A stretch of DNA of 64,000 nt, from contig CBDAVT010000002.1 in the NCBI GenBank assembly GCA_965201145.1, forward strand, positions 1,417,084-1,481,083. Reading direction: 5' to 3'. A program made the position numbers and the translations under genes. The DNA is from Dehalococcoidia bacterium (GTDB taxonomy: Bacteria; Chloroflexota; Dehalococcoidia; Lucifugimonadales; UBA3495). Below are positions 1 to 64,000 of the stretch, one piece after another. Under the pieces are notes generated by a model, which saw nothing but the letters and a program-made list of their open reading frames with translations, did not search any database and had not been told where the DNA came from. How positions within the stretch are numbered: position 1 is the first letter of the stretch; every line of letters starts with the position of its first letter.

Positions 1-567
1 ATGAACGAAGTACCCATCAATGAGGTTACCTCGGACCAGCGGCGTATCGCCAAGGTGCTGAACTTCGGTGTTATCTATGGCCTTTCCCCCCACGGTATTT
101 CCCAGCAGACCGAGTTCTCCCGGGAAGAAGGGGCCAGATTCATCGAAATTTACTTCAACAAATATCCGGGCATCGCCGGCTATCTGGAGCGGGTGAAGGC
201 CCATACCCGAGAAACCCGGTATGTGGAAACTCTCTGTGGTCGCCGGCGCCTGATCCCGGATGTCCACTCTTCCAATTTCAATACTCGCAACCGCGCCGAG
301 CGCGAGGCCATCAATATGCCCATCCAGGGTACGGCCGCCGATATTATGAAACTGGCAATGATTCGAGTGCACGACCGCCTCAATCGGGAAAACCTGCGGG
401 CGCGGATGCTCTTGCAGGTGCATGACGAGTTAATCTTTGAGACGCCCCGGGATGAAGCGGATGCCCTGCAAGCCCTGGTCTTTGACGAAATGCCGGCGGC
501 GATGGACCTGGACGTAACCCTCAAGGTGGAAGCCAAATGGGGCGACACCTGGGGCGATATGGAGTAG
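1..567 (+). CDS. polA: DNA polymerase I, C-terminal part of the polymerase domain (5' end outside window)
   Basis: Translation carries family-A polymerase motifs RRIAKVLNFGVIYG, NMPIQGTAADI and QVHDELIFE. It ends at TAG 565-567. Confidence 0.92.
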   Translation: MNEVPINEVTSDQRRIAKVLNFGVIYGLSPHGISQQTEFSREEGARFIEIYFNKYPGIAGYLERVKAHTRETRYVETLCGRRRLIPDVHSSNFNTRNRAEREAINMPIQGTAADIMKLAMIRVHDRLNRENLRARMLLQVHDELIFETPRDEADALQALVFDEMPAAMDLDVTLKVEAKWGDTWGDME

Positions 568-633
568 GGAAGGACTTCTTTCATTAGGTAAATCATGAGC
601 CTTGAATTTCGTGAAGTTACAAAGAGGCTTGGG

Positions 634-700
634 TGCGTTCCATTTTAGGTGGCTTGGCTGTGAGATGGGTTAGGCCAGGATAGCTGATTTGGTTCGGAGA
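634..700 (+). repeat. Degenerate copy of repeat family R2 (core GCGTTCCATTTTAGGTGGCTTGG)
   Basis: Resembles the 5' part of the R2 copies at 7831-7939, 20519-20582 and 26178-26287 (GCGTTGCAWTTYAGGTGGTTT). The similarity fades after about 25 nt. Confidence 0.3.
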
Positions 701-755
701 AGTGGCGCGGGTGGGACTGTTATATGACCTGAAAACGCAAGTGAAGCCAGGGATT

Positions 756-772
756 CCCCCCCCCCCCCCCCC
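756..772. repeat. C17 homopolymer tract in a 650-bp non-coding gap
   Basis: Direct count of 17 consecutive C, followed by GGCGGCGGGA. The same 10-mer overlaps the end of the G16 tract at 46022-46037. Confidence 0.9.
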
Positions 773-1222
773 GGCGGCGGGAGTCATTGCAAGCGGCCCT
801 GGACGCTTACCGGGCTCAGCGCTCCGGCGGTCAGTTGGACCTGGGGGCGTCACTACCGCTGCTCCCGTTCCATAATGACGAGCCAGGGCCAATTACAGTT
901 GCAGCTACCGGTGTTCCGCTGCGGACAGCGCCCGATGGACACCCCCCAACCTGCTGGCGTTGCCCCAAATTCAGGGCAGAATCAATCCACCTGAAAGGAA
1001 CACTGCCGCCCTCGCCACCCCATTGCCGAGTCGGCCAGCGAGTTGTTCAAGGCAAACGAAGTATCCGGCAAAGGCTCTGACGCCGCGGGCTGTCCCCATT
1101 GCCTCAGAATAGCCCGGACTGTTTCCGGCGCCGGCGCCGGAAATTCATGGAAGTGTCCCTAACAGTTTTTCCGGTGTGGTATATTACCTCACCTACACCT
1201 TTACAGTAACAGGGGCAAGCTA

Positions 1223-1954
1223 ATGCACAACACCTTGACCTTTGAGCTGGGGGGACGGGTGGAGCTTAAAGACATGGCTGAAGGTTTCCAACTGTTCAAT
1301 CAGTTGGTCGACGCACTGTCTCAAAAAGGGAAAATATCCTGGGTGGTTGATGACTTGCACTCTGGCAGCGCAATGGCAACCCTGCGCGGAGAATCGGAAG
1401 ATATGAGCCTGGTTGCGCAAGTCATAGATGATTGCAATCGGGTAGGCGCTGCGCTGGAACAAGGCGAAATCCCCTCCGGCAGTCAGCCGGTTAAGCGGGC
1501 TGCTCGTAAAATCCTTAATTTCGCTGTCGGCTGCGATTACATCCGGCTTGGGACGCCAACGGCAGATTACAAGATTAGCGGCATCGTCCCGCCTGCTCAA
1601 CCGCAACACCGGGTAAGTTTTGGCGTTATGGCCGGACAAGTCCAGCCCTTGACTAATCGTGGTAGCCTGCGTTTCGTCTTGTACGATGAAATCCACGACA
1701 AAGCGGTGTCTTGCTACCTGGAACCGGGGCAGGAAGAGAAATTGCGACAGCTTTGGGGACGGCGGGCCCAGGTTAGCGGACAAATATCCCGGGAGCGGGA
1801 TTCAGGCCGCCCAGTCAGTATTCGCAGGATAACGAACATTGACCCGATTAAGGATGTTCCCCCGGGAACCTACCGGGATGCTAAAGGCGCTCTGCCTTTG
1901 CCCATCGGAAGTCCCAATCCCGAAGATGTTATCCGGAAGATGCGCGATGCCTGA
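1223..1954 (+). CDS. Hypothetical protein (243 aa), translationally coupled to the downstream PIN gene
   Basis: ORF starting at ATG 1223. Its stop, TGA 1952-1954, overlaps the PIN start ATG 1947 by 8 nt. I recognise no domain. Confidence 0.6.
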   Translation: MHNTLTFELGGRVELKDMAEGFQLFNQLVDALSQKGKISWVVDDLHSGSAMATLRGESEDMSLVAQVIDDCNRVGAALEQGEIPSGSQPVKRAARKILNFAVGCDYIRLGTPTADYKISGIVPPAQPQHRVSFGVMAGQVQPLTNRGSLRFVLYDEIHDKAVSCYLEPGQEEKLRQLWGRRAQVSGQISRERDSGRPVSIRRITNIDPIKDVPPGTYRDAKGALPLPIGSPNPEDVIRKMRDA

Positions 1955-2441
1955 CCAGTCAAGAGCAATTTACTGGGACTCTTGTGTTTTTCTGTCCTAC
2001 ATTAACGGGATGGCAGAACGGCTTCCTAGCCTGGAAGCATTGCTGGCTCTTAGTTCATCCGGAAGCGGCGGCAAAATATATACATCTGAGCTGGCCCAGG
2101 TCGAGGTAGCATATGCGATTAGTGAACGGGAACAGCGAAGACTGGACGCGGCGACGGAGGAAAGGATTGACGCCCTTTGGACAGATTCGTCGGCCATCGT
2201 ATTGGTAGAGGTTCACTCCAGCATCAGCAGTTTGGCCCGCCGGTTTATCCGGGAAGGGCTCGCTAAAAACTGGGACTTGAAACCGGCGGATGCTATCCAT
2301 ATCGCAACCGCCCAATGGATCAGCCAAGCCGGGCTCCCATTAGAAGAATTCCACACCTACGACCAAAGGTTGTTCCGATACGGGCCGGATGTGGGTTTCA
2401 ACATCCTGGAACCTTACACTCCCCAACCTAATCTGCTCTAG
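1947..2441 (+). CDS. PIN-domain (VapC-like) ribonuclease
   Basis: Acidic PIN signature in order: IYWDSCVF (D), AQVEVAY (E), PADAIHIATA (D), FHTYDQRL (D). Start chosen at M37 of the tracked ORF, overlapping the upstream stop. Confidence 0.75.
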   Translation: MPDQSRAIYWDSCVFLSYINGMAERLPSLEALLALSSSGSGGKIYTSELAQVEVAYAISEREQRRLDAATEERIDALWTDSSAIVLVEVHSSISSLARRFIREGLAKNWDLKPADAIHIATAQWISQAGLPLEEFHTYDQRLFRYGPDVGFNILEPYTPQPNLL

Positions 2442-2482
2442 CCCTCGCTGAACGTCAATGCGCCCAGTACCCTAACCACCCC

Positions 2483-3280
2483 CTACCCCGCTTCCCGGAA
2501 GGCTTCGGCCGTGGCTATTACCCGGGCCAGGTCTATGGGGTTGGCGATGATTCCGCCTTCCTTCAGGCTGGTTCCTACTATGGCGCCATCGGCACCGGGC
2601 AGAAACCGGGCGGCGTTGTGCGCATCCACCCCGCTGCCTACCAGCAGGGGCCGGTCGGGAACGGCGCGGCGGACCGTCGCCACGTCATCGGGAACGGCCG
2701 GCTGTCCGGTAACCGGGCCGGTCACAATCAGACCGTCGGCCAGTCCGCGGTAGGCGGTTTCCCGGGCCGTCAAGCCCAGGTCCGGCGCTCCCAAAGGCGT
2801 GGCGTGCTTCACCAGCACATCCGCCAATATTGACACATCCTCAGCGCCCAGCAGCCGGCGGCGGCGCAGGGTAGCAAAGGCCTCGCCGGTTACCATTCCT
2901 TCATCGGCGGCCATAGTCCCGTAATGGATGTTCACCCGAATGAATTGAGCGCCGGCGGATACCGCTACCGCCAGAGCGGAAAGGGCGTCGTTGCGGAGCA
3001 TATTGACTCCCACCGGCAGGGGAGAGGCGCGGCAGACCAGCTCCACGGCCCGGGTCATGGCCGCCACCGTTTCCGGCTCCACCCGCCCAATGCGGAAAGG
3101 GGCGTCGCCGAAATTCTCCACGATAATACCGTTGGCCCCGCCTTCGGTGAGCAGCTCCGCTTCCCGTTCCGCCCGCTCCAGAACCGGATCCAGATTCCCG
3201 CCCCACCGGGGCGAGCCGGGCAGGGGCAGCAGGTGAATTACGCCGATAAAGGCTTTGCCAGCGCCAAAAAGTGTCTGCAT
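2483..3280 (-). CDS. BtpA/SgcQ family protein
   Basis: FIGVIHLLPLPGSPRW...GIIVENFGDAPF is the characteristic BtpA N-terminal signature. Start taken at MQTLFG (cat at 3278-3280). Confidence 0.75.
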   Translation of the reverse strand: MQTLFGAGKAFIGVIHLLPLPGSPRWGGNLDPVLERAEREAELLTEGGANGIIVENFGDAPFRIGRVEPETVAAMTRAVELVCRASPLPVGVNMLRNDALSALAVAVSAGAQFIRVNIHYGTMAADEGMVTGEAFATLRRRRLLGAEDVSILADVLVKHATPLGAPDLGLTARETAYRGLADGLIVTGPVTGQPAVPDDVATVRRAVPDRPLLVGSGVDAHNAARFLPGADGAIVGTSLKEGGIIANPIDLARVIATAEAFREAG

Positions 3281-3385
3281 AATGTTATTTCCTTCCCCGA
3301 TGTCGCCCCGGCTCCCTGGCGTCCGAAGGGAGAAACCCGGAAGTTTACTTATTCCAGAGGAGGCCAATCCGGAGTGATGGGGCCT

Positions 3386-4333
3386 TTACCGGGAGGGGAA
3401 CCGGGCCGCCAGGATGTCGATTATCAGGGCGGCGCCCAGTTGACTGGTTAGTTCAGAGGAATCATACGGCGGGGCAACCTCCACCAGGTCAAAAGCAATC
3501 AGGTTGCGGTTAGCCACCAGACTGATCAGGCAGTCCCGCATTTCGTGGTAGAACAGGCCGCCAATCTCCGGGGTGCCGGTGCCGGGCGCCTGGCTGGGAT
3601 CCATCACGTCGATGTCCAGGGTGATATACAAATTCTCGCCCCGGGGTATCCGCTCCGCCACGCCTTGAGGGCCCAGGGAACGGAACTGTCCGGTGGTGAT
3701 AATCAGGCTGCCGTCCCGCTGCGAGTCCTCGTAGGGTTGCCGGCGCGCGGTGCGAATGCCGACCGAGGTTATGTGATTGACAAAGGGCAGTTCCCGACAG
3801 CGGCGAATGGGGCTGCCGTGGGTATAAAGCTCCCCCTGATAGTCATGGCTGTAGTCCAGGTGTGCGTCAAAATGGACGATATTCAGCGGCTCGAACCGGC
3901 TTAATCCCCGCACCACCGGCCAGGTGATGGCATGGTCGCCGCCCACCACTACCGGGAAAGAGCCGCGGGCGGTCACCTGTTCCACCGCTTGGGTGAGCTT
4001 GTCGAAGTTGCGCTGCACGTTGGAGGGGATGGTTGTTATATTGCCGCAGTCGGCCATTGTGACTCCGCGCAACAGTTCATCGCCGGCCTCAATGTTAAAG
4101 AAACCCTCGGCCTCCTGCTGGCGGCCAAAGGGGTCGGTGTAGGAATAGGTTCGGGGCGCATCCCGAATAGCGTCGGGGCCGTAGCGCGCCCCCGGCCGCC
4201 CCAGGGTTCCCTGGTCGAAGGGCATTCCGATAAATGCTATATCGGCTTCCAGGTCGTCCAGATTGGCGCACAAAGGGGCCTTGAAAAAGGTACGCGGCTG
4301 GGCCCGGAGAATGGGCCATTCCTGTTCCGCCAT
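3386..4333 (-). CDS. Agmatinase/arginase-family ureohydrolase
   Basis: Mn-binding motifs GGDHAITWPV, HFDAHLDY and DIDVMDPSQAPGTGTPEIGG. Confidence 0.85.
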   Translation of the reverse strand: MAEQEWPILRAQPRTFFKAPLCANLDDLEADIAFIGMPFDQGTLGRPGARYGPDAIRDAPRTYSYTDPFGRQQEAEGFFNIEAGDELLRGVTMADCGNITTIPSNVQRNFDKLTQAVEQVTARGSFPVVVGGDHAITWPVVRGLSRFEPLNIVHFDAHLDYSHDYQGELYTHGSPIRRCRELPFVNHITSVGIRTARRQPYEDSQRDGSLIITTGQFRSLGPQGVAERIPRGENLYITLDIDVMDPSQAPGTGTPEIGGLFYHEMRDCLISLVANRNLIAFDLVEVAPPYDSSELTSQLGAALIIDILAARFPSR

Positions 4334-4480
4334 TAGTTCCTCAAGTCAGCAGCTGGGCTGGATTAGGCGAGTCTCCGCCGCCGGGGAGATTCCGGTAGGA
4401 TTGTACCCGGGCGAGTGTAAAACCCGCCCGGGTATGGTTCACGTCCGATAATGGTGAAGGTCGGCAGCTTCGTCCGGGTG

Positions 4481-5452
4481 TTAGTCCCAAATGGCAAAAA
4501 CCTTGAAGGAAATCTGCGACTGCTCCTCCAGGTGGTCAACGATTTGGGCCGGTCGGTCGCCCACCACGCCCATAGGCACCAGCCAGTTCAGGAATTCGTG
4601 GTCGCCGGACTGCTGGATTTCTTCCGGGGTCAGCTCGGCTATCTGGCTGCTCTTCCCTTCCTTCAGCAGCTCCAGGTTGTGCCGGTCGAAATCGGTGTCA
4701 AACTGGGAACGGTTGAACTTGTGGGTCAGGAAGCTGTGGGACCAACTGGAGGACCCGATGATGGCAACCCGCTCGGCGCGAGTGTCCAGGAAGCGGCGGA
4801 TGGACTGGCCCAGTTCGTAGCACCGCTTGGCCGTGGGCCGGGGCGGATAGCCTTCGCCGGCCTCCTCGCCGTAGCAGTTAACGAACAGGGGCAGGATCGT
4901 AAGTTCACCTTCCGGGTCCAGGAAGGTCAGCGGATTGCAGTGAGCGTGGGGCAGCCCCCAGTCCCAGCCGGTAAGCTTGGTCGCCGAGGACATATCAAAG
5001 CCTTCGCGAATCAGGTGGGACAGCATGGCTCGGGAAAATTCGGCCGGGCAGTTATAAGAATACTTGGCGTCCGGGGCGGCATCCCACAGGTTGTTGTGTC
5101 CCATAGGTCGGTGGAAGGGATAGGCGTCCACCCGGTCGCCGGTAAAGAGGCAGAAGGTGGGCAAATTTTCCCGCTTGAAGTTCTCCGCCTGGTCGTCGCC
5201 CACAATCATTACCACGTCGGGCTTCCAGGCATGGAGCTTCTCCTTCAGCACGGCGAAGGCGTCGGCGATGCGCTGCTGGTTCTTGATGTCATGCGACAGG
5301 CCCTCGTCGTCGCCCATCTGCTCAATCATCTCCGCCGGAGCTTCGTACTCGGGAATACCGCCGTAGATGCGCTTGCGCATATTGCGCCACTCTTCGGGCG
5401 GGTTGAGAATCATCGGGGCGTGGCTGCACCCCAGACCAAGAATTTCGGCCAT
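4481..5452 (-). CDS. Extradiol ring-cleavage dioxygenase class III (LigB-like) family protein
   Basis: N-terminus MAEILGLGCSHAPM and overall length and pattern are typical of LigB/AmmeMemoRadiSam-type subunit B proteins. This is family-level recognition only. Confidence 0.55.
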   Translation of the reverse strand: MAEILGLGCSHAPMILNPPEEWRNMRKRIYGGIPEYEAPAEMIEQMGDDEGLSHDIKNQQRIADAFAVLKEKLHAWKPDVVMIVGDDQAENFKRENLPTFCLFTGDRVDAYPFHRPMGHNNLWDAAPDAKYSYNCPAEFSRAMLSHLIREGFDMSSATKLTGWDWGLPHAHCNPLTFLDPEGELTILPLFVNCYGEEAGEGYPPRPTAKRCYELGQSIRRFLDTRAERVAIIGSSSWSHSFLTHKFNRSQFDTDFDRHNLELLKEGKSSQIAELTPEEIQQSGDHEFLNWLVPMGVVGDRPAQIVDHLEEQSQISFKVFAIWD

Positions 5453-5762
5453 TGTATATTCCTCCTGTTAGCTGGCGCCTTTAGGCAGCCCGGTTAGGCC
5501 CATTATAGCAGACCGGAAGGGCGATAGCCCAACAATCAGACATTCTCCGGGGAAGGCGCCGGGCCGGTCGCTATTGTGGCGAGACCGTCAAGAATTTTAC
5601 CCGATTCACTTACGGGCGGGAGGCGCAAAACCTGCTTTTCCAAAATGGACCGGAGAACGCCGGAGCGTTGGCAAGAAAGGAGGAAGGTCAAGTTAGCGGC
5701 GGGAACTCAGGGTAATCGGTATTCTGCTAAAATAGGATTCTATAAATTCTCGGGAGCGCGCT

Positions 5763-6236
5763 ATGCCTTCGCGCAAACTGGACCTGCACGGCAAAACCTG
5801 GGCTGAGGCTCTGGTCGAGTTTCGTGATTTCTACAATGCTGCGGTGCGCGCCTACCCCAACGGCAACGGGGCACCCCTGGAGGTAGTTCACGGGTACGGT
5901 TCCACCGGGGCTGGCGGTCGGATACTCACCAGTTTGCGCAATTACCTGGAACAGCAAAGCCGCGCCGGGCTGCTGGCTTACCGCACCGGCGAAGCGGCGG
6001 ACGGCAACCCGGGCCACACCCTGGTTACTGCCCTGAAGCCGTTGCCCACCGCCGGCGACGACCTGGATGACAGTATCCTAGAATACTGCGCTCGCGCCCA
6101 AAGCCACAGCAAGGTCATGAACCGCTTCCGGCGACACGGCGACCCTGAAGTGAAAGAGGCCATCCGCCGTCTGGAGTCCCGGAAACGGCTGCAATCGGTA
6201 ACTGTAGGGCGCGAGAAGGGGTATCGGTCAATTTAG
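5763..6236 (+). CDS. Smr-domain protein
   Basis: LDLHGKTWAEA ... LEVVHGYGSTG matches the Smr LDLHG / HGxG signature. Confidence 0.7.
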   Translation: MPSRKLDLHGKTWAEALVEFRDFYNAAVRAYPNGNGAPLEVVHGYGSTGAGGRILTSLRNYLEQQSRAGLLAYRTGEAADGNPGHTLVTALKPLPTAGDDLDDSILEYCARAQSHSKVMNRFRRHGDPEVKEAIRRLESRKRLQSVTVGREKGYRSI

Positions 6237-6286
6237 GTCGGCGGAACAGCCCCATATTGCTTTCCATCTGCCGGCGTACCTCCCGC

Positions 6287-7775
6287 TTATTGACCCGCTC
6301 CGCTCAAATCAATGCTCCCCAAATCCAGCAATTCCCCGTCCTTGACGACTACCCGCTTTTCCACAGCACCGCCTTGCTTCCCGGGCCAGCGAAATAGATA
6401 GGTTCCCTGGGGCAACTCCAGCTGAAAATTACCCTGGACATCGGTTTGCCATTGGCCCACGGGTTTGGGCGCAGCCGGCGCCAGCCGTAGCAGACGGTCA
6501 TCCCCGGGCCGGGACCGGCCCCGGCCGTCCCGATTGCTGGTGGTAAAGTAAACGTACCCGTCCGGACCCATAATCACGGCCCGCAGGCGGCCAAATTCGC
6601 CGCGCAGCAGACTTTGATTTCTTGCCACTGTCCGAAACTCCGGCGGCGCCAGAATCACCCGCTGCAATTGGGAACCCTTGAGCGCCGCAAAGAGCAGGTT
6701 GCCGTGCCAGGAAGCGGCCAGCCGGTCTACGGCAACGAAATCCGCCCCGGCGATAGCCACCGTCGGTGTCAGGGACAGGATGGGGGTCGGCGTATGCGGA
6801 CTGGCCGGCGGCGCCGGTAACCTCAGGCCACCCGTAGTTGCGTCCTGCCTCCAGCAGATTAACTTCATCATCCCGGTCCGGCCCGTGTTCGGTAATGAAC
6901 AAATCAGCAGTGTCGGGATGCCAGGCTAATCCCTGCGGGTTGCGGTGCCCGTAGGTGTAGATATAGGAGTCGGGAAAGGGGTTATCCGGCGGTACGGAAC
7001 CATCGGCCGCCAACCGCAGCGTCTTCCCCGCCAGGGAGTCCAGGTCCTGGGCCAGGTCGGAGTCGGTGGCGTCGCCGGTGGTGGCGTAAAGATAGCCGTC
7101 CGACCCGAAACGAAGCCGGCATCCGTCGTGGCGGGAAGTCCCCGGAATCCCGTCCAGGATAACCTGATGCGACGTTCCCCGGCCTTCCCGGTCAGTCAAC
7201 CGGGCAATTCGGTTATACCAGCTGCCATCCTGCCGATAGGTGTAGCAAAGGTAGAGCCAGCCGTTAACGTCGAAGTCCGGGTCCAGCGCCATCCCCATCA
7301 AACCGGCTTCGGAAATATGGGCCACCGCAATGACCGCATAGGGAGTGTCCTGAAGCCGGCCGTCCCGGAATACCCGGATTCTCCCCGGCCGCTCAGTTAT
7401 CAGAATTCGGCCGTCCGGGGTGAAGACCAGATCCCAGGGAATTTCCAGTCCCTCGGCAACGGTTTCAACGACCACGCGGTCCGGAATCTGGACTACCTCA
7501 AGGGTTACCGGAGCGGCGGGAGCGTTTGCCCCGGCCGGCAAAGCCACCCGGCCTTTGACCGGGACGCTAACCGGGGTGGCAGACTGGGCCTCAATGCTGT
7601 CGGCCCCGTCCGAAGTTCCAACCGTCGGCTGACAAGCTGCTATAGCCAGGGCCAACACCGGAGCCAGGGCCAATACCGGCAAAAACGCCGCAAGCAGCAA
7701 AGCCGAATCGCGCCTCAAAGCAAATTTAACCCACGCCCGGGCCGGAGAAAAATGGCAGTTCAGAATAAATAACAT
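6287..7775 (-). pseudogene. PQQ-dependent sugar (glucose/sorbosone) dehydrogenase with a C-terminal carboxypeptidase-regulatory-like domain, split by a 1-nt frameshift
   Basis: ORFs 6498-7775 and 6287-6871 are consecutive parts of one protein (GLEIPWDLVFTPDGRILITERPGRIRV, YGHRNPQGLAWHP, NYGWPEV, then AIAGADFV...FTTSNRDGRG). The frames join if the G5 run at 6782-6786 were G4 (giving YADPILSLTPTVAIAG). Confidence 0.8.
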
Positions 7776-7830
7776 ATACTACAGGATACGAAAACCCTCC
7801 CAAATAATCAAAAGGGCAGTCTTAACCCGG

Positions 7831-7939
7831 CAGCGTTCCGTTTTGGGTAGTCTGAGTGCAGGGGCAATCTTTATGATTGCCCCGGATATACCGAAACGAA
7901 TCCTATGCCCTGATTCAAACCACCTGAATTGCAACGCTG
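7831..7939 (-). repeat. Repeat family R2, full copy (candidate structured RNA or palindromic element)
   Basis: The reverse complement (rc) reads CAGCGTTGCAATTCAGGTGGTTTGAATCAGGGCATAGGATTCG...GGGGCAATCATAAAGATTGCCCC...ACTACCCAAAACGGAACGCTG. The terminal 7-nt arms CAGCGTT/AACGCTG and GGTGGT/ACTACC can pair. Confidence 0.6.
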
Positions 7940-8140
7940 ACTCCTGCCAGACCGGGGCTATACCATCCATAGGCCAGCGTGTATAATGCTTGTTTTCATT
8001 CTAGGTTATATTGTGATATATTTAACAAACTTTACGGAATAGCATCCGGGGAATGACTTGCGATTCCCCGAAGCTTGGTTATACGGGCTTCAAACCCTGG
8101 TCTGATACCTCTATCGGAACCCTGAGTGGGGGTTGAGTCA

Positions 8141-11100
8141 ATGAATCAATTGCGAGAACTAGCCGAACACGGGCTATATTCTCCCGACCAGGAACACGAC
8201 AGTTGCGGCGTGGGCATGGTCGCCAACATCAAAGGCAGCCAGTCCCACCAAATAATTACCGAGTCGTTGCAAGTACTGGTTAATCTGGGACATCGGGGCG
8301 CTTGCGGCTGCGATCCGGAAACCGGAGACGGCGCCGGCATCTTGATGCAGATTCCCCACGCCTTCTTCAGCCAGGTATGTCCCGCACTGGGCATCGACCT
8401 TCCCAACCCGGGGGATTACGGCGTTGGGATGGTGTTCCTGCCGCCGGCGGCCGAGGCTCAAGCCCGGTGTCAGTCGCTGATTAACCGCTCCATCGCCGCG
8501 GAAGGGCTCGCTCTGCTGGGCTGGCGCGACGTGCTGGTGGACCCCAGCAAACTGGGGCGGGATGCCCGGGCGGTTCAACCAACCATCCGCCAGTTTTTCG
8601 TTGGCGCCGGAACTGAGGGACTGGAAGCCGACCGGTTGCAGCGCAAGCTCTACACGCTGCGCAAGGTTATTGAAAAGTCCCTGCCCGATTGCGAGCTTAG
8701 CGCCGCGGACGCCGACTATTTTTATATTTGCAGCCTCTCCAACAGCACCCTGGTTTACAAGGGTCTGCTGATGGCCCACCAGATTGACGGCTTTTACCCG
8801 GACTTGAAAGAGGAGTCCCTGGTAAGCGCCTTCGCTCTGGTTCATTCCCGCTTTAGTACCAACACCCTGGGACACTGGAAACTGGCCCACCCTTATCGCT
8901 ATCTGGCCCACAACGGCGAAATCAACACGCTGCGGGGCAACAGCAACTGGATGCACGCCCGGGAGTCTCAGTTCGAGACGCCCTTGTTCGGCGCAGACAT
9001 CAAGAAGATTCCCCCGATAATGACCCCGGGCGCCAGTGATACCGCCGGTTTCGACAACGCTCTGGAACTGCTGCTGATGACCGGGCGCAGCCTGGACCAT
9101 GCGATGTTGATGATGATTCCTGAGGCGTGGGAACAGCACGAGACAATGCCCCAGGAAAAGAAGGACTTTTACGAGTACCATTCCTGTTTGATGGAGCCTT
9201 GGGACGGGCCGGCGATGATGGTGGCCGCTAATGGCAAAGACGTTTGCGCCGTACTGGACCGCAACGGCCTGCGTCCCTTCCGCTACACTATCACCAAGGA
9301 CGACAAGCTGGTTATGGCCTCGGAAACCGGCGTCCTGGACATTCCCGCCGCGAACATTCGGCAACGCGGTCGGCTGCAGCCGGGGCGGATGTTCCTGGTC
9401 AGCATGGAAGAAGGCCGGATTATCGGCGATGAGGAATTGAAGCGCACCCTTTCCCGCCGTCAGCCTTATGGGGAGTGGTTGCAGGAAAACAAAGTATCCC
9501 TGGAGCAGTTGCCGGAAGCGGCTGCGCCCGAAGTTCTGCAAGGTCAGGAACTGGTACGGCAGCAGCGGGCCTTTGGCTACACCATTGAAGAGCTGCGGAT
9601 ATTGACCGCTCCCATGGCCGCCACCGCTTATGAGGCGGTGGGTTCCATGGGCAACGACGCCCCGCTGGCGGTGCTGTCCGAGCAAAGCCAACTGCTGTTC
9701 AATTACTTCAAGCAGTTGTTCGCCCAGGTGACCAATCCGCCGCTGGATGCGATCCGGGAGGAACTGGTAACTTCGCTGGAGGCTTTTATCGGCCGGGAGC
9801 GAAATCTGTTCGAAGAAACTCCCCGACATTGCCATCAGCTCAAAATCAACAGTCCCATCATCACCGACGAAGAGTTAGCCAGGATACGCAGTCTGAACGT
9901 GGGCGACATTCGGGCCACTACGCTCTCCACTCTGTTTAATTCCCAGGGGGAAGGAGCGCTGCGCGAAGCGCTGGAGCGGCTTTGCCGGGAGGCTTCCCAG
10001 GCCATTAAGGACGGGTACAGCATTATCGTGCTTTCCGACCGGGGGGTGAATGCCCAGCAAGTGCCGATACCCAGTCTGCTGGCGACCGCCGCCGTGCATC
10101 ACCATCTGATTCGCGAAGGCTCGCGCACGCGGGCCGGCCTGGTAGTGGAATCCGGCGAACCTCGGGAAGTGCACCATTTCTGTCTGCTGCTGGGTTACGG
10201 AGCCGGCGCTATCAATCCTTATCTGGCTCTGTCCACCGCCCGAAGCATGGCCGAACTGGGTGAATTAAACGGCGCCCACCCCGATTATGCCGTCAAAAAC
10301 TTTATCAAGGCCAACGAAAAGGGCCTGCTCAAGGTAATGTCCAAGATGGGTATCTCCACGGTGCAAAGCTACCGGGGCGCCCAAATTTTCGAGGCCGTAG
10401 GAATCAATCAAGACTTCATTGACCAGTATTTCACCTGGACTCCTTCCCGGGTGGCCGGCATCGGCTTGGAGGTGGTGGAAGAAGAGCAGCTGCAGCGGCA
10501 CCGTTTTGCCTTCCCGGTTCAGGAGGTTGAAGCAACGCTGGACCTGGACCCCGGCGGCGCTTACCAGTGGCGGCGCCACGGCGAAGTCCACCAATGGAAC
10601 CCGGATACCATCGCCAAACTGCAATACGCCACCCGCGCCAACAATTGGAACTCTTACCAGGAGTTCAGCCGCGCCGTCAACGACCAGAGCAAGCAGTTGG
10701 CTACCCTGCGCGGTCTGCTGGAGTTCCGGCAAGACCGGGAGCCGGTAGCGCTGGAAGAAGTGGAGCCGGCTAAAGAAATTGTCAAGCGGTTTGCTACCGG
10801 GGCGGCCTCTTTTGGTTCCATCAGCAAAGAAGCGCACGAGACCCTGGCTATTGCCATGAACCGTATCGGCGCCCGCAGCAATACCGGCGAAGGCGGCGAG
10901 GACTATCACCGCTATACTCCGGACGAAAACGGCGACTCCCGCAACAGCGCCATCAAGCAGGTGGCCTCGGGCCGGTTCGGCGTTACCCCCAATTACCTGG
11001 TGAACGCCACCGACTTGCAGATAAAGATGGCCCAGGGTTCCAAGCCCGGCGAAGGCGGACAACTGCCCGGGCACAAGGTGGATGAAATTATCGGTTGGGT

Positions 11101-12685
11101 ACGGCACACTACCCCCGGCGTGGAGCTGATTTCTCCGCCGCCCCACCACGACATCTATTCCATCGAAGACCTGGCCCAACTGATTCACGACCTGAAGAAT
11201 ATCAATCCGGACTCCCGCGTCCACGTCAAGTTGGTGGCGGAAGTCGGGGTAGGCACCATCGCCGCCGGCGTTTCCAAGGGGCATGGCGACGTGGTGCTCA
11301 TCAGCGGACACGACGGAGGCACCGGGGCATCTCCGGAATCCTCCATAAAGCACGCCGGCCTCCCCTGGGAACTGGGCCTGGCGGAAACCCAGCAGGTGCT
11401 GGTAGCTAATGACCTCCGCAGCCGCATCGTGGTCCAGACCGACGGCCAGTTGAAAACCGGCCGGGACGCCGCCATCGCCTTTCTGTTGGGCGCCGACGAA
11501 ATCGGATTTGCCACCGCGCCCCTGATTGTTAGCGGCTGCATTATGCTGCGCAAGTGCCACCTGAATACCTGCTCGGTGGGTATTGCCACCCAGGACCCGG
11601 AGTTGCGCCAGCGGTTCTCCGGTAAACCGGAGTACGTTATCAACTACTTCTTCTTTGTGGCCGAGGAACTGCGGGAAATTATGGCCCAACTGGGCTTTCG
11701 CACCGTGCAGGAGATGATCGGTCACGTGGAAGTATTGGAAGCCAATACCGACGTCCCCCAGTGGAAGGTTCGGGGGCTGGACTTCGACAAGCTGCTATAT
11801 CGCCACCCCCGCTATGACGAAGTGACCATTTATCACTGCGAAGAGCAGGACCACGGGCTGGAGTTTGCCCTGGACCACCAGTTGATTGCCCAGGCCGCAC
11901 CGGCGCTTGAACGCGGCGGTTCGGTCAAGATAGACCTGCCCATTCGCAATTCCAACCGCACTGTCGGCGCAATGCTCAGCGGCAAGATTGCCAAGAAATA
12001 CGGCGAAGCCGGGTTGCCGCCGGGCACTGTGAAGATTGACCTGACCGGTTCCGCAGGCCAGAGCTTTGGCGCTTTTCTCGCCAAGGGCATTGACGTGCGG
12101 CTGGCCGGCGATACCAATGACTATATGGGCAAGGGTATGAACGGGGGCCGGCTGGTGGTGGTTCCCCCGCCCGGCTCCGACTTTGTGGCTGAAGAGAACA
12201 TTATAATCGGCAATGTGGCCCTTTACGGCGCCACGGGCGGGCAGGCATTTATCCGCGGCCGCGGCGGGGAGCGTTTCTGCGTCCGCAACAGCGGAGTGCA
12301 GGCGGTCATTGAGGGTATCGGCGACCACGGCTGTGAATATATGACCGGCGGCGTGGTTGTAATCCTGGGGCCCACCGGACGCAACTTTGCCGCCGGAATG
12401 AGCGGCGGTATCGCCTTTGTGTATGATGCTGACGGCGACTTCGCCATCCGGTTTAATGACGGGCTGGCCGACCTGGAGTCGGTAACCGAACCGGAAGATG
12501 TCGCTCTGCTCCGTCAATTGATTCAAGACCATCTGGAATTCACGGGCAGCGCTCCGGCCGGGAAGATACTGTCGAATTGGGACAGTTCCCTGGCTAAATT
12601 CAGGAAAATAATGCCCCGGGACTACCGGCGGGTATTGGAAGAGCGCAAGAAAGCCGCAGAACTGGAAGTAGCGCATAATGGGTAA
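8141..12685 (+). CDS. gltB: Glutamate synthase large subunit
   Basis: N-terminal amidotransferase Cys (HDSCGVG). The FMN/Fe-S central domain and the C-terminal GXGXG domain run the length of a roughly 1,514-aa ORF. ATG at 8141. Confidence 0.95.
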   Translation: MNQLRELAEHGLYSPDQEHDSCGVGMVANIKGSQSHQIITESLQVLVNLGHRGACGCDPETGDGAGILMQIPHAFFSQVCPALGIDLPNPGDYGVGMVFLPPAAEAQARCQSLINRSIAAEGLALLGWRDVLVDPSKLGRDARAVQPTIRQFFVGAGTEGLEADRLQRKLYTLRKVIEKSLPDCELSAADADYFYICSLSNSTLVYKGLLMAHQIDGFYPDLKEESLVSAFALVHSRFSTNTLGHWKLAHPYRYLAHNGEINTLRGNSNWMHARESQFETPLFGADIKKIPPIMTPGASDTAGFDNALELLLMTGRSLDHAMLMMIPEAWEQHETMPQEKKDFYEYHSCLMEPWDGPAMMVAANGKDVCAVLDRNGLRPFRYTITKDDKLVMASETGVLDIPAANIRQRGRLQPGRMFLVSMEEGRIIGDEELKRTLSRRQPYGEWLQENKVSLEQLPEAAAPEVLQGQELVRQQRAFGYTIEELRILTAPMAATAYEAVGSMGNDAPLAVLSEQSQLLFNYFKQLFAQVTNPPLDAIREELVTSLEAFIGRERNLFEETPRHCHQLKINSPIITDEELARIRSLNVGDIRATTLSTLFNSQGEGALREALERLCREASQAIKDGYSIIVLSDRGVNAQQVPIPSLLATAAVHHHLIREGSRTRAGLVVESGEPREVHHFCLLLGYGAGAINPYLALSTARSMAELGELNGAHPDYAVKNFIKANEKGLLKVMSKMGISTVQSYRGAQIFEAVGINQDFIDQYFTWTPSRVAGIGLEVVEEEQLQRHRFAFPVQEVEATLDLDPGGAYQWRRHGEVHQWNPDTIAKLQYATRANNWNSYQEFSRAVNDQSKQLATLRGLLEFRQDREPVALEEVEPAKEIVKRFATGAASFGSISKEAHETLAIAMNRIGARSNTGEGGEDYHRYTPDENGDSRNSAIKQVASGRFGVTPNYLVNATDLQIKMAQGSKPGEGGQLPGHKVDEIIGWVRHTTPGVELISPPPHHDIYSIEDLAQLIHDLKNINPDSRVHVKLVAEVGVGTIAAGVSKGHGDVVLISGHDGGTGASPESSIKHAGLPWELGLAETQQVLVANDLRSRIVVQTDGQLKTGRDAAIAFLLGADEIGFATAPLIVSGCIMLRKCHLNTCSVGIATQDPELRQRFSGKPEYVINYFFFVAEELREIMAQLGFRTVQEMIGHVEVLEANTDVPQWKVRGLDFDKLLYRHPRYDEVTIYHCEEQDHGLEFALDHQLIAQAAPALERGGSVKIDLPIRNSNRTVGAMLSGKIAKKYGEAGLPPGTVKIDLTGSAGQSFGAFLAKGIDVRLAGDTNDYMGKGMNGGRLVVVPPPGSDFVAEENIIIGNVALYGATGGQAFIRGRGGERFCVRNSGVQAVIEGIGDHGCEYMTGGVVVILGPTGRNFAAGMSGGIAFVYDADGDFAIRFNDGLADLESVTEPEDVALLRQLIQDHLEFTGSAPAGKILSNWDSSLAKFRKIMPRDYRRVLEERKKAAELEVAHNG

Positions 12686-14132
12686 ACCTACAGGATTTAT
12701 CGAATTCGGACGGCAGCCGCCGGAGCGGCGTCCGGTCGCAGAACGAAAAGGGGATTACCGGGAGCTTTACCTGGACTGGGCCGAATCGGCGGCCCGGGAA
12801 CAGGGTTCCCGTTGCATGGACTGCGCCGTCCCCTTTTGCAACATGGGATGTCCGCTGGGGAACGTGATTCCCGAATTTAACCACCACGTTTATCAGGGTG
12901 AGTGGCATAAAGCGTTGAAGGTGCTACTCAGCACCAACAACTTCCCCGAGTTTACCGGACGCATCTGCCCCGCTCCCTGCGAAGCTTCCTGTGTCCTGAG
13001 CATCAACTCGGACCCGGTTACTATCGAGTATATCGAGAAGGAAATTTCGGACCGGGGCTACCGGGAAGGCTGGATAACTCCCCAGCCGCCGGCGGAATGC
13101 ACCGGCAAAAAGGTGGCGGTAGTTGGCTCCGGGCCCGCCGGCCTGGCCGCCGCCCAGCAGCTTAACCGCGCCGGGCATTGGGTTACCGTTTTTGAACGGG
13201 ACGACTACATCGGCGGGCTGCTGATGCTGGGCATTCCGGACTTCAAGCTGGACAAGCAGGTGGTGCAGCGCCGTATTGACCTGATGGCCGCCGAGGGAAT
13301 CGATTTTCGTACCGGGGTGAACGTCGGGGTTAATTATGCGGTTCAGGATTTGCTCGATGAGTATGATGCTCTCTGTCTGACCGGCGGCTCCACCCAGGCT
13401 CGGGACCTGCCGGTGCCGGGACGCGAGCTGGACGGCATACATCTGGCCATGGAATACCTGCCGCAGCAGAACAAGCTCCTGGCCGGGGCAGAAATCGCCC
13501 CGGAGGAACGTCTCTCCGCCGAAGGCAAGCGGGTAGTCATCCTGGGCGGTGGCGATACCGGCGCCGACTGCCTGGGCACCGCCCACCGGCAGGGCGCAGA
13601 GGTGGTGTACCAGTTTGAGCTGCTGCCCGAACCGCCGGAGCAGCGGCGCCCCGATAACCCCTGGCCCCAATGGCCGATGATACTTCGCTCGTCGGCGGCC
13701 CACGAAGAAGGGGGCATCCGCGACTACAATATCCTGACCAAGTCCTTCTCCGGCCGCAACGGTCAGGTGGAAAAACTCCACGCCGTCCGCGTCGAATGGA
13801 CTGCCGGCGAAGACGGTCGCTTCACCATGAATGAGGTGCCGGGCAGCGACCTGGAAGTGGAGACGGACCTGGTGTTGCTGGCTATGGGTTTTCTCCACCC
13901 GGAGCACGCCGGAATGCTGACGGACCTGGGGGTCGAACTGGATGCCCGGGGCAATGTCAAGGTGGACGAAAACAAGATGACCAGCATCCCCGGCGTGTTC
14001 GCCGGCGGAGATATGGCCCGCGGGCAGTCCCTGGTAGTCTGGGCTATCGCCGAAGGACGGGAAGTGGCCCGGGGTGTTGACCAGTACCTGGTAGGACACA
14101 CCAACCTGCCCCGGTCAATGCCAGCCCGGTAG
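12678..14132 (+). CDS. gltD: Glutamate synthase small subunit (NADPH-dependent)
   Basis: Start overlaps the gltB stop. Contains a Cys-rich Fe-S region (CMDCAVPFC...GCPLGN) and two Rossmann motifs (VAVVGSGPAGLAAA, VVILGGGDTGADC). Confidence 0.93.
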   Translation: MGKPTGFIEFGRQPPERRPVAERKGDYRELYLDWAESAAREQGSRCMDCAVPFCNMGCPLGNVIPEFNHHVYQGEWHKALKVLLSTNNFPEFTGRICPAPCEASCVLSINSDPVTIEYIEKEISDRGYREGWITPQPPAECTGKKVAVVGSGPAGLAAAQQLNRAGHWVTVFERDDYIGGLLMLGIPDFKLDKQVVQRRIDLMAAEGIDFRTGVNVGVNYAVQDLLDEYDALCLTGGSTQARDLPVPGRELDGIHLAMEYLPQQNKLLAGAEIAPEERLSAEGKRVVILGGGDTGADCLGTAHRQGAEVVYQFELLPEPPEQRRPDNPWPQWPMILRSSAAHEEGGIRDYNILTKSFSGRNGQVEKLHAVRVEWTAGEDGRFTMNEVPGSDLEVETDLVLLAMGFLHPEHAGMLTDLGVELDARGNVKVDENKMTSIPGVFAGGDMARGQSLVVWAIAEGREVARGVDQYLVGHTNLPRSMPAR

Positions 14133-14253
14133 CTCCCGATTAAATGTCGGCCAATTTATCCGCCAATGAGGGCTAATACTTGCCAATAATTTTAAGGTTA
14201 TTGGCCGTAGCGTCAATGCCTTTTAGAATTGCATATATGGTGGAGCTTCGGCG

Positions 14254-14496
14254 ATGGATGCGCGCGTAAAGAAATGGGGCGACGACTTCGCCATTCCTAT
14301 ACCTCAAACCTTAGCTAACCGCTTGAACCTGCGTCTCGACTCGCCGGTTAATGTGACCATTAACGGTAGGGAATTGATAATTTCTCCGATTGGTCAGGCT
14401 CCGGAATCCCTGGAACAATTGCTGGAAAAAGTAACCGAAGATAACCGCCACGAAGAAATTGACTCGGGCCCTCCGGTAGGGAAGGAAATTTGGTAA
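14254..14496 (+). CDS. AbrB/MazE-family antitoxin
   Basis: VKKWGDDFAIPIPQTLANRLNL...VNVTINGRELIISPI is a SpoVT-AbrB swapped-hairpin signature. The protein is 80 aa. Confidence 0.7.
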   Translation: MDARVKKWGDDFAIPIPQTLANRLNLRLDSPVNVTINGRELIISPIGQAPESLEQLLEKVTEDNRHEEIDSGPPVGKEIW

Positions 14497-14580
14497 ACCG
14501 CCCCGACTGGGTTCCAGCCAGGGGCGACGTCGTTTGGATTAAATCTACCTTTCCCCAAGTCAAGCCTGCGACCTGCGCAA
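14490..14580 (+). pseudogene. MazF/PemK-like toxin remnant (N-terminal ~25 codons recognisable)
   Basis: The frame starting at TTG 14490 overlaps the mazE stop and reads VNRPDWVPARGDVVWIKSTFPQ, which resembles the MazF N-terminus (P.RGD.vW..f.P). Similarity is then lost and the frame runs into the convergent membrane-protein gene. Confidence 0.4.
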
Positions 14581-15300
14581 TCAATCATCCCCGAGTCTTC
14601 CCCCTGCTGCCACGCTTCGCCGCAGAATCGTCCGCAGCGCCACCGCAGTAGCAATGCCGACCAGGAGGCCAACGAGCAGCGCAGCCGGGGTAGGGGTCAA
14701 GCCGGGAGTTATGTCTTGCGTCAAGGCCGCTGCCGCCCAATCCCCGTACCCGAAGGCGAAGAACATTAACGGAAGCGCCGCCATAATGGCGCCGGCCAAA
14801 AAATGGCTGCCGCCGCTGGCCGCGAGCCACCCGACCAGCGAAGCGCCCTGTTCCCGCAATACCCACCACTGACCGGAACTGATACCCACGTAGAGGGGGA
14901 TATTGGCTAAAGAATTCCGCATAACTACATTCCCCGACAAGGTATCCACCGGGTCGTTAAAGGCCGTGACATACAAGACCGTCGCCAGCGCCCCGCTGCT
15001 CACCGCCCCGATACTGGCTCCGGTCAGGGTATATTGCAGCCACCGGAAGGGATGGCGCAGATGCCGCCGGAGCAGCAGTGATTGAAACAGGCTGTTGCCG
15101 ACCGCGCCCAGGAACATCGGCCCCCAACCCAGCAGCAGCGACAGGGGGATGTAAAGAATCTCCCGATGGCGGCCCAGCGGCGCCAGGTACAGGCTGGAAA
15201 ACAGGTTGTAGAGATAAAGGGCACCGAAATAGCCGGCAATACAGACTACTATCCACAAAAATGCGGTGCGCCAATAGATTGAACGGGGACGAATTTCCAT
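14581..15300 (-). CDS. Polytopic membrane protein, unknown function
   Basis: Several hydrophobic spans (FLWIVVCIAGYFGALYLY, LSLLLGWGPMFLGAVG, and others). Start taken at MEIRPRS (cat at 15298-15300). Confidence 0.6.
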   Translation of the reverse strand: MEIRPRSIYWRTAFLWIVVCIAGYFGALYLYNLFSSLYLAPLGRHREILYIPLSLLLGWGPMFLGAVGNSLFQSLLLRRHLRHPFRWLQYTLTGASIGAVSSGALATVLYVTAFNDPVDTLSGNVVMRNSLANIPLYVGISSGQWWVLREQGASLVGWLAASGGSHFLAGAIMAALPLMFFAFGYGDWAAAALTQDITPGLTPTPAALLVGLLVGIATAVALRTILRRSVAAGGRLGDD

Positions 15301-15466
15301 TTTGACTTCTCGAACCACAGCTATGCTGGCCGGCTATGGTTCCACCGCATCCGAGGCCGATGCGGTGGCGGCTGACCGTTGCCGAATGGCCCCCGGCGCT
15401 GCAATGGTGAAGCCACCCGCCGGAAGGCCAATGGCGCCTGCTTCCTGCGGCTGATCGTTGCCGACC

Positions 15467-16264
15467 TTACTCGCAGCTTCCCGATGCTCTCACTTCCCTC
15501 ACCCGCGCCAGCAGCTTTTGTACGTCGCCCGCTACCCGGTCAAAGTAATTTTCCACGTAGGTTATCTTATAAATCGGATCGCAGCGGTCATTTGGGCCGT
15601 CATATTGGTCCAGAATTGCATAGTCCAGGCTGGGCGCAAAGGCAAAATCCGGGTCGGCGGCGGCGACCTGGTGGACCAGGCGGGTAAGCTGGTGCGTCCT
15701 TTCGTAGCGAACGTTGTTGGCGGAGATGAGGGCTTTCAGGGCGTGTTCCAACGCCTCTTGAGCATTTTTCCCCGCCATCCGGTCCACCAGGACCGGGTTT
15801 TGCGAACCGTGAATCAACCGGAAGGTCTCCAGATGTATCTCGGCATGGCGCACTCGCTGCTCGGTGACCGTCCATTCGTAGGCATAGTCATTATTTGACG
15901 GGTCCAGGTCATAGTCCGGATTTGAGGACATTACTATTCCTTCGTCCAACGCCCGCGCGATCAGATGGTTAGCGGTGCGGCGATACCTGGCAAGCTCCTC
16001 AGCCGTGTACCAAAGTATCTGAATGTTTACTGCATACCCGTACTGAGCCTTTGCCAGCTTGTTGGCGGCATTGTAAGCGGAGTCTTTCTGGGCCGGAGTG
16101 GGCCGGTTATCCTGTACCAGCAGGAGGTCAATGTCGGAGCTCCCGTCCCGGTAGTCGCCCCGGGCGCGGGAACCGTAAAGGATGGTCAGGGCGGGGCAGG
16201 CCGAAGAATCGGCCACTGCCTTTGCCACCGCCAGACTCCGCGTATCGCAGTTAGCCACTGTCAT
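15467..16264 (-). CDS. Fused minimal nucleotidyltransferase (MNT) plus HEPN-domain protein
   Basis: The N-terminus has the NTase motif GSRARGDYRDGSDIDLLL. The C-terminal helical part has an Rx4H motif (RYERTH). Confidence 0.65.
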   Translation of the reverse strand: MTVANCDTRSLAVAKAVADSSACPALTILYGSRARGDYRDGSSDIDLLLVQDNRPTPAQKDSAYNAANKLAKAQYGYAVNIQILWYTAEELARYRRTANHLIARALDEGIVMSSNPDYDLDPSNNDYAYEWTVTEQRVRHAEIHLETFRLIHGSQNPVLVDRMAGKNAQEALEHALKALISANNVRYERTHQLTRLVHQVAAADPDFAFAPSLDYAILDQYDGPNDRCDPIYKITYVENYFDRVAGDVQKLLARVREVRASGSCE

Positions 16265-16336
16265 ATCGCGTTGGGCGTTATCTTCGTTCTGGAGCCGGCG
16301 GGATTCGGAGCGGCTGGCGCCATTTACCCGGGCTGG

Positions 16337-17779
16337 CTACACAATTCCCGCCGCCGCCACCAGCTCCGCATATCTGGACAGGTACTCTTGTACGTCCAAT
16401 ACCTGAATGGTGTTGGTGGTGCCGGAGACGCCGGTCAGGTTCCCGTGGACGATGGTGACCACGTCGGATTCGTTAACCAGGCCGGTGGACAGCGCGCCGC
16501 TAATCAGGATGGCAACCAGTTTGGAGATGTCCTGCTCCGGCGGGATGACCCCGCTGGGCTGCAACCCCCAGCCCAGGCAAAGGCGCCGCAGGGTCTCCTC
16601 ATCGTGAGCAAAGACGATTATGTCGCCTTCAGGTCGGTAACGGGATACTTCATAAGCCGCCCGACCGGTGCTGGTTATGACGACAGGCTTGGAATGCAGT
16701 TCATGAACCAGGCGGCTGGCGCCGGCGGCAATGGCCTGGGTGCGGTCCCGGGACCGGAAGTCTTTGTGGTAGGGGTAAATCTTTTCGGCTTCGCGGATGG
16801 TTATGTCGGCCACCCGCACCGCTTCCACCGGATACCCGCCTACGGCAATTTCATCAGACAGGAGAATGGAATCGCAGCCATCCAGCACCGCATTGCTGAT
16901 GTCGGAAACCTCGGCCCGGGTTGGCGTGGGCGATACCACCATTGAACGCAGCATTTGGGTGGCGATGCAGGAAGACTTGGCCGCTTCATTGGCCTTACGG
17001 ACAATCTCCTTCTGGACCAACGGCACCCGCTCCATGGGAATCTCGACCCCCAAGTCGCCCCGGGCCACCATCACTCCATCTACTTCCGTCAGAATTTCGT
17101 CCAGGTTGTCGATGCCCTCGCCTCGTTCCAGCTTGGCCATAATCGGGGCCCGGCTGCCGATGCTCTGCAAAAATGCTTTGGCCTCCTGCACGTCCCGCGC
17201 CGTGCGAACGAAGGACACTGCCACCCAGTCCACCTGCTGCTCCACCCCGAACCGCAGGGCGGCCTTGTCATCCTCGGTCAGCACCGGCAAGTCAATGGTT
17301 ACGCCCGGAAGATTAACCCCCTTGTAGGAGGAAACGGTGCCCCCGTTGCGGACTCGCGTCCTTACCTGAAGTCCGTCAGATTCCAGCACTTCGAGGCAGA
17401 CGATACCGTCGGATATGAATACCAGATTTCCTTCCCGCAAACTTCTGAGGACATCCGGATCAGGAAAAGGAATGACGGAAGGGTCCTTCGAGGACTCATC
17501 AGCGGTCAGCAGGTACTCTTCGCCGTGGTTGAGGTTGAGCACCGTGTCCATCTGGCCCAAGCGCAGCTTAATTCCGCCCAGGTCTTGCAGGATGCACACC
17601 TGGCGGCCGTGTCGCTCGGACAGGCGCCGTACATTGGCAATGACTTCCTCATGCTCCGCAAAGGTGCCGTGGGAAAAATTGAGCCTGGCGCAGTCCATGC
17701 CGGCCAGGATCAGCTTTTCCAGACTGGCTGAATCCCGGGAAACCGGGCCGATGGTAGCTATTATCTTGGTCTTTCGCAT
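16337..17779 (-). CDS. pyk: Pyruvate kinase
   Basis: MRKTKIIATIGP..., MDCARLNFSHG, and MVARGDLGVEIP are canonical pyruvate kinase motifs. Confidence 0.93.
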   Translation of the reverse strand: MRKTKIIATIGPVSRDSASLEKLILAGMDCARLNFSHGTFAEHEEVIANVRRLSERHGRQVCILQDLGGIKLRLGQMDTVLNLNHGEEYLLTADESSKDPSVIPFPDPDVLRSLREGNLVFISDGIVCLEVLESDGLQVRTRVRNGGTVSSYKGVNLPGVTIDLPVLTEDDKAALRFGVEQQVDWVAVSFVRTARDVQEAKAFLQSIGSRAPIMAKLERGEGIDNLDEILTEVDGVMVARGDLGVEIPMERVPLVQKEIVRKANEAAKSSCIATQMLRSMVVSPTPTRAEVSDISNAVLDGCDSILLSDEIAVGGYPVEAVRVADITIREAEKIYPYHKDFRSRDRTQAIAAGASRLVHELHSKPVVITSTGRAAYEVSRYRPEGDIIVFAHDEETLRRLCLGWGLQPSGVIPPEQDISKLVAILISGALSTGLVNESDVVTIVHGNLTGVSGTTNTIQVLDVQEYLSRYAELVAAAGIV

Positions 17780-17807
17780 GGCTGGTTCCCCCAATAAACG
17801 GCGGCGA

Positions 17808-18953
17808 TTACTCGCGGTTGGCGTAATAGGAGTCGGTAGCCCGCCGCAGACCGGCTATCCGGTTGGCCTGCAAGGACTCCTTCTGCTGGGCCGCCCACTG
17901 GTTAGAGGTGATAATGCCGGTCAGGCTGCCCTGGAAATGGGGCATCACATAGCGAGCCAATAGTTCGTAGCTATGCAGAATCTTCTCTCGGGGCGCCCAA
18001 TCCTCGACGCGTATCATAAAGCTGCCAAAGCCGCCGCTGATTTCCTGCAGCCGCTCGATCCCGGCAATGCAGTCTTCCGGCGTCCCTACAATCCACTGGT
18101 TGTGTTCCACCATAAAGTCCACAATCTGGTCCTGGGGAACGTTGGGAGTTTCGTTGCCCAGCGTGTTGCCGAAATACTCGGTAACTACCCGGCCGCTGCC
18201 TACCCGAATGTCTTCAAAGGCTTCTTTTCTGCTCTCGGCCAGGTGCAGACCTACCACCAGGCCCCAGTCTTCCCGGTGGACTTCCTTGCCGTGTTCCGCC
18301 GCCGAGTCTTCGGCGATCGACCACAGTTCCTTGAGGCTGGTGGAGCGCACGGTGTCCCGGGGGATGCTCATCGACAGCACCGCGGCGCCGTGCTTGCCGG
18401 CCAGACTGACCCCGGCCGGTGACTGCACCGACGCAACGGCTACGGGCAGGTGGGGCTGCTGGTAGGGCCGCAGCTGCAGTACGGCATCATTCAGCTCGAA
18501 CCAGTCGCTTCTGTAGGTCAACGGCTCCGTTTCGTTGAACAGGCGCAGGATTATACCCAGGGACTCGTCCATCATTTCCCGCTGGCGGGCCGGGTCGATG
18601 CCCAGCATCAGGGCATCGGAAGCGAGGGCGCCCGGGCCAACCCCCAGGATTACCCGTCCCCGCGTCAGATGGTCCAGCAGCACCATGCGGTTGGCAACCA
18701 TCAAGGGATGATGATAGGGCAGGCTGATAACCCCGGTACCCAGGCGAATGTTGCGGGTGCGTTCGGCGGCGGTGGCGATGAACACCTCCGGCGAGGCGAT
18801 GGTTTCCCAACCGGCCGAGTGGTGCTCTCCGATGTAGGCCTCGTCAAAGCCCAGGGTATCCAGCCACTGCAGCAGCTCCAAATCTCGTTCCAGGGCCAGG
18901 GTTGGATTCTCGCCCACCCGATGGAAGGGGGCCATGAAGACGCCGAACTTCAT
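17808..18953 (-). CDS. LLM-class (luciferase-like) flavin-dependent oxidoreductase
   Basis: MKFGVFMAPFH...GFDEAYIGEHHS...GRVILGVGPGA is a typical luciferase-like monooxygenase pattern. Confidence 0.8.
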   Translation of the reverse strand: MKFGVFMAPFHRVGENPTLALERDLELLQWLDTLGFDEAYIGEHHSAGWETIASPEVFIATAAERTRNIRLGTGVISLPYHHPLMVANRMVLLDHLTRGRVILGVGPGALASDALMLGIDPARQREMMDESLGIILRLFNETEPLTYRSDWFELNDAVLQLRPYQQPHLPVAVASVQSPAGVSLAGKHGAAVLSMSIPRDTVRSTSLKELWSIAEDSAAEHGKEVHREDWGLVVGLHLAESRKEAFEDIRVGSGRVVTEYFGNTLGNETPNVPQDQIVDFMVEHNQWIVGTPEDCIAGIERLQEISGGFGSFMIRVEDWAPREKILHSYELLARYVMPHFQGSLTGIITSNQWAAQQKESLQANRIAGLRRATDSYYANRE

Positions 18954-19060
18954 TCGTTGCGATTTGCCGTTAGTTAAACCTGCCATGCTTCAGTCCTCCC
19001 CTGCGCCGCTGCCACTGATATTAACCAGCTTACAGCAACGATACAAACTGTGCTGGAGCC

Positions 19061-19089
19061 ATTCTAACACGGCGCCCAACCCTTTGGTA
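19061..19089 (-). promoter_or_regulatory. Promoter-like TACCAA-N17-TAGAAT upstream of the LLM oxidoreductase gene
   Basis: The reverse complement (rc) of 19061-19089 gives this arrangement. The -35 hexamer is weak and the -10 matches 5 of 6 positions. Confidence 0.3.
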
Positions 19090-19108
19090 TAGAGAAAACC
19101 ATCCGGGG

Positions 19109-19291
19109 CAGGGCTATCGCATATGGAATTTAAGAGGCCAATTGACGGGTAAATCTCCGTTTTTAACTGCTAAATTTGGGTAATTTAAGACTTAAACCGT
19201 TGGTTTTGATGTTGATTACCCAGTAAAGCGCCGCCAAAACATCGGAAAGTTCCGTTCTGAGCCTGAAATTTTTTCATATGCGATAGCCCTG
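19109..19291 (+). mobile_element. MITE copy 1 (183 bp), non-autonomous derivative of the ISAs1-family IS
   Basis: 17-bp terminal inverted repeats (TIRs) CAGGGCTATCGCATATG, identical to the IS ends. Flanked by CCATCCGGGG on the left and its reverse complement CCCCGGATGG on the right. Confidence 0.9.
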
Positions 19292-19301
19292 CCCCGGATG
19301 G

Positions 19302-20508
19302 CAGGGCTATCGCATATGAAAAGAGCAGGAATTGGGTAAGATATTGGTTGTAGTTGAGTGGGAAGGGAGGACGGCATGTCCGAGCTAGAGGATCTGTTCG
19401 CTGACCTGGAGGATCCCCGCGCTGGCAACGCCCGCCGGCATTCCTTGCACGATATTCTGGTCATCGCCTTGTGCGCCATCATCTGCGGCGGCCAGACCTG
19501 CACCGATATGGAACTCTTTGGCCGGGCCAAACGGGAGCTGCTGCAATCTTTCCTGAAGCTGGAAAACGGCATTCCCAGCCACGACACCTTCTCCCGGGTG
19601 CTGGGAATGCTGGACCCGGAGGCTTTCCAAGGGTGGTTTATCGAGTTCATGGCCGAGTTTGCCCAAGGTGTTGAGGGAGTGGTGGCGGTGGACGGCAAGA
19701 CTTTGCGCCGCTCCTATGACCGGGCGGGGGCACGCTCGCCACTGCATCTGGTCAGCGCCTGGGCGGAGGAGCAGCGGCTGTCGTTGGGGCAAGTGGCCGT
19801 TGCCGGCAAATCCAATGAGATTAAGGCTTTGCCCAAACTGCTGGAGTTGTTGAACTTGCGCGGGAAAGTGGTTACCGCCGACGCCATGCACTGCCAGCGT
19901 CAAGTGGCACAGCAGGTGGTAGCCCAGAAAGGGGATTATGCCTTGGCGCTGAAAGGCAACCAGGGCCGGCTGCGGGACGATGTGCAGTTGTTTCTGGAGG
20001 ACCCGGACACCCCAGCGACCCAAGCCAGCGAGGTCAGCAAGGGGCACGGGCGGGTGGAGCGGCGGCAGGCCCGGGTCAGCGGGGACATTGACTGGCTGCA
20101 GGAACGATATGCCTGGCCCGGCTTGAAGGCGGTGGGCAAAGTAACGGCCACCCGGCAGTTGGCGGCGGCGGAACCGGCTCCGGGAGAACTGCACGAGGAA
20201 ACCCGGTACTATCTGCTGAGCCGGGACTGGTCGCCGGAGCGGTTCAATGCCATTGTGCGGGGCCATTGGGGAATTGAGAACCGGCTGCATTGGGTACTGG
20301 ACGTAACCTGCAATGAAGACCAGGCCCGCAACCGGAAAGGACACGGGGCGGAGAATCTGGCCTTGCTGCGGAAACTGGCTTTGAACCTGGCTCGGCTGGA
20401 ACCGGGCAAAGGCTCCATGCGCGGCAAGCTGAAACGGGCCGGTTGGGACGACAATTTCCTGATTAACATCCTGGCCCAATTCACTAAATTCCATATGCGA
20501 TAGCCCTG
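19302..20508 (+). mobile_element. ISAs1-family insertion sequence, copy 1 (1,207 bp)
   Basis: Perfect 17-bp terminal inverted repeats CAGGGCTATCGCATATG / CATATGCGATAGCCCTG. Single transposase ORF. About 99.6% identical to copy 2 at 44816-46022. Confidence 0.92.
19376..20503 (+). CDS. ISAs1-family (H-repeat-associated) DDE transposase
   Basis: Aligns by eye with E. coli H-repeat proteins: ENGIPSHDTFSRV, VAVDGKTLRRSYD, KSNEIKALPKLLELL, TADAMHCQ, DYALALKGNQGRL, HWGIENRLHWVLDV. Confidence 0.92.
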   Translation: MSELEDLFADLEDPRAGNARRHSLHDILVIALCAIICGGQTCTDMELFGRAKRELLQSFLKLENGIPSHDTFSRVLGMLDPEAFQGWFIEFMAEFAQGVEGVVAVDGKTLRRSYDRAGARSPLHLVSAWAEEQRLSLGQVAVAGKSNEIKALPKLLELLNLRGKVVTADAMHCQRQVAQQVVAQKGDYALALKGNQGRLRDDVQLFLEDPDTPATQASEVSKGHGRVERRQARVSGDIDWLQERYAWPGLKAVGKVTATRQLAAAEPAPGELHEETRYYLLSRDWSPERFNAIVRGHWGIENRLHWVLDVTCNEDQARNRKGHGAENLALLRKLALNLARLEPGKGSMRGKLKRAGWDDNFLINILAQFTKFHMR

Positions 20509-20518
20509 CCATCCGGGG

Positions 20519-20582
20519 CAGCGTTGCATTTAGGTGGTTTAAGTCAGGGCATAGGATTCGTTTTGGTATATCCGGGGCAATC
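20519..20582 (+). repeat. Repeat family R2, 5' half copy
   Basis: CAGCGTTGCATTTAGGTGGTTTAAGTCAGGGCATAGGATTCGTTTTGGTATATCCGGGGCAATC lies directly after the TSD of IS copy 1. The 3' half of the family is missing. Confidence 0.6.
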
Positions 20583-20687
20583 GCATTAATAATACCGGCC
20601 AACTCTCCTGGTTGACAGCAACAGCTTTCGGGGGTTATGATGTCTAGTTGATACTTTATATCAATAAAATCCAAACCGAGGTTTTAT

Positions 20688-21586
20688 ATGAACACGCAGC
20701 AAAAAGTGCCGGTTACCATCCTCACCGGTTTTCTTGGCTCCGGCAAGCGCATTTGGACGTTCTCAGCCGGGAATGGTCGGCGACTACGCCATCGCCGGAG
20801 GCTGGAGCCGGCGCGGTGCGGCGCTGGTGGTCGGCAATACCGAGGCCAACGGTTAGCGGTCTCCTGCTCCCGGCAGGTTTATGTGTATGACGCCGCGGCG
20901 TGGAGGTTTGGCGTTCCGATTCTCATCCCAGCACCGTCAGCGCGATTGCCTGGTCGAGAAGGGAACTGGCAACGGCCTGTTATGGTCAAGCGACCTTCTT
21001 CGACGCGTCCACCGGCGCGGCTCGCCAGAAGCTGGAGTGGCAAGGCTCTCTGGTTTCGATGGTACTGAGCCCGGACGGCGGCATCGTGGCCTGCGGCAGC
21101 CAGGACAACTCGGTGCACTTCTGGCGTCGCGCCACCGGGCATGATTCTATGATGTCCGGCTATCCCGTCAAGCCGTCGGCCCTGGCTTTCAATGACACCG
21201 GCACTCTTTTGGCTACCGGCGGCGGAGAGGCGGTGACGGCGTGGAGCTTCCGGGGAAAAGGGCCCGAAGGCACGCGGCCCGGCGTGCTGAAGTTTCATGT
21301 CGAACCCATAACGACGCTCACCTTCGCTCCCGGCGCGCTGCGCCTGGCATCCGGGGCGTGTGACGGCGCAGTGGTCGTGTGGGCGTTGCAGCGAAATGGC
21401 CGGGGCCGCCCGATCGGAGCCGAGGATTTGGGGGCCGCAGTGGCCGAATTATACTGGAGGCCCGACGGGAACGCCCTTGCCGGCCTCGACGCCCGGGGCG
21501 GAGTGACGGTTTGGCGGATGGGGCCAGCAAAGGGCCGATTCAGCTGCGCCCGCGCGCCGCAGCGACAAGGTGCGGAAAGAAAATGA
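20688..21586 (+). pseudogene. Decayed locus: the first ~20 codons of a CobW/G3E-type GTPase fused to a frameshifted WD40-repeat gene
   Basis: MNTQQKVPVTILTGFLGSGK (P-loop) stops matching immediately afterwards. The WD40 part is readable in three frames (VVGNTEANG / QVYVYDAAA / EVWRSDSHPSTVSAIAWS ... DGAVVVWAL). Confidence 0.6.
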
Positions 21587-21616
21587 GAGTCCGCTCGCTC
21601 ATTCAGGGGACACCCT

Positions 21617-21799
21617 CAGGGCTATCGCATATGGATTTTAAGAGGCCAATTGACGGTTAAATCTCCGTTTTTAACTGCTAAATTTGGGTAATTTAAGACT
21701 TAAACCGTTGGTTTTGATGTTGATTACCCAGTAAAGCGCCGCCAAAACATCGGAAAGTTCCGTTCTCATCCTGAAAATTTTTCATATGCGATAGCCCTG
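21617..21799 (+). mobile_element. MITE copy 2 (183 bp)
   Basis: Same terminal inverted repeats. Perfect 10-bp TSD GGGACACCCT at 21607-21616 and 21800-21809. Confidence 0.92.
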
Positions 21800-21818
21800 G
21801 GGACACCCTCGTTACTCA

Positions 21819-21848
21819 TTGACCCAGACATCGGTATTTGTTCATAAA
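21819..21848 (+). promoter_or_regulatory. Promoter-like TTGACC-N17/18-(T)CATAA(A) upstream of the SBP gene
   Basis: -35 TTGACC at 21819-21824. An AT-rich -10 candidate lies at 21842-21848, and the gene ATG is at 21869. Confidence 0.35.
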
Positions 21849-21868
21849 AATCTATCAGGAGAGATGTT

Positions 21869-23697
21869 TTGCCAAATCTAATGACACAAGGTATCAAACA
21901 TATTATGCCGGGGGCATTTGCACTATTTTTAGCGTTGGCGGTAGCCTGCGGGTCTCCCGCCGCCACCACGGAAAACGCGCCGTCATCTCCCGTCACTGCC
22001 GCGCCGGCGTCCACCGCGGTTCCGCCGCAGTCTTCGCCGACAAGCGGAGCAGCGGAACAGCCGGCCGCTGCCGCAGTTCCCCAGAAATCCTCGCCAGCAA
22101 CCGGGGCAGCGGAACAACCAGCCGTCGCTGCGGAACCGTCGCAGTCTTCACCAACAAGCGGAGCAGCGGAACAACCGGCCGCCCCGACGGTTGCCAGCGA
22201 ACCGGCCCCGGTTGACGTTGGGGAACGCCCCACCCTGAAGGTCGGCGTCATCTGGCTCAGCACCCCGATGGACCCGGTGGAAAGCGGGTGGGTTCCCAGC
22301 CAGTCGGGCCTGTCGGAAAACCTGTTCCGGTTGTCGGCCGCCGATATGAGCCCCGAGCCCTGGCTGGCTACCTAAGCCGAGCCCGTTGACGAACTGAACT
22401 GGGAAATTGGGCTGCGGACTGACGTTACCTTCCACAACGGCAACGTGATGGATGCCGAAACAGTTAAGGCTTCCCTGGAACGAACGGTCGCGATGAATGC
22501 GGGCACGGCCGACCAGCTGGCCATCGACAACGTCGCCGTTAAGGACGACCATACCCTCATCATTACCACCACCAAGCCCAATCCCACGCTGCCCGGTCGG
22601 CTGACCGGCCCCGCCGTCGGCATTCATGACGCGATGGCCGCCGAGTCTGCCGGAGAGGGTAATTTCATGGAGGCCGGCGCCCTGACCGGGCCGTACATGG
22701 CCACCCATTTTGTAATGGGGGAGATCCTGGAAACGGTAGCCAACGATAACTATTGGGGTGGCACACCCCCGCTAGCCGGCATTAACCACATTGCCATCCC
22801 CGACGGCAACAGCCGGGAGCTGGCCCTCCAGGCTGGCGACGTGGATATTGCCATCAACCTGTCTCCCGAGGGTACGCAAATCATCGACTCCAATCCGGGT
22901 ACCAGCAGTGAGACCGCGGGAGTTGGCACCTCGGTTTCTATGTGGTGGGTCAATTTCGAACGGGGCAACCTGACCGATCCCCTGGTTCGCCAGGCGGTGG
23001 CCCACGCCATCGACCGGGAGAGCATTGCCGCCGTCATTAATCCACCGGGCACCGGCTTCTACGCGGCCAACCTGCTGCCGGAAGCGCTGGTGGCGTGCCC
23101 GGGTGTGGACGGCTACGCCTTCGATCCCGACCGGGCCCGGGAACTGCTGGCCGAGGCCGGCTATGCCGACTCCGACGGGGACGGCATCGTCGAAAAGGAC
23201 GGACAGCCCCTGCAGCTAATCATCGGCGCTTACCCGCATCGGCCCCAGCTGCCCATCATGGCCGAATCGGCCCAGGCCATGTTAGGCGAAGTGGGTATCG
23301 GGGTTGAAGTGTTGATTACCGAGTGGTCCAAGATTCAGGAACCGGGTTGGGACCTGTTCGGGTGGTTCAACTCTGTCATCGAAGCCGGCGACCCCATCTT
23401 GAACGTCAGCAAGTTTGCCGGTCTGGAAGCCAATGACGAGGCCGGCGGCGCCAACAACTACGGGCAGTACGACAATGCTCCCCTGGCGGAAGTAATCGCT
23501 CAATCCGGCAGCGTGGCCGACCTGGAAGAGCGAAAGCAAATCGCCTGTGACGCCCTGGAGGTGGTAACCGACGATGTTGCCTCCTGCCCGTATCCCACGG
23601 GTACATGGTGTACGGCGTCAGCGAGGACGTAACCGGGTTTGAGCCGCATCCCACCCGCTACTACTTCGTTGACCATCGGATTGGGCTGGCCGAGTAA
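21869..23697 (+). pseudogene. ABC transporter substrate-binding lipoprotein (family 5, peptide/nickel type), with an in-frame TAA and a frameshift
   Basis: Lipobox LAVAC. In-frame TAA at 22373-22375 sits between PWLAT and AEPVDELNWEIGLRTDVTFHNG. The C-terminus continues in another frame after ~23583 (LPVSHGYMVYGVSEDVTGFEPHP...) to TAA at 23695-23697. Confidence 0.8.
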
Positions 23698-23736
23698 TCG
23701 ACTGCGGGCCTACATAATCAGGATTGTAACTTTGTT

Positions 23737-24684
23737 ATGAGAGCATACCTGGTCCGGCGTCTGGCTACGCTGCCACTACTGCTGCTGGGGGTAACGGCGG
23801 CCAGTTTCCTGTTATTGAATCTGGCCCCGGGCGACTCGGCCGAGATTGTGTGGCGCCAGCGCAATTCCTGGCAATTGCCCAACCCGGCAGCGGTGGCAGC
23901 CATGCGCACCGAGCTGGGCCTGGATGCTCCCCTGCCGGTGCAGTACTTCAGTTGGGTGTGGGGGGCCCTGCGGGGCGACATGGGCAAATCCTTCATCAAG
24001 GAACGGCCCGTGGCGAAGGACCTGGCCCGTCGCACCGTCCCCACGGCCGTGCTGACGGCCACCGCCCTGGCGCTGGCGTTGGCGGTGGCCGTGCCGGTGG
24101 GCATCCTGTCCGCCCGCCGTCGGGGCAGCCTGGTGGATACGGCGGCCCGGCTGGTGGCCCTGGTGGGCGCTGCGGCCCCCTCCTATGTCCTGGGCTTCGG
24201 GTTGATAATCCTGTTTGCGGTGAAACTATCCTGGCTGCCGGCCGTGGGTTACGGGTCACCGCTCCAGGTGGCGCTTCCCGCCATCACTCTGTCCCTGGCC
24301 CCCATGGCCCAGATGATGCGGCTAATCCGGGCCAGTATGCTGGAAACCCTGGGGCAGGACTACATCCGCACGGCCCGGGCCAAGGGGCTTTCCGAGAGCG
24401 CCCTTGCCTACCGACATGCGCTGAGCAACGCCCTGCTGCCCGCCATTGGCGCCATTGGCGTCAACCTGGGCTACCTGCTCAGCGGCGCCGTCATCGTGGA
24501 GTCCGTATTCGCCTGGCCCGGGCTGGGTCAGCTGATGGTCTCCGCCGCCATGACCCGGGACTACCCGGTGGTGCAGGGATTCGTGAGCTACGTGGCGGTG
24601 CTGGTGCTGCTGGTCAATCTGGTCGCCGACATTGCCCTGCGATTTGCCGACCCGCGCCTGACCTTCGGACGAGACGAGGTGTAG
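23737..24684 (+). CDS. ABC transporter permease (DppB/OppB-like)
   Basis: MRAYLVRRL...LNLAPGD N-terminus and the EAA-type loop IRTARAKGLSE. Confidence 0.85.
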   Translation: MRAYLVRRLATLPLLLLGVTAASFLLLNLAPGDSAEIVWRQRNSWQLPNPAAVAAMRTELGLDAPLPVQYFSWVWGALRGDMGKSFIKERPVAKDLARRTVPTAVLTATALALALAVAVPVGILSARRRGSLVDTAARLVALVGAAAPSYVLGFGLIILFAVKLSWLPAVGYGSPLQVALPAITLSLAPMAQMMRLIRASMLETLGQDYIRTARAKGLSESALAYRHALSNALLPAIGAIGVNLGYLLSGAVIVESVFAWPGLGQLMVSAAMTRDYPVVQGFVSYVAVLVLLVNLVADIALRFADPRLTFGRDEV

Positions 24685-24690
24685 CCGACC

Positions 24691-25596
24691 GTGGCTAGCG
24701 CTGCCCAACATACCGGGGAGAATGCTCCTACCCGGACCCGGTCCGGCGACATCAGCCGCCGGCGGTGGCTGGTGCTGCTGCGGGAACCGGGGACGGCGTT
24801 GGGGCTGTTCCTGGTAGTATCCCTGTTGTTGATGGGGCTGTTGGCGCCCTGGCTGCCCCTGGCCGACCCCACTAAAATCAGCTTGGCCGACCGCCTGCTG
24901 GGGCCGTCGCCGGAGCACCTGCTGGGTACCGACCATCTGGGGCGAGACACCTTCAGCCGAATCGTGCACGGCGCCCGTATGACGCTGCTGAACTCGGCGG
25001 CCACCCTGGCCATCAGCATGACCATTGCCCTGACGGTGGGCATCCTGTACGGCTACCACGGCGGCTGGCTCGATACGGCCCTGATGGGGGTGGTGGACCT
25101 GCTGTTAGCATTCCCGTCGCTGATCCTGGCGCTGGCGGTGGCCGGAGCTTTGGGTCCCGGCCTGTTCAACGTGCTGCTGGCGGCCGGCGCCGTGTGGTGG
25201 GTAGGCCACGCCCGCATCATCCGCGGCGTAACGCTGGCGGCCCGTCAGCAGGAGTACGTAACCGCCGCTCGGGCCGCCGGAGCGAGCAACCGGCGCATCA
25301 TTCTCCGACACATCGCGCCGAATATCCTCGGCCCGATTATCGTCATTGCCTCCCTGGATGTCGGCTGGATTATCCTGGGCATTGCCGGGCTAAACTTCCT
25401 GGGCCTGGGGGCGCAGCCGCCCACGCCGGAATGGGGCGCCATGCTCAACGACGCCCGTCCACACCTGCAAACCGCGCCCCGCCTGCTGCTGCTGCTGCCC
25501 GGCATCGCCATATTCGTCGCGGTGCTGGGATTCAACCTGCTGGGCGACGGCCTGCGCGACCTGCTTGACCCTCGAACAGCGCATACGTCGGGTTGA
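24691..25596 (+). CDS. ABC transporter permease (DppC/OppC-like)
   Basis: LLGTDHLGRDTFSRIVHGAR and YVTAARAAGASNRRIILRHI are typical DppC motifs. The exact start is uncertain. Confidence 0.8.
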   Translation: MASAAQHTGENAPTRTRSGDISRRRWLVLLREPGTALGLFLVVSLLLMGLLAPWLPLADPTKISLADRLLGPSPEHLLGTDHLGRDTFSRIVHGARMTLLNSAATLAISMTIALTVGILYGYHGGWLDTALMGVVDLLLAFPSLILALAVAGALGPGLFNVLLAAGAVWWVGHARIIRGVTLAARQQEYVTAARAAGASNRRIILRHIAPNILGPIIVIASLDVGWIILGIAGLNFLGLGAQPPTPEWGAMLNDARPHLQTAPRLLLLLPGIAIFVAVLGFNLLGDGLRDLLDPRTAHTSG

Positions 25597-25690
25597 TTTT
25601 CCGCCGGCTGCCGCCTGGAAAGCAACGGCTGTTTAAGTTGACTACCACCGGGAATTTGGGTGCTGCGCCCTCATCCCGGCCGGGCGGCGG

Positions 25691-25803
25691 CCTTCACCCC
25701 CGGCCCCTCTCCCTCAGGGAGAGGGGAGAGTATGCTTGGTGGGACGACTGCTTCACCGGCCAGATTTCCCCTCTCCTCGCGGGATAGGGGTTAGGGGTGA
25801 GGG
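25691..25803. repeat. REP-like composite palindromic element, copy a
   Basis: CCTTCACCCCCGGCCCCTCTCCCtcaGGGAGAGGGG ... CCCCTCTCCtcgcGGGATAGGGGTTAGGGGTGAGGG. Two internal hairpins are bracketed by the CCCTCACCCC / GGGGTGAGGG arms. Confidence 0.75.
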
Positions 25804-25828
25804 ATCTCGGGTCTAATGCAGTGGAAGG

Positions 25829-25905
25829 TGGTGGGCCTGGATGGACTCGAACCAACGACCTCGGTCTTATCAGGACCGCGCTCTAACCGCCTGAGCTACA
25901 GGCCC
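25829..25905 (-). tRNA. tRNA-Ile (anticodon GAU), CCA encoded
   Basis: The reverse complement (rc) folds as acceptor GGGCCTG/CAGGCCC, D arm GCTC..GAGC, anticodon arm CGGTC-CTGATAA-GACCG, and T arm GTTGG-TTCGAGT-CCATC (one U-U mismatch). Confidence 0.85.
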
Positions 25906-25937
25906 ACAAGGGGAAGCCGATACATCAGCTACTTGAT

Positions 25938-25966
25938 ATTATAACACCCACCGGCCTGTCAATCAA
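25938..25966 (-). promoter_or_regulatory. Sigma70-like promoter for tRNA-Ile (TTGATT-N17-TATAAT, overlapping TTGACA)
   Basis: The reverse complement (rc) reads TTGATTGACAGGCCGGTGGGTGTTATAAT. The -10 lies about 32 nt before the tRNA 5' end. Confidence 0.55.
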
Positions 25967-25981
25967 CACCCACCACAGACA

Positions 25982-26164
25982 CAGGGCTATCGCATATGGA
26001 TTTTAAGATGCCAATTGACGGTTAAATCTCCGTTTTTAACTGCTAAATTTGGGTAATTTAAGACTTAAACCGTTGGTTTTGATGTTGATTACCCAGTAAA
26101 GCGCCGCCAAAACATCGGAAAGTTCCGTTCTCATCCTGAAAATTTTTCATATGCGATAGCCCTG
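25982..26164 (+). mobile_element. MITE copy 3 (183 bp)
   Basis: Perfect 10-bp TSD ACCACAGACA at 25972-25981 and 26165-26174. Confidence 0.92.
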
Positions 26165-26177
26165 ACCACAGACATTG

Positions 26178-26287
26178 ATAGCGTTCCGTAATAAGTGGTC
26201 GAGATGTAGGGGCAAGCACCGGGATTGTCCCGGCGGTACCGGAACGAATACTATACCCTGACTTAAACCACCTAAATTGCAACACTG
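26178..26287 (-). repeat. Repeat family R2, full copy
   Basis: The reverse complement (rc) reads CAGTGTTGCAATTTAGGTGGTTTAAGTCAGGGTATAGTATTCG...CCGGGACAATCCCGG...GACCACTTATTACGGAACGCTAT. The pairing arms are preserved with G-U changes relative to the copy at 7831-7939. Confidence 0.6.
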
Positions 26288-26434
26288 CCCTGAGAAATAC
26301 CCTATTGAACTACCTTCAATCACTACCTATAATAGTTGACGGCCTCGGGGCGACTTGCCGGGCCGGCGGCGGTGTTTGGATACGCGCCGGCGTAACTGAA
26401 TCTGCATCAGGTCAGTAGGAAACGAAGGAGTAGT

Positions 26435-28841
26435 ATGAAGGTCATCAAGTTATATCCAGTCTGGTTGACGATTGCGCTGGTTTGTGTAGTCGGGGCAATA
26501 GGCATAGCGCAATCGACGACAGCGGACGTGCCGACGCCGCAATTCCACCTGCTGCCCGATGACCCGGACAGCGCCTTCTTTGGCCCGCCAACAAAGCCGT
26601 TTATCACATACAAGTCGGGCGTGGGTGAGCTGCACGTACTCTACTTCCCGGGAGATAAATATCCCTGAGTCTAAGGGTACAACCGACGGTTTCCAGGCCT
26701 GCAAGACCACCCCTGGCGAAGAGCTGGAGGATGAGGATTGTGCGGATGCAACAACCGTCACCAATCACCCCCATAACGACAAATACAAGAAGTACACCTT
26801 TACGTCCTTGGGAACTAGCACCAAGTACCGGGTCGGTATGCGCTGGAAGAAATCCGACAACACCTATACCGAGATAACTTCGACGCTGGCGACAACGGAC
26901 CTGAAGCTCAGCCCGCCCGAAGACATGACGGTAGTGCCTTCCGGCCAGTGGCATGAGGACAGCACCGACACGACGAGCTTCCTGGTCAGCTGGAATGTGA
27001 ATTTTACCGGCGCAGATAACCCCAGCTCCAGATTTTGGTCTCGCTGGGAAGACGACGATTGGTACGAATGGGTATGGCCCAACTGGTACTGGGGCGGCTC
27101 TCAGAAAGAGCTTTATATCTGGGACTATGACGAGAATCCTGCGGGACAACCCGAGGGCAAAAAGTTTCACGTAAAGGCGACCGCCGTTGACCTTCATGGA
27201 CCGTGGATGGAAAGCGACGAAACCGAAGTGGTCTTCACTCCGAATTCAGGGACGCTGGATAAGCCCGAGAACGTTACGGTAGAGAACGGAGACCGGGAGT
27301 TCACGGTTAGCTGGGACGCCGTTGAAAATGCCGGGCGCTACGACGTGTATTATCGGTGGACGAGTGCAACGAAAGAGAAGGACAAGGAGTGGAAGCTCTA
27401 CGTTACCGATAAGACCGAGAAGTTCATCTGGGACCGAATTCAGAACTGCGCAACATACGAGGTGCGCGTAATAGCGCAAGCCGACTTCTGGCGCCAGAGC
27501 GATGACTCGGATACAGTCGTTGCCGAACCTAATGACCATCTGGGTCTTTGCCCACCTACCATCCCTCTGGTAGCGCCCGAGAACCTGACTGCCACGGCAA
27601 ATGCCACGAGTACCGGCTTCACGGTTAGCTGGGATTCCGTTCCGCAAGCGCATTGGTACGACCTGGAGATCCGTACCGGAACACAGTCCTGGTCGCATAA
27701 TGGCGGCTGGATTATTTACGACTCGGTTGGCACCTCGGTACTGATTGAAGATGACGAATGGTATGACCTGGATCTGCAAAACGGCGAATATGAGGTCCGC
27801 GTAGGCGCCAGAGCTAAGGGTGGCTACCCCGGCCCTTGGGAACATACTACAGTCACGATAACCGGGTTCACTGGAGGCACCGGAACCGGGCTGACCAGCG
27901 CCTTCAGCGATATCCAGATAGAGGAAGACATGACCATGGAAGTGGACATGTCTGACCACTTCACCGGCGATGACCTGTCCTTCGATGTGATGGTCACCAC
28001 CACCAACCAGAATACCGGCGCCGAAAAGACCGGCGAGCTTAACTCGATAGCCGTCAACAAGGTAACCGGGACCTGGGATGGAGCGGTGCTGACGCTGCTG
28101 GGCGGCCCGGCTAAGGCGCAGGATCTGAGGGTGAAAGTCATCGCCACCGGCGGGGACGAAAATTCGGCCAGCGACTCCTTCACGCTGGCGTTGGTGGACG
28201 ATGTTTCGGCAACGCCTGAACCCACCCCGGAACCGACACCTGCGCCCACTCCTGAACCTACCCCGGAGCCGACACCTGCGCCCACTCCTGAACCTACCCC
28301 GGAGCCAACGCCCGCGCCCACTCCTGAACCTACCCCGGAGCCCACCCCGGAGCCGACACCCGAGCCCACTCCGGAACCCACCCCGGAGCCGACACCTGCG
28401 CCCACTCCGGAGCCTACGCCTACGCCGGAGCCAACGCCCGCGCCCACTCCGGAACCCACCCCGGAGCCCACGCCCGCGCCTACTCCGGAGCCTACGCCTA
28501 CTCCGGAGCCTCAGAATCCGGCGGACCTGATTGACGAGTTCAACAATGTTGAGCTGTCCGAGGGTGAAACCAGCGCGCTGGATATGACCAGCCACTTCAG
28601 CGGCGACGGGCTGACCTACGCTGTGGAAGTGACGACAACGCACCAGCGTACCGGAGCGACCAAGACCGGAGCGTTGAATTCAGTGGCCCGGAACAAGGTC
28701 TCGGGTTCCTGGAACGGAAGCGTCCTGACCCTGACCGGCGGTCACGCGGCATCCCAGACCCTGACCATCAAGATAACCGCCACCGACCAGTACGGCGGCA
28801 CGGCCAGTGATGAGTTTACCTTTACCCTGGACAACGACTAG
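26435..28841 (+). CDS. Large secreted surface protein (FN3-like repeats, two cadherin/Big-like domains, long Pro-Thr linker); the signal peptide is out of frame with the body
   Basis: The signal-peptide ORF at 26435-26668 and the 760-aa ORF at 26559-28841 join as ...[18 protein letters not shown] if the CCC run at 26663-26665 were CC. Repeated W..V..A..Y.V.YR FN3-like units are present, and the segment [15 protein letters not shown]... occurs twice. Confidence 0.7.
28210..28510 (+). repeat. In-frame tandem DNA repeat encoding the ([12 protein letters not shown])n linker
   Basis: Reiterated CCCACTCCTGAACCTACCCCGGAGCCGACACCTGCG-type units (18/36-bp periodicity) lie inside the CDS. Confidence 0.85.
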
Positions 28842-28880
28842 GAGCTTTGCTGAAGTCGGCTAACCGCTCCAGGCTGCAAT

Positions 28881-28932
28881 AAAGTTAACGGCGCTTCCCA
28901 CCGTAAAGGACGGGAAGCGCCGTTAACTTTTT
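28881..28932 (+). terminator. Rho-independent terminator of the surface-protein gene
   Basis: AAAGTTAACGGCGCTTCCC-accgtaaagga-CGGGAAGCGCCGTTAACTTTTT: long perfect stem followed by a T run. Confidence 0.85.
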
Positions 28933-29028
28933 GCCGGTTTTACGGCTGGGGAGATACGCGGAATCCCGCAATTACGGGAACTGTGGCCGGTCAAACATCA
29001 GGGAAGGAAAGAGTGGTTGGCTGGGAGC

Positions 29029-29211
29029 CAGGGCTATCGCATATGAAAAAATTTCAGGCTCAGAACGGAACTTTCCGATGTTTTGGCGGCGCTTTACTGG
29101 GTAATCGACATCAAAACCAACGGTTTAAGTCTTAAATTACCCAAATTTAGCAGTTAAAAACGGAGATTTACCCGTCAATTGGCCTCTTAAAATCCATATG
29201 CGATAGCCCTG
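29029..29211 (-). mobile_element. MITE copy 4 (183 bp, inverted orientation)
   Basis: Perfect 10-bp TSD GGCTGGGAGC at 29019-29028 and 29212-29221. Confidence 0.92.
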
Positions 29212-29230
29212 GGCTGGGAGCGGGTGAGTC

Positions 29231-29259
29231 TTGACCCCAGCCGCCCCGATTGATACACT
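29231..29259 (+). promoter_or_regulatory. Sigma70-like promoter for tRNA-Val (TTGACC-N17-TACACT)
   Basis: The hexamers lie at 29231-29236 and 29254-29259. The tRNA starts at 29271. Confidence 0.55.
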
Positions 29260-29270
29260 GAATCCAGCAG

Positions 29271-29347
29271 GGGCGGTTAGCTCAGTTGGTTAGAGCACTT
29301 GCTCGACACGCAAGAGGCCAGTGGTTCGAGTCCACTACCGCCCACCA
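29271..29347 (+). tRNA. tRNA-Val (anticodon GAC), CCA encoded
   Basis: Acceptor GGGCGGT/ACCGCCC, D arm GCTC..GAGC, anticodon arm CTTGC-TCGACAC-GCAAG, and T arm AGTGG-TTCGAGT-CCACT. Confidence 0.9.
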
Positions 29348-29378
29348 TCTTCTACAACCTTATCCCCCGCCGGAAAAG

Positions 29379-29489
29379 CCCTCACCCCTAACCCCTCTCC
29401 CGCGAGGAGAGGGGAACTTGTGTCGATAAATTTGTACCCCAAGCGAACACTCCTCCCTCTCCCCCAGGGAGAAGGGCCGGGGGTGAGGG
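29379..29489. repeat. REP-like composite palindromic element, copy b
   Basis: CCCTCACCCCTAACCCCTCTCCcgcgAGGAGAGGGG ... CCCTCTCCCccaGGGAGAAGGGCCGGGGGTGAGGG. Confidence 0.75.
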
Positions 29490-29531
29490 CCTACCGGGTG
29501 GTTCGGGCAGGTTCCTTCCTGCGCCGTTGGG

Positions 29532-32500
29532 CTAAGCGGCTTCATCATAGGTGATGGCGAAAATCTTTTCTGATAGCCACTTACCGAACGATTCGTTGTC
29601 AGAGTATTGCCGGAACAGCTCCGTATGGTCGGCGAGCAGGTCAGTAACCGCGCGCTCCAAAGCTTTGTCGTGCTCGATACGCGCATTTTGCCGGTCGGAA
29701 TTGGCCTTGGCGTTCTGGTAGGCTTTGTCCCTGGCGACCCGGGCCGGCAACTCTTCGGTAATCACCTGCTCTATCTTGTCCTGGTCCCGCCACTCGATGT
29801 TGCCGAAGCGGTTGTTGAAATCTTGCAGGATGTTGGAGAGGCGGTCCATTTCCGGTTCCGGCATTTGCCCGCCGCCGTCGGTGGGAACCGGCTCTATCTC
29901 CGCATCTTGATCCGGAAGCTGGATGTCCTGTGCGGCCTGCTTTTCCACCCGATAGCTGTCCATATCAATGGCCTGAAGGATGCCTCGGGACAGGTAGTCC
30001 TCTATCGGAGCCGGCAGCCTGGGTATAAGGAATGTCAGCAGGATAGAGAGTTTTTCCCAATCGGCGTAAGTGTAGGGGAGGATGGCCCCCAGGAAGCCGT
30101 AGGCCCGGAGAAATGCCTTTGCCTTGCTCTTGAAGTCAACCTGCCCGTCTTCGTCCAACTGCTCCCGGTAGAGGGCTACGCAATTATCCAGGATCGGATC
30201 CAGGCGGTCGCGGCCGGCCCCCGAAAGGTAGAGTTCCACCAGTTCGTTTACCTGTTCCGGCCCATAAACTTGATCGGCGTCAAGCGCCGCCTGGAGGTCA
30301 TGCAGCCGGTTCGGGTCAGTCTCCTCCGCCAGAATAGTGGTGCGGTAGTAATCGGCGAAAGCGTTTTGTATGGTGTCGGCGTCGTTGGAAAAATCCAGCA
30401 CGAAAGCGTCGTGTTTCCTGGGGTGCGCCCGGTTCAGGCGCGACAGCGTTTGTACCGCTTTGACGTCGGATAACGGCTTGTCCACGTACATCGTGTGCAG
30501 CAGCGGCTCATCGTAGCCTGTCTGGAACTTGTCGGCGCAGACCAGGAACCGGTAGGGATTTTCCTGTATTTTTTCGGCAATCAGGTTCGAGGGGAAGCCG
30601 TTGATGGACGCTTCAGTGACCTTTGCGCCGCCGTACTCCTGCTCCCCGGAAAAGGCGAGGATGGCCCGGTAGGGGCTTTTGCGCTCCAGCAGATACGCCT
30701 GAATGGCATGGAAGTAGGTTAGGGCTCGCTGAATGCTGCTGGTAACCACCATAGCCCGCGCTTCGCCGCCGATTTTCTTTAATCCCGCCACCTGCTCGTG
30801 GAAGTGGTCCACCATAATTTCCGCCTTGAGCCGGATGGCGTGGTCATTATCCTCCACATAACGGCGCAGCTTCTTCCCGGCCCGCTTGGTGTCGAACTCC
30901 GGGTCATCCGCCAGTGTCTTGACCAGCCGGTAATAGCTGTTCACCGGCGTATAGTGGGCCAGCACGTCGATAATGAAGCCCTCCTGAATGGCCTGCTTCA
31001 TAGTGTAGGCATGAAAGGGAAGGTGTTTGGTATTTCCCGCTGGGGTGACCGGCGCGCCAAATATCTCCAGGGTCTTGTTTTTGGGGGTCGCGGTGAAGGC
31101 GAAATAGCTGGCGTTGGATAACAGCTTCCGGCTCTCCATCAGCCGGTTAATCTGGTCTTCAGCGGTTTCCGCTTCCCCTACCTCGCCGGCTTCGCCCAAT
31201 GCCCTGGACATTGACGCCGAGTTGCTTCCGCCCTGGCTGGAATGGGCTTCGTCGATGATGATGGCAAACCGGCGCTCTCTATGATTGTTGCCAATAGCGT
31301 CCAAGATGAAAGGGAACTTCTGCACGGTAGTAATGATAATTCGCTTGTCCCCTTGAATCAGCGAGCCGAGATGACGGGAGGTCTCGGCATGGCCAACGAT
31401 GGAACCGACCTGGGCGAACTGTTTGATCGTGTCCCGTATCTGCCGGTCCAGCACCTTCCGGTCAGTTACGACTAGCACCGAATCGAAAAGGGGTTGCCCT
31501 TCCCGCTCCAGCCCAATCAACTGGTGGGCCAGCCAGGCGATAGAGTTGGACTTGCCGCTGCCGGCCGAATGCTGAATCAAATAGCGCGGTCCTACTCCCT
31601 GGGCCAAAGCATCGGCCAGCAGCTTTCGCACTGCATCCAACTGGTGGTAGCGAGGCCAGATATACTCCCGCTTTTTGCGTCCCGTTTTAGGGTCTTTCGT
31701 TTCTACAACCTGGGCGTAGTTTTCAATAATGTTGGTCAAACTGTCGCGGGTGAAGACTTCCTGCCACAGGTAGTCGGTCTTGATTCCATTGGGGTTGGGC
31801 GGGTTGCCGGCGCCATCGTTCCAGCCCCGGTTAAAGGGCAGAAACCAGGACGCCTTGCCCCGAAGGTGGGTGCAGAACTGCACCTCGTGGTCGTCCACGG
31901 CGAAGTGGGCCAGGCAGCGGCCCGGCTCAAACAGCTTATCGTTAGGGCTGCGGTCCCGTTTATACTGCTCGACGGCGGCATCCACCGTTTGCTTGGTCAG
32001 GCTGTTTTTAAGCTCGAAGGTGGCTACCGGCAAGCCATTAACGAAGACGCACAAGTCCAGGGCCAGTTGAGTCCGGTCCTGGCTGTAGCGGAGCTGCCGG
32101 GTTACGCTGAAGCGGTTCTGCCGGTACAAAGTCCGGGCCTTTTCGTTCCCGGGGGACGGCGTGCCGTAGAACAAGTCAATCTGGCGGGGGCCGTGCTTGA
32201 TACCGTTGCGGAGGACGGCCACACTGCCCCGTTTCGCAACCTCTCCCTGCAGCCGGGCCAGGAATCTGCGGCGGGCCGGGGTGTCCTGCTCCAGGTCCAG
32301 CGATTCGGCGGTGTCGGGCTGGGTCGCCGTGAGAAAGGCGGCAAGCTGGGCCAGGTCAACGCAATATTCGCGATCGTAATCCTGGGGGCTGCCGCTAATC
32401 CAGCCGGCGCCATAGCTTGCCGGCCGCTCGCCGACGCCGGACGGGCCCACGCCTTCCGGTGTCGCCCCGCCGGAAGGCCCGGTCAGGGTGGCAACAATCA

Positions 32501-32537
32501 GGCTTTCCAACCCCTTCTCGCTGGTGTCGGTGGTCAT
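29532..32537 (-). CDS. hsdR: Type I restriction enzyme R subunit
   Basis: About 1,001 aa from MTTDTSEKGLESLIV. Helicase motifs QHSAGSGKSNSIAWLA (motif I), IIDEAHSSQGG (DEAH), and FTATPKNKT. The C-terminal domain is typical of HsdR. Confidence 0.9.
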   Translation of the reverse strand: MTTDTSEKGLESLIVATLTGPSGGATPEGVGPSGVGERPASYGAGWISGSPQDYDREYCVDLAQLAAFLTATQPDTAESLDLEQDTPARRRFLARLQGEVAKRGSVAVLRNGIKHGPRQIDLFYGTPSPGNEKARTLYRQNRFSVTRQLRYSQDRTQLALDLCVFVNGLPVATFELKNSLTKQTVDAAVEQYKRDRSPNDKLFEPGRCLAHFAVDDHEVQFCTHLRGKASWFLPFNRGWNDGAGNPPNPNGIKTDYLWQEVFTRDSLTNIIENYAQVVETKDPKTGRKKREYIWPRYHQLDAVRKLLADALAQGVGPRYLIQHSAGSGKSNSIAWLAHQLIGLEREGQPLFDSVLVVTDRKVLDRQIRDTIKQFAQVGSIVGHAETSRHLGSLIQGDKRIIITTVQKFPFILDAIGNNHRERRFAIIIDEAHSSQGGSNSASMSRALGEAGEVGEAETAEDQINRLMESRKLLSNASYFAFTATPKNKTLEIFGAPVTPAGNTKHLPFHAYTMKQAIQEGFIIDVLAHYTPVNSYYRLVKTLADDPEFDTKRAGKKLRRYVEDNDHAIRLKAEIMVDHFHEQVAGLKKIGGEARAMVVTSSIQRALTYFHAIQAYLLERKSPYRAILAFSGEQEYGGAKVTEASINGFPSNLIAEKIQENPYRFLVCADKFQTGYDEPLLHTMYVDKPLSDVKAVQTLSRLNRAHPRKHDAFVLDFSNDADTIQNAFADYYRTTILAEETDPNRLHDLQAALDADQVYGPEQVNELVELYLSGAGRDRLDPILDNCVALYREQLDEDGQVDFKSKAKAFLRAYGFLGAILPYTYADWEKLSILLTFLIPRLPAPIEDYLSRGILQAIDMDSYRVEKQAAQDIQLPDQDAEIEPVPTDGGGQMPEPEMDRLSNILQDFNNRFGNIEWRDQDKIEQVITEELPARVARDKAYQNAKANSDRQNARIEHDKALERAVTDLLADHTELFRQYSDNESFGKWLSEKIFAITYDEAA

Positions 32538-32556
32538 ACTGCGCCTCTCCGGTCGG

Positions 32557-32874
32557 TCAGATAGGAACTTCCCGAAATTCGCCGGGTTTAATGCCGTCGA
32601 TGGCCGCCCGGATGTCTTCGATCCGCAACCGGGCATAAGGCCAAGCGGTGGAGCGCAACACTATAACCGCCAAACGCCGGCCGGCCAGGTCCTGCTGATG
32701 GCGCATATTTTGGTCGGTGGTTATCAATATCTCGTAACCCTCACGCTCCGCTATGTCCAACAGGTTACCGTTGCTTAACTCCCGCCATCCTCGCTGGGCG
32801 GAAGTGTCCACCGAATGTTCGGTCAGGTGTCTGCGAAGTGGTCCGGGAACCCCGTGGTCAAACAGGAGTTTCAA
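32557..32874 (-). CDS. DUF5615-type PIN-like protein (putative toxin partner of DUF433)
   Basis: MKLLFDHGVPGPLRRHL...GYEILITTDQNMRHQQ. Overlaps the upstream DUF433 gene by 17 nt. Confidence 0.6.
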   Translation of the reverse strand: MKLLFDHGVPGPLRRHLTEHSVDTSAQRGWRELSNGNLLDIAEREGYEILITTDQNMRHQQDLAGRRLAVIVLRSTAWPYARLRIEDIRAAIDGIKPGEFREVPI

Positions 32875-33106
32875 GGCCGGCCTGCGATTCCGCAGCTTTC
32901 AGAGAATCGGCCACATGCCGCAACACGGCTCTGACCTTCCATTCTTCGGCGCCCTCGAACCACTCCAGGTATTCGGCCACCGTAGCGCCGCTCTCCAAGT
33001 TCTCAAACAGGCTCGCTACAGGCAACCGGGTTCCGGTGAATACCCAGGCCCCACTCACCCGACCGGGCACGCTCTCCACCACCGGGCAGGTTTCCCAATT
33101 TACCAT
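32858..33106 (-). CDS. DUF433-domain protein (putative antitoxin-like partner)
   Basis: GRVSGAWVFTGTRLPVASLFENLESGATVAEYLEWF matches the DUF433 pattern. Confidence 0.6.
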   Translation of the reverse strand: MVNWETCPVVESVPGRVSGAWVFTGTRLPVASLFENLESGATVAEYLEWFEGAEEWKVRAVLRHVADSLKAAESQAGLETPV

Positions 33107-33116
33107 AATGCCACCT

Positions 33117-33263
33117 TACCTCATAGCCTTCTCTTTCCGCATTGTCCAGCAAGCTTCCATTTCTGAGTTCGGCCCAGCCCTTCTCGTTGGCGGTATCTAC
33201 AATGTGGTCCGGGAGGTAACGGCGCAGGGGCCGTGGGGTGTCGTGGTCAAACCGGATTCTCAT
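33117..33263 (-). pseudogene. Truncated second DUF5615 gene (first ~49 codons only)
   Basis: MRIRFDHDTPRPLRRYLPDHIVDTANEKGWAELRNGSLLDNAEREGYE parallels the intact paralog up to EREGYE. The frame then runs straight into the start of the next DUF433 gene. Confidence 0.6.
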
Positions 33264-33486
33264 GTTTTACCTTGACGTCAAGGCTCTTGACCACGTGTTC
33301 CAGCACGGCGTTTACCTGCCACTTTTCCATCCCGGCAAACCAGTCCAGGAACTCTGCTACGGTGGCTCCGGCGGCCAGATTCCCGAACAGGGCAGAAACC
33401 GGCACCCGAGTCTTAGTGAAGAGCCATTCTCCGCCGTACTTGCCCGGTATGCTTTCCACCGCCGGACAGGTTTCCCAATTTAGCAT
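33247..33486 (-). CDS. DUF433-domain protein, second copy
   Basis: MLNWETCPAVESIPGKYGGEWLFTKTRVPVSALFGNLAAGATVAEFLDWF is a paralog of the gene at 32858-33106. Confidence 0.6.
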   Translation of the reverse strand: MLNWETCPAVESIPGKYGGEWLFTKTRVPVSALFGNLAAGATVAEFLDWFAGMEKWQVNAVLEHVVKSLDVKVKHENPV

Positions 33487-33512
33487 AGCATCACCCCATC
33501 CATATTTAACCG

Positions 33513-34256
33513 CTAATCCGGACTTTCGGCAACGTCCCGGGAAGGCTCTCCGGAGTCAACCGTCTGTCGGACCTCCTCTTCTCGCGGGCCATCGTCCTCA
33601 TCCGGCAGCAGGGCCGCCGCCGCTCGCACGTCCAGTTGGCCGGTAACCACGTCGTTAATCAGGCGGGTGCGGTACTCCTCCGCCAACTCAATCTGGCGGC
33701 GGGCGCGGGCGATGGCAGCGCCAATGACGGCAGTGGCCTGGGCCAGGTATTCGGCGATGGCTTGCTGCTCGGGGAGGGGTGGGAGGGGGGCTATCCTGTG
33801 ATAAGCGTCTTCACGACCTAGCCCCGGTATCGCAGAATCCTTAGTTACACTATCGAGTTTTAACCAGCCTAAAAGATAAAACAGCCATCGCAAATTTGCT
33901 TTTGAAAGTCGCTCATCCACAAAATATGTCGTATCTATTGCGAACGCCTGCTGGTCAACAAAGTTGACTTTGCCAAATGAACCTTTGCGGCCAATAATAA
34001 CGCATGGCGCTAATGTATTGGCAGATGAATGACTACCGACGCACCCGTTTGACCCGTACACAGGAACATCGCCATCGTCTCTCATCTCTGCCGTAAGTGT
34101 GTCTCCATATGCAAAGCGACAAATTGATTTCAGCCGTCGCACTTCCCAATGCTCCGGCACATCGCCCAGCCAGGGGACGCCGGAGGGTTTGCAGGCGGGG
34201 TAGGGGTGCAGGGTGGGGGGCGTAATCGCCATCTGGCGCAGCTCTCGTTGGCTCAA
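33513..34256 (-). CDS. hsdS: Type I R-M specificity subunit, half-size (single target-recognition domain)
   Basis: PEHWEVRRLKSI...GSNG...IIGRKGSFGKV...LPPLPEQQAIAEYL...ELAEEYRTRLINDVVTGQLDVR. One TRD plus one conserved helical spacer. The start is either TTG 34256 or ATG 34232. Confidence 0.85.
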   Translation of the reverse strand: MSQRELRQMAITPPTLHPYPACKPSGVPWLGDVPEHWEVRRLKSICRFAYGDTLTAEMRDDGDVPVYGSNGCVGSHSSANTLAPCVIIGRKGSFGKVNFVDQQAFAIDTTYFVDERLSKANLRWLFYLLGWLKLDSVTKDSAIPGLGREDAYHRIAPLPPLPEQQAIAEYLAQATAVIGAAIARARRQIELAEEYRTRLINDVVTGQLDVRAAAALLPDEDDGPREEEVRQTVDSGEPSRDVAESPD

Positions 34257-35032
34257 GCTAAGGCTGCCCCGGCGAGACGGCGCATATCTGCAATGCCGTC
34301 TCCCTTGAGGGCGTCCAGGTCCGGGTACTGTTTATCGGCGTTTCTCGTCAAATAATCCTGTTCCTTTTTGCCCAGTCCTCCCATGTCTTCGTGGACTACG
34401 AAACTGATGAAAGGCAGCTGCGCCTTTTTGAACTCCAGGAGACAGATTGCCACGCTCTTGGCCTTGTTGTTTCCCCGCACTCCAAACAGGAACAGATCAC
34501 GATTATTGTGAGTCAACGCCCAATCCACACTGATGACCGGGTAGTCAGTCAGTGGCGTGAGGTCGGCCACCGGCGAAAATTCATTCAAGCCGGTGGTTAC
34601 ATATTCCTGCAAGTCAGCATAGAAGGCATTGCGCACAACTTCCCGCCCCCAGTAGCGCATATTGCACACTTTCTGCACACACTCGGCGAACTGTAGAATA
34701 CCTTCGTAAACACGATCGACGGGGACATCCAGATAGAAATTGCCGGTGTCATTATCTACCCGGTTGTTAATCAGGATGCTCCTTATTATTTCCTCTCTGG
34801 CGCTGGTGCTGAGGTCGAAAGTATAGGACAAGCGCATAAGGGCCATTCCAAAGTCGCAGATTCGGACATATCCATCGCCCAATGGGCTGTCATCCAGGTA
34901 TATGTCCACCATGTCGCCGTCTTCATGCAGTATGGGAACTACCAGCTGGCAATCGCCGGTTTCCCGTTCATAAACGTCAAAGCCTGCGGAAGGCGCTTTT
35001 TCCAGTAATATCTGAGCGTGGTTAATATCCAC
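34253..35032 (-). CDS. Passenger gene in the type I R-M operon, possibly DUF1828/DUF1829-like
   Basis: 259-aa ORF with a GTG start that overlaps both neighbouring genes. The family assignment is from memory of typical hsd-embedded proteins and is not verifiable here. Confidence 0.45.
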   Translation of the reverse strand: MDINHAQILLEKAPSAGFDVYERETGDCQLVVPILHEDGDMVDIYLDDSPLGDGYVRICDFGMALMRLSYTFDLSTSAREEIIRSILINNRVDNDTGNFYLDVPVDRVYEGILQFAECVQKVCNMRYWGREVVRNAFYADLQEYVTTGLNEFSPVADLTPLTDYPVISVDWALTHNNRDLFLFGVRGNNKAKSVAICLLEFKKAQLPFISFVVHEDMGGLGKKEQDYLTRNADKQYPDLDALKGDGIADMRRLAGAALA

Positions 35033-35519
35033 CGAAGAGCCTCGCTTGAATTAACTCCGGGAAAAATTCGGTGTAGTTAGGGGCGCCGATGTCGGTAAAG
35101 AACACTCGCAGCGCCTCCTCAAAGGTGCTGTACTTGTCTGTAGCAACCCTCCATGTTTCTTGAGGCTGATAATGTTGGTTAGCCAGCTCTGCCGCGGTGA
35201 TGTAATGGATGTGCGGCTAGGCATAATGCCCATCGAGAGCCCGGCTAACTTCTCCATGGGGGCCGTTATACCTTGCCAGGGTAATAGTCGTCAACTTTCC
35301 TTCGTTAGCTGAGTAGCGAAGGCCAATGGTGAAGTTCAGGTTTATTCTGAGATTCTGCCGGATAAACACCGAGAAAACTCTGCCGTCTTCGTCGGAAGAC
35401 ATTAATTCCAGGTCGCAACGCCGCTGATTATTTTCTTCCCGATAGCCTTGGACGGGACTTTTGCTAGTTATGCGCTTGGGCTGACGAATCAGCATTTCAA
35501 TGTCTTGGTCGGTAATCAT
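35022..35519 (-). pseudogene. Hypothetical passenger gene with an in-frame TAG
   Basis: MITDQDIEML...ARYNGPHGEVSRALDGHYA-TAG(35217-35219)-PHIHYITAAELANQ...PELIQARLFGGY. The same frame continues 65 codons beyond the stop and ends overlapping the next gene's start. Confidence 0.6.
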
Positions 35520-35938
35520 AGGCGAATTTCCTGCGCCAGCCACTCCCAATCAGCCGGGTTATCCAGATTGAGAACCCGCACAAATGTATGGTCGGTCGCT
35601 GCGTTGAGGCAATGCCATTGGGCGCAACGAGTCGCCAGATCAATCTCCAGGCTGGCTTCATTCGGGCCGAGAGATCATTCGGCGTGAACCCCGCCTTCCG
35701 GTGTCGGATACAAATACGGCCGGAGCAGGTCGGGTGCGTATCGCAACCTGAACTGTTCGGCAAGCCAATCCAGGCCTTCCGCCGGGGGCGCCTTCCCGTA
35801 ACCTTCTCCCCATTGACCGGCCGGTTGCAGTCCGTCGGCCCAGCCGTCATTCAACCCTTTGAGTTCCGTCAGTCGGCGAGCTATGTCCAACGGGTCGACG
35901 GATACGCGCTCGCTTCGGCTTTGATCAATATATCGCAT
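35516..35938 (-). pseudogene. Hypothetical passenger gene with an in-frame TGA
   Basis: MRYIDQSRSE...YPTPEGGVHAE-TGA(35675-35677)-SLGPNEASLEIDL...WLAQEIRL. The terminal TGA overlaps the ATG of the next gene (ATGA). Confidence 0.6.
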
Positions 35939-35955
35939 AGTTCTTGCTTTGTCCT

Positions 35956-36211
35956 TTAGATGTTGCTCTTGCCCTGTCCGGCGTCGCCGGTGAAAAGGGA
36001 GCTGCCGTTGTGCACCTCGGCGATGCGGCTGCCCAGGGGCGTGTCCCGCTTCATCTTGATCAGCTGCCTTCGTCGGTTCCAGCACCGCATCCAGGCGGCG
36101 GATGACGGTCATCGGCAGGATAGCGTCGCGGTACTTGCCCCGCACATAGACATCGCGGAGCACATCATCCGCAATACCCCAAATGAAGCTGCTGACATTG
36201 AGCGCGCTCAT
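35956..36211 (-). pseudogene. hsdM: Type I R-M methylase remnant: N-terminal ~48 codons joined out of frame to a short post-catalytic fragment
   Basis: MSALNVSSFIWGIADDVLRDVYVRGKYRDAILPMTVIRRLDAVLEPTK is the HsdM N-terminal domain. The next frame reads GSRIAEVHNGSSLFTGDAGQGKSNI-stop, which corresponds to the NGSxLFTGxAGxGES box. The SAM-binding and NPPF core is absent. Confidence 0.75.
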
Positions 36212-36391
36212 CAAGTCCTCCCCGCCGCGGACACGGTCGCCGTTACCTAAAGTCATTCCGTCCCGGCCGGTCTTCCCAGATCAGCAAAGGCGCCGGTGTT
36301 TACCGCCGCTACGGTTTCCTGCCGACGCATTGCCAACAACTATGGTATCACGCTGGAGGCGCTGGGGACAAAAACAGCAGCGGCGCGCGGA

Positions 36392-36507
36392 CCTCAACCC
36401 CCGGCCCCTCTCCCTGGGGGAGAAGGGAGAGGATGCTTGGCACAGCGGGCAAGCTCCCCAACCCAAAGTCCCCCTCGCCTCGTGGGAGAGGGGGTTAGGG
36501 GTGAGGG
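36392..36507. repeat. REP-like composite palindromic element, copy c
   Basis: CCTCAACCCCCGGCCCCTCTCCCtggGGGAGAAGGGAGAGG ... CCCCCTCGCCTCGTGGGAGAGGGGGTTAGGGGTGAGGG. Confidence 0.7.
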
Positions 36508-36528
36508 CTTTCGGGGAATGGCGGAGGG

Positions 36529-37164
36529 TTACTCCTCAGGGTCGGGCAGGGGGACCCGAAACATGACGTTGCCGTCCTGGTCGTGGGAATGGGTCATTAT
36601 GGCTTGCTGCAAGCTGCGAATCTGCCCCTGGATTCGCGCACTCTCATAACGAATTAACTCCTCGTTTTGGCGGATGAGGGCTTCCATGTGCCGGAAGCGT
36701 TCTTCGTTCAAGGCATTCATCTGCTGGAAGCGATCTTCCATCCGTTCTTCCATGCGCCGGAAGCGCTCTTCGTTCAGGGCGTCCATCTGCCGGAAGCGCT
36801 CTTCCATCTGCCGGAAACGTTCCTGGTTCAGGGCATCCATGCTTTCGAAACGGTCATATACTCGCTGAAAGCGTTCTTCGTTGCGGGCTTCCATACCTTG
36901 GAAGCGTTCTTCGTTGCGGGCGTCCATGCTTTCGAAACGGTCATATACTCGCTGAAAGCGTTCTTCGTTGCGGGCTTCCATACCTTGGAAGCGTTCTTCG
37001 TTACGGGTTTCCACCGCCTGGAGCTCGGCGCGGAACACTTCCGGTATCCGGGCCGTGGCCTCGGTGAGCTTGCCGATGCGGAAGACGGCCGTGGCCGAAA
37101 GTCCGACTATGGCGAGAAAAACGGTGGCAATGGCGGCGACGCCGGCAATATCGACCAGGTCCAT
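36529..37164 (-). CDS. Membrane-anchored coiled-coil repeat protein (N-terminal TM helix, reiterated RNEERFQ units)
   Basis: TM segment IAGVAAIATVFLAIVGLSATAVF followed by repeats ARNEERFQGME / ARNEERFQRVYDRFESMD (11- and 18-residue periodicity). Confidence 0.7.
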   Translation of the reverse strand: MDLVDIAGVAAIATVFLAIVGLSATAVFRIGKLTEATARIPEVFRAELQAVETRNEERFQGMEARNEERFQRVYDRFESMDARNEERFQGMEARNEERFQRVYDRFESMDALNQERFRQMEERFRQMDALNEERFRRMEERMEDRFQQMNALNEERFRHMEALIRQNEELIRYESARIQGQIRSLQQAIMTHSHDQDGNVMFRVPLPDPEE

Positions 37165-37245
37165 GGTGTAGGGGCCTCCCCGGTTCTGGATGGTAGCTGC
37201 TATTTTAACCTATTGCGGCCGACTTGGGTACTGGGGTGGCGGCGG

Positions 37246-37358
37246 CCCTCACCCCCGGCCCCTCTCCCCCAGGGAGAGGGGAGAGTCTGGTGGGTGGGAC
37301 GGTTGCTTCACTGATCTAGGCCCCCCTCGCCTCGTGGGAGAGGGGTTAGGGGTGAGGG
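37246..37358. repeat. REP-like composite palindromic element, copy d
   Basis: CCCTCACCCCCGGCCCCTCTCCCCCAGGGAGAGGGGAGAG ... CCCCCTCGCCTCGTGGGAGAGGGGTTAGGGGTGAGGG. Confidence 0.75.
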
Positions 37359-37417
37359 CAAGCGAAGCCCCCGGCAGTATAACCGCCGGGGGCTTGCAGC
37401 TGTCACCGTCCTTTGGA

Positions 37418-38155
37418 TTAGCGCTTGATTACGAAGGGCATGGCGATGGCGATGACTACCGCCACGATGGCGATGACGATGGCGATGATGCCGGTGGTGC
37501 CGCTGGCGTCAACGCCGGCCGCGCCGGCCGGACCCGCCGGACCTGCCGGACCCTGCGGACCCATTGCGCCATCGGCGCCGGTAGCGCCCGCTGCGCCAGC
37601 CGCGCCGGGATCGCCCTGGGGACCGATGGGCCCACGGGCGCCGTCGGCCCCGGTAGCGCCATCGGCGCCATCAGAGCCGGCCGGCCCCTGGGGACCACGG
37701 GCCCCGGCCGGGCCCCGTTCACCCGCCGGCCCCGTCGGACCCACCGGGCCCATATCACCGGCCGGACCCTGCGGCCCCGGCGGGCCTTGCGCGCCGACCC
37801 GGCCCGTCTGGGAGTTGGCCTGCAGGTGGAAGCCTGACTCGACCATACCCGACATCCAGTTGGTCAGCTGCCGGTCCGCGTCCACGCCGGCCACCATAAA
37901 GGTTACGGACGTACCCGAAGGCCGGGTTACGTTGACTTTGAAGGCGCCGTCCGCCTCGGTCATTGCTTCGCCGATTTTCATGGCCCCATCGTGGGCCGTT
38001 ACCATTGTGCCCTGGGGCGGCACCGCTCCGTTGACCATGGCCGTGCCAATCAATACGTGCGGCATCTCCAACTGCTGCGCCATTGCGGTCAGCGGCAGCG
38101 CCGCCAGCATTCCCACCAGCGCAAGCAGGGCCAGGATTCTACTGACTCTTGCCAT
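37418..38155 (-). CDS. Secreted collagen-like (G-X-Y repeat) protein with a C-terminal membrane anchor
   Basis: Signal peptide ILALLALVGMLAALPLTAMA, about 95 aa of uninterrupted GxxGxx (GPPGPQGPAGDMGPVGPTGPAGERGPAG...), and a C-terminal hydrophobic tail IIAIVIAIVAVVIAIAMPFVIKR. Confidence 0.8.
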   Translation of the reverse strand: MARVSRILALLALVGMLAALPLTAMAQQLEMPHVLIGTAMVNGAVPPQGTMVTAHDGAMKIGEAMTEADGAFKVNVTRPSGTSVTFMVAGVDADRQLTNWMSGMVESGFHLQANSQTGRVGAQGPPGPQGPAGDMGPVGPTGPAGERGPAGARGPQGPAGSDGADGATGADGARGPIGPQGDPGAAGAAGATGADGAMGPQGPAGPAGPAGAAGVDASGTTGIIAIVIAIVAVVIAIAMPFVIKR

Positions 38156-38253
38156 TTAGTTCCTCCCGTTTAATTAAGCTGTTTGCCGAGGGCGTGATGG
38201 CGGGCCGAGGACGTTGCGGTCCCCGGCCCGGCCGATTTATTCCTGACCTGGCT

Positions 38254-40896
38254 CTACCAAACTATCTGGTTCCAGCAGTTCCCGCCCACGCAGGTGAGGT
38301 TCCGGGTCCGCCCGTTCAGGATGGCCTCGGTGTCGCTGGTTACCAGGAACAGATAGGTCTCCCCGGTAATCAGGTGGAACAGGTCGCTGGCTTCCACCAC
38401 GTCGGGACGCGGGTCGTAGAAGGCCCACTGCTTGCTGTCGTTGTTGAAGTAGAAAACGCGGACGAAGCTGTCGCCCAGGTTCGATACTCCATCGGCCACC
38501 GGCACGATGTTCCCCGGATTCTGGGCCGACGGCGTTACGGTGAAGCCCTTGCTGGCCGTCGTCTGCCCCACGTGCACCTCAATGGTCTGGATGCCGTTGT
38601 CCAGGCCCGGGATGGTGATGTCGAAGTTCAGCATCCCCTGGGCATCGGTGCTGGGCTTGGGCGCGGGAGTTACCTCCAGCGGGCCAACCTTGACGACGCT
38701 GACCGGCACGAAGGACTTGAACCCTTCGCCGGTGATGGTGATGGTGGAGCCCGGCGAGCCGCTGGTGGTGGACAGGTTGATGATGCCTTCCGGCACATCG
38801 TGGGTCACCGCCGTCACTACTGCCGTATTAGCGGTGCCGTACTCGTACTGGACCTTCACCGTGTTGGTGGAGGGGATGCCGGCGGTGGTGGGAATCCGAA
38901 TCTGGGTCTCAAACCGGCCGCTGGCATCGGGCTGGGCGCTGACCGTGGTCCGGCCCGTGGCGCTTTCGTACACGATTTCCACGCTGAAGCTGTCGCCCTC
39001 ATCATTCTTGCTGGGGAAATTCTTCCCCTGAACCGTGGCCAGGGTGCCGACCCGCCCGGTCTCCGGGGTGATGGTTACCTCCCGGGCCGGGATGTGGACC
39101 ACCACCTTGCCGGTACGCCCCATCGAGTCGCGGACCCGAATCTCCCGGTTCCCTTCCTCGACGGTGGCCGAGTCCAGGGGCAGGTCCACGGCCGCGGACC
39201 AGTTACCGCCGCTGTCCACCTCGACGGGATTGCCGCCGTTAATCCGGGACCACATTATCGGGTGGCCGCCAATGGAAATTTCCGAACCCATGCAACTATC
39301 GCTATCACCGCGGCAGATACTGGCGCCGGCATTAAAGCCGGAACCTACCAGGCTGACCCGCTGGTTGGCCACCACATCTTCCGGCGTTACCCGAATCATC
39401 GGGCCGCTGATGGTAATCGTAGTCGACGCGTTCAAGTTAGGAGCTACGGTTACCCGCAGGTCCTGGACGCCGGCCGGAGCGTCGTCGGGAACAATCAACC
39501 GGAAGTTACCGTTGCCGCTGCTAGATACCGTGCCCGAGCAGTCGCCACCTGTGCAGAGGACCTTGCGGGCCAGCTCTACTTTAATTACTGAAGCGCTCTC
39601 ATTACCAAAATCAAAGAGCTCGACCAGCAAACTTTCACCGGGCGACCCACCGTCGGGCGTTACGCTGATGGAGGATTCCAACTCGAAATCAGCCTGTTCC
39701 TCCCAGTCGGCTATATTGCTGCGACCGTCAACAGCATTAATGTGATTCGGGCCACCCTCAAAGGGCGGAGCAGTTACTTCAAACTGACATTCGCCTACAT
39801 CATCCCCGTTAACGACCGCGCTGCACAGGGTGTACTCATCGTCATCCTGCATCCGGTTGTTATTGGTATCCAGCCAGAAGTGGATGCTGGTGCCGTTCTT
39901 GAAGCCCTTGCCGGTGGCGGTAATCATATCGCCCCGGCCACCTTCATCTTCGTTCAGGCTGATCTTGCGAGCTACGTGGATGACCTTACCACTGCTGCCC
40001 TCACCGGCTATCGTCCAGGCATAATCGCCTCCTTCGGAAGGCAACCTTACGCCGGCAGAAGCCTGGATGGTTATGGTCACCATATCACCCACCACGATGC
40101 CGTCAAGATCGTCGTCAGAGTGCAAATCTCCCATATGGAGAATTATCTCCTCATCATCTGTCTCGATAGCCTCTGGATGAGCAGCACCCGCATCAGCTCG
40201 GATAACTATGTCTTCGACGTCGATACTCGGAACATCAAAATCTTCCATTTCCAGCTTGATTAATCCGTCCAAAGCATCAACTTTATTATTAGCTATGTAT
40301 TTAATTACATAGCGGGGAGAACCAGCAGGGCTTTCTGTGGATGCTGTTATATGCAGCCCTTCCGTCTTTACTTCGAAGTCTCTTTCGGCCATGTGGTAAC
40401 AACCTAATGGAAGTTCCATCGGAGAACTCCAAGCACCACTACAGGTTCCAGATGTAATCCTATCACCGCCAACGTAAGCCCTGACTTGCCGTTGATAACC
40501 TGTGACAGTAAGGGTATAATCTTCCGCTTCATTCAAGGGATTCAATCGAGGAATCTCAAGCATATTCCCCATGCTATGCTTATGACTAGACTCACTGTTC
40601 GGAGGATTCTCAATATACCAATGGGGCCGGGAGAATGTACCGTCAGTTGGCCCTATCTTGAAGTAGTTTCTCATATCTACTTCCCGAGACATTTGAGTAT
40701 CCCCTATCGAAATAGTAGGTTTATCACCCGGAAGGACCATCAAACCGGGCGCATCTTGGTCCGCCAAACTAGCATCAACCGGCTGGTCGGTGCTAGCGAA
40801 GGCGGGGTTGGCCAGACTGGCAGCGCCGAAGACGAGGGCGACGGCCAGAGCCGCGGCGGCGGCCAAGCCAATAATAGGATATAATCCTTTTGCCAT
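38254..40896 (-). CDS. 880-aa secreted protein with multiple IPT/TIG-like Ig-fold repeats
   Basis: Signal peptide AAAALAVALVFGAASLA. Repeated segments of the type GSPGSTITITGEGF...V.VG and VSLVGSGF, TVQGKNF. Confidence 0.7.
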   Translation of the reverse strand: MAKGLYPIIGLAAAAALAVALVFGAASLANPAFASTDQPVDASLADQDAPGLMVLPGDKPTISIGDTQMSREVDMRNYFKIGPTDGTFSRPHWYIENPPNSESSHKHSMGNMLEIPRLNPLNEAEDYTLTVTGYQRQVRAYVGGDRITSGTCSGAWSSPMELPLGCYHMAERDFEVKTEGLHITASTESPAGSPRYVIKYIANNKVDALDGLIKLEMEDFDVPSIDVEDIVIRADAGAAHPEAIETDDEEIILHMGDLHSDDDLDGIVVGDMVTITIQASAGVRLPSEGGDYAWTIAGEGSSGKVIHVARKISLNEDEGGRGDMITATGKGFKNGTSIHFWLDTNNNRMQDDDEYTLCSAVVNGDDVGECQFEVTAPPFEGGPNHINAVDGRSNIADWEEQADFELESSISVTPDGGSPGESLLVELFDFGNESASVIKVELARKVLCTGGDCSGTVSSSGNGNFRLIVPDDAPAGVQDLRVTVAPNLNASTTITISGPMIRVTPEDVVANQRVSLVGSGFNAGASICRGDSDSCMGSEISIGGHPIMWSRINGGNPVEVDSGGNWSAAVDLPLDSATVEEGNREIRVRDSMGRTGKVVVHIPAREVTITPETGRVGTLATVQGKNFPSKNDEGDSFSVEIVYESATGRTTVSAQPDASGRFETQIRIPTTAGIPSTNTVKVQYEYGTANTAVVTAVTHDVPEGIINLSTTSGSPGSTITITGEGFKSFVPVSVVKVGPLEVTPAPKPSTDAQGMLNFDITIPGLDNGIQTIEVHVGQTTASKGFTVTPSAQNPGNIVPVADGVSNLGDSFVRVFYFNNDSKQWAFYDPRPDVVEASDLFHLITGETYLFLVTSDTEAILNGRTRNLTCVGGNCWNQIVW

Positions 40897-40970
40897 AAAA
40901 ACATCTCCTTTGTGTTTTAGGATAGGGTGTATTGTGGGGTGGGGTGTATTACGCCAGTGTTACCGGCAGT

Positions 40971-41016
40971 CCTCACCCCCTAGCCCCCCTCTCCCTGGGG
41001 GAGAGGGGGATGAGGG
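40971..41016. repeat. REP-like element, short single-hairpin version (copy e)
   Basis: CCTCACCCCCTAGCCCCCCTCTCCCtggGGGAGAGGGGGATGAGGG. Confidence 0.6.
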
Positions 41017-41040
41017 CCTGCGGGGTCAGGGGATTAGGGG

Positions 41041-41505
41041 CTAGTCCAGGGTAAGCAGGGCGCTAACCGTCACCATAGCCGCCGAGCCGCCAACGATGGC
41101 ATAAAAGAGGCGGTCAATGCGGGAATTAACACTCTGCTGCAGGGTGTCGATCCGGGCGGTCACGCCATCGATCCGGGTGTCCATACTCTGTTGCAGGGTG
41201 TCAATCCGGGTAGTCATGCCATCAATCCGGGTAGTCATCTCGCTTTGCAAGGAATCAATCCGGGTGTTGGTTTCCCGCTGGTTGGCGTTCACCTCCCCGC
41301 GCAGCTCCGACAGGCCCTGCTCCACCGCCGTCAGCCGAGCGTTGGTTTCCCGCAAATCACCCCGTACCTCCAACACCGAGTGCTCCACCGCCGTCAACCG
41401 GGCGTTGGTTTCCCGCTGGTTGGCCTGCATCTCCCCGCGCAGCTCCACCAAGCCCGTCTCTACCGCCGTCATCCGTTCCGACAAATCATCCGTAGTAGTT
41501 ACCAT
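41041..41505 (-). CDS. Tail-anchored coiled-coil paralog 1 (154 aa)
   Basis: MVTTTDDLSERMTAVE..., three TAVE..LRG..RETNARL modules, RID-type 11- and 7-residue units, and a C-terminal TM segment FYAIVGGSAAMVTVSALLTLD. Confidence 0.8.
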   Translation of the reverse strand: MVTTTDDLSERMTAVETGLVELRGEMQANQRETNARLTAVEHSVLEVRGDLRETNARLTAVEQGLSELRGEVNANQRETNTRIDSLQSEMTTRIDGMTTRIDTLQQSMDTRIDGVTARIDTLQQSVNSRIDRLFYAIVGGSAAMVTVSALLTLD

Positions 41506-41537
41506 GGTTTCGGTTCCTCCTTACGACTCTGCCAACC

Positions 41538-41565
41538 ACTATACCGGATACCGGCCCATTGTCAA
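41538..41565 (-). promoter_or_regulatory. Promoter of paralog 1 (TTGACA-N16-TATAGT)
   Basis: The reverse complement (rc) reads TTGACAATGGGCCGGTATCCGGTATAGT, followed by the Shine-Dalgarno (SD) sequence AAGGAGGAA and the ATG. Confidence 0.6.
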
Positions 41566-41615
41566 TCCGCCGGGGAACGGGGGGTGATGGCCTTCGGGGT
41601 CAGGGGGATTAGGGG

Positions 41616-42110
41616 CTAGTCCAGGGTAAGAATCAGGGTGAGGAGGGCGCTAACCGTCGCAATCACCATAGCCGAAGAGCCGCCAACGATGGCATAGAAG
41701 AGGCGGTCAATGCGGGAATTAACGCTCTGCTGCAAAGCATCAATCCGGGCGGTCACGCCATCGATCCGGGTGTCCATACTCTGTTGCAGGGTGTCAATCC
41801 GGGTAGTCATCTCGCTTTGCAAGGAATCAATCCGGGTAGTCATCTCGCTTTGCAAGGAATCAATCCGGGCGTTGGTTTCCCGCTGGTTGGCGTTCACCTC
41901 CCCGCGCAGCTCCACCAGGCCCTGCTCCACCGCCGTCAGCCGGGCATTGGTTTCCCGCTGGTTGGCCTGCATCTCCCCCCGCACCTCCAATACCGAGTGC
42001 TCCACCGCCGTCAACCGGGTGTTGGTTTCCCGCAAATCACCCCGCAAGTCTGCAACCGCGTGTTCCACCGCCGTCATCCGTTCCGACAAATCATCCGTAG
42101 TAGTTACCAT
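41616..42110 (-). CDS. Tail-anchored coiled-coil paralog 2 (164 aa)
   Basis: Same architecture, with two RIDSLQSEMTT units plus RIDTLQQSMDT, RIDGVTA and RIDALQQSVNS. Confidence 0.8.
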   Translation of the reverse strand: MVTTTDDLSERMTAVEHAVADLRGDLRETNTRLTAVEHSVLEVRGEMQANQRETNARLTAVEQGLVELRGEVNANQRETNARIDSLQSEMTTRIDSLQSEMTTRIDTLQQSMDTRIDGVTARIDALQQSVNSRIDRLFYAIVGGSSAMVIATVSALLTLILTLD

Positions 42111-42142
42111 AGTTTCGGTTCCTCCTTACAACTCTGCCAACC

Positions 42143-42170
42143 ACTATACCGGATACCGGCTCATTGTCAA
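42143..42170 (-). promoter_or_regulatory. Promoter of paralog 2 (TTGACA-N16-TATAGT)
   Basis: Conserved block: rc TTGACAATGAGCCGGTATCCGGTATAGT. Confidence 0.6.
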
Positions 42171-42188
42171 TCCGCAGGGGGGCAGGGG

Positions 42189-42662
42189 CTAGTCCAAAGT
42201 AAGAATCAGGGTGAGGAGGGCGCTAACCGTTGCAATCACCATAGCCGAAGAGCCGCCAACGATGGCATAAAAGAGGCGGTCAATGCGGGAATTAACGCTC
42301 TGCTGCAAAGCGTCAATCCGGGTAGTCATCTCGCTTTGCAAGGAATCAATTCGGGTAGTCATCTCGCTTTGCAAGGAATCAATCCGGGTAGTCATCTCGC
42401 TTTGCAAGGAATCAATCCGGGCGTTGGTTTCCCGCTGGTTGGCGTTCACCTCCCCGCGCAGCTCCGACAGGCCCTGCTCCACCGCCGTCAGCCGGGCATT
42501 GGTTTCCCGCTGGTTGGCCTGCATCTCCCCCCGCACCTCCAACACCGAGTGCTCCACCGCCGTCAGCCGGGTGTTGGTTTCCCGCAAATCACCCCGCAAG
42601 TCTGCAACCGCGTGTTCCACGGCCGTCATCCGTTCCGACAAATCATCCGTAGTAGTTACCAT
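42189..42662 (-). CDS. Tail-anchored coiled-coil paralog 3 (157 aa)
   Basis: Same architecture, with three consecutive RIDSLQSEMTT units. Confidence 0.8.
   Translation of the reverse strand: MVTTTDDLSERMTAVEHAVADLRGDLRETNTRLTAVEHSVLEVRGEMQANQRETNARLTAVEQGLSELRGEVNANQRETNARIDSLQSEMTTRIDSLQSEMTTRIDSLQSEMTTRIDALQQSVNSRIDRLFYAIVGGSSAMVIATVSALLTLILTLD
42321..42419 (-). repeat. 3 x 33-bp perfect or near-perfect tandem repeat inside paralog 3
   Basis: Unit GGTAGTCATCTCGCTTTGCAAGGAATCAAT(C/T)CG encodes the 11-aa hendecad RIDSLQSEMTT. Two copies of the unit occur in paralogs 2 and 5. Confidence 0.85.
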
Positions 42663-42694
42663 AGTTTCGGTTCCTCCTTACAACTCTGCCAACC

Positions 42695-42722
42695 ACTATA
42701 CCGGATACCGGCCCATTGTCAA
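42695..42722 (-). promoter_or_regulatory. Promoter of paralog 3 (TTGACA-N16-TATAGT)
   Basis: Conserved block. MITE copy 5 lies upstream of it: its proximal TSD copy lies 9 nt from the -35. Confidence 0.6.
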
Positions 42723-42741
42723 TCCGCCTGGGGACAGGCCG

Positions 42742-42924
42742 CAGGGCTATCGCATATGGATTTTAAGAGGCCAATTGACGGTTAAATCTCCGTTTTTAAC
42801 TGCTAAATTTGGGTAATTTAAGACTTAAACCGTTGGTTTTGATGTTGATTACCCAGTAAAGCGCCGCCAAAACATCGGAAAGTTCCGTTCTCATCCTGAA
42901 AATTTTTCATATGCGATAGCCCTG
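42742..42924 (+). mobile_element. MITE copy 5 (183 bp)
   Basis: The TSD is GGACAGGCCG (42732-42741) and GGGCAGGCCG (42925-42934), with one mismatch. Confidence 0.9.
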
Positions 42925-42958
42925 GGGCAGGCCGCCGACGCCTGGCCCTGGGAAGGGG

Positions 42959-43324
42959 CTAGTCCAAAGTAAGAATCAGGGTGAGGAGGGCGCTAACCGT
43001 TGCAATCACCATAGCCGAAGAGCCGCCAACGATGGCATAGAAGAGGCGGTCAATGCGGGAATTAACGCTCTGCTGCAAAGCGTCAATCCGTGCGGCCATC
43101 TCGCTTTGCAAGGCGTCAATTCGGGTGGTCACGCCATCAATCCGGGCGTTGGTTTCCCGCTGGTTGGCGCTTACCTCCCCGCGCAGCTCCGACAGGCCCT
43201 GCTCCACCGCCGTCAACCGGGCATTGGTTTCCCGCTGGTTGGCCTGCATCTCCCCGCGCAACTCCACCACCGAATGTTCCACCGCCGTCATCCGTTCCGA
43301 CAAATCATCCGTAGTAGTTACCAT
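42959..43324 (-). CDS. Tail-anchored coiled-coil paralog 4 (121 aa)
   Basis: Same N- and C-termini but only two TAVE modules and fewer RID units. Confidence 0.8.
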   Translation of the reverse strand: MVTTTDDLSERMTAVEHSVVELRGEMQANQRETNARLTAVEQGLSELRGEVSANQRETNARIDGVTTRIDALQSEMAARIDALQQSVNSRIDRLFYAIVGGSSAMVIATVSALLTLILTLD

Positions 43325-43354
43325 AGTTTCCTTGCCTCCTAAACAATGCCAACC

Positions 43355-43382
43355 ACTATACCGGATACCGGCCCATTGTCAA
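43355..43382 (-). promoter_or_regulatory. Promoter of paralog 4 (TTGACA-N16-TATAGT)
   Basis: Conserved block. The ribosome-binding region differs here (GGAGGCAAGGAAACT-ATG). Confidence 0.55.
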
Positions 43383-43400
43383 TCCGCCGGGGGGACGGCC

Positions 43401-43582
43401 CAGGGCTATCGCATATGAAAAATTTCAGGCTCAGAACGGAACTTTCCGATGTTTTGGCGGCGCTTTACTGGGTAATCAACATCAAAACCAACGGTTTAAG
43501 TCTTAAATTACCCAAATTTAGCAGTTAAAAACGGAGATTTAACCGTCAATTGGCCTCTTAAAATCCATATGCGATAGCCCTG
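43401..43582 (-). mobile_element. MITE copy 6 (182 bp, inverted orientation)
   Basis: Perfect 10-bp TSD GGGGACGGCC at 43391-43400 and 43583-43592. Confidence 0.9.
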
Positions 43583-43593
43583 GGGGACGGCCG

Positions 43594-43675
43594 CCCTCAC
43601 CCCCCTCTCCCTGGGGGAGAGGGGGGAACCAAACAAACACCCCTCTCCGTGCGGGAGAGGGGCTAGGGGTGAGGG
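43594..43675. repeat. REP-like composite palindromic element, copy g (short spacer)
   Basis: CCCTCACCCCCCTCTCCCtggGGGAGAGGGGGG aaccaaacaaacac CCCTCTCCgtgcGGGAGAGGGGCTAGGGGTGAGGG. Confidence 0.75.
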
Positions 43676-43699
43676 CTTTGCGGGGAACGGGGGCAGGGG

Positions 43700-44140
43700 C
43701 TAGTCCAGGGTAAGAATCAGGGTCAGCAGGGCGCTAACCGTTGCAATCACCATAGCCGAAGAGCCGCCAACGATGGCATAGAAGAGGCGGTCAATGCGGG
43801 AGTTAACGCTCTGCTGCAAAGCGTCAATCCGGGTAGTCATCTCGCTTTGCAAGGAATCAATCCGGGTAGTCATCTCGCTTTGCAAGGAATCAATCCGGGC
43901 GTTGGTTTCCCGCTGGTTGGCGTTCACCTCCCCGCGCAGCTCCACCAGGCCCTGCTCCACCGCCGTCAGCCGGGCATTGGTTTCCCGCTGGTTGGCCTGC
44001 ATCTCCCCGCGCACCTCCACCAGGCCCGTCTCCACCGCCGTCAACCGGGTGTTGGTTTCCCGCAAATCACCCCGCAAGTCTGCAACCGCGTGTTCCACCG
44101 CCGTCATCCGTTCCGACAAATCATCCGTAGTAGTTACCAT
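43700..44140 (-). CDS. Tail-anchored coiled-coil paralog 5 (146 aa)
   Basis: Same architecture, with two RIDSLQSEMTT units. Confidence 0.8.
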   Translation of the reverse strand: MVTTTDDLSERMTAVEHAVADLRGDLRETNTRLTAVETGLVEVRGEMQANQRETNARLTAVEQGLVELRGEVNANQRETNARIDSLQSEMTTRIDSLQSEMTTRIDALQQSVNSRIDRLFYAIVGGSSAMVIATVSALLTLILTLD

Positions 44141-44172
44141 AGTTTCGGTGCCTCCTTACAACTCTGCCAACC

Positions 44173-44200
44173 ACTATACCGGATACCGGCCCATTGTCAA
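44173..44200 (-). promoter_or_regulatory. Promoter of paralog 5 (TTGACA-N16-TATAGT)
   Basis: Conserved block: rc TTGACAATGGGCCGGTATCCGGTATAGT. Confidence 0.6.
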
Positions 44201-44220
44201 TCCGCCTGGGGACGGCGGCC

Positions 44221-44328
44221 GCCCCCGGCCCCTCTCCCTGGGGGAGAGGGGAGTTTGTGTTTGGGGTAGTAGCCGGCTTATCCGCTAAAGTCCCCCTCTC
44301 CTCGCGGGAGAGGGGTTAGGGGTGAGGG
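44221..44328. repeat. REP-like composite palindromic element, copy h (left arm degenerate)
   Basis: GCCCCCGGCCCCTCTCCCtggGGGAGAGGGGAG ... CCCCCTCTCCtcgcGGGAGAGGGGTTAGGGGTGAGGG. Confidence 0.7.
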
Positions 44329-44352
44329 CTTTGCGGGGAACGGGGGCAGGGG

Positions 44353-44736
44353 CTAGTCCAGGGTAAGAATCAGGGTGAGGAGGGTACCGAGCAGGGTAAT
44401 TACTACTGCCACCGCACCGCCGATAATGGCATAGAAGAGGCGGTCAATGCGGGAATTCACGCTCTGCTGCAAAGCATCAATCCGGGCGGCCACGCCATCA
44501 ATCCGGGTGTTCATCGACCGCTGGTCCTCCCGCAGCTCGGACATACCCGTCTCCAGGGCCGTCAACCGGGCGTTGGTTTCCTGCAAATCGCCCCGCACTT
44601 CCAACACCGAGTGCTCCACCGCCGTCAACCGGGCATTGGTTTCCCGCTGGTTGGCCTGCATCTCCCCGCGCAACTCCACCAGACCCGTATCCACCGCCGT
44701 CATCCGTTCCGACAAATCATCCGCAGTAGTTACCAT
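44353..44736 (-). CDS. Tail-anchored coiled-coil paralog 6 (127 aa, most divergent)
   Basis: MVTTADDLSERMTAVD..., a divergent third module (TALETGMSELREDQRSMNT), and a divergent TM segment (AIIGGAVAVVITLLGTLLTLILTLD). Confidence 0.8.
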   Translation of the reverse strand: MVTTADDLSERMTAVDTGLVELRGEMQANQRETNARLTAVEHSVLEVRGDLQETNARLTALETGMSELREDQRSMNTRIDGVAARIDALQQSVNSRIDRLFYAIIGGAVAVVITLLGTLLTLILTLD

Positions 44737-44768
44737 AGTTTCGGTTCCTCCTTACAACTCTGCCAACC

Positions 44769-44796
44769 ACTATACCGGATACCGGCTCATTGTCAA
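44769..44796 (-). promoter_or_regulatory. Promoter of paralog 6 (TTGACA-N16-TATAGT)
   Basis: Conserved block. IS copy 2 lies upstream of it, separated from the -35 by 9 nt plus the 10-bp flank. Confidence 0.6.
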
Positions 44797-44815
44797 TCCG
44801 CCGGGGGGACGGCCG

Positions 44816-46022
44816 CAGGGCTATCGCATATGAAAAGAGCAGGAATTGGGTAAGATATTGGTTGTAGTTGAGTAGGAAGGGAGGACGGCATGTCCGAGCT
44901 AGAGGATCTGTTCGCTGACCTGGAGGACCCGCGCGCTGGCAACGCCCGCCGGCATTCCTTGCACGATATTCTGGTCATTGCCTTGTGCGCCATCATCTGC
45001 GGCGGCCAGACCTGCACCGATATGGAACTCTTTGGCCGGGCCAAACGGGAGCTGCTGCAATCTTTCCTGAAGCTGGAAAACGGCATTCCCAGCCACGACA
45101 CCTTCTCCCGGGTGCTGGGAATGCTGGACCCGGAGGCTTTCCAAGGGTGGTTTATCGAGTTCATGGCCGAGTTTGCCCAAGGTGTTGAGGGAGTGGTGGC
45201 GGTGGACGGCAAGACCTTGCGCCGCTCCTATGACCGGGCGGGGGCACGCTCGCCACTGCATCTGGTCAGCGCCTGGGCGGAGGAGCAGCGGCTGTCGTTG
45301 GGGCAAGTGGCCGTTGCCGGCAAATCCAATGAGATTAAGGCTTTGCCCAAACTGCTGGAGTTGTTGAACTTGCGCGGGAAAGTGGTTACCGCCGACGCCA
45401 TGCACTGCCAGCGTCAAGTGGCACAGCAGGTGGTAGCCCAGAAAGGGGATTATGCCTTGGCGCTGAAAGGCAACCAGGGCCGGCTGCGGGACGATGTGCA
45501 GTTGTTTCTGGAGGACCCGGACACCCCAGCGACCCAAGCCAGCGAGGTCAGCAAGGGGCACGGGCGGGTGGAGCGGCGGCAGGCCCGGGTCAGCGGGGAC
45601 ATTGACTGGCTGCAGGAACGATATGCCTGGCCCGGCTTGAAGGCGGTGGGCAAAGTAACGGCCACCCGGCAGTTGGCGGCGGCGGAACCGGCTCCGGGAG
45701 AACTGCACGAGGAAACCCGGTACTATCTGCTGAGCCGGGACTGGTCGCCGGAGCGGTTCAATGCCATTGTGCGGGGCCATTGGGGAATTGAGAACCGGCT
45801 GCATTGGGTACTGGACGTAACCTGCAATGAAGACCAGGCCCGCAACCGGAAAGGACACGGGGCGGAGAATCTGGCCTTGCTGCGGAAACTGGCTTTGAAC
45901 CTGGCTCGGCTGGAACCGGGCAAAGGCTCCATGCGCGGCAAGCTGAAACGGGCCGGCTGGGACGACAATTTCCTGATTAACATCCTGGCCCAATTCACTA
46001 AATTCCATATGCGATAGCCCTG
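44816..46022 (+). mobile_element. ISAs1-family insertion sequence, copy 2 (1,207 bp), without a matching TSD
   Basis: Same 17-bp terminal inverted repeats. The left flank is GGGACGGCCG, but the right flank is a G run, so no direct repeat is present. Confidence 0.9.
44890..46017 (+). CDS. ISAs1-family DDE transposase, copy 2
   Basis: The 375-aa protein is apparently identical to copy 1. About five nucleotide differences were seen over the whole element. Confidence 0.92.
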   Translation: MSELEDLFADLEDPRAGNARRHSLHDILVIALCAIICGGQTCTDMELFGRAKRELLQSFLKLENGIPSHDTFSRVLGMLDPEAFQGWFIEFMAEFAQGVEGVVAVDGKTLRRSYDRAGARSPLHLVSAWAEEQRLSLGQVAVAGKSNEIKALPKLLELLNLRGKVVTADAMHCQRQVAQQVVAQKGDYALALKGNQGRLRDDVQLFLEDPDTPATQASEVSKGHGRVERRQARVSGDIDWLQERYAWPGLKAVGKVTATRQLAAAEPAPGELHEETRYYLLSRDWSPERFNAIVRGHWGIENRLHWVLDVTCNEDQARNRKGHGAENLALLRKLALNLARLEPGKGSMRGKLKRAGWDDNFLINILAQFTKFHMR

Positions 46023-46037
46023 GGGGGGGGGGGGGGG
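46022..46037. repeat. G16 homopolymer abutting the right end of IS copy 2
   Basis: Direct count of 16 G. The first G is also the last base of the terminal inverted repeat. The run is followed by CGGCGGGATC. Confidence 0.9.
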
Positions 46038-46247
46038 CGGCGGGATCTATGGCTATTAGAGAGGGAACCACCTTTGCAGCAGGGATCGTAACTCGGCAAA
46101 GGCTGGATCTTGGCAGTGAGTTAGGGATACTCGCGACGCCAGTTGGAGGTAAAGAGACGAACTGCGTGGCGTTTGCGTCTCACGTAAGACAGCTTGGAAA
46201 GCTTCTTTAGGACGCTCAGGTTTGTTTGTGCCCGGTTGCAGAAAATT

Positions 46248-46673
46248 CTATTCTACCAGCCAATTTCGTAACGACTGGGGACGACTCCCCCATCCGGCTA
46301 CATCCGATACGTGGGTAGAGCCACTCCAAACCCACGTTTCCAGCTCCGGCGATAGCACTATTGTCCTTGCCCGTTCACCCCACCTTGAATTTGAGAATTC
46401 CTCATTCAGACTACTTTCCAAGACTATGGGAGTTAAGTTCTCTCTACCGCTGCCTTCGTGATCGAACAATAGTAACGCATGGCGATACTGGTTAGTGAAA
46501 TTGGACAAGAAACTAACGCCATGTCTGGCGCAGGCGGGGTCATGTTGAGGGTGCACGCGAATATCAGTTTCAATGGCACGAATGTTCAGCGCTTGGGGAC
46601 GATTAAGCAACCCTGTCAGCGTGTGTTCCATGTCCTTATCAGCAACCAGGACTATCAGGTCTTTCCGGCTCAT
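46248..46673 (-). CDS. Small acidic protein (141 aa), possibly Toprim/DUF4276-like, partner of the upstream ATPase
   Basis: The start overlaps the ATPase stop (4 nt). The strand-plus-acidic patterns LIVLVADKDMEH and ALLLFDHEGSG recall Toprim-type E / DxD motifs. This assignment is tentative. Confidence 0.55.
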   Translation of the reverse strand: MSRKDLIVLVADKDMEHTLTGLLNRPQALNIRAIETDIRVHPQHDPACARHGVSFLSNFTNQYRHALLLFDHEGSGRENLTPIVLESSLNEEFSNSRWGERARTIVLSPELETWVWSGSTHVSDVAGWGSRPQSLRNWLVE

Positions 46674-47926
46674 CCCAGTACACCGGAGGCCAGCAAAGTC
46701 CCCAAATCAACATCACCTTGCCAATCTCTGAGTTTGGGATGTTCTGAACCAAGAACAATATCGGTAGAGCCGTCATCACATTTGGCGAAACAGATCACGC
46801 TGCTTGCTTGAGCTGCATTCAATACCACCGGCGAATGAGTTGCCAGCAGTACTTGAGACTTGTACAGGGAAGATAAAGAATCATAAGCGGTAGAAACAGC
46901 GGCAGGATGGATTCCGTTCTCCGGTTCCTCAATCAGGTAAGTTCCCGAAATGTCTGGCAAATATGCCGGCAAAGTTAGAGCTGCAAGCCGAAGTGTGCCA
47001 TCGGAGACCAGCCAGGAAGGGATGCTCATTCCGCCGGCGTACTGGAATATCATGTAACAATGTCGATCTTCAGGTCGCTCAAAGGTTGAGATGTCAACCA
47101 GTTCAGGCAATGCAGTCCTTAGATGTCCGATCCAGGCACGATGCCGTTCCGGATGCTCCTGACCCAGCCGTTGGACAACCCAGGGAATATTTGAGCCATC
47201 GGGCAAGAAGCCGGGGATCCTGACTGGGGAGCTAGGCCGTTTTATAACTCGGCTATTTAGGACAAACGACTGGACTCCCTCGGTCAAGAAATTCCGAAAC
47301 CACATAGCCACCGGGAATGAGTTTTCGTCAGCGGGCAAGTTTCCTAAAGCCGACCTTTGGAGCCCTAGTTTGAAGGAGGGCGCCCAACCTCGGCCCGAAT
47401 GTTTGTATGTTTCGCTGTAAAAGTTGTCGTTTCCCCCGGGAACTTTGTTAACTACCACTTTATTAGCCGACCCATGAATTCCTACCAGTAATGTGGCCGG
47501 TATGGGCATCAGAGATGGAAAAAATGAACGCCGGTTTTCAGTTTCCCTGCCCTTGCCAAGTAGAAAGGTTTCTGACTTGAACTCAAATCGTCTTCCCGTT
47601 TCGTCCAGGCCCAATACAATCTGATAGCGAGCTGTCTCCAAATCCGGTCGGGCGGTTAACTCACGCAATGTATCCGGGATAAGCGCCTCTACTGCCAGTT
47701 CAAAACGGGATCCCATACCCTGAAACAGGAGTTCATGAGGGTTAGGAGTCCGCTCTAGCAAGGCATTTTCTAATCCATAGGACACCAAGTCGCTCAGGAA
47801 ACCAATGACATCCAGAAAGGTGGACTTGCCGGACGCATTTGGGCCCACCAGCACATGGAAGGGATTGAGCGGCCTTTGAACGTAGCGTAAACAACGGTAA
47901 TTCAGAGCTTCGACCAACGTAATCAT
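46670..47926 (-). CDS. ABC-type (AAA_15/AAA_21-like, RecF/SMC-head-like) ATPase
   Basis: Walker A VGPNASGKST, Walker B plus D-loop YLIEEPENGIHP, and H-loop LLATHSPVVL. The protein is 418 aa. Confidence 0.8.
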   Translation of the reverse strand: MITLVEALNYRCLRYVQRPLNPFHVLVGPNASGKSTFLDVIGFLSDLVSYGLENALLERTPNPHELLFQGMGSRFELAVEALIPDTLRELTARPDLETARYQIVLGLDETGRRFEFKSETFLLGKGRETENRRSFFPSLMPIPATLLVGIHGSANKVVVNKVPGGNDNFYSETYKHSGRGWAPSFKLGLQRSALGNLPADENSFPVAMWFRNFLTEGVQSFVLNSRVIKRPSSPVRIPGFLPDGSNIPWVVQRLGQEHPERHRAWIGHLRTALPELVDISTFERPEDRHCYMIFQYAGGMSIPSWLVSDGTLRLAALTLPAYLPDISGTYLIEEPENGIHPAAVSTAYDSLSSLYKSQVLLATHSPVVLNAAQASSVICFAKCDDGSTDIVLGSEHPKLRDWQGDVDLGTLLASGVLG

Positions 47927-47968
47927 CGGAAGAATCCCCCGTCATCATCGTCCAACCTTCATTGTTCC

Positions 47969-49012
47969 CTACCCCCTCCCCACCAGACCTTGCGCGGTGC
48001 GGATTACCCGGGCGGCGTTGGGGACGTAGGCGTTTTCCAGGGGGCGACTGTAGGGTACGGGAGTGTGGGGCGCCGTGACCCGGGACGGAGGGGCATCCAG
48101 GTAGTCAAAGGCTTCCTCGGCTACCCGCGCGCAGATGTCTGAAGCCAGACTGCATACCGGCGTATCCTCGTCCACCACCACCAGCCGATGGGTGCGTCGC
48201 ACCGAGTCGATGATCAGGTCGTAGTCGATGGGCGACACGCTGAGCAGGTCCACCACCTCAGCGTTGATATTCGCTTTAGCCAACTCCTCCGCCGCCTCGG
48301 TGCAAACCCAGGTCATCCGGGAAATACCTACCAAAGTTATGTCGCTGCCGGAACGGACGGTCCGAGACTTGCCCAGGGGAATGGCATAGGGTTCTTCCGG
48401 CACCGGCCCGGTATCGCCGTACAATCCCTTGTGCTCGAAATAGACCACCGGGTCGTCATCGCGAATGGACGCAATCAGCAGCCCCTTGGCGGTGTAAGGG
48501 TCGGAGGGAACCACTCCCTTCAGGCCCGGTATGTGGCTGAAGATGGAGTAAAATGACTCGGAATGCTGGGCGGCGCTGCCGAAGCCGGCGCCGATGCGGG
48601 TCAACATAGTGAAGGGAACCTTGACCTGACCGCCGAACATATACCGCATCTTGGCCGCATTATTCAACAGCTGGTCCATACAGACGCCGACAAAGTCGAC
48701 GAACATCAACTCGGCCACTGCGCGCATCCCGGTAGATGCGGCGCCAATGGCAGTACCCACGAAAGCGGCCTCGGACAAGGGGGTGTCCAGCACCCGCTGG
48801 TTGCCGAACTGCTGAATCAGCCCCACGGTGGTGCGGAAGGGGCCGCCCCAGGCATCGACGATGCCCAGATGCTCCCGGCCGGCGCCACCGGCAATCTCCT
48901 CACCCATAATTATGACCGTCTCATCGCGCTCCATCTCCTGGCGCAAGGCCTCATTAATGGCCTCGCGGTAACGCAGCTCCCGGGTAGTGTTGGGAGTCAT
49001 GGTAGTAGTCAT
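47969..49012 (-). CDS. 2-oxoacid (pyruvate/acetoin/branched-chain) dehydrogenase E1 component, beta subunit
   Basis: LREAINEALRQEMERDETVIIMGEE...VLDTPLSEAAFVGTAIGAA is the typical transketolase-like pyrimidine-binding and C-terminal domain pattern. Confidence 0.9.
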   Translation of the reverse strand: MTTTMTPNTTRELRYREAINEALRQEMERDETVIIMGEEIAGGAGREHLGIVDAWGGPFRTTVGLIQQFGNQRVLDTPLSEAAFVGTAIGAASTGMRAVAELMFVDFVGVCMDQLLNNAAKMRYMFGGQVKVPFTMLTRIGAGFGSAAQHSESFYSIFSHIPGLKGVVPSDPYTAKGLLIASIRDDDPVVYFEHKGLYGDTGPVPEEPYAIPLGKSRTVRSGSDITLVGISRMTWVCTEAAEELAKANINAEVVDLLSVSPIDYDLIIDSVRRTHRLVVVDEDTPVCSLASDICARVAEEAFDYLDAPPSRVTAPHTPVPYSRPLENAYVPNAARVIRTAQGLVGRG

Positions 49013-49101
49013 GGTGTTACTCCTTGCTTCAGATTCCGGTCAACTTTAGCGTCGCAGTAGGCAGGGCAAAATTTCCAGGTCTGAATTGCCAAAGAATCAA
49101 T

Positions 49102-50022
49102 TCAGGCCGTGAGGTAACGGGAATTATTTTCCAAAAGAAGCAATTGTTCCCTTGCTTCAACTGCATCTCCCGTCAAGTTGGTCAGGTCATAGTTTGTAAC
49201 AATGGCTTCCAGCATGGGTTTCCTGTTTCTCTCGTAGGCGCCAACGTGATAAAAGTGCTCCTGTATGGATACTGAAAACTCGTTCCACAGCTCAGGTACA
49301 AACCGATTGACTCGGTGCTGGTTGCTATGCCACGTGGACAGCATAAACCTGGCCGGTGTATTCTTCAACAGACCGTGCAGCTGCCGCTCCTGCCGGTCAT
49401 CCCAAGTATGATAATAATCTACGTGTCGGCCAGCGTAAGGCGGGTCGCAATATACAAAATCATGGCTCGCAACTTCCTGAATCGTCTTCCGGAAATCCTG
49501 GCAGACAAAGTTCCAATTAAGCATTTGTACGGCTGCTCTAAAACACTCCACCTGGTTTACTATTTTCGTAATGTAAGCCGGCGAAAACCGCTTTGGCTTG
49601 TGCCCAAAGGGAACATTGAAATGCCCCTTGCTATTGAATCGGACAACTCCGTTAAAACAAGACCGATTGAGAAAAAGAAAGTCCAGGGGGCAAGCCAACG
49701 AATTGAAACGGTCTCTGATATAGTAGTAATGGGACTTGCCGTTATTCGCCAACAAGGTCCCCTCGCGCTCGAGGAAAAACCTTGTCGTCTTACCATCTAA
49801 TTCTCCTTCTTTGATGGCCTGATAAAACCGAATGATATGAGGGTTAGTATCTGCCAGCAGAGCCTTCCGGGGCAGCACATTCAGAGCAACTACTCCGGAA
49901 CCGAGGAAAGGTTCAATCCACACTCCATCAGAATCTCGGTCAAGACACCGCAAGATTTGCGGGACCAGTTTGGTCTTGATACCCTGGCACTTCAGCGGCG
50001 GGACTCGCACTCGCAAGCTCAT
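49102..50022 (-). CDS. Dam-like N6-adenine DNA methyltransferase, M.EcoRV-type
   Basis: QGIKTKLVP, EPFLGSGVV (FxGxG), FLFLNRSCFNGVVRFNSKG, and the catalytic CDPPYAGRHVDY. Collinear with M.EcoRV as I recall it. Confidence 0.85.
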   Translation of the reverse strand: MSLRVRVPPLKCQGIKTKLVPQILRCLDRDSDGVWIEPFLGSGVVALNVLPRKALLADTNPHIIRFYQAIKEGELDGKTTRFFLEREGTLLANNGKSHYYYIRDRFNSLACPLDFLFLNRSCFNGVVRFNSKGHFNVPFGHKPKRFSPAYITKIVNQVECFRAAVQMLNWNFVCQDFRKTIQEVASHDFVYCDPPYAGRHVDYYHTWDDRQERQLHGLLKNTPARFMLSTWHSNQHRVNRFVPELWNEFSVSIQEHFYHVGAYERNRKPMLEAIVTNYDLTNLTGDAVEAREQLLLLENNSRYLTA

Positions 50023-50867
50023 CTCCTACTCCGACTCCGCCGGGCGCGGGGGACGATTTTAGTCTCGTCCCCACCGCGATATTTGACAAAATCTGGCAAG
50101 TTTCGAATTGTACGGGTCTCACCTGATTCATCCCGTACAGTGATACTATCGTAATTCATCCAATAATCATCGAACCACTCTTCACCGAGCACGGAGAACA
50201 TCCCCTTCCCCGAAACTATGTCATAAATATCGGTTATGCTGCCAATGTTTGCTGTATTGCCGCTCCCTCTCCGATCACTGGCAATCTTCCACTTTTCCTG
50301 TACGAAAAACTGAAAGTCCCGAATCACTGAGGCTACAGACTCCAGGTCGTCCAATTGATGAGTCTTGGTTTCGCTTGCCGTATTACCAGAATTTCGGGAA
50401 TATATCATTCCCAGGCAGTAGTGGCCCAAGTAGTCTCTATAGGGAAACTGAATATTCTTGGTACTGCTTCGATTCCTAAAGTACTCTCCGTGGGAGCCTA
50501 GAGTAAAGCCATTGCAAAAATCTGGAACACCGGCGATTCGATAGGTCGTCTTGAAATCGACGGCAAATTTTACCTCTGGATTCGTTAACTTCACAAAAGA
50601 CAGGTCCGGATAATAGTTTTGGTGCTCTGCTAGAACTAGTCCGAAGCCCGTTTGCTCGGCAAATAACAGGAGTTTCGGGAAAAGGTGTATCTCAAGTATC
50701 TTGGATACTACTTTCGTGTCGGACGAAATAGCATATATGTTGCGATAAACATCTATAAAGCCTTTTACAACCCACTGCCCATCTTGTGTTTCGACTTCTC
50801 CGCTCCAGTCAGCGACGAAACTCGATAGAGCGCGGGAAAAGGAGATTTTCTCTTCTTCCCGGTCCAA
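50019..50867 (-). CDS. Type II restriction endonuclease, R.EcoRV family
   Basis: Collinear with R.EcoRV: SSDTKVVSKILEI / GSDTKVLSTIFEL; QNYYPDLSF...KFAVDFKTTY / QNHYPDFTL...KIAIDIKTTY (PD...DxK); KWKIASDRRGSGNTANIGSI / KWVIAGDLAGSGNTTNIGSI; GKGMF...DDYWMNY / GKGIF...LDYWRNY. The start is TTG at 50867. Confidence 0.85.
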   Translation of the reverse strand: MDREEEKISFSRALSSFVADWSGEVETQDGQWVVKGFIDVYRNIYAISSDTKVVSKILEIHLFPKLLLFAEQTGFGLVLAEHQNYYPDLSFVKLTNPEVKFAVDFKTTYRIAGVPDFCNGFTLGSHGEYFRNRSSTKNIQFPYRDYLGHYCLGMIYSRNSGNTASETKTHQLDDLESVASVIRDFQFFVQEKWKIASDRRGSGNTANIGSITDIYDIVSGKGMFSVLGEEWFDDYWMNYDSITVRDESGETRTIRNLPDFVKYRGGDETKIVPRARRSRSRR

Positions 50868-51052
50868 CTTAATCCCTATTTATGGCTAAAGTGGGAAAGT
50901 ATATCCGCTTCAATTTAACCTGCTGACGTAAGTAAAGAGCCCCACAGTCCTCCCGGATGTATGCTGTCTTTGTGAAGATGAACGGCATGGCTCACACGCT
51001 GCTATTGACAAGGTCTGTTCAGTTGGTGTCCCTACTGATGAGATTAGCCCCC

Positions 51053-52060
51053 CTAAACTTCTAGGTTTATCCCCCGCTTCATCATATCGACCGGGTAGTC
51101 CACGTACACGTCGTCGTAGATTTCCGGCGGGGCCGGCAGCGGGCTTTCGTCGGCGAACCGGATCGCCTCTTCCATCAGTTCCCGGGCCGCATCGTCCAGC
51201 CGGTCCAGTTCGGACATGGTTACCAGGCCGCCGGGGGCGACCCTTTCCCGGAACAGCTTCAGCGGGTCGCGACCTCGCCAATAGTCCTGTTCTTCCTGGG
51301 TACGGTAGCTCAGGGGATTGTCGAATACGGTATGCCCGTAATAGCGATAGGTCCGGCATTCCAGCAGGGAGGGGCCTTCGCCGGCCCGGGCCCGGCGCAC
51401 CGCCTCGCCGGCGGCTTCAAAGACATCGAAAACATCCATACCGTCCACGTGAATCCCCGGCATATCGTAGCCGGCAGCCCGGTCGGCCACCCGCGCCGTG
51501 GACAAGGCATACTCTACCGGGGTGGATTCGGCATAACCGTTGTTTTCACAGCAGAAGATAACCGGCAGTTTCCAGACGGATGCCAGGTTCATACATTCAT
51601 GCAGTACCCCCTGGTTGGCGCCGCCGTCGCCGAAAAAGGCTACCGCCACCCGCCCCAGACTGCGCAGTTTGGAAGTCAGGGCAGCGCCAACGGCCAGGGG
51701 GATGCTGGCCGCCACCACGCCGTTGGTACCTAACATTCCCTTGCTCATATCGGCGATGTGCATTGAGCCACCCTTGCCCTTGTTGGGCCCGGTGGCGCGC
51801 CCGAACAGCTCGGCCATCATCAGCTTGGGATCCACGCCCTTGGCGATGCAGTGGCCGTGGCCCCGGTGGGTGCTGCCGATGTAATCGTCCACCGACAGGT
51901 GGGCGCAGATGCCGGTAGGCACCGCCTCCTGTCCGGCTGATGAATGTACCGAACCGGACATTCCCCGCTGGCCGGTCTCGGGGATTCCCCGCTCTTCAAA
52001 GTGTCGGATAGTGGTCATAGTCTTGTAGAGATAGAGCAGCATATCGCGGTCAAGTTCCAT
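51053..52060 (-). CDS. 2-oxoacid dehydrogenase E1 component, alpha subunit (TPP-binding)
   Basis: YIGSTHRGHGHCIAKG, the TPP motif FFGDGGANQGVLHECMNLA, and CENNGYAES. Confidence 0.9.
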   Translation of the reverse strand: MELDRDMLLYLYKTMTTIRHFEERGIPETGQRGMSGSVHSSAGQEAVPTGICAHLSVDDYIGSTHRGHGHCIAKGVDPKLMMAELFGRATGPNKGKGGSMHIADMSKGMLGTNGVVAASIPLAVGAALTSKLRSLGRVAVAFFGDGGANQGVLHECMNLASVWKLPVIFCCENNGYAESTPVEYALSTARVADRAAGYDMPGIHVDGMDVFDVFEAAGEAVRRARAGEGPSLLECRTYRYYGHTVFDNPLSYRTQEEQDYWRGRDPLKLFRERVAPGGLVTMSELDRLDDAARELMEEAIRFADESPLPAPPEIYDDVYVDYPVDMMKRGINLEV

Positions 52061-52115
52061 AATCCCTCTCTTCTGCGCTGGCAGACCAGTTACTTGGCTG
52101 GGCGAAATTTTCCCA

Positions 52116-52143
52116 ATGGTAGCACGGGGCCAAAGGTTGTCAA
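52116..52143 (-). promoter_or_regulatory. Promoter-like TTGACA-N16-TACCAT upstream of the E1 alpha gene
   Basis: The reverse complement (rc) reads TTGACAACCTTTGGCCCCGTGCTACCAT, about 55 nt before the ATG at 52060. Confidence 0.35.
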
Positions 52144-52303
52144 TAGCACCGGCCGCCGACAGACCGGCGGCTGCGCTGACTTGGCCCGCAGCCGCGTTGT
52201 CCGGTAGGCGTCGGAAACCGGCATCTTTGGTGGGCTGTCTTGCACCGATTCACGGGCCTACCGGAATGAGAACGCAGGTTTCAATACGAGTGAAGTGTTT
52301 CCA

Positions 52304-53191
52304 TTAGGAAGCCGGGCCAACCCGGACCGGAGTCCCGACGCCGAGGCCCAACTCCGCAGCGGCGCTACCATCAGGGACGGCGATTTCCAGATAGCCGCTG
52401 CTGCCCAACAGCGCGGCCAGGGGCAGACCGTCGGGTTGTGCGCCGAGTTCCGCCGCCGGGTCATGGAAGGTACGGCTTAACCCGCGGATACGGCGCGGCC
52501 CGATGACTACGACTGCGTTGGCTGCATCATAGCCGGCCGCGTGCAGAGTCGCTTGGGAAATATTGGTTATCAGGTTCCCGAACCGGTCGATATAAATGAC
52601 CTGGCCGGACACTTGCCGGTTCCGGATGCCCGGTTCCGGTAACGGGCGGTATATAATTTGCGCCGCTTGCGGCCCCAACTCCGCCGGAGCCAGGCCCAAA
52701 GAGAGGTGAGCGGCCGCCGGCGCGAAAACGTCCCGGCCGTGGAAGGTGCTGCTGACCGGCTCCAAACGATACCGGGGATTGGTAATTTCGTAGGCCGTCA
52801 ATTCCGCCGGCAGGCGGACCAGGCTGCCGGCCGGGTCGATGTCGGGGGTTGCGTCCAGGTACTGCTTGACTACTTCGCTGAGCAGTCCGTTGTCCGGCGC
52901 CACGAAGGTGGCGGTGGGCGTTTGCAGCGCCAGCGCCCGGCGGTCGGTACCCACGCCGGGATCTACTACGGCGGTATGGATAGTTCCCGACGGGAAGTAG
53001 GTATGATTGACCCCTAAGAGGAAGGCGCCCTGACCCAAATTCTGGGGTTGTATGTCGTGGGTCAGGTCAATTATCCAGGCGGCCGGGTTAATGCCGAGAA
53101 TGACGCCCTTCATTACGCCCACAAAGGCGTCGGACAAGCCGAAGTCCGTAGTCAGGACAATCGGCGGCACCCCGACAGCGAAGCCGGTCAT
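52304..53191 (-). CDS. SAM hydrolase / SAM-dependent halogenase family (DUF62) protein
   Basis: IVLTTDFGLSDAFVGVMKGVI...IIDLTHDIQPQN...VVDPGVGT is the characteristic N-terminal signature. Confidence 0.8.
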   Translation of the reverse strand: MTGFAVGVPPIVLTTDFGLSDAFVGVMKGVILGINPAAWIIDLTHDIQPQNLGQGAFLLGVNHTYFPSGTIHTAVVDPGVGTDRRALALQTPTATFVAPDNGLLSEVVKQYLDATPDIDPAGSLVRLPAELTAYEITNPRYRLEPVSSTFHGRDVFAPAAAHLSLGLAPAELGPQAAQIIYRPLPEPGIRNRQVSGQVIYIDRFGNLITNISQATLHAAGYDAANAVVVIGPRRIRGLSRTFHDPAAELGAQPDGLPLAALLGSSGYLEIAVPDGSAAAELGLGVGTPVRVGPAS

Positions 53192-53251
53192 GGGTTTGCC
53201 GGGCCGGAAAAGGTCTGTTGTTTAGTCACGAGAAGGCCGTTTGCTGCCAGG

Positions 53252-53470
53252 TCAACTGGAGAAAAGGCCCACGCTGATAATGGATACAATTACGAACAGC
53301 ACGGACAGGGCGATGGTGAACTGGAACAAGGTCTTTTCCAGCCCGCGCCGGGTCCTGACGGTGGACTGGGCGCTGCCGAAAAAGCCGCTGCCACCCTCCT
53401 TGACCTGGCTGAGGATTATCAGCACCAGAACAACGGATACCAGTATCTGGGCAATATTCAAGTAGATCAA
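53252..53470 (-). CDS. secG: Preprotein translocase subunit SecG
   Basis: About 72 aa with two TM helices separated by a Gly-rich loop (QVKEGGSGFFGSAQ). A TTG start at 53470 is preferred (AAGAGG 7 nt upstream). The tracked ORF extends to 53506. Confidence 0.7.
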   Translation of the reverse strand: MIYLNIAQILVSVVLVLIILSQVKEGGSGFFGSAQSTVRTRRGLEKTLFQFTIALSVLFVIVSIISVGLFSS

Positions 53471-53571
53471 TGCTCGCCTCTTTCGTGTGTCGGGGGTGCG
53501 CCGCAACGGGCGGGCTCCCCTATAGTTTGCGCTTCAATCCCGATAAATTCAATACCCGTGGCCTCCAGTCC

Positions 53572-53754
53572 CAGGGCTATCGCATATGGATTTTAAGAGG
53601 CCAATTGACGGTTAAATCTCCGTTTTTAACTGCTAAATTTGGGTAATTTAAGACTTAAACCGTTGGTTTTGATGTTGATTACCCAGTAAAGCGCCGCCAA
53701 AACATCGGAAAGTTCCGTTCTCATCCTGAAAATTTTTCATATGCGATAGCCCTG
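53572..53754 (+). mobile_element. MITE copy 7 (183 bp)
   Basis: Perfect 10-bp TSD CCTCCAGTCC at 53562-53571 and 53755-53764. Confidence 0.92.
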
Positions 53755-53775
53755 CCTCCAGTCCCGAGGTTCGGT

Positions 53776-55257
53776 CTATTGTCCTTGCCGGACAGTTTCT
53801 AACTCCTGCTGGACCAGCTCCAGAACCAGGTCGGGATGAGCCTGCCCGCGGGTCAGTTTCATCACCTGACCTACCAGGTATTTGGATGCGGTCTCCTTGC
53901 CGCCCAGGTAGTCGGCCACCGCCTTGGGATTTTCGGCCAGGGCCTGAGCCACCGCCGTTTCCACCACCGCCGAATCCCTGATTTGGCTGTATCCCTTTTC
54001 GGCTACAATTTTACCGGGTTCCTGCCCGGTAGCAAAGGACTCTTCCAGTACCGTCTTGGCCATAGTGCCGTTGAGCGTGCCCGAATCCACCAGGGCCAAC
54101 AGTTCCGCCAAGTGCGGCGGCCTGACTTTCAGGTCGCCGATAGTCAGATTTTCCAGATTCATCAACCGGCTCAGGTCGCCCAGAATCCAGTTGCTGACGG
54201 ACTTGGCGTAAACTTCCAGGGACGGCCCGGATTCGGGACGAAGAGCTGCCACTGCCTCGAAGTAGTCCGCCATCGCTTTTCCACCGGTTAACAGGCCGGC
54301 GTCGTAAAGCGGCAGCCCGTATTGCGACACGAAGCGCGCCTTCCGCTGGCCGGCCAGTTCGGGAAGCCGCTGCCGGATCTCGTCCACCCACTCCCGGTCA
54401 ATCACCAGCGGCGGCAGGTCCGGCTCCGGGAAATACCGATAGTCGTGGGCGTGTTCCTTGCTGCGCTGGGAAACGGTAACTCCCCGTTCCTCCTCCCAGC
54501 CGCGAGTTTCCTGGGTAATCCGCCCGCCGTCTTCCAGAATGAGCCGCTGCCGGTCAACTTCATAGTTGAGGGCCAGGTAAACCGACCGAAAGCTGTTCAT
54601 GTTCTTGATTTCGGTGCGGGTGCCAAATTCCTGACTGCCGGCGGGTCGCAGACTAATGTTAGCGTCGCAACGGAAATTGCCGTTCTGCATATTGGCCGCC
54701 GAAACGCCCAGGTACTGCATTATGGAATGGAGCGTTACCAGGTAGGCCCGAGCCTCTTCCGGCGAGCGCAGGTCCGGGGCGCTGACAATTTCCATCAGCG
54801 GCGACCCGGCCCGGTTAACGTCCACCAGACTGTAAGGCTCTCCGGGGGCGTCGGGAAAGTGGAGCAGCTTGGCGGCGTCTTCCTCCAGATGAACTCGCAT
54901 TACGCCGATGGCCCGGACCGCTCCGTCCACTTCAATTTCCAGGGAGCCTTCCTCGGCTAGAGGGATGTCGTACTGGGAAATTTGATAGCCCTTCATCAAG
55001 TCGGGGTAGGGATAGTTTTTACGGTCAAACTTGGAGTATTCCGGTATCCGGCAGCCCAGGGCCAGGCCCGTCATCAGGGTGTATTCAACGGCGCTGCGGT
55101 TGATGACCGGCAGGGCGCCGGGCAGGCCCAGGCACACCGGACATACCCGGCTGTTGGGCGGGGCGGACTGGTAATCGGCGGGACAGCCGCAGAACATCTT
55201 GCTCCGGGTCTGCAACTGAACGTGGACTTCCAAGCCGATGACAGTTTCGTAGTTCAT
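53776..55257 (-). CDS. gatB: Asp-tRNA(Asn)/Glu-tRNA(Gln) amidotransferase subunit B
   Basis: [15 protein letters not shown]...SKMFCGC...[17 protein letters not shown] and the C-terminal GatB/YqeY domain. Confidence 0.93.
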
Positions 55258-55275
55258 GGAAATATTATTATCTAA

Positions 55276-55701
55276 CTAATGGCCTTGAATCTGGCGAATA
55301 TCCTCAATTATAGCAGGGTTTCGGGCCAGCAGCCTCAGCAGCATATCGGCAGTCTTGCTCTGTAGCACTCGTCCCTTTTCCCATCGGATAACCACCTTCT
55401 GTCCCAATCCAAAGAGACGTTCCATCTCTTCCTGAGTGAGGTTGCATCGCTTGCGGATGTCAACTATAGCCTCGGGTGGCAGCAGGTTCAGCTTTTCCCG
55501 AGCCTTGTGTTTGACCAGATCGGAAACAGTTTTATCCTGTTCCGGGGTGAAGGTGGCTTCGCCGCATAATTCACACTCATACATTTCCACCGCGTCCAAA
55601 CGAATAGACATTTGGTTGTAAATTGCATCGAAAGGGCGCATTACCAGAGAAGCGCCCTCTCTACCGCATACAGCACATTCATATATTGACATATTAATCA
55701 T
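55276..55701 (-). CDS. MqsA-family antitoxin (N-terminal zinc ribbon plus XRE-type HTH)
   Basis: CAVCG...CELCGE zinc ribbon, followed by IRKRCNLTQEEMERLFGLGQKVVIRWEKG. Confidence 0.75.
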   Translation of the reverse strand: MINMSIYECAVCGREGASLVMRPFDAIYNQMSIRLDAVEMYECELCGEATFTPEQDKTVSDLVKHKAREKLNLLPPEAIVDIRKRCNLTQEEMERLFGLGQKVVIRWEKGRVLQSKTADMLLRLLARNPAIIEDIRQIQGH

Positions 55702-55738
55702 CTTTTGAAGTTATTTCTTAATTTGGAATACTTACAAA

Positions 55739-56044
55739 CTATATTTCTACGCTGGTATCAGGCTTAAAGGATATTATCGTTGCTGAGTTAGCAGAAATTA
55801 GCTGTAACTTTAGATATATCCTTATGTTCAGATACCTTATCTTATATACGTCCTGCCACCGACCGGGAAACTTGTCCGCAGGCATACATTTGTAGAAATG
55901 AGACCCTTGCAAGGTGAGAATACAGTCAAGAACGTCCGCATAGTCAAATCCCATTGCAAGGGCATCTTGCCTGGCAGTAACGGTTATATGGTATTTCCCT
56001 TGCTCAACCAGAGCTTGGATTTCCGCCAGAGGGTATTAAGGCAT
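55739..56044 (-). pseudogene. MqsR-family toxin with TAA at codon 3
   Basis: GGAGGTGG lies 2 nt before ATG 56044. The frame reads M-P-TAA(56036-56038)-YPLAEIQALVEQGKYHITVTARQDALAMGFDYADVLDCILTLQ...WQDVYKIRY...IISFK, and the total of 101 codons fits MqsR. Confidence 0.65.
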
Positions 56045-56207
56045 TACCACCTCCTAGTTTAGTTTCGCAACGACATTGTTGACTCATAATAACCACCTCT
56101 TATCAGATTACTTACAACGTTTCACACATAGCTTGACTCACTGTAAATAGTAGCATGGTGCTACCATTAGCGCAAGTATCTCAGGAGTAGCAAGTCTTCC
56201 CGCCCCC

Positions 56208-57383
56208 CTAATCCACAAAAATGGCGTAACTGCTCAAGGGCGTCCTTTCCGCTCCCTGCTTTTCCCAAATCTGAACCGTATATACGCCTGGTCCCGCAGC
56301 CTCCAGAACGTCGGTAAGCCCTGCCGTTACCCGGAAATCGGGGCCGGAGGACTGCCACCGGTCAGCCGTAACCCAGGTCACTACTGTGGATTGGGCTACA
56401 TCAACCTTCAAGGCCGGCGTGGAGTTTCTCTCCAGGGCCGGCTCAAGGGTATATGGGTCGATTCCTCCGGTCCACTGATAGCTGATTTCTGCGTTCGCGT
56501 AATACTGTCCCGGCGGTGGCGGCGGCCGGACAAAGGCTACCGGCCGCTGCCCAAAGCCGTGCCGGTGGGTGGCATCCAACTGCCCCAGCCCCAGGGGACG
56601 CGGGTAGGCGTGGTACCAGAGGGCAATGCCGTCCAATTCAATCCCCGTCTCAAACCGGCCGGCCAGTGCAAGCCGGCCGCCGGATATGGCCGGCAAATCG
56701 CTGAAAGTCAGGTGGTCGGTCTCAAACTGCTGCACCAGCCAGCAGCCGGCCTCGCCACAAGCTATCCCCAGGCTGACCTTCCGGTGCCAAGGGTCGAGGA
56801 TATTGGCTGCTTCCGCCGGCTGGGACATAAAAGCGGCGTGGGCTTCGGTCAGCGTCCGGTGGACCGCTTCCGGGCCGGCGCCGGCCGCCTCGGGCGCTGC
56901 CAGAGGGCCGGCAACGTTCTCCAGAACTCGCCCCGTTCCACCGGCCAGGGTATAACGCATTTGGGGAGTCATACCATCGGTGTCCCAGTGGGAACGGTAA
57001 CCGTAGGTCCGCATATTTTCGGTGTGCTTCTGGGCCGCCGGGTGGCTCCCCAGGGTCAGGGGTGAGACTTGGGCGCGCACCCGTTCCGAGTTTATGAGGT
57101 AGAGAGCCTGCCGCCGCAGCTCGGGCAAATCACTGACGGAAAGGGACGACCGGGACGAAACTGTTTCCGTGATTGACCCGTTTGCCGGGCTGCCCGACAG
57201 GGGTTGGTTGGTGAGCTCGGCAGCCCGAAAATCGGTGAGCGCCGGTTCGCCTGGCCCGTCGATTTCCCGCCAAACGATTAACGCAATAATTGCGGCCAGG
57301 GCAACAAAGGAAAACAGCACCAGGGATATTACCAGAAAACGATACATAGCCGGAGTCGCTCGGGCGCCGGATTTGCTCGCCAT
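56208..57383 (-). CDS. Membrane-anchored CAP/SCP-domain protein
   Basis: TM segment FLVISLVLFSFVALAAIIALIVW and a CAP-like segment LINSERVRAQVSPLTL...AAQKHTENM...YRSHWDTDG. The longer tracked ORF would overlap the acs terminator hairpin, so an internal ATG was chosen (57383, or alternatively 57347). Confidence 0.55.
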   Translation of the reverse strand: MASKSGARATPAMYRFLVISLVLFSFVALAAIIALIVWREIDGPGEPALTDFRAAELTNQPLSGSPANGSITETVSSRSSLSVSDLPELRRQALYLINSERVRAQVSPLTLGSHPAAQKHTENMRTYGYRSHWDTDGMTPQMRYTLAGGTGRVLENVAGPLAAPEAAGAGPEAVHRTLTEAHAAFMSQPAEAANILDPWHRKVSLGIACGEAGCWLVQQFETDHLTFSDLPAISGGRLALAGRFETGIELDGIALWYHAYPRPLGLGQLDATHRHGFGQRPVAFVRPPPPPGQYYANAEISYQWTGGIDPYTLEPALERNSTPALKVDVAQSTVVTWVTADRWQSSGPDFRVTAGLTDVLEAAGPGVYTVQIWEKQGAERTPLSSYAIFVD

Positions 57384-57417
57384 AGTTACCTGGCAAGCAG
57401 AGCGGTGGGCAAAACTG

Positions 57418-57450
57418 CGGGACGCCAATCAGAACGGTTCATTGGCGTCC
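57418..57450 (-). terminator. Hairpin terminator downstream of acs
   Basis: GGGACGCCAAT-11 nt loop-ATTGGCGTCCC. On the minus strand the hairpin is followed by GCAGTTTTG. Confidence 0.5.
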
Positions 57451-57510
57451 CGTAAAAAGCGGTCAAATTTGGTATGCCGGCGGGTGGCGTCAAGGCGCGG
57501 TCACCCGGTT

Positions 57511-59463
57511 CTACTCTTCATCGCCGTACTGCTCCTTTAGCGATTCCACCACTGCCGGGTCCGCCAGGGTAGTGGTGTCACCCAGGGCGCGGCCTTCCGC
57601 CACGTCCCGGAGCAGGCGCCGCATTATCTTGCCGCTGCGGGTCTTGGGCAGCTCGGCGGCAAAGTAGATGTCGTCCGGGCGGGCCATGGGCCCAATCTTG
57701 GTAGCCACGTGCGCCTTCAGTTCGGTAATTAGGTCATCGGAAGTCTCAACCTGGTCCTTGATGGTTACGAAGGCGACAATGGCCTGACCCTTGATTTCGT
57801 GCGCCCGGCCGATGCAGGCCGCTTCGGCTACTTTGGAGTTGTCCACCAGGGCGCTTTCCACTTCCATCGTGCTGATCCGGTGCGCGGAAACGTTGATTAC
57901 GTCATCCACCCGCCCCAGCAGCCAGTAATAGCCTTCCTCGTCCAGCTTGGCGCCATCGGAAGTGAAGTAGGTGTCCGGGTAGCGGGACCAATACTGCTGC
58001 ACGAATCGTTCGGGGTCGCCGTATATGCCCCGCAGCATGGAAGGCCAGGGACGCTTGATGGTCAGGTAGCCGCCACCGCCCGGCCCTACCGGATTGCCCG
58101 CTTCGTCGAGAATCTCCGCCTCGATACCCGGGAAGGGATGAGTGGCCGAGCCGGGCTTCAGCGTGGTGATTCCCGGCAGTGGAGCGATTAAAATGGAGCC
58201 GGTCTCGGTCTGCCACCAGGTATCTACTACCGGGCAGCGGCCGCCGCCGATATGCTGCCAATACCAGACCCAGGCTTCGGGGTTAATCGGCTCGCCCACC
58301 GAACCGAGGAGGCGCAGGGTGGACATATCGTGCCGGTTGGGGTACTCCTCACCCCAGCGCATAAAGGTGCGAATGGCGGTGGGAGCGGTGTAACAAATGG
58401 TGCAGCCGTACTTTTCCACGATGGCCCAGAACCGGTCCCGGTCCGGATAGTCCGGCGAACCCTCGTACATCACGGAGGTGGCGCCATTAGCCAGCGGCCC
58501 ATAGACGATGTAACTGTGTCCGGTTACCCAGCCGATGTCGGCGGTGCACCAGTAAACGTCATCCTCTTTCAGGTCAAATATCCACTTGGTAGTGGCATAG
58601 GTGCCGGTCAGATAGCCGCCGGTGGTGTGGACTATGCCCTTGGGCTTGCCGGTAGTGCCGCTGGTGTAGAGCATATACAGCATATCCTCGCTGTCCATCG
58701 GCTCCGGCTCGCAGGTCAAGGGCTGGTCGGCCACCAGGTCGTGCCACCAGACGTCGCGCCCGGCCACCATCCGGTCGTCGGCTTGGCCGGTGCGGCGGAC
58801 TACCACCACCCGCTCCACCGGGGTATCGCCTTCCAGAGACTCATCGGCGTTTTGTTTCAGTTGAACGATGCCGCCCCGCCGGTAGCCGCCATCGGCGGTA
58901 ATCATCACTTTGGACTGGGAGTCGTCCAGACGGTCGCGGATGGAATCGGCGCTGAACCCGCCAAAAATCACGCTGTGGGCAGCGCCGATGCGGGCGCAGG
59001 CCAGCATGGCGATGGGCAGTTCGGGAACCATCGGCAAATAGATGGTAACCCGGTCGCCCTTCTGGACGCCCAGGCTCTTCAGGCCATTAGCGAACCGACA
59101 AACTTCTCGGTGCAAGTCCCAGTAGGTATAGACCTGCCAGTCGCCGGGCTCCCCTTCCCAGATGATGGCCGCCTTGTTGCGGCGCCCGTTCTGCAGGTGG
59201 CGGTCAACGCAGTTGTAGGAGGCGTTAAGCTTCCCCCCCAGAAACCACTTGGCATAGGGCGGGTTCCATTCCAGGACCTGCTCCCAGGGCTGGAACCAGT
59301 CCAGTTCGCCGGCGAACCGGGCCCAGAAAGCCTCCGGGTCCTGGCTTGCTTCGGCGTAAACGTTGGGGTCTTGGATATTGGCGTTCCGGGCAAAATTTTC
59401 GGGAGGAGGAAAGGTTCGGTCTTCCTGGAGCAGGGCTTCAATGCCGCCGGTGTTTTCTACCAT
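57511..59463 (-). CDS. acs: Acetyl-CoA synthetase (AMP-forming)
   Basis: 650 aa, with [18 protein letters not shown], and the C-terminal [12 protein letters not shown]. Confidence 0.93.
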
Positions 59464-59912
59464 ACTTTTACCCCTTCAATACACTGAGAATGGGCGCAGA
59501 ATATGTGTTGATGGAGGAATTGCCAGGATTCCATCAGGTCAAGGCTACGCCATTTTAGGCATAAGGGCCGGGAGTTTGCAAATGCTCCTAAAACGGGGGG
59601 AGGATTCACGCTCGCTGTACCTCTGCAGAAGTCTGGACAATTAAGATACACGCGCTGATTTTCGTCAGTCAGAACTTCAACTTGCCTCCAGTAAGAGAAG
59701 TCATCAGGGAATTTGGGTGGAGGCTCAAACTTATAGCCGGGGCGGCCAAAAATGGTCTGAACATCAGGCCGTTCCTTCAGGCCTTCAGGCAGTTTTCCGG
59801 AAATAAAGACATAAGGGGCTGATTCGGGACCTCCCGGGGCGCATCGCCACTCCCAACCTTTCCCCGGCAGCGCCAGGCGGGGCTGTCTTGAAACTTTTCT
59901 CAATTGTGGCAC
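59457..59912 (-). CDS. Hypothetical Cys-rich protein, translationally coupled to acs
   Basis: 151-aa ORF in a lower-GC stretch. Its TAG overlaps the acs ATG (ATGGTAG). No recognisable domain. Confidence 0.35.
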
Positions 59913-60084
59913 AGCCGGCTTACCTGACTATTACTATTATTTCGGAGAGCGGCGGCCAAACTTGACGCTCTGACGCCGCCCTACCATAATCTAGCCAATT
60001 AATCCTTCTTCGCGCGGCGCGCCGCCGGCGTTGGATTGCGTCTCCCCCAGTTCGGTACAAGCTCAGTTGATTGCAGGAGGAATT

Positions 60085-61764
60085 ATGGCCCGAGTTACCG
60101 GAAGCCACCTAATCGCCAAAGCCCTGAAGTTGGAGGGCGTCTATAACATCTTTACTCTGGCCGGCGACCACGTGCTGCCGGTGCTGGATGTAATGGCCGA
60201 TGCTGATTTTCGCTTTATTGATACCCGCCACGAGCAGGCGGCGGTGCACATGGCCGACGCCTGGGGGCGCATTACCGGCCAACTGGGGGTTTGTATGTAC
60301 ACAACTCCCGGATTCGCCAACGCCATTCCGGGTCTGACCAACGCCATGCACAGCGAAAGCCCCCTGCTGTCCATCGCCGGTTCCGCCGACATCTCCGAAC
60401 TGGGACGGGGAGCCATGCAGGAAATTGACCAGGTGGGTATGGCGGCGGCTACCAGCAAAGAGTCACTGATGGTCTATGACGCCCGCCGCATTCCCGATAC
60501 CATCGCGCGGGCGGTGCGGCTGGCGTACAGCGGGCGCCGGGGCCCGGTGCACCTGACCATTCCGGTGGACGTGCAGGAGCAGGAGCTGGACGAGAACGAG
60601 GTGGTTTTCTTCAACCCGGACGAGTACCGAGCCAGCGAGTCCATTCTGGCGCCCCAGGCCCAAATAGAGCAGGTCATCGCCCTGCTGCGCCAGGCCCAGC
60701 GCCCCTTCGTAATCGCCGGTGAGGCGGCCGGTTATACCCAGGACGGTCGGGCGCTGCAAGAATTTGCGGAGACCACCCGGGTTCCCGTACTGACCGAAGG
60801 CCAGGCGCGGGGATTGCTGCCCGATGACCACCCCTACGGGTTCGGGTTCTTTGAGCGGGGATTGAACCGGGCCGCCAGCAAGCTGCGGGAAGCCGACCTG
60901 GTAATTCTGCTGGGACGCAAGCAGGATTACACCATCGGTTTTTGCCGCCCGCCCAACGTGGCGGCTGACGCCCGGATTGTTCAGATTGACCCGGCGGCGG
61001 CGGAAATTGGCCGCAACCGGGGCGTGGCAGTCGGCATCGTTGGCGACGTAACCAGCGTGGTGCGGCAGTTGACCGAGGCTGCCTCAAACCATACCTGGCA
61101 AGACTTGCCCTGGTTGGAAGAGCTGCGAGCCTCCCGCGCCGCCCAGGCGGAATGGGCCGAAGGGCTGGCCGTCCCGGATACCCCCATGCACGCCATGTTT
61201 GTCCACAAGACCCTGGAATCGCTGCTGCGGCCCGATGACTTCTTGTCCTTCGACGGCGGCGACTTCTGCCACTTCGGACGGGCCCTCCTGCCGGCGCAGC
61301 TGCCCAAGAAGTGGTCTTACGTCTCCAGCCTGGGGATGCTGGGATCGTCGCTGCCCTCGGCCCTGGCCGCCCAGGTAGCCTATCCGGATTCCCGGGTAAT
61401 CAATCTGACCGGCGACGGCGCTTTCGGTTTTAACGGTATGGAGTTTGACACGGCGGTACGACACGGTCTGAACGTGGTAACCGTCCTGGGCAACGACTCG
61501 GCCTGGGGCATCGACCGCCAAATCCAGTTGGGTCTGTACGGCCGCCCCGTCGCCACCGACCTGCTGCAGACCCGCTATGACCTGGTAGTTCAGGGGCTGG
61601 GCGGCCACGGCGAGTTCGTGGAACGGCCCGAGGACTTGAAACCGGCGCTGGAGCGGGCCTTCGCCGCCAACCGGCCGGCCCTGGTTAACGTGGCGGTAGA
61701 ACGCGCCATCAGCCCCCGGGCCGAGGCCGCCATCGCCCGCCGGCAAGCAGTGACGGGGCAGTAG
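60085..61764 (+). CDS. Thiamine-pyrophosphate-dependent enzyme (acetolactate synthase / oxalyl-CoA decarboxylase-like)
   Basis: GGAGG lies upstream of ATG 60085. N-terminal pyrimidine-binding domain (TRHEQAAVHMADAWGR) and the TPP motif LTGDGAFGFNGMEFDTAVRH...VLGNDSAWG. Confidence 0.8.
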   Translation: MARVTGSHLIAKALKLEGVYNIFTLAGDHVLPVLDVMADADFRFIDTRHEQAAVHMADAWGRITGQLGVCMYTTPGFANAIPGLTNAMHSESPLLSIAGSADISELGRGAMQEIDQVGMAAATSKESLMVYDARRIPDTIARAVRLAYSGRRGPVHLTIPVDVQEQELDENEVVFFNPDEYRASESILAPQAQIEQVIALLRQAQRPFVIAGEAAGYTQDGRALQEFAETTRVPVLTEGQARGLLPDDHPYGFGFFERGLNRAASKLREADLVILLGRKQDYTIGFCRPPNVAADARIVQIDPAAAEIGRNRGVAVGIVGDVTSVVRQLTEAASNHTWQDLPWLEELRASRAAQAEWAEGLAVPDTPMHAMFVHKTLESLLRPDDFLSFDGGDFCHFGRALLPAQLPKKWSYVSSLGMLGSSLPSALAAQVAYPDSRVINLTGDGAFGFNGMEFDTAVRHGLNVVTVLGNDSAWGIDRQIQLGLYGRPVATDLLQTRYDLVVQGLGGHGEFVERPEDLKPALERAFAANRPALVNVAVERAISPRAEAAIARRQAVTGQ

Positions 61765-62013
61765 GGGAATCATCTTTAGGTTAAATTCTCCGGAAACTTG
61801 TTGACAACAATCACACGGGTATCTTTACTGGAATTGGGTAACATGCTTCACCGCAAAGAAATGGTCCATCAGGCAGAATCTGCGCTCACCAAGACTGTAT
61901 TCCCAAACCCTTGGGCAATATCGGCCTCTGTGCCGTCAGCATTACCACTAGGCGCAGCGTGGAAAAATAACCAGGTGTTCGAGATGCGCTAATTTCAAGC
62001 CGGCGCGTTTCCC

Positions 62014-62421
62014 TTGTGTGGCAGTTGCTTTATTGGACAGAGTGGGAATGAAGAAACCAGGAATACCCATTCCGCTGTCCGGCAAACCAACAGTAGTTAC
62101 ACTATCGAAAGTTCACCGGCATGGACCGCAGCAGATGCTTATGCAAGCCATTTTTACGTCTATATACTCCTGTCCGGTTGGGATTTCTATATCGGCCAAA
62201 CCCGGGAGTTGCTTGAGATGTTGTCGGAACATCAGGATGGATGGGTGATGTCAACCAAGAATCAGAAACCCAGGCTGGTCTGGTTTACCGAATTACCTAC
62301 CCGAGAGGCGGCGACCAAACTCGAAGTTGAACTGAAACAAATGAAGGATCGGGACGAGAGTGCCATTCGCCGAATGATAATCAGGTTTCAGGGATTGGTA
62401 CGGGATCTGACCAGAGACTAA
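62014..62421 (+). CDS. GIY-YIG nuclease-superfamily protein
   Basis: FYVYILLS...FYIGQTRELLEMLSEH matches the GIY...YIG motifs. The start is uncertain (about 45 aa of N-terminal extension). Confidence 0.55.
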   Translation: MCGSCFIGQSGNEETRNTHSAVRQTNSSYTIESSPAWTAADAYASHFYVYILLSGWDFYIGQTRELLEMLSEHQDGWVMSTKNQKPRLVWFTELPTREAATKLEVELKQMKDRDESAIRRMIIRFQGLVRDLTRD

Positions 62422-62489
62422 ACCATCCGACCTGCGGCTGTAATGACCACGCTGAAATCCCGCAGAAAACTCAACAAGGAGGCCCTGTT

Positions 62490-64000
62490 ATGGCCCAGTC
62501 ACCCCACGGTGTAAGTTTTGAATCCTATCGTCCGGTAGTTATGGGACGGAACGGGATGGTCTGTTCCGGGCATCCCCTGGCTTCCCAGGCTGGTATTGCC
62601 ATGCTGCAAAAGGGCGGCAACTTTGCCGACGCCGCCCTGGCTACCGCCGCCGCCCTCAACGTAGTGGAACCTCTGATGTCCGGCATCGGCGGCGACGGGT
62701 TCATTATGGTTTACCGCAAGGACACCGACGTACTGGAGGTGTGCAACGGCACCGGCGCCGCTCCCTATGCCGCCACCCGGGAACGCTACCTACCCGACGG
62801 CATCCCGATGAAGGGCATCCTGTCCGTGTCGGTGCCCGGGCTGCTCAACAGTTGGCTGGATGTTCACGAAAAGCACGGCGTCCTGTCCCTGGCCCAATGC
62901 CTGGCCCCGGCCATGGACCTGGCGGACAACGGCTTCCCGGTAACCCACGTCTTGTCCCGGGCCATCGCCTCCGATTCCTTGCTGTGCCAGTTCCCGACAT
63001 CGCAGGCGGTCTTTGCTCCCAATGGTCGGCCCTTGCAGCCCGGGGAAATCTGTTACCAGCGCGACCTGGCCCGCACCTTCCAGACCATCATCGACGGCGG
63101 ACGCGAGGCCTTCTACCGGGGCGAAATTGCCCGGGCCCTGGTCAAGTTCAGCGAAGAACAGGGCGGCCTATTGACCTTGCCGGACCTGGCCGACTGCCGG
63201 GCCCGTTGGCAGGCTCCCATCGCCACCACCTACCACGGCCATACCGTTTACGAAGCGCCGCCCAACTCCAGCGGCCATATCCTGCTCCAGGAGCTTAATC
63301 TGGTGGAGCAGTTTGACTTGCAAGGTATGGGCTGCAACACCGCCGAAAGCATTCATTTAATGGTGGAAGCCAAGAAGCTGGCCTTCATTGACCGGGAGGC
63401 TTACGTCGCCGACCCGGAGTATGTTGATGTGCCGGTGGAGGGTCTGCTGTCCAAGGATTACGCCCGGGAGCGGGCCAGGCTGATTGACCCGGAGCGGGCG
63501 GCCTACGCCGTGCCGGCCGGCAATCCCTGGCCCTATCAGTCCGCCCAGCCCCGGGGTGTACCGGCTCGGGTAGGCGCCGGTCAGGAGCAGGAAGACACTA
63601 CCTGCTTCGTAGTAATGGACGGACAGGGCAACGCCATCTGCCAACTGCAAAGTATTCAGAGCGCCTGGGGTTCCAGCCTCATCGCCGGCGACACCGGCAT
63701 CCTGCTGAACAACCGGATGACCTACTGGCATCTGGAGGAAGACCACGTGGACCGCCTGGAGCCGGGCAAGCGGGTCCGTCATACCATGAATCCGGTGATG
63801 GTCTTCCGCAACGGCGCCGCGTCGGGTAACGGCGCGGGCCGGCAGTTATCTCTGGTCTGCGGCACTCCCGGCGCCGATACCCAGGTACAGACCAATTTAC
63901 AGGTGATTACCCACGTTCTGGACTTCGGGATGACCGTCGCCGAGGCGGTGGAGGCTCCCCGCTGGCGCAATACGCAGAACCCTACCGAGTCCAATGTGCC
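62490..64000 (+). CDS. ggt: Gamma-glutamyltransferase family protein (3' end outside window)
   Basis: My own translation from ATG 62490 gives MAQSPHGVSF...GHPLASQAGIAMLQKGGNFADAA...MSGIGGDGF...EDTTCFVVMD (nucleophile Thr)...TPGADTQVQT. It is open to the window end and is not listed in the ORF track. Confidence 0.85.
   Translation, partial: MAQSPHGVSFESYRPVVMGRNGMVCSGHPLASQAGIAMLQKGGNFADAALATAAALNVVEPLMSGIGGDGFIMVYRKDTDVLEVCNGTGAAPYAATRERYLPDGIPMKGILSVSVPGLLNSWLDVHEKHGVLSLAQCLAPAMDLADNGFPVTHVLSRAIASDSLLCQFPTSQAVFAPNGRPLQPGEICYQRDLARTFQTIIDGGREAFYRGEIARALVKFSEEQGGLLTLPDLADCRARWQAPIATTYHGHTVYEAPPNSSGHILLQELNLVEQFDLQGMGCNTAESIHLMVEAKKLAFIDREAYVADPEYVDVPVEGLLSKDYARERARLIDPERAAYAVPAGNPWPYQSAQPRGVPARVGAGQEQEDTTCFVVMDGQGNAICQLQSIQSAWGSSLIAGDTGILLNNRMTYWHLEEDHVDRLEPGKRVRHTMNPVMVFRNGAASGNGAGRQLSLVCGTPGADTQVQTNLQVITHVLDFGMTVAEAVEAPRWRNTQNPTESNV

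Follow-up and report, generated by a model that had tools for sequence, protein, structure and literature searches.

What makes an insertion sequence land beside a promoter: the promoter itself, or a short sequence that promoters carry? The question is raised by the window analysed here, i.e. the whole stretch of 64,000 nt, in which copies of an IS and of its MITEs lie next to hexamers resembling −35 boxes.

An ISAs1-type IS and its MITEs

Nine elements were found in the window, two ISAs1-type IS of 1,207 bp and seven MITEs of 182-183 bp, and they and their flanks are as an earlier, sequence-only reading of this DNA had described them:

19109..19291, minus strand (IS sense): MITE1, 183 bp; its left end matches the IS right end; 17-bp inverted repeat exact at both ends
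19302..20508, plus strand: IS1, ISAs1-type, 1,207 bp; transposase ORF 19376-20503, 375 aa
21617..21799, minus strand: MITE2; duplication GGGACACCCT at 21607-21616 and 21800-21809
25982..26164, minus strand: MITE3; duplication ACCACAGACA
29029..29211, plus strand: MITE4; duplication GGCTGGGAGC
42742..42924, minus strand: MITE5; duplication GG(A/G)CAGGCCG, one mismatch
43401..43582, plus strand: MITE6, 182 bp; duplication GGGGACGGCC
44816..46022, plus strand: IS2, 1,207 bp; transposase ORF 44890-46017; no duplication
53572..53754, minus strand: MITE7; duplication CCTCCAGTCC; between gatB (53776-55257) and secG (53252-53506)

The 17-bp inverted repeat is identical and exact at 18 of the 18 element ends. 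Duplications of 10 bp are perfect around MITE2, 3, 4, 6 and 7; the one around MITE5 carries a single mismatch, and IS2, devoid of a duplication, has a run of 15 G as its right flank. MITE1 and IS1 are jointly flanked by CCATCCGGGG, the 10 bp between them being its reverse complement, and they share one site, so that the nine elements amount to eight insertion sites. The transposases of IS1 and IS2 are identical proteins, and the seven MITEs are 89-99% alike (pairwise and to-reference values). Non-coding, multicopy, and endowed with the same 17-bp ends and 10-bp duplication as their IS partner, the MITEs have the characters of IS derivatives; their subterminal sequence also resembles the IS ends.

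According to ISfinder, members of the ISAs1 family are about 1.2-1.5 kb long, have a single ORF, end in short inverted repeats and make a duplication of 8-10 bp. The window IS belongs to this family. Its only ORF, which stops within the right terminal repeat, encodes an N-terminal DDE_Tnp_1_assoc domain (PF13808, E = 1.3e-29, residues 7-92) followed by the catalytic DDE_Tnp_1 domain (PF01609, E = 1.2e-25, residues 100-338). With the rest of the family (type of the E. coli H-repeat proteins YbfD/YdcC/YhhI), the window IS shares a length near 1.2 kb, one ORF for these two domains, short inverted repeats at its ends and a duplication of 10 bp, and homologues carry the source name “predicted transposase YbfD/YdcC”. 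When the predicted structural model was submitted to Foldseek, the top four matches were all Tn5 transposase (E = 5e-7 to 2e-6, TM 0.43-0.47), a similarity trusted at the fold level only since the mean pLDDT of the model is 69.7. Judging from this model, the enzyme appears to be a DDE transposase of Tn5-like fold. We know of no biochemical data for any ISAs1 transposase, and our literature search found no target specificity reported for the family.

A hexamer at fixed distance from the element tip

The sequence-only reading had claimed a fixed spacing of 8-9 bp to a −35-like hexamer at all eight sites. This is true of seven of them, where TTGA(C/A)N, hereafter named the cue, reads outward and starts 19 nt (18 once) from the element tip (chance ≤1e-10), as TTGACC twice, TTGACA four times and TTGAAT once. 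The exception is MITE1, the sole window site without TTG, which has only TACCAA, a poor −35, with a good −10. The sites, together with unoccupied versions of a hot target, are the following:

19061..19089, minus strand: TACCAA-N17-TAGAAT, upstream of a luciferase-like monooxygenase gene (17808-18986, minus strand); starts 19 nt from the MITE1 tip
21819..21824, plus strand: cue TTGACC, 19 nt from the MITE2 right tip; upstream of an SBP_bac_5 gene; no convincing −10
25957..25962, minus strand: cue TTGACA, 19 nt from the MITE3 left tip
29231..29259, plus strand: TTGACC-N17-TACACT, before tRNA-Val (29271-29347); starts 19 nt from the MITE4 right tip
42695..42722, minus strand: predicted promoter TTGACA-N16-TATAGT of paralog gene 42189-42662; hexamer 19 nt from the MITE5 tip
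43355..43382, minus strand: predicted promoter TTGACA-N16-TATAGT of paralog gene 42959-43324; hexamer 18 nt from the MITE6 tip
44769..44796, minus strand: predicted promoter TTGACA-N16-TATAGT of paralog gene 44353-44736; hexamer 19 nt from the IS2 left tip
53547..53552, minus strand: cue TTGAAT, 19 nt from the MITE7 left tip; upstream of secG; sole −10 candidate weak (CAAACT)
41538..41565 (minus strand), 42143-42170 and 44173-44200: empty sister promoters TTGACA-N16-TATAGT

As had been noted before, the hexamer points away from the element at every window site, and elements occur in both orientations relative to it. At each site the start of a gene or tRNA lies ahead, all copies in the window fall between genes, and the core promoters are left intact. 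The best promoter of tRNA-Ile, TTGATT (25966-25961)-N17-TATAAT, lies 4 nt upstream of the MITE3 cue, which is out of register with it. GC hairpins are present in the window, yet its elements do not use them as targets, and at no window site was a second half-site found across the duplication.

The three insertions at paralogous promoters are not alike in element type or orientation, their positions are shifted by 1 bp, and three sister promoters carry no element; these are therefore separate insertion events. TTGA[CA] at +18/19 on either side occurs at just 0.9% of window positions. Even when paralogs are counted once and both sides and both offsets are allowed, five of the six unrelated sites have the cue (P = 4e-10), which bears out the earlier statement that TTGAC at one offset is unlikely by chance.

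Related elements in other genomes

Enrichment in the flanks of further copies had been proposed as a check by the sequence-only reading, and it was found among IS and MITEs from other genomes that have the same ends and transposases 77-80% identical (23 elements, 49 flanks). TTG starts at offset 19 or 18 in 24 of these 49 flanks, against 2.9% expected (P = 5e-24), and 17 of the 23 elements have the cue on at least one side. With the window included, the count is 31/67 (7/18 in the window, 24/49 in other genomes). The offset profile is sharp, with TTG at 19 in 23 of 80 flanks, at 18 in 8, and in about 1.6 per other offset. There is thus a position-specific consensus relative to the duplication, as in sequence-specific target selection; T is absent from the base directly before the hexamer.

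Copies of these relatives are mostly intergenic. In 115 flanks of alphaproteobacterial elements with an identical 17-bp repeat, no peak was seen (2/115), and their target is instead the apex of GC hairpins. Elements with transposases 70-76% identical showed no sharp offset peak either; more distant relatives are often promoter-proximal too, at loose distances. Within the ISAs1 family, the Chloroflexi clade studied here thus differs by its TTGAC cue at fixed offset from an alphaproteobacterial clade that has the same ends and a GC-hairpin target. On a small sample (8 window sites and 23 relatives, all of them survivors rather than fresh insertions), the fixed-distance layout is non-random, and it is a property of this IS clade. 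In the literature, we found no report of a bacterial IS or MITE that homes to a −35 hexamer at constant spacing.

Promoter or plain sequence motif

Many cue hexamers look promoter-like by their motifs. TTGAC is present in 12 of 23 cue hexamers, compared with 8.3% of all TTG, and a −10-like hexamer follows the cue by 16-18 nt in 12 of 25 flanks, compared with 2.4% of control TTG sites. In the window, such a −35/−10 pair exists at the MITE4, MITE5, MITE6 and IS2 sites, not at those of MITE2 and MITE7. Of the 36 flanks without TTG at +18/19, 7 have a −10-like hexamer where one would be expected (background 3.5%, P = 2e-4), e.g. at MITE1 (TACCAA-N17-TAGAAT), L137 and L150.

The cue also occurs outside promoters. 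TTGAC is enriched alike where a −10 is present (6/10) and where it is not (6/12, P = 2e-4), the cues of L139, L103 and L149 being without −10. L134 lies inside an A2M-type coding region, has a perfect palindromic duplication CCACCGGTGG, and shows TTG at +19 on both sides; at L138 and on the left of L139, the cue is directed toward gene 3' ends. A second half-site is found across the duplication in 6 of 17 elements, where 2.9% would be expected (P = 6e-6, rising to 0.013 once three cases at another MITE's end are removed). In addition, TTGCAA is present in the ends of two other MITE families, and these ends serve as targets at the same offset. Of the promoter-proximal targeting proposed in the sequence-only reading, the promoter context is retained, with a −10 behind about half of the cues and genes or tRNAs ahead of all window sites. 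That promoters as such are the recognised thing is partly contradicted by cues lacking a −10, facing 3' ends, double-sided, intragenic (L134) or out of register (tRNA-Ile); a hexamer that is part of a sequence-specific target motif is somewhat favoured.

Weighing of the explanations

We lean towards a Tn5-like transpososome that reads the TTGAC half-site directly, −35 boxes being its natural supply and selection purging intragenic copies. A different reader of the same DNA would be the RNA polymerase holoenzyme, tethering the transposase through sigma region 4 or the alpha C-terminal domains, so that integration occurs at about −45 to −55. Such tethering would account for a cue that equals the −35 consensus and is always directed away from the element, for the well-spaced −10 hexamers both behind cues and in TTG-less flanks, for the gene or tRNA downstream of every window site, and for the loose promoter proximity of distant relatives. 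It is at odds with the equal TTGAC enrichment of cues without any −10, the intragenic, two-sided L134, the cues of L138 and L139 toward 3' ends, the enriched mirror-image half-site and the register at tRNA-Ile; several strong promoter-like window sites are also empty, which is weak evidence. We regard tethering as rather unlikely, and a Chloroflexi ISAs1 clade guided by sigma/RNA polymerase at the −35 box, with its transpososome placed at −45 to −55, as slightly less likely still. Direct readout has its own counterpoints: promoter features are strongly enriched at cues, a gene or tRNA begins ahead of each window site, the −10-like hexamers at TTG-less flanks are not predicted by pure TTGAC readout, half of the double half-sites involve the ends of other repeats, and the sample is small and made of survivors.

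Inverted-repeat targeting is known for IS30 and IS911, and the hexamer could likewise be read by the end-binding domain of the transposase, targets being pseudo-ends. Elements are spaced exactly one duplication length, 10-11 bp, from ends already in place (MITE1-10 bp-IS1 in the window; tandems L143, L144 and L147; five cases beside family-B ends CAGGACGATTGCAAAGT), and the IS ends have a conserved subterminal AATTGGG (positions 29-35) that has ATTG in common with the cue. But the inverted repeat has TCGCAT at the corresponding place, a 2/6 match to TTGACA, the 8 bp from duplication to cue match the outer repeat at about 2/8 (hand count), i.e. at chance level, and the right-end subterminal motif doubles as coding sequence. 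Moreover, alphaproteobacterial elements with the identical 17-bp repeat have another target, and re-use of a site whose cue survives explains the tandems equally well: in L135 the order is cue-X-A-X-B-X (X, the duplicated 10 bp; A and B, one element from each of the two families). We hold end mimicry to be quite improbable. Still further down, and highly improbable, is unselective insertion after which only harmless or beneficial copies at this promoter-upstream position remain. The intergenic copies and intact core promoters fit it, but an offset sharp to 1 bp is beyond selection, cues away from promoters or within a gene are left unexplained, and no peak is seen in alphaproteobacterial relatives with identical ends or in Chloroflexi clades further away, although selection of this kind acts on them too. 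This clade specificity argues against a generic selection effect. Chance, paralogy or picking of the fitting side could invoke the three of eight sites that are paralogous promoters and the MITE1 hexamer that is not TTG; its probability is negligible given a window P of 4e-10 or lower, with paralogs, sides and offsets already accounted for. This candidate is refuted by the window statistics, the offset peak and the replication in other genomes.

A proposed model of direct readout

Under direct readout, the IS and the 183-bp MITE, having the same ends, would choose their target by a cue outside the duplicated 10 bp, of consensus (A)TTG(A/C)(C/A)A, which would start 9 bp, sometimes 8 bp, past the staggered cut and read outward. 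A two-fold symmetric transpososome may contact target DNA about 14-20 bp on either side of the dyad, some part of the transposase reading the cue; a single half-site would suffice, a mirror-image second one being commoner than chance. Such mirror half-sites, and the random orientation of elements relative to the cue, are expected of a symmetric complex. Insertions within genes would be purged by selection and, because the cue is also the sigma-70-type −35 consensus, survivors would be found upstream of promoters, at about −45 to −55 and facing away, with the −35/−10 core and the gene intact. The cue would persist beside one duplicate copy after insertion, so that the same site may be hit again, giving tandem pile-ups one duplication length apart.

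Among IS with a preferred target, some choose REP hairpins, others dif sites, integron sites or their own ends. In Tn5, Tn10 and IS903, the target consensus lies within the duplication or a few bp beside it. These IS4/IS5-type DDE elements (Tn5/IS50, Tn10/IS10, IS903) resemble the present ones by a 9-10 bp duplication and, putatively, by a dimeric transpososome and a two-fold symmetric target preference, whereas here the informative bases are 9-14 bp outside the duplication, one half-site is enough, and the motif coincides with a promoter element. In Tn5, one DNA-binding region serves for both donor and target DNA (PMC2229646). IS1202-family IS are inserted next to dif/pdif sites, 5 bp away on the XerC side (PMC10132070), which is likewise a fixed short distance from a conserved site also bound by a host protein; they differ by a TnsB-like transposase, a single orientation and a 5-bp duplication, compared here with random orientation, 10 bp and a promoter element as host site. 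REP- or hairpin-targeting IS (IS1397, ISKpn1, IS110-family members; PMC1525189) also find a safe haven in an abundant intergenic motif, as do the alphaproteobacterial cousins of the window IS, whereas the window clade uses a linear hexamer at a distance. The outcome is that of Ty3, Ty1 and Dictyostelium TRE, which integrate a fixed short distance upstream of the promoters of Pol III genes with genes spared (two sites here are at tRNAs), but these are retroelements tethered by transcription factors, whereas for the window elements DNA readout is the favoured reading.

If the rule holds, it would be a safe-haven strategy in which the element sits beside promoters while gene and core promoter are spared, and upstream activator or UP-element DNA would be displaced by the insertion. 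It would explain the MITE clusters before tRNA and other genes in these genomes, make the landing places of new copies predictable, and offer a natural tool for promoter-proximal integration. Were tethering true, Ty3-type promoter tethering would have its first counterpart in bacteria, and copies would mark promoters genome-wide. The switch to GC-hairpin apices among close relatives with identical ends makes this a good system for mapping target choice in a Tn5-like transposase.

Elements carrying the terminal repeat

A repeat search of the window found 18 exact copies of the terminal repeat CAGGGCTATCGCATATG, which pair into nine elements, and no degenerate copies. Two elements are IS copies, whose transposases show the domain pair PF13808 and PF01609 that is characteristic of the ISAs1 family; the other seven are MITEs of 182-183 bp. 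Of the two MITE ends, the one beginning GGA(A/T)TTTA is the counterpart of the IS right end, and the AAAAA end that of the IS left end. Searching with the transposase gave a metagenome copy of the IS2 locus; contigs of 2.4 Mb and 0.59 Mb carry at least 12 copies.

19302-20508, IS1, 1,207 bp, encoding a 375-aa transposase
44816-46022, IS2, 1,207 bp, encoding an identical 375-aa transposase
19099-20518, MITE1-IS1 pair, 10-bp spacing, direct repeats CCATCCGGGG on either side

Perfect 10-bp duplications flank MITE2, MITE3, MITE4, MITE6 and MITE7, and MITE5 has one with a single mismatch. IS2 is without duplication, its right flank being a run of 15 G (46023-46037). Since the identical junction is present in an independent metagenome contig (L115, 2210-2224), this is not an assembly error specific to the window. 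An empty MITE7 site was sought through secG look-up and none was found: the insertion is also present in all the short-read contigs, each of which breaks off 26 nt into the MITE.

A hexamer at a fixed distance from the insertion sites

The sequence-only reading had claimed that every insertion lies a fixed 8-9 bp upstream of a -35-like hexamer. Its flank strings were all correct when checked again. Going outward from the element tip, the 10-bp duplication is followed by 9 nt (8 for MITE6), and then by the hexamer, which starts at offset +18 or +19 from the tip. MITE1 is the sole exception to the TTGA-type sequence.

Hexamers at the eight insertion sites
TTGACC, MITE2 and MITE4 sites
TTGACA, MITE3, MITE5, MITE6 and IS2 sites
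TTGAAT, MITE7 site
TACCAA, MITE1 site

Both element orientations are found: 3 elements have the hexamer at the IS-left end and 4 have it at the IS-right end, indicating that element orientation is random. Once elements are removed, TTGA[CA] occurs at +18/19 on either side of 0.9% of window positions. Its presence at 5 of 6 unrelated sites has a chance probability of P = 4e-10.

Three of the eight sites, which enter this count as one, lie in a family of tandem genes:

41041-44736, six tandem paralogous genes, 121-164 aa, weak coiled-coil-type Pfam matches

In each paralog, a TTGACA-N16-TATAGT promoter is accompanied by an ATG and the ribosome-binding site AAGGAGG. Insertions occupy three of these promoters (42.7-44.8 kb; for example 42695-42722), namely a MITE, an oppositely oriented MITE and an IS, at points that differ by 1 bp; the other three (for example 41538-41565) are empty. 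Because element type, orientation and position differ, and three promoters are empty, these are separate hits on a hot target.

Replication in other genomes

The comparison with other genomes drew on a repeat scan of a genome collection, on transposase homologues and on the loci encoding them; complete MAGs such as OY762251.1 are among those that contain relatives. The repeat scan gave at least 14 loci among the matches listed, in MAGs of Dehalococcoidia and other Chloroflexota. The replication set consisted of elements whose repeat is exact or nearly so and whose transposases are 77-80% identical. Among the matches listed for this set, TTG was found at offset 19/18 in 24 of 49 flanks, against a background of 2.9% per flank (P = 5e-24), and on at least one side of 17 of the 23 elements. 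The offset profile of 80 flanks, again among the matches listed, has 23 occurrences at 19 and 8 at 18, with an even level of about 1.6 at each of the other offsets. TTGAC made up 12 of the 23 non-redundant hexamers, compared with 8.3% of TTG occurrences overall in that DNA, and the preceding base was usually A and never T. One IS copy, in a 2x-coverage metagenome contig, was left out of the flank set, as both its tips are truncated:

L121, 500-1690, IS copy with a 380-aa transposase variant; each terminal repeat lacks its outer 12 bp, starts ACATATGAAAAG and ends AAATTCCATG

Alphaproteobacterial elements, which dominated the listed matches of the repeat scan, served as a negative control. They carry the identical 17-bp repeat, and their transposases are about 65% identical to the Chloroflexi type, but the cue was found in just 2 of 115 flanks among the matches listed. 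Ends are alike and the target is different: the consensus of these 115 outward flanks (non-Chloroflexi loci L001-L114 and L123-L133) reads CCC-NNNN-GGG-GGAGG and corresponds to the apex of a GC-rich hairpin. No sharp peak was seen in 19 flanks of Chloroflexi elements whose transposases are 70-76% identical; these elements are often promoter-proximal, at loose distances. As neither control group has the peak, the cue rule belongs to one IS clade, and it is neither a general trait of intergenic DNA nor one of selection. The cue was also absent at 5 unrelated IS ends in a metagenome scan with a MITE-specific 25-mer, and a scan of viral contigs gave alphaproteobacterial-type sites only. The fixed-offset cue is a well supported observation.

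Is the hexamer a promoter -35 box?

The promoter-proximal targeting that the sequence-only reading had suggested is supported in part: promoter features are enriched, but the cue also occurs without a -10, inside a coding region and on both sides of elements. All window sites face the start of a gene or tRNA (luciferase-like monooxygenase, SBP_bac_5 gene, tRNA-Ile, tRNA-Val, paralogs, secG), and a consensus scan flagged the tRNA-Val site (TTGACC-N17-TACACT) and all six paralog promoters. A -10-like hexamer (A at position 2, T at position 6, four or more of the six bases matching), 16-18 nt from the cue, was found in 12 of 25 cue flanks, ends of other repeats excluded, against 2.4% of control TTG sites. 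Among flanks lacking TTG at +18/19, 7 of 36 have a -10-like hexamer where a -35 at +19 would place one (background 3.5%, P = 2e-4); examples are MITE1 (TACCAA-N17-TAGAAT) and the elements of loci L137 and L150. Rfam reported nothing beyond the two tRNAs; no known RNA accounts for the flanks.

Other results speak against a need for promoter function: TTGAC is equally enriched among cue flanks without a -10 (6 of 12, P = 2e-4). The element of locus L134 lies within an A2M-type coding region, flanked by a perfect palindromic duplication, with TTG at +19 on both sides, and in L138, as on the left of L139, the cue is directed into gene 3' ends. The best promoter at tRNA-Ile, TTGATT-N17-TATAAT, has an extended -10; the cue TTGACA (+19) is 4 nt downstream of its -35 and 13 nt from its -10. 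A mirror-image TTG at +18/19 across the duplication was found for 6 of 17 elements (2.9% expected, P = 6e-6; P = 0.013 after dropping three cases with another MITE's end on that side).

Candidate mechanisms

We favour, at somewhat better than even odds, a direct readout of the TTGAC half-site. The transposase would read a half-site 8-9 bp outside each staggered cut, a single one being enough; promoter -35 boxes would be its natural supply, and intragenic copies would be removed by selection. Guidance of insertion by promoter-bound RNA polymerase or sigma would account better for the -10 data, but more poorly for the symmetric and non-promoter sites, and we consider it rather unlikely. A minor possibility is mimicry of the element's own end by its targets. 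Against it, the element's repeat reads TCGCAT at the corresponding place, a hand count showed no resemblance to the outer repeat in the 8 bp that separate cue and duplication, and the identical repeat is paired with another target in Alphaproteobacteria. ATTG is common to the cue and a conserved subterminal AATTGGG, which is no more than a lead.

For the transposase, a structure model of moderate quality (mean pLDDT 70) matched only Tn5 transposase among solved structures, which fits a dimeric cut-and-paste transpososome. An UP-like A/T tract supplied by the MITE was considered and rejected, because its position, about -72 to -82, would be too far upstream.

Our literature search found no report on ISAs1 target specificity, nor on bacterial IS or MITEs homing to -35 hexamers. 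Tn10, IS903 and Tn5 have a symmetric target consensus and are near analogues in kind. So are IS1202-family elements, which insert 5 bp from XerC sites (PMC10132070), and the IS that target REP (PMC1525189). In terms of outcome, the Ty3-type elements found upstream of Pol III genes come closest.

Possible re-use of sites, and neighbouring repeats

The spacer between MITE1 and IS1, CCCCGGATGG, is the reverse complement of the flanking CCATCCGGGG, which suggests that one site was hit twice and the spacer then inverted between facing inverted repeats. Elements in tandem, one duplication apart, are found at this pair and in loci L143, L144 and L147, where they belong to a 70-76% identical relative:

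L143, 1919-4310, tandem/nested IS
L144, 1919-4328, tandem/nested IS
L147, about 1900-3118, tandem/nested IS

The IS copies in these three loci are exactly one duplication apart (in L144, for example, GGGGTGAGGG occurs three times), consistent with one target used repeatedly. In locus L135 the order is cue-X-A-X-B-X, with X standing for the duplicated 10 bp, and A and B for elements from two families, the window's and a second one. Tandems and L135 fit re-use of the site, with the cue surviving insertion.

The second family, from Dehalococcoidia MAGs, has the terminal repeat CAGGACGATTGCAAAGT, which lies one duplication length from five elements; window-family elements often have its tip 10-11 bp away. 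A third family, of MITEs, has GCGTTGCAATTTAGGTGG as its end and is represented in the window, with one copy abutting IS1 and another 4 bp from the MITE3 duplication. Third-family ends also lie beside relatives in L062, L067, L076 and L084. The ends of both families contain TTGCAA, encountered at the usual cue offset.

Second IS/MITE family
L005, 2452-2575
L006, 519-1744
L058, 340-473
L067, 1056-2371
L084, 4942-5074
L135, 3126-3270

Third MITE family (about 115 bp, hairpin-like, ends CAGCGTTGCAATTTAGGTGG)
window 7823-7938
window 26172-26287
window 20509-20582, half copy

In L058 (79-1543), about 1 kb with a second-family MITE inside is enclosed by two MITEs. Their inner flanks are unrelated, and on the outside they are flanked by AATCCTTCGC and AATCCCTCGC; this looks like a composite unit, moved whole.

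Gene ends in the window carry GC-rich hairpin repeats of the form CCCCTCTCCC-loop-GGGAGAGGGG, often paired with GGGGTTAGGGGTGAGGG. Two were flagged as terminator-like, and none of the window MITEs uses them as a target.

GC-rich hairpin repeats at gene ends
25683-25803
29370-29491
36384-36506
37238-37358
43631-43684
44208-44337

ARAGORN called a permuted tmRNA at 29255-29812, overlapping tRNA-Val; Rfam gave no tmRNA there at gathering score, so the call is probably false. Within a 760-aa ORF (26559-28841) that has a weak procyclin-like repeat match lies a tandem repeat (28176-28546) with a 12-nt period and about 20+ units.

Follow-up and report, generated by a model that had tools for sequence, protein, structure and literature searches.

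A tandem array of six genes for tail-anchored coiled-coil proteins in a Dehalococcoidia genome, possibly a DUF1640-related scaffold beside an envelope gene cluster

What do six similar, repeat-built genes lying side by side in a Dehalococcoidia genome encode, and to which protein family may their products be related? In the window, that is, the whole stretch of 64,000 nucleotides analysed, we confirmed an array of six tandem paralogs, all open reading frames of the minus strand and coding for proteins of 121–164 amino acid residues (Table 1). As a previous sequence-only reading had stated, all six share their ends, namely MVTT[TA]DDLSERMTAV at the N-terminus and a hydrophobic helix followed by LTLD at the C-terminus. 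The N-terminal tip of 16 residues is invariant.

Table 1. Positions of the array genes, their regulatory and repeated elements and the neighbouring genes (window coordinates).
Feature	Position	Strand	Description
g1	41041..41505	-	154 aa; N-A25-A21-A25-B11-B7-B11-B7-B11-C
g2	41616..42110	-	164 aa; N-A21-A25-A25-B11-B11-B11-B7-B11-C
g3	42189..42662	-	157 aa; N-A21-A25-A25-B11x4-C
g4	42959..43324	-	121 aa; N-A25-A25-B7-B11-B11-C
g5	43700..44140	-	146 aa; N-A21-A25-A25-B11x3-C
g6	44353..44736	-	127 aa; N-A25-A21-A21-B7-B11-C
Promoter-like box of g1	41538..41565	-	TTGACA-N16-TATAGT
Further promoter-like boxes	42143-42170, 42695-42722, 43355-43382, 44173-44200, 44769-44796		identical or near-identical
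33-bp tandem repeat	42313..42421	-	encodes DSLQSEMTTRI; 3.3 copies, 97%
33-bp tandem repeat	41794..41869	-	2.3 copies, 100%
33-bp tandem repeat	43824..43899	-	2.3 copies, 100%
MITE	42742..42924	.	183 bp; near-perfect 10-bp target duplication; ~20 bp upstream of g3 -35 hexamer
MITE	43401..43582	.	182-183 bp; opposite orientation; homologous site upstream of g4 promoter
ISAs1-family IS	44816..46022	+	transposase 44890-46017; homologous site upstream of g6 promoter
REP-like hairpin after g1	40988..41006	.	CCTCTCCC...GGAGAGG
REP-like hairpin after g5	43604-43660		similar to hairpin after g1
REP-like hairpin after g6	44231-44313		similar to hairpin after g1
Ig-like (TIG) secreted protein	38254..40896	-	880 aa; directly downstream of array; conserved neighbour
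Collagen-like protein	37418..38155	-	signal peptide, conserved C-terminal membrane anchor; conserved neighbour
Repeat-rich coiled-coil protein	36529..37164	-	211 aa; N-terminal membrane helix

The paralogs vary in length by whole modules, as had been proposed, and the only differences are in-register modules of 21 or 25 and of 7 or 11 residues. The longest rod is that of g2, in which 134 residues precede the anchor motif, and the shortest that of g4 (91 residues); the membrane helix of g1 is 6 residues shorter than in the other five copies. The three 33-bp repeats reported in tandem, which lie in g3, are present, but they are not perfect, since one mismatch (CGA for CGG) lowers their identity to 97%. 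The spread in length may stem from unequal recombination or slippage between in-phase modules of 21, 33, 63 and 75 bp, which would leave the coiled-coil register unbroken. The possibility, raised earlier, that a single copy had been expanded by the assembly is spoken against by the divergence among the copies (dN/dS 0.18–0.44; pS 0.08–0.37): they are real and under purifying selection, and the array is thus not an assembly artefact. The most divergent copy, g6 (pS 0.29–0.37 versus the remaining ones), is 91% identical to P0003, one of at least five paralogs that this genome carries outside the window.

Each of the six genes is preceded by its own conserved promoter, TTGACA-N16-TATAGT, and by a Shine-Dalgarno sequence (the ribosome-binding site AAGGAGG), in agreement with the sequence-only reading. 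The 28-nt box occurs exactly six times, once upstream of each gene, while shuffled sequence yielded 0 full boxes and 1.9 generic promoter-like sites; a single spacer base (G or A) is all that distinguishes the boxes from one another, and they are free of repeats. In the 65 nt that start at the -35 hexamer and end at the ATG, g1, g2, g3, g5 and g6 show just 0–2 differences, a divergence far below the synonymous one. Each gene would be transcribed from its own sigma-70-type promoter, with its own ribosome-binding site. We searched the intergenic gaps g3-g2 and g2-g1 for hairpins and found none, so that the proposed organisation as six monocistronic units is not established, and transcriptional read-through from g3 to g2 and g1 is likely. 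The two MITEs, the IS and the REP-like hairpins said to punctuate the array were all located. Both MITEs and the ISAs1-family IS have the terminal repeat CAGGGCTATCGCATATG in common; no target duplication was found on the far side of the IS.

The array proteins have the tail-anchored architecture that had been predicted, with no signal peptide, a membrane helix in the final 30 residues and a one-residue tail, and the hydrophobic periodicity of 3.52–3.59 residues bears out a heptad/hendecad coiled coil. The AlphaFold2 model of g2 is one unbroken helix (residues 3–163, pLDDT 94.7), and each gene product would likewise be one continuous helix. When a C-terminal helix emerges only at termination of translation, the N-terminal domain is left in the cytoplasm; on the best reading, the rod and its tip therefore lie on the membrane's cytoplasmic side and the rod measures approximately 13.5–20 nm. 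Each protein contains two or three copies of R-h-x-x-h-E (as RMTAVE or RLTAVE; 0.1 in shuffled sequences), which a passage of PMC6173795, citing Kammerer 2005, gives as a trimerisation motif. Core positions of the coiled coil are beta-branched, and the rods are probably trimeric. In the wider family the membrane helices are Gly-rich and the charge bias at their flanks is weak (net charge of the N-flank ~+1; the tail frequently ends in R or K).

No curated family claims the window proteins. Our profile search, in which, as in all sequence similarities reported here, coiled-coil content inflates the scores, gave 1075 matches with E<1e-3, 51 of them with E<1e-10, the genome matches being all from Dehalococcoidia MAGs. 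Many matches, of 85–180 residues, have the same tip, variable xxNARIDxxQ repeats, the anchor motif RIDR[LV]F[WY]A and a membrane helix, which points to a sizeable, uncurated family of putative tail-anchored coiled coils. Its members form tandem copies in L002 and L008 (three each), stand by themselves in unrelated contexts in L001 and L013, and are flanked by trypsin-like proteases in L007 and L009. The suggestion that the topology recalls DUF1640 or XhlA proved to be on target, and a chain of homology supports DUF1640. The proteins of the syntenic locus L015 score 35.3 bits against PF07798 (cut-off 33.5) and match the window family in a profile-profile comparison (91% probability, E 1e-6), with a gap of 9 residues precisely at the beta-layer AYEHLATKSD. 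Proteins of L002 and P0093 join an N-terminal half of the L015 type (EERIARLEAAYEHMATKEDL) to an anchor of the window type (ARIDRVFWAV), and these intermediates have the canonical motif [aliphatic]-A-T-K-[polar]-[DE] of the DUF1640 beta-layer (PMC4786415). By this chain the window family can now be placed as a putative distant relative of the DUF1640/CCDC90-like (MCUR1-type) proteins. The window paralogs themselves reach 15.8–20.6 bits where 33.5 are required, with three of the six absent from the matches listed, and the DUF1640 head domain and beta-layer motif are missing from them. DUF1640/CCDC90-like proteins (PF07798; MCUR1, CCDC90B and prokaryotic homologs) share with the array a C-terminal anchor, the lack of a signal peptide and a long coiled-coil stalk facing the matrix or cytoplasm; in MCUR1 the coiled coil is on the side of the mitochondrial matrix and a role as transmembrane scaffold is described (bioRxiv 10.1101/2025.10.14.682030). 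Unlike these, the window proteins have their own tip (MVTTTDDLSERM) and anchor motif (RIDRLFYA) and occur in tandem arrays of variable length adjoining envelope genes. The repeated RIDx[LM]xx-RIDxL motif also recalls the trimeric coiled coil of HSBP1 (PF06825), whose profile g1 and g2 match slightly over the 28.6-bit cut-off (31.9 and 31.3 bits). However, this match spans only ~31–33 residues, four of the six paralogs are under the cut-off, and HSBP1, a eukaryotic protein of ~76 residues, is soluble and lacks a membrane helix; we therefore treated it as a similarity at motif level.

The order of rods, large Ig-like protein and collagen-like protein recurs, outside the window, on two other contigs: L008 (55% and 59% identity) and L015, with 5 + 6 = 11 rod genes (82–181 aa). 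Judged by this gene order, the array belongs to a conserved cluster with the Ig-like secreted and collagen-like proteins. Homologs of the 880-aa Ig-like protein occur at about 44 loci. The standalone members mentioned above (L001, L013, L007 and L009) imply that the link to the envelope is not universal; it rests on three loci. The repeat-rich coiled-coil protein beyond the cluster, which had been regarded as related to the array, shows no detectable homology to it (hhalign probability 1.1%) and is analogous only.

Membrane-anchored coiled-coil spacers are known from several envelopes (Sulfolobus SlaB, Staphylothermus tetrabrachion, E. coli Lpp), and pseudo-periplasm widths typically match 14–20 nm. 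The rods could accordingly be external pillars that set the distance of the Ig-like layer and collagen-like fibres from the cytoplasmic membrane, as do SlaB, tetrabrachion and Braun's lipoprotein, with which they share oligomeric, partly hendecad coiled coils, one end in the membrane and a genetic or physical link to a surface layer. A rod length of 14–20 nm would fit, as would the synteny with the signal-peptide-bearing 880-aa Ig-like protein and the anchored collagen-like protein, the Thr- or Thr/Pro-rich tips (MVTTTDD, MTTTPTPTP), which resemble O-glycosylated extracellular linkers, the R or K with which many relatives end, beyond the membrane helix, and the Lpp sequence among the weak PDB matches. 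We nevertheless consider this unlikely: the known spacers are exported by signal peptides, lie outside the membrane and are single-copy and of fixed length, whereas no family member has a signal peptide, the conserved tip begins at Met1, tail-anchor biogenesis puts the N-terminal domain in the cytoplasm, and several lengths per cell mismatch a fixed spacer. The DUF1640 coiled coil also faces the matrix (bioRxiv 10.1101/2025.10.14.682030).

Alternatively, the rods could act in the manner of YqjD/ElaB/YgaM (DUF883), ribosome-inactivating proteins of Proteobacteria, with the tip binding ribosomes or another cytosolic machine and tethering or inactivating it at the membrane under stress. The layout of a helical N-domain with a C-tail anchor is the same, both come as paralogous gene sets, and YqjD function needs the N-terminus and oligomerisation via a glycine-rich membrane helix (bioRxiv 10.1101/2024.08.16.608256), to which the invariant tip and Gly-rich membrane helices of the array family may correspond. 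This is improbable, since there is no detectable sequence relationship, DUF883 being absent from each paralog's list of the 25 best Pfam matches; the conserved proline beside the membrane helix, with its kink, is absent, the AlphaFold2 helix being continuous; promoters this close to the consensus suggest high expression at all times and not induction by stress; the genes next to the array have to do with the envelope and not with translation; and Chloroflexota are not among the phyla reported for DUF883 (bioRxiv 10.1101/2024.08.16.608256). Still more improbable is phase or size variation at a contingency locus similar to Mycoplasma Vsa/Vlp, in which slippage and recombination resize or switch the product. 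The perfect or near-perfect 33-bp repeats, the module mosaicism and the MITE/IS insertions at one homologous site upstream of three promoters would suit it, but all repeat units are multiples of 3 bp and keep the register, which leaves no room for a switch by frame-shifting, the promoter boxes are near-identical and repeat-free, a pS of 0.08–0.37 shows old copies, and cytoplasmic rods would be under no immune or phage pressure. Least credible, and very improbable indeed, is an origin from phage, with the proteins serving like XhlA as holin accessories or in lysis, or else a role in phage exclusion within a defence island. XhlA (PF10779, phrog_937; Bacillus prophage lysis cassettes) is another small protein in which a coiled coil at the N-terminus is combined with a membrane helix at the C-terminus. 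Weak matches over the full length were obtained with phrog_937 ('hemolysin', i.e. XhlA; E 7.7e-6), phrog_18362 (E 4.4e-8) and Pfam XhlA (E 0.014), and genes for restriction-modification and for an AAA_21/HEC-01A-like ATPase, together with insertion sequences, surround the array. However, the window proteins are much longer, modular and many-copy, every match is under the curated cut-off, tblastn against 50,697 phage records returned coiled-coil tail-fibre matches only, PADLOC output was coiled-coil noise only, holin, endolysin and other phage genes are absent nearby, the conserved partners are envelope proteins, and a lysis factor driven by six strong constitutive promoters would kill the cell.

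We favour, with somewhat better than even confidence, a lineage-specific expansion of a tail-anchored coiled-coil scaffold, related to DUF1640 and coupled to an envelope module, although the best DUF1640 score in the window (20.6 bits) is under the cut-off, the charges flanking the membrane helix are weakly biased in the wider family, several relatives are found singly and in unrelated contexts, and the conserved neighbours, all extracytoplasmic, would fit more naturally with rods outside. In this scaffold the helices would assemble, most likely as parallel trimers, into rods of ~13.5–20 nm, which the C-terminal helix would insert post-translationally, the rod and its invariant tip staying in the cytoplasm; the many gene copies would provide a high dosage and make the rods abundant. 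The rods may cooperate with the envelope module formed by the large Ig-like secreted protein and the collagen-like membrane-anchored trimer, their most likely role being that of a membrane-side scaffold or tether for an Ig-like/collagen-like surface structure.

The six array genes (g1–g6, numbered by rising window coordinate) encode proteins that share the N-terminus MVTT[TA]DDLSERMTAV and a C-terminal hydrophobic helix running to LTLD, both present in 6/6 ORFs as the sequence-only reading had described, and that are built in one order: a 12-aa N-cap, A modules (two or three per protein, 21 or 25 aa, TAVExxxxELRG(EMQANQ)RETNARL), B modules (two to five, 7 or 11 aa, DGVTARI and DSLQSEMTTRI) and a C segment formed by DRLFYAIVGG... 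and the membrane helix. The paralogs do differ by module copy number, as had been proposed, and no two module strings are alike. The rod, i.e., the coiled-coil part ahead of the membrane helix, comprises 91–134 residues (about 13.5–20 nm, computed at 0.148 nm per residue), and the length differences among the six are always 4, 7, 11, 21 or 25 residues, so that the coiled-coil register stays intact; hydrophobic periodicity lies between heptad and hendecad, at 3.52–3.59. Tandem Repeats Finder delimits intragenic 33-bp and 75-bp arrays, and the triple 33-bp repeat of g3, previously called perfect, is 97% identical instead.

Coordinates of the array genes and of the other features discussed, all in the window
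Feature	Position	Strand	Size	Remarks
g1	41041-41505	minus	154 aa	array gene
g2	41616-42110	minus	164 aa	array gene
g3	42189-42662	minus	157 aa	array gene
g4	42959-43324	minus	121 aa	array gene
g5	43700-44140	minus	146 aa	array gene
g6	44353-44736	minus	127 aa	array gene
Secreted protein	38254-40896		880 aa	TIG/Ig-like domains; directly downstream of array
Collagen-like protein	37418-38155			signal peptide and C-terminal membrane helix; downstream of array
Coiled-coil protein	36529-37164		211 aa	N-terminal membrane helix, RNEERFQ-type units
MITE family (7 copies)	19109-19291, 21617-21799, 25982-26164, 29029-29211, 42742-42924, 43401-43582, 53572-53754		183 bp
ISAs1-family IS (2 copies)	19302-20508, 44816-46022		1207 bp
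Type I restriction-modification locus	29532-36256			hsdR 29532-32636, hsdS 33513-34256
HsdM_N fragment	35675-36256		193 aa	followed by out-of-frame ORFs
AAA_21 ATPase and its 141-aa partner	46248-47926
2-oxoacid dehydrogenase genes	47969-52060			E1 alpha and E1 beta
EcoRV-type/D12 pair	49102-50867			between E1 alpha and E1 beta

An assembly expansion of a single repeat was considered and rejected. The copies differ at 8–37% of synonymous sites, with pairwise dN/dS of 0.18–0.44, and are separated by unique REP and MITE sequences, the latter being two oppositely oriented 183-bp elements, both with a target duplication of 10 bp; the array also contains one ISAs1-family insertion sequence of 1207 bp. 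Divergence and unique spacers together thus identify six real copies, all held by selection. In g2–g5, the last 123 nt show 1–6 differences, every one synonymous.

The window has exactly six copies of the 28-nt box TTGACA-N16-TATAGT, one ahead of each array gene; shuffled sequence has none. These boxes differ in one spacer base and are otherwise identical, contain no repeats, and are accompanied in every gene by AAGGAGG 6–7 nt 5' of the ATG, which bears out the suggestion that each gene has its own near-consensus promoter and strong SD. From the -35 hexamer to the ATG (65 nt) only 0–2 positions differ among g1, g2, g3, g5 and g6, so that, set against the synonymous divergence, this block must be constrained or homogenised well past neutral expectation. 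Transcription is likely initiated separately at each gene, and six strong promoters would imply a high abundance of rods. REP-like hairpins were observed 3' of g6, g5 and g1, and the g3–g2 and g2–g1 gaps have no hairpin, so that the transcripts may not be strictly monocistronic. The conserved GTA second codon was rejected as a rare-codon signal, since GTA accounts for 21.5% of Val codons here.

The MITE family and the IS have a 17-bp terminal repeat in common, 10-bp target duplications are seen at MITE copies, and the IS transposase cluster has about ten members across the two contigs of the genome. The site occupied by both array MITEs and the IS is homologous in each case, about 20 bp 5' of three different promoters, and suggests that a target is preferred (GGGGACGGCC) or that capture was repeated. 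On its far side the array copy of the IS has no target-site duplication and adjoins a run of 16 G (46006-46037); this element may have truncated the array, or rearranged it, at the upstream edge.

AlphaFold2, run on a single chain with a 40-sequence alignment, gave a single unbroken helix over residues 3–163 (mean pLDDT 94.7). A Foldseek search of the PDB with this model returned zero matches, because a lone long helix holds no fold information, and a sequence search of the PDB retrieved generic coiled coils only (VAMP2, apolipoproteins, haemagglutinin HA2, Lpp and 6h9l; E >= 2e-4). The R-h-x-x-h-E trimerisation motif (Kammerer et al., 2005, as used in PMC6173795) is present two to three times per array protein, as the RMTAVE/RLTAVE with which each A module opens (shuffled sequences: 0.1); together with beta-branched core residues, these motifs point indirectly to a parallel trimer as the most likely state. 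No signal peptide and no hydrophobic N-terminal segment was detected in g1–g6, and the hydrophobic C-terminal segment of 21–27 residues lies within the last 30, followed by a single Asp, in agreement with the topology assigned from sequence. In tail-anchored protein biogenesis, the domain ahead of the C-terminal anchor stays in the cytoplasm, and the rods are therefore expected to be cytoplasmic. A cytoplasmic orientation would agree with that of MCUR1, whose coiled coil faces the matrix (bioRxiv 10.1101/2025.10.14.682030). The conserved tip (the N-terminal 16 residues) starts at Met1 in all relatives, and charge bias around the anchor is weak over the wider family.

Word-indexed searching recovered few relatives of the array proteins. 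With a HMMER profile, 1.84 billion representatives yielded 1075 proteins at E<1e-3 and 51 at E<1e-10, and among the proteins retrieved 83 are tail-anchored at <=300 aa, 44 of these 83 having the pre-anchor motif R-[I..]-[DE]-[RK]-... and 25 the M[VT]T..DD tip as well. Every family match in GTDB species genomes is a Dehalococcoidia MAG, and a scan of JGI metagenomes gave one locus of 1.3 kb. Housekeeping proteins encoded near the array fall into clusters with proteins that bear the names Dehalococcoidia or Chloroflexota, and the taxonomic placement is based on these names and the GTDB matches. Tandem, length-variable sets occur at three further loci, L002 (3 genes), L008 (3) and L015 (11), besides the six of the window. 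The genome of the window encodes at least 11 paralogs, including five outside the window (99–138 aa): P0001, P0003, P0004 and P0005 on the 2,422,633-bp contig and P0002 on a 592,460-bp contig, P0003 being 91% identical to g6. None of the exact g1–g6 sequences is in a 15-billion-protein collection, which does include window neighbours encoded on the same 2.42-Mb contig; the six could have been masked or missed in gene calling.

The earlier comparison with DUF1640 (PF07798, the CCDC90-like family of MCUR1, CCDC90B and prokaryotic homologs) concerned topology, and we found homology at the profile level, though the Pfam cut-off is not reached: the window paralogs among the matches listed score 20.6, 17.4 and 15.8 bits (cut-off 33.5). 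At L015, on a 3.3-Mb contig, eleven tandem genes encode proteins of 82–181 aa with a common architecture, starting with MTTTPTPTPxEERMARLEAxYEHLATKSDIAELRGEM and continuing with 11-aa GEMKADNAALR units in varying number and ...NRMIRWMVSL..., which runs into the membrane helix. Syntenic proteins of this locus score 35.3 and 31.6 bits against PF07798, one of them over the cut-off, and hhalign aligned the L015 profile with that of the window family at 91.2% probability (E 9.8e-7, 87 columns), a value to be read with the bias of coiled coils in mind. EERMARLEA is paired with SERMTAVE and ELRGEM with ELRGEM, and a nine-residue gap in the window family falls exactly at AYEHLATKSD. The coiled-coil protein encoded at 36529-37164, initially taken for a relative of the array, served as negative control; it scores 1.1% and is rejected as a homolog. 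It has tandem DNA repeats of its own (87 bp x 2.2 and 66 bp x 1.9), and the positive-inside rule would place the coiled coil of this protein, too, in the cytoplasm.

This gap in the L015 alignment corresponds to the beta-layer nonad of DUF1640 (PMC4786415). The beta-layer motif [aliphatic]-A-T-K-[polar]-[DE], at the start of the stalk, is found in the relatives L002 (HMATKEDL) and L015 (HLATKSDI) and is absent from g1–g6. These six have no globular N-terminal head, the helix starting at residue 3 with only about 12 residues before the first module. L002 and P0093, a protein from the searches, are intermediates in which the N-terminal MVTASNEERIARLEAAYEHMATKEDL... is joined to the window-type anchor ARIDRVFWAV. 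We rejected the N-terminal MVT as a beta-layer cap, as its register is one residue off the published motif and hhalign places the tip opposite the region preceding the beta-layer. The window proteins resemble DUF1640 in their single C-terminal TM anchor and absence of an N-terminal signal peptide, but are not formal members, because the three defining features tested (head, beta-layer and a score over the Pfam cut-off) are lacking; judged from profiles, the family is best regarded as a distant DUF1640 relative without head and beta-layer.

Rod genes recur beside the same two envelope genes. Orthologs of the Ig-like and collagen-like proteins lie in the same order beside rod genes at L008 (55% and 59% identity; rod-rod-1151 aa-collagen-TM-rod-collagen), and at L015 orthologs of the pair are preceded by five rod genes and followed by six, so the order is the same in three separate contigs. 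Apart from the Gly positions, no part of the collagen-like protein is better conserved than its membrane helix, which hints at intramembrane contacts. Homologs of the 880-aa protein number roughly 44. The large Ig-like proteins (L015 4277-6826 and 10001-12958, and that of the window) have in common a C-terminal domain of about 70 aa that ends ...LTC[VA]GGNCWN[QL]IVW and matches no curated family; at L015, two such genes flank a rod array. Linkage to envelope genes is not universal, since other members stand alone or between trypsin-like proteases. A lone member between two trypsin-like (HtrA-type) protease genes occurs at L007 (8489-12048, P0007) and L009 (2565-5914, P0006), a second recurrent context distinct from the envelope cluster.

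A restriction endonuclease of the EcoRV type (PF09233, E 3e-113) is accompanied in the window by a D12-class adenine methyltransferase, and the two look like a restriction-modification cassette inserted in a metabolic operon. The AAA_21 ATPase (best PADLOC match HEC-01A, E 3e-41; also mad3, AriA and others), paired with a 141-aa partner weakly matching mad4, is a candidate two-gene defence system adjoining the array, and in the type I locus hsdM appears degraded, only its N-terminal fragment being left. For the array itself defence-system membership was rejected, PADLOC giving coiled-coil noise only (LeoA, ZorA, JetC and LmuB; E >= 1e-5).

We propose that the rods would form parallel trimers, face the cytoplasm and act as scaffold or tether for the neighbouring surface module, and that length variants would arise by unequal recombination among in-phase repeats. 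The main rival places the rods outside the membrane as surface-layer pillars; it agrees with the neighbouring genes, but requires an unknown export route, and we consider it unlikely. SlaB/tetrabrachion-type S-layer stalks combine an N-terminal secretion signal with a C-terminal anchor, whereas the window rods lack the signal.

For three other explanations, at least one feature tested for is lacking. A ribosome tether of the YqjD/ElaB type would call for the conserved Pro/Trp by the membrane helix and C-terminal RR of YqjD/ElaB/YgaM, whereas the window helix is continuous and without Pro, and the C-terminus is LTLD; DUF883, the family of those proteins, is absent among the Pfam matches listed for the window paralogs. 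An XhlA-like phage function is opposed by a best window score of 16 bits against PF10779 (cut-off 34.7); unlike XhlA, the array is not in a phage lysis cassette, no phage genes were found near it and phage tblastn returned only tail-fibre coiled coils. As to a phase-variation locus, copy-number change in contingency loci shifts frame or promoter spacing, and the array has no such tract, its repeat periods (21, 33, 63 or 75 bp) all being in frame. The Pfam/NCBIfam scan of g1–g6 gave sub-threshold coiled-coil matches only, save a marginal one to HSBP1 (PF06825, cut-off 28.6 bits) for g1 (31.9) and g2 (31.3), g3–g6 scoring 27.7, 25.4, 22.0 and 18.1; spanning about 31–33 residues of RIDxL repeats, this match probably reflects the short repeat and is not taken as membership.

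The DUF1640-type tail-anchored coiled coil is already known as a kind of protein. Three things appear to be undescribed: that such a protein can lack head and beta-layer, that this variant has been amplified into arrays of variable length with upstream signals for each copy, and that its pairing with envelope genes of the Ig-like and collagen-like type is conserved. Literature searches on these points found nothing. The array is a clean natural case of coiled-coil length evolution by in-register gain and loss of modules (7, 11, 21 and 25 residues). If the envelope link is coincidental, the array would be nothing out of the ordinary, a small hypothetical membrane protein that expanded within one lineage.

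There is continuing debate on what the mitochondrial relatives MCUR1 and CCDC90B do, we know of no function for prokaryotic DUF1640-type tail-anchored coiled coils, and the envelope of this phylum is poorly understood. Rod arrays beside Ig-like and collagen-like genes offer a concrete hypothesis, a membrane scaffold for a surface structure. Its boldest form, which we hold to be decidedly improbable, is an undescribed membrane skeleton of dense, graded-length trimeric tail-anchored rods, encoded in arrays of up to 11 genes and coupled through the membrane to a collagen-like/Ig-like surface layer; the rods may lie under the membrane, or may serve as pillars of the layer via an unknown signal-peptide-independent export. 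If true, this would give DUF1640-type proteins of prokaryotes a cellular role for the first time.

Follow-up and report, generated by a model that had tools for sequence, protein, structure and literature searches.

The spacer between the E1 alpha and E1 beta genes of a 2-oxoacid dehydrogenase in genome G000 carries an EcoRV-family restriction-modification (R-M) pair that is an old resident of this site, neither recent nor unique to this genome, because three species of a sister genus (G063, G081 and G106) hold the same R-then-M cassette in the same E1 spacer and its dS equals or exceeds that of the flanking genes. In the window, the whole 64,000-nt stretch of DNA analysed, E1 alpha, the endonuclease gene (R), the methylase gene (M) and E1 beta all lie on the minus strand, and the insert between the E1 genes spans 2,040 nt (49013-51052), as the original prediction had described. 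Its clearly lower GC was borne out (0.476 vs 0.62 in both E1 genes, 0.621 in E1 alpha), and GC3 is 0.51-0.56 in the insert and 0.76-0.77 in the E1 genes. The predicted R-then-M order with a 4-nt overlap was also found, the R stop and M start sharing the letters ATGA. Of the other genomes of the genus, 15 could be scored, and 14 of them have 48-93 nt between E1 alpha and E1 beta, so that the R-M pair is inserted cargo; these empty sites agree with the proposal that it is lodged between normally adjacent genes, whose spacer is about 50 nt.

Features of the E1 locus and its downstream neighbours (positions in the window)
Feature	Position	Strand	Basis and remarks
ISAs1-family insertion sequence (IS)	44816-46022	plus	NF033564, 388 bits; at synteny break
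MAD4-like small protein	46248-46673	minus	NF047734 (MAD4), 128.7 bits, below cut-off 160; positions 1-142 of 206
MAD3-like ABC/AAA ATPase	46670-47926	minus	NF047739 (MAD3), 471.9 bits vs cut-off 420
E1 beta subunit gene	47969-49012	minus	PF02779 (Transket_pyr) and PF02780 (Transketolase_C); native core gene, downstream flank of cargo
Spacer, M stop to E1 beta start, 89 nt	49013-49101	minus	Sequence
M, Dam-family (D12 class) N6-adenine DNA methyltransferase, M.EcoRV-like, 306 aa	49102-50022	minus	TIGR00571, PF02086
R, EcoRV-family Type IIP restriction endonuclease, 282 aa, TTG start	50019-50867	minus	PF09233 Endonuc-EcoRV
Non-coding AT-rich spacer, E1 alpha stop to R start, 185 nt	50868-51052	minus	GC 0.470
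E1 alpha subunit gene, 2-oxoacid (pyruvate/acetoin-type) dehydrogenase	51053-52060	minus	PF00676, E=3.7e-91; native core gene, upstream flank of cargo
Promoter-like site upstream of E1 alpha (TTGACA, 16 nt, TACCAT, extended TG)	52116-52143	minus	Consensus scan, 10/12 matches; pattern match only

The R product matches PF09233 with 377.6 bits against a cut-off of 25, covering profile positions 2-244 of 244, and matches PDB chains of EcoRV at E=1e-40. In alignment A1, which comprises this R, R.EcoRV of pLG13 and five relatives, the catalytic residues E45, P73-D74, D90 and K92 (EcoRV numbering) are invariant, as are the recognition elements, namely Q69/N70 of the Q-loop and G182-S-G-N185-T186 and N188 of the R-loop; we take the roles of these residues to be those assigned by established structural work on EcoRV. 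The only loop change in R, T187A, is common to every non-E. coli homologue aligned, and the TTG start and an MD(K/R)E(E/A)EK N-terminus are conserved in 4/4 carriers of the cassette. The full-length PF09233 match and the invariant E45/D74/D90/K92 uphold the claim of an R.EcoRV-family endonuclease with its catalytic core.

M scores 197.1 bits with TIGR00571 (cut-off 114.85), 160 bits with PF02086 (E=9.5e-47) and 416 bits with the PADLOC MTase_II model, and its translation holds FLGSGVV and CDPPY motifs. Over 277 aa it shares 56.5% identity with the methylase of pLG13, and this, with the TIGR00571 score above cut-off, supports the predicted Dam-like M.EcoRV-type methylase with a DPPY motif. With the E. 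coli Dam equivalog NF008152, whose cut-off is 441, M reaches only 101.6 bits; it is closer to M.EcoRV than to GATC-specific Dam. M.EcoRV modifies the first adenine of GATATC.

The flanking genes are well conserved, with orthologues 92-96% (E1 alpha) and 95-97% (E1 beta) identical across the genus. E1 beta lies above the subfamily threshold of NF006667 (333.4 bits vs cut-off 321). The substrate of E1 alpha is uncertain, because its score in a TIGR03182 profile search (347.6 bits) is below the PDH equivalog cut-off of 393.85. E2 and E3 genes had been noted as missing downstream of E1 beta, where an ATPase pair and an IS junction were said to stand instead. They are indeed absent there, and the MAD3-like ATPase/MAD4-like pair and then the IS do take that place; these elements are not the cause of the absence, E2/E3 being natively elsewhere. 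Because a convergent NMT1-like gene follows E1 beta in G006 and G021, the two relatives read that far, a two-gene E1 alpha/E1 beta unit without adjacent E2/E3 appears to be the native state in the relatives examined. The E2 (PF00198) genes of G000 lie at C1:367811 and C2:344816, distant from the E1 locus, and its NMT1-like gene and an alpha/beta hydrolase, the downstream neighbours in the two relatives, are 229 kb away (C2:1234772-1236596). The MAD3/MAD4-like genes (46248-47926, GC 0.51), possible members of a methylation-associated defence system (MADS), are a separate low-GC defence module and not part of the R-M cassette; PADLOC calls HEC-01A, mad3 and mad4 here and ranks HEC-01A above mad3. 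The IS is present in more than 20 copies at at least 99% identity in the genome.

Direct repeats had been suggested at the two borders of the insert (49013-49101 and 50868-51052), and none are there. Neither direct or inverted repeats nor a target duplication linking the two border spacers rise above chance (their best local alignment scores 18; shuffle mean 15.9, maximum 28), and the ORF list holds no integrase, transposase or other mobility gene within 49013-51052. We thus rejected a self-mobile R-M unit, whether transposon-like, integrase-linked or marked by a long target duplication. The 185-nt spacer is not conserved with the sister-genus carriers (no blastn alignment to L055-L057), and its only terminator-like element is a weak 5-bp stem (50999-50985). 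It contains no minus-strand ORF of at least 60 aa starting within it that could be a C-protein gene, the lone listed minus-strand ORF there overlapping E1 alpha out of frame; a C-protein-controlled system of the EcoRV prototype kind was dropped, as there is no controller gene upstream of R. Within the insert, a scan that used E. coli-type consensus, which may not apply to Chloroflexota, gave only weak promoter and terminator matches at or below the chance rate, and terminator-like sites in 47800-52500 are fewer than chance (2 vs a shuffled mean of 4.9). In the 89-nt spacer the Shine-Dalgarno of E1 beta is retained (AAGGAG, 7 nt from the ATG), and AGGAG...ACCATGAC is the only part of this spacer that is conserved in all four carriers. 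A hairpin of 11 bp, lacking a U-tract, lies over the M stop (49078-49108, inverted repeat I8); folding of the M-to-E1 beta spacer is not significant (z-score -1.5).

We consider the R-M pair to be an intact EcoRV-family Type IIP system that is probably active, its activity and exact specificity being read from homology and residue conservation. On this homology, the methylase would modify GATATC, and the endonuclease would act as a homodimer that cuts unmethylated GATATC with Mg2+ via E45/D74/D90/K92. The pair would most likely be transcribed by read-through from the E1 promoter, with the ATGA overlap coupling translation of M to that of R, itself begun at a weak TTG, and E1 beta would be translated from its own ribosome-binding site behind the cassette.

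The original prediction had named a genome-wide count of GATATC as a check, and the site proved depleted: G000 has 81 occurrences where 541 are expected (O/E 0.15), and only five of the 64 palindromic hexamers are more depleted. Its density of 26 per Mb compares with 125-178 per Mb in 9/10 cassette-free congeners, so that GATATC is about five-fold rarer in G000; the 3.4 Mb of G063 hold 2 sites, and there are 60 in G106. Carriers differ from non-carriers (Fisher p=0.027, Mann-Whitney p=0.01). Depletion nevertheless tracks carriage imperfectly, because G081 has an intact cassette yet 449 sites (132 per Mb) and is not depleted, and G002, G044 and G055 are depleted though they lack an R homologue. 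The predicted GATATC specificity is backed by the invariant recognition residues together with GATATC avoidance. That the cassette is a passenger that no longer restricts, R being silent or inactive or the pair reading a site other than GATATC, is what the intact G081 copy without avoidance might suggest, and R has no evident promoter of its own and only a weak start codon. We regard this as unlikely, given that all catalytic and recognition residues are invariant, that dN/dS for R is 0.05-0.10 in comparisons with G000 and 0.08-0.13 when the sister-genus (g6) carriers are compared with one another, and that three of the four carriers (G000, G063 and G106) strongly avoid the site.

How long the cassette has occupied the spacer is indicated by comparison with the sister-genus carriers, whose products are 80-83% (R) and 75-76% (M) identical to those of G000 at the amino-acid level. 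Between G000 and these three genomes, R has a dS of 1.27-2.04 and M one of 1.13-1.29; the values are 0.79-1.39 for E1 alpha and 0.76-0.91 for E1 beta. R and M are under strong purifying selection (dN/dS of the cassette 0.05-0.16). The original prediction implied a recent, private horizontal insertion that split a previously intact operon. The insert does lie 14 GC points under its flanks, other genomes of the same genus have no R homologue, and beyond the family the nearest R homologues (64-70% identity) come from unrelated MAGs of several phyla (Spirochaetia, Poribacteria, Anaerolineales). A recent arrival is nonetheless very improbable: the three sister-genus species share both cassette and site with dS of 1.1-2.0, not below that of the flanks, the same GC offset is kept in all four carriers, and a five-fold depletion of GATATC across the genome takes long exposure to build up. 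The reading of low GC as a sign of recent or private insertion therefore fails. Simple amelioration would not lead one to expect low GC to persist once dS has reached about 1. Misassembly or misbinning, by which foreign low-GC DNA would have been joined to the E1 genes, has in its favour that this is a metagenome-assembled genome with an estimated 4% contamination; the same junctions occur in three independently assembled genomes of other species, the contig extends over 2.4 Mb and the flanking genes are intact and in register, which leaves this explanation with a negligible probability.

With an old residence accepted, the shared position would have arisen by common descent with losses, or by old allele exchange through conserved flanks. 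Import of the whole E1 alpha-R-M-E1 beta block is ruled out, since the tree of the two E1 genes puts G000 inside its own genus (support 97/96). The narrower alternative, in which only the cassette moved between genera by homologous recombination in the E1 flanks, is one to which we give some weight while doubting it. Carriers are patchily distributed (1/16 genomes in genus g1, that of G000, and 3/5 in g6); within g6, R/M pairs G063 with G081 and E1 pairs G063 with G106; the flanks have a nucleotide identity of about 83-85% across both genera; another cargo, of about 1,010 aa, recurs in this spacer in four genera; and R-M allelic substitution at one locus is documented (PMC2853133). Set against this, the E1 segments beside the cassette show no local rise of identity to g6 and no clear signal of recombination tracts that resemble the sister-genus carriers more closely; in addition, the flanks of G000 cluster within their own genus, and the cassette does not have a lower dS than the flanks. 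A gatB DNA search found no close sister species of G000, every relative being at 74-79% nucleotide identity, and vertical descent and old exchange are indistinguishable because the GTDB-type genera here are deep and G000 has no such sister. The proposal that the cassette is "shielded from loss" by its position does not hold, as most relatives lack it and others have different cargo in the same gap.

Across the family, the E1 spacer is an often-occupied cargo slot, and species differ in which co-oriented selfish or defence modules it holds, or hold none. It measures 205-5433 nt in 48/132 family genomes and exceeds 400 nt in 44/132. At least eight (about nine) types of cargo were found, with 22 further genomes sampled, including R-M, GmrSD, a CAP-domain protein, DUF2283 pairs, retropepsin-like pairs, a tRNA_anti-like protein and toxin-antitoxin-like pairs. 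A methylase fusion of about 1,010 aa occupies the spacer in four genera; this protein in the relatives has no Pfam match and only weak methylase matches in PADLOC, and a 960-aa relative of it stands beside a PIN-like ORF (named from sequence only; no family match). All family-matched cargo genes are co-oriented with the E1 genes, as are the longest cargo ORFs except a doubtful antisense one in G200, and the E1 beta Shine-Dalgarno is retained behind the cargo.

A control spacer upstream, between the SAM hydrolase and E1 alpha genes, exceeds 400 nt in 29/101 genomes. Because of this count the E1 spacer is not demonstrably a special hotspot, and we dropped the idea of a unique one, the control being about as variable. 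It is conceivable, though we hold it only tentatively, that the E1 spacer is an orientation-constrained docking slot in which selfish and defence modules (R-M, Type IV restriction, toxin-antitoxin-like pairs) survive only if co-oriented, riding on core-operon transcription while E1 beta is still read through, with exchange among related lineages via the conserved flanks. A sign test on the about nine co-oriented cargo types gives ~0.002 if these are independent events, and the same cargo at the same site in different genera and the long-kept low GC would fit such a slot; against its being special, the ordinary upstream spacer is occupied about as often.

The EcoRV-type cassette in the E1 gap belongs to a kind already known, of which it is a well-documented example, and R-M biology is unchanged in kind by it. 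It indicates that an R-M pair can persist very long inside a core two-gene unit without breaking it, and that low GC in such a cassette is no clock for recent arrival. It also offers a tractable candidate enzyme pair, EcoRV-like and in R-then-M order with no controller gene, from an uncultured Dehalococcoidia lineage. The family survey shows that co-oriented cargo is tolerated in the short spacers of these genomes, those between subunit genes included, and this bears on the spread of defence and addiction modules in these MAG lineages. The closest public-collection relatives of these lineages include several sponge-associated groups.

A close counterpart of this system is EcoRV of the E. coli plasmid pLG13, whose endonuclease belongs to the same PF09233 family (36% identity over the full alignment) with identical catalytic (E45, D74, D90, K92) and recognition (Q69, N70, GSGNT.N) residues, and whose methylase is 56.5% identical; the predicted site is likewise GATATC. 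The arrangement differs: in pLG13, R and an upstream helix-turn-helix regulator gene are divergent from M, whereas in G000 the two genes run in tandem, with R leading, a 4-nt overlap, no regulator gene and a TTG start for R; and pLG13 is a small mobilizable plasmid, whereas this pair is chromosomal and inside an operon. The EcoRV-family pair of pRMAR01 from Rhodothermus marinus DSM 4252 has the same layout, with R then M, a 4-nt overlap and no regulator gene (by annotation) and a methylase 52% identical, but it lies in a plasmid defence cluster beside a Type I system and not inside an E1 alpha/beta unit.

In its setting, the cassette recalls the insertion of Type II R-M systems into operon-like clusters of genes, and the R-M allelic substitution at one locus, described by Furuta, Abe and Kobayashi (2010; PMC2853133). 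In common with those cases are an R-M pair within one functional unit, empty-site alleles in relatives and other restriction systems at the same locus elsewhere; here, however, there is no long target duplication or flanking repeat, occupancy is old and spans genera, and the cargo includes toxin-antitoxin-like pairs and non-defence genes. Compared with defence islands and hotspots flanked by core genes, the slot here is a spacer of about 50 nt between two subunit genes of one enzyme, the identified cargo is all co-oriented and a neighbouring ordinary spacer is about as variable; what it shares with them is that the defence cargo (R-M, GmrSD Type IV, MAD3-MAD4) varies and lies between conserved core genes.

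The window (C2:1417084-1481083 of the three-contig, 3.09-Mb genome G000) carries on its minus strand, in the order E1 alpha, R, M, E1 beta, genes for an EcoRV-family endonuclease (R) and a Dam/M.EcoRV-like methylase (M) set between the two E1 genes, with the stop of R and the start of M sharing ATGA. The 2,040 nt separating the E1 genes have a GC content of 0.476 against 0.62 for both E1 genes, and GC3 is 0.51-0.56 in the cassette region versus 0.76-0.77 in the E1 genes. Open reading frame, profile and composition data show that the original prediction described gene order, overlap and low GC accurately.

Features of the E1 alpha/E1 beta locus and its surroundings (window coordinates)
Feature	Position	Strand	Evidence or remarks
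gatB segment	53776-55257		
SAM hydrolase gene	52304-53191		
E1 alpha	51053-52060	minus	PF00676, E=3.7e-91
R, 282-aa EcoRV-family endonuclease	50019-50867	minus	PF09233, 377.6 bits, entire profile covered
M, 306-aa Dam-family methylase	49102-50022	minus	TIGR00571, 197 bits vs cut-off 115; DPPY motif
E1 beta	47969-49012	minus	NF006667, 333 bits vs cut-off 321
MAD3-like ATPase and MAD4-like partner	46248-47926	minus	low GC; MAD3 over NCBIfam cut-off
ISAs1-family IS	44816-46022	plus	>20 genome copies at at least 99% identity

R aligns with R.EcoRV of pLG13, the E. coli plasmid bearing the prototype system, and with PDB EcoRV chains (E=1e-40); E45, P73-D74, D90, K92, Q69/N70 and the loop G182-S-G-N185-T186..N188 are invariant in the alignment. 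M is 56.5% identical to the pLG13 methylase across 277 aa and scores far under the E. coli Dam equivalog cut-off. Homology assigns both enzymes to the EcoRV R and M families. Beyond the family of Dehalococcoidia containing G000, several of the closest R homologues come from MAGs of sponge-associated lineages, Poribacteria among them.

E1 alpha orthologues (92-96% identity) are present in 15 of 16 other same-genus genomes; 14 of the 15 have a gap of 48-93 nt from the E1 alpha stop to the E1 beta start, and these empty sites bear out the prediction that the R-M pair was inserted between normally adjacent genes. The native spacer is variable in sequence, but has at its end a Shine-Dalgarno motif, 5-8 nt upstream of the ATG. 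Because this motif (AAGGAG) is retained immediately 5' of E1 beta in the window, the cargo lies within the spacer and leaves both E1 genes whole. The cassette is an insertion into the native E1 alpha/E1 beta spacer. The direct repeats anticipated at its borders are absent: we found no flanking direct or inverted repeats, target duplication or mobility gene at the cassette.

Searching at family level, we detected R homologues in 12 of 121 genomes, none of them another member of the genus. Three sister-genus species (G063, G081 and G106) carry R and M in the identical spacer, with proteins 80-83% (R) and 75-76% (M) identical to those of G000. Synonymous divergence between G000 and these species is 1.27-2.04 for R and 1.13-1.29 for M, compared with 0.79-1.39 for E1 alpha and 0.76-0.91 for E1 beta, and dN/dS of R and M is 0.05-0.16. 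We therefore reject a recent arrival, since the same spacer is occupied in three sister-genus species and dS is on par with or above that of the flanks. All four carriers keep the TTG start of R, a GGAG-like motif upstream of it and the ATGA/GTGA junction, and in all four the cassette lies 12-16 GC points under its flanks; its low GC is a stable property and no sign of recency. These sequence comparisons show that the cassette is old.

The shared position may go back to a single ancient gain with later losses, or to an old exchange via the conserved flanks. In a tree of E1 alpha plus E1 beta, G000 falls inside its own genus (97/96 support) with the sister genus separate, so the flanks are native, and the E1 segments adjoining the cassette show no local rise in identity to the other carriers. 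G000 has no close sister, its gatB being 74-79% identical to every relative. In the same neighbourhood as the cassette, gatB DNA is 79% and 78% identical to that of G063 and G106, versus 74-78% for most own-genus genomes, a gap too small to interpret.

GATATC occurs 81 times in G000 against 541 expected under a fourth-order Markov model (O/E 0.15), making it the sixth most depleted of 64 palindromic hexamers; the 64-kb window contains a single site, and the cassette lacks any. Site density is 26 per Mb in G000, 18 in G106 and 0.6 in G063 (2 sites in 3.4 Mb), compared with 125-178 in nine of ten cassette-free congeners. Across the two genera, carriers differ from non-carriers (Fisher p=0.027, Mann-Whitney p=0.01), in tests that ignore phylogeny. 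The anticipated genome-wide depletion holds in these three carriers but not in G081, whose cassette is intact and under purifying selection although the genome has 449 sites (132 per Mb); conversely, G002, G044 and G055 are depleted although no R homologue was detected in them. Carriage and avoidance do not match perfectly. As read from its sequence, the EcoRV-type R-M system is real and intact, and probably active. Several other palindromes are far more depleted in G000 (TTTAAA, 7 versus 339 expected; GTATAC, 6 versus 220; CGTACG, 16 versus 377; likewise GCATGC and ATGCAT), suggesting that further restriction systems, several in number, exert pressure on this genome.

Among the matches listed, 132 family genomes hold both E1 genes. 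The spacer is under 200 nt in 82 and 205-5433 nt in 48 (>400 nt in 44 of them); the pair is split by rearrangement in one genome and lies on different contigs in another. Cargo identified in a sample of 22 further occupied spacers includes a GmrSD Type IV enzyme (G021), a CAP-domain protein (G006), DUF2283-containing pairs, pairs of a ~90-aa and a retropepsin-like protein, and a tRNA_anti-like lipoprotein. Four genera (L038 in G056, L039 in G044, L040 in G122, L041 in G084) share a ~1,010-aa protein, 74-77% identical among them and truncated in L037 (G088), with DYACGSGG and NPPF methylase motifs and a PD..E.E-like motif at its N-terminus; it has no Pfam match and weak PADLOC methylase matches, and may be a fused, Type IIG-like restriction-methylase. 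A 960-aa relative is accompanied by an ORF that reads as PIN-like only by its sequence and matches no family.

Every family-supported cargo gene, and every longest cargo ORF bar a doubtful antisense one in G200, lies on the strand of the E1 genes, and an E1 beta Shine-Dalgarno motif is visible past the cargo in most cases inspected. For a control we turned to the upstream gap, from the SAM hydrolase gene to E1 alpha: in 29 of 101 genomes it is longer than 400 nt (471-6618 nt). The E1 spacer is thus not demonstrably hotter than an ordinary neighbour, and we reject it as a unique hotspot. Small spacer insertions seem common throughout the family. What stands out is only that the gap between subunit genes admits cargo just as readily, with that cargo co-oriented; the spacer may serve as a slot for operon-riding cargo of constrained orientation, exchanged via conserved flanks. 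Co-transcription of the cassette with the E1 genes is plausible: all four genes share a strand, the only promoter-like site lies upstream of E1 alpha, no terminator is convincing and the Shine-Dalgarno motif is retained. The suggestion that this position shields the cassette from loss finds no support, most relatives being without it.

E2/E3 genes, expected downstream of E1 beta, are indeed absent, but their absence appears native: in G006 and G021, the two relatives read there, E1 beta is followed by a convergent NMT1-like gene and an alpha/beta hydrolase gene. In G000 these two genes lie 229 kb off (C2:1234772-1236596), the E2 genes are at C1:367811 and C2:344816, and E1 beta is followed by the low-GC MAD3/MAD4-like pair and then the multicopy ISAs1 element. 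This displacement, together with the multicopy IS, makes it likely that synteny was lost just past E1 beta through a rearrangement linked to the IS. In a 2026 paper (PMC13662399), MAD3-MAD4 is reported to be an OLD-related ATPase-nuclease module. Here the MAD4-like partner has 141 aa, matching positions 1-142 of a 206-position model, the ATPase scores higher in PADLOC as HEC-01A, and no other MADS genes were seen nearby. In G021 the region past E1 beta (L022 4087-6656) encodes an N6_N4 methylase (356 bits to PADLOC MTase_II) whose gene overlaps a 328-aa ORF; this ORF has no family match and is probably the partner endonuclease, so the far side of E1 beta also takes defence cargo.

The cassette is old cargo in the variable spacer of a native E1 alpha/E1 beta unit, and its kind of system is already known. 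On pLG13, R lies behind a helix-turn-helix regulator gene and divergent from M, whereas the window cassette has R then M, a 4-nt overlap, a TTG start on R and no regulator gene; the annotation of Rhodothermus marinus pRMAR01 already shows this tandem arrangement without a controller. Precedents likewise exist for Type II R-M systems inserted into operon-like clusters and for R-M systems replacing one another as alleles of a single locus (Furuta et al., 2010; PMC2853133).
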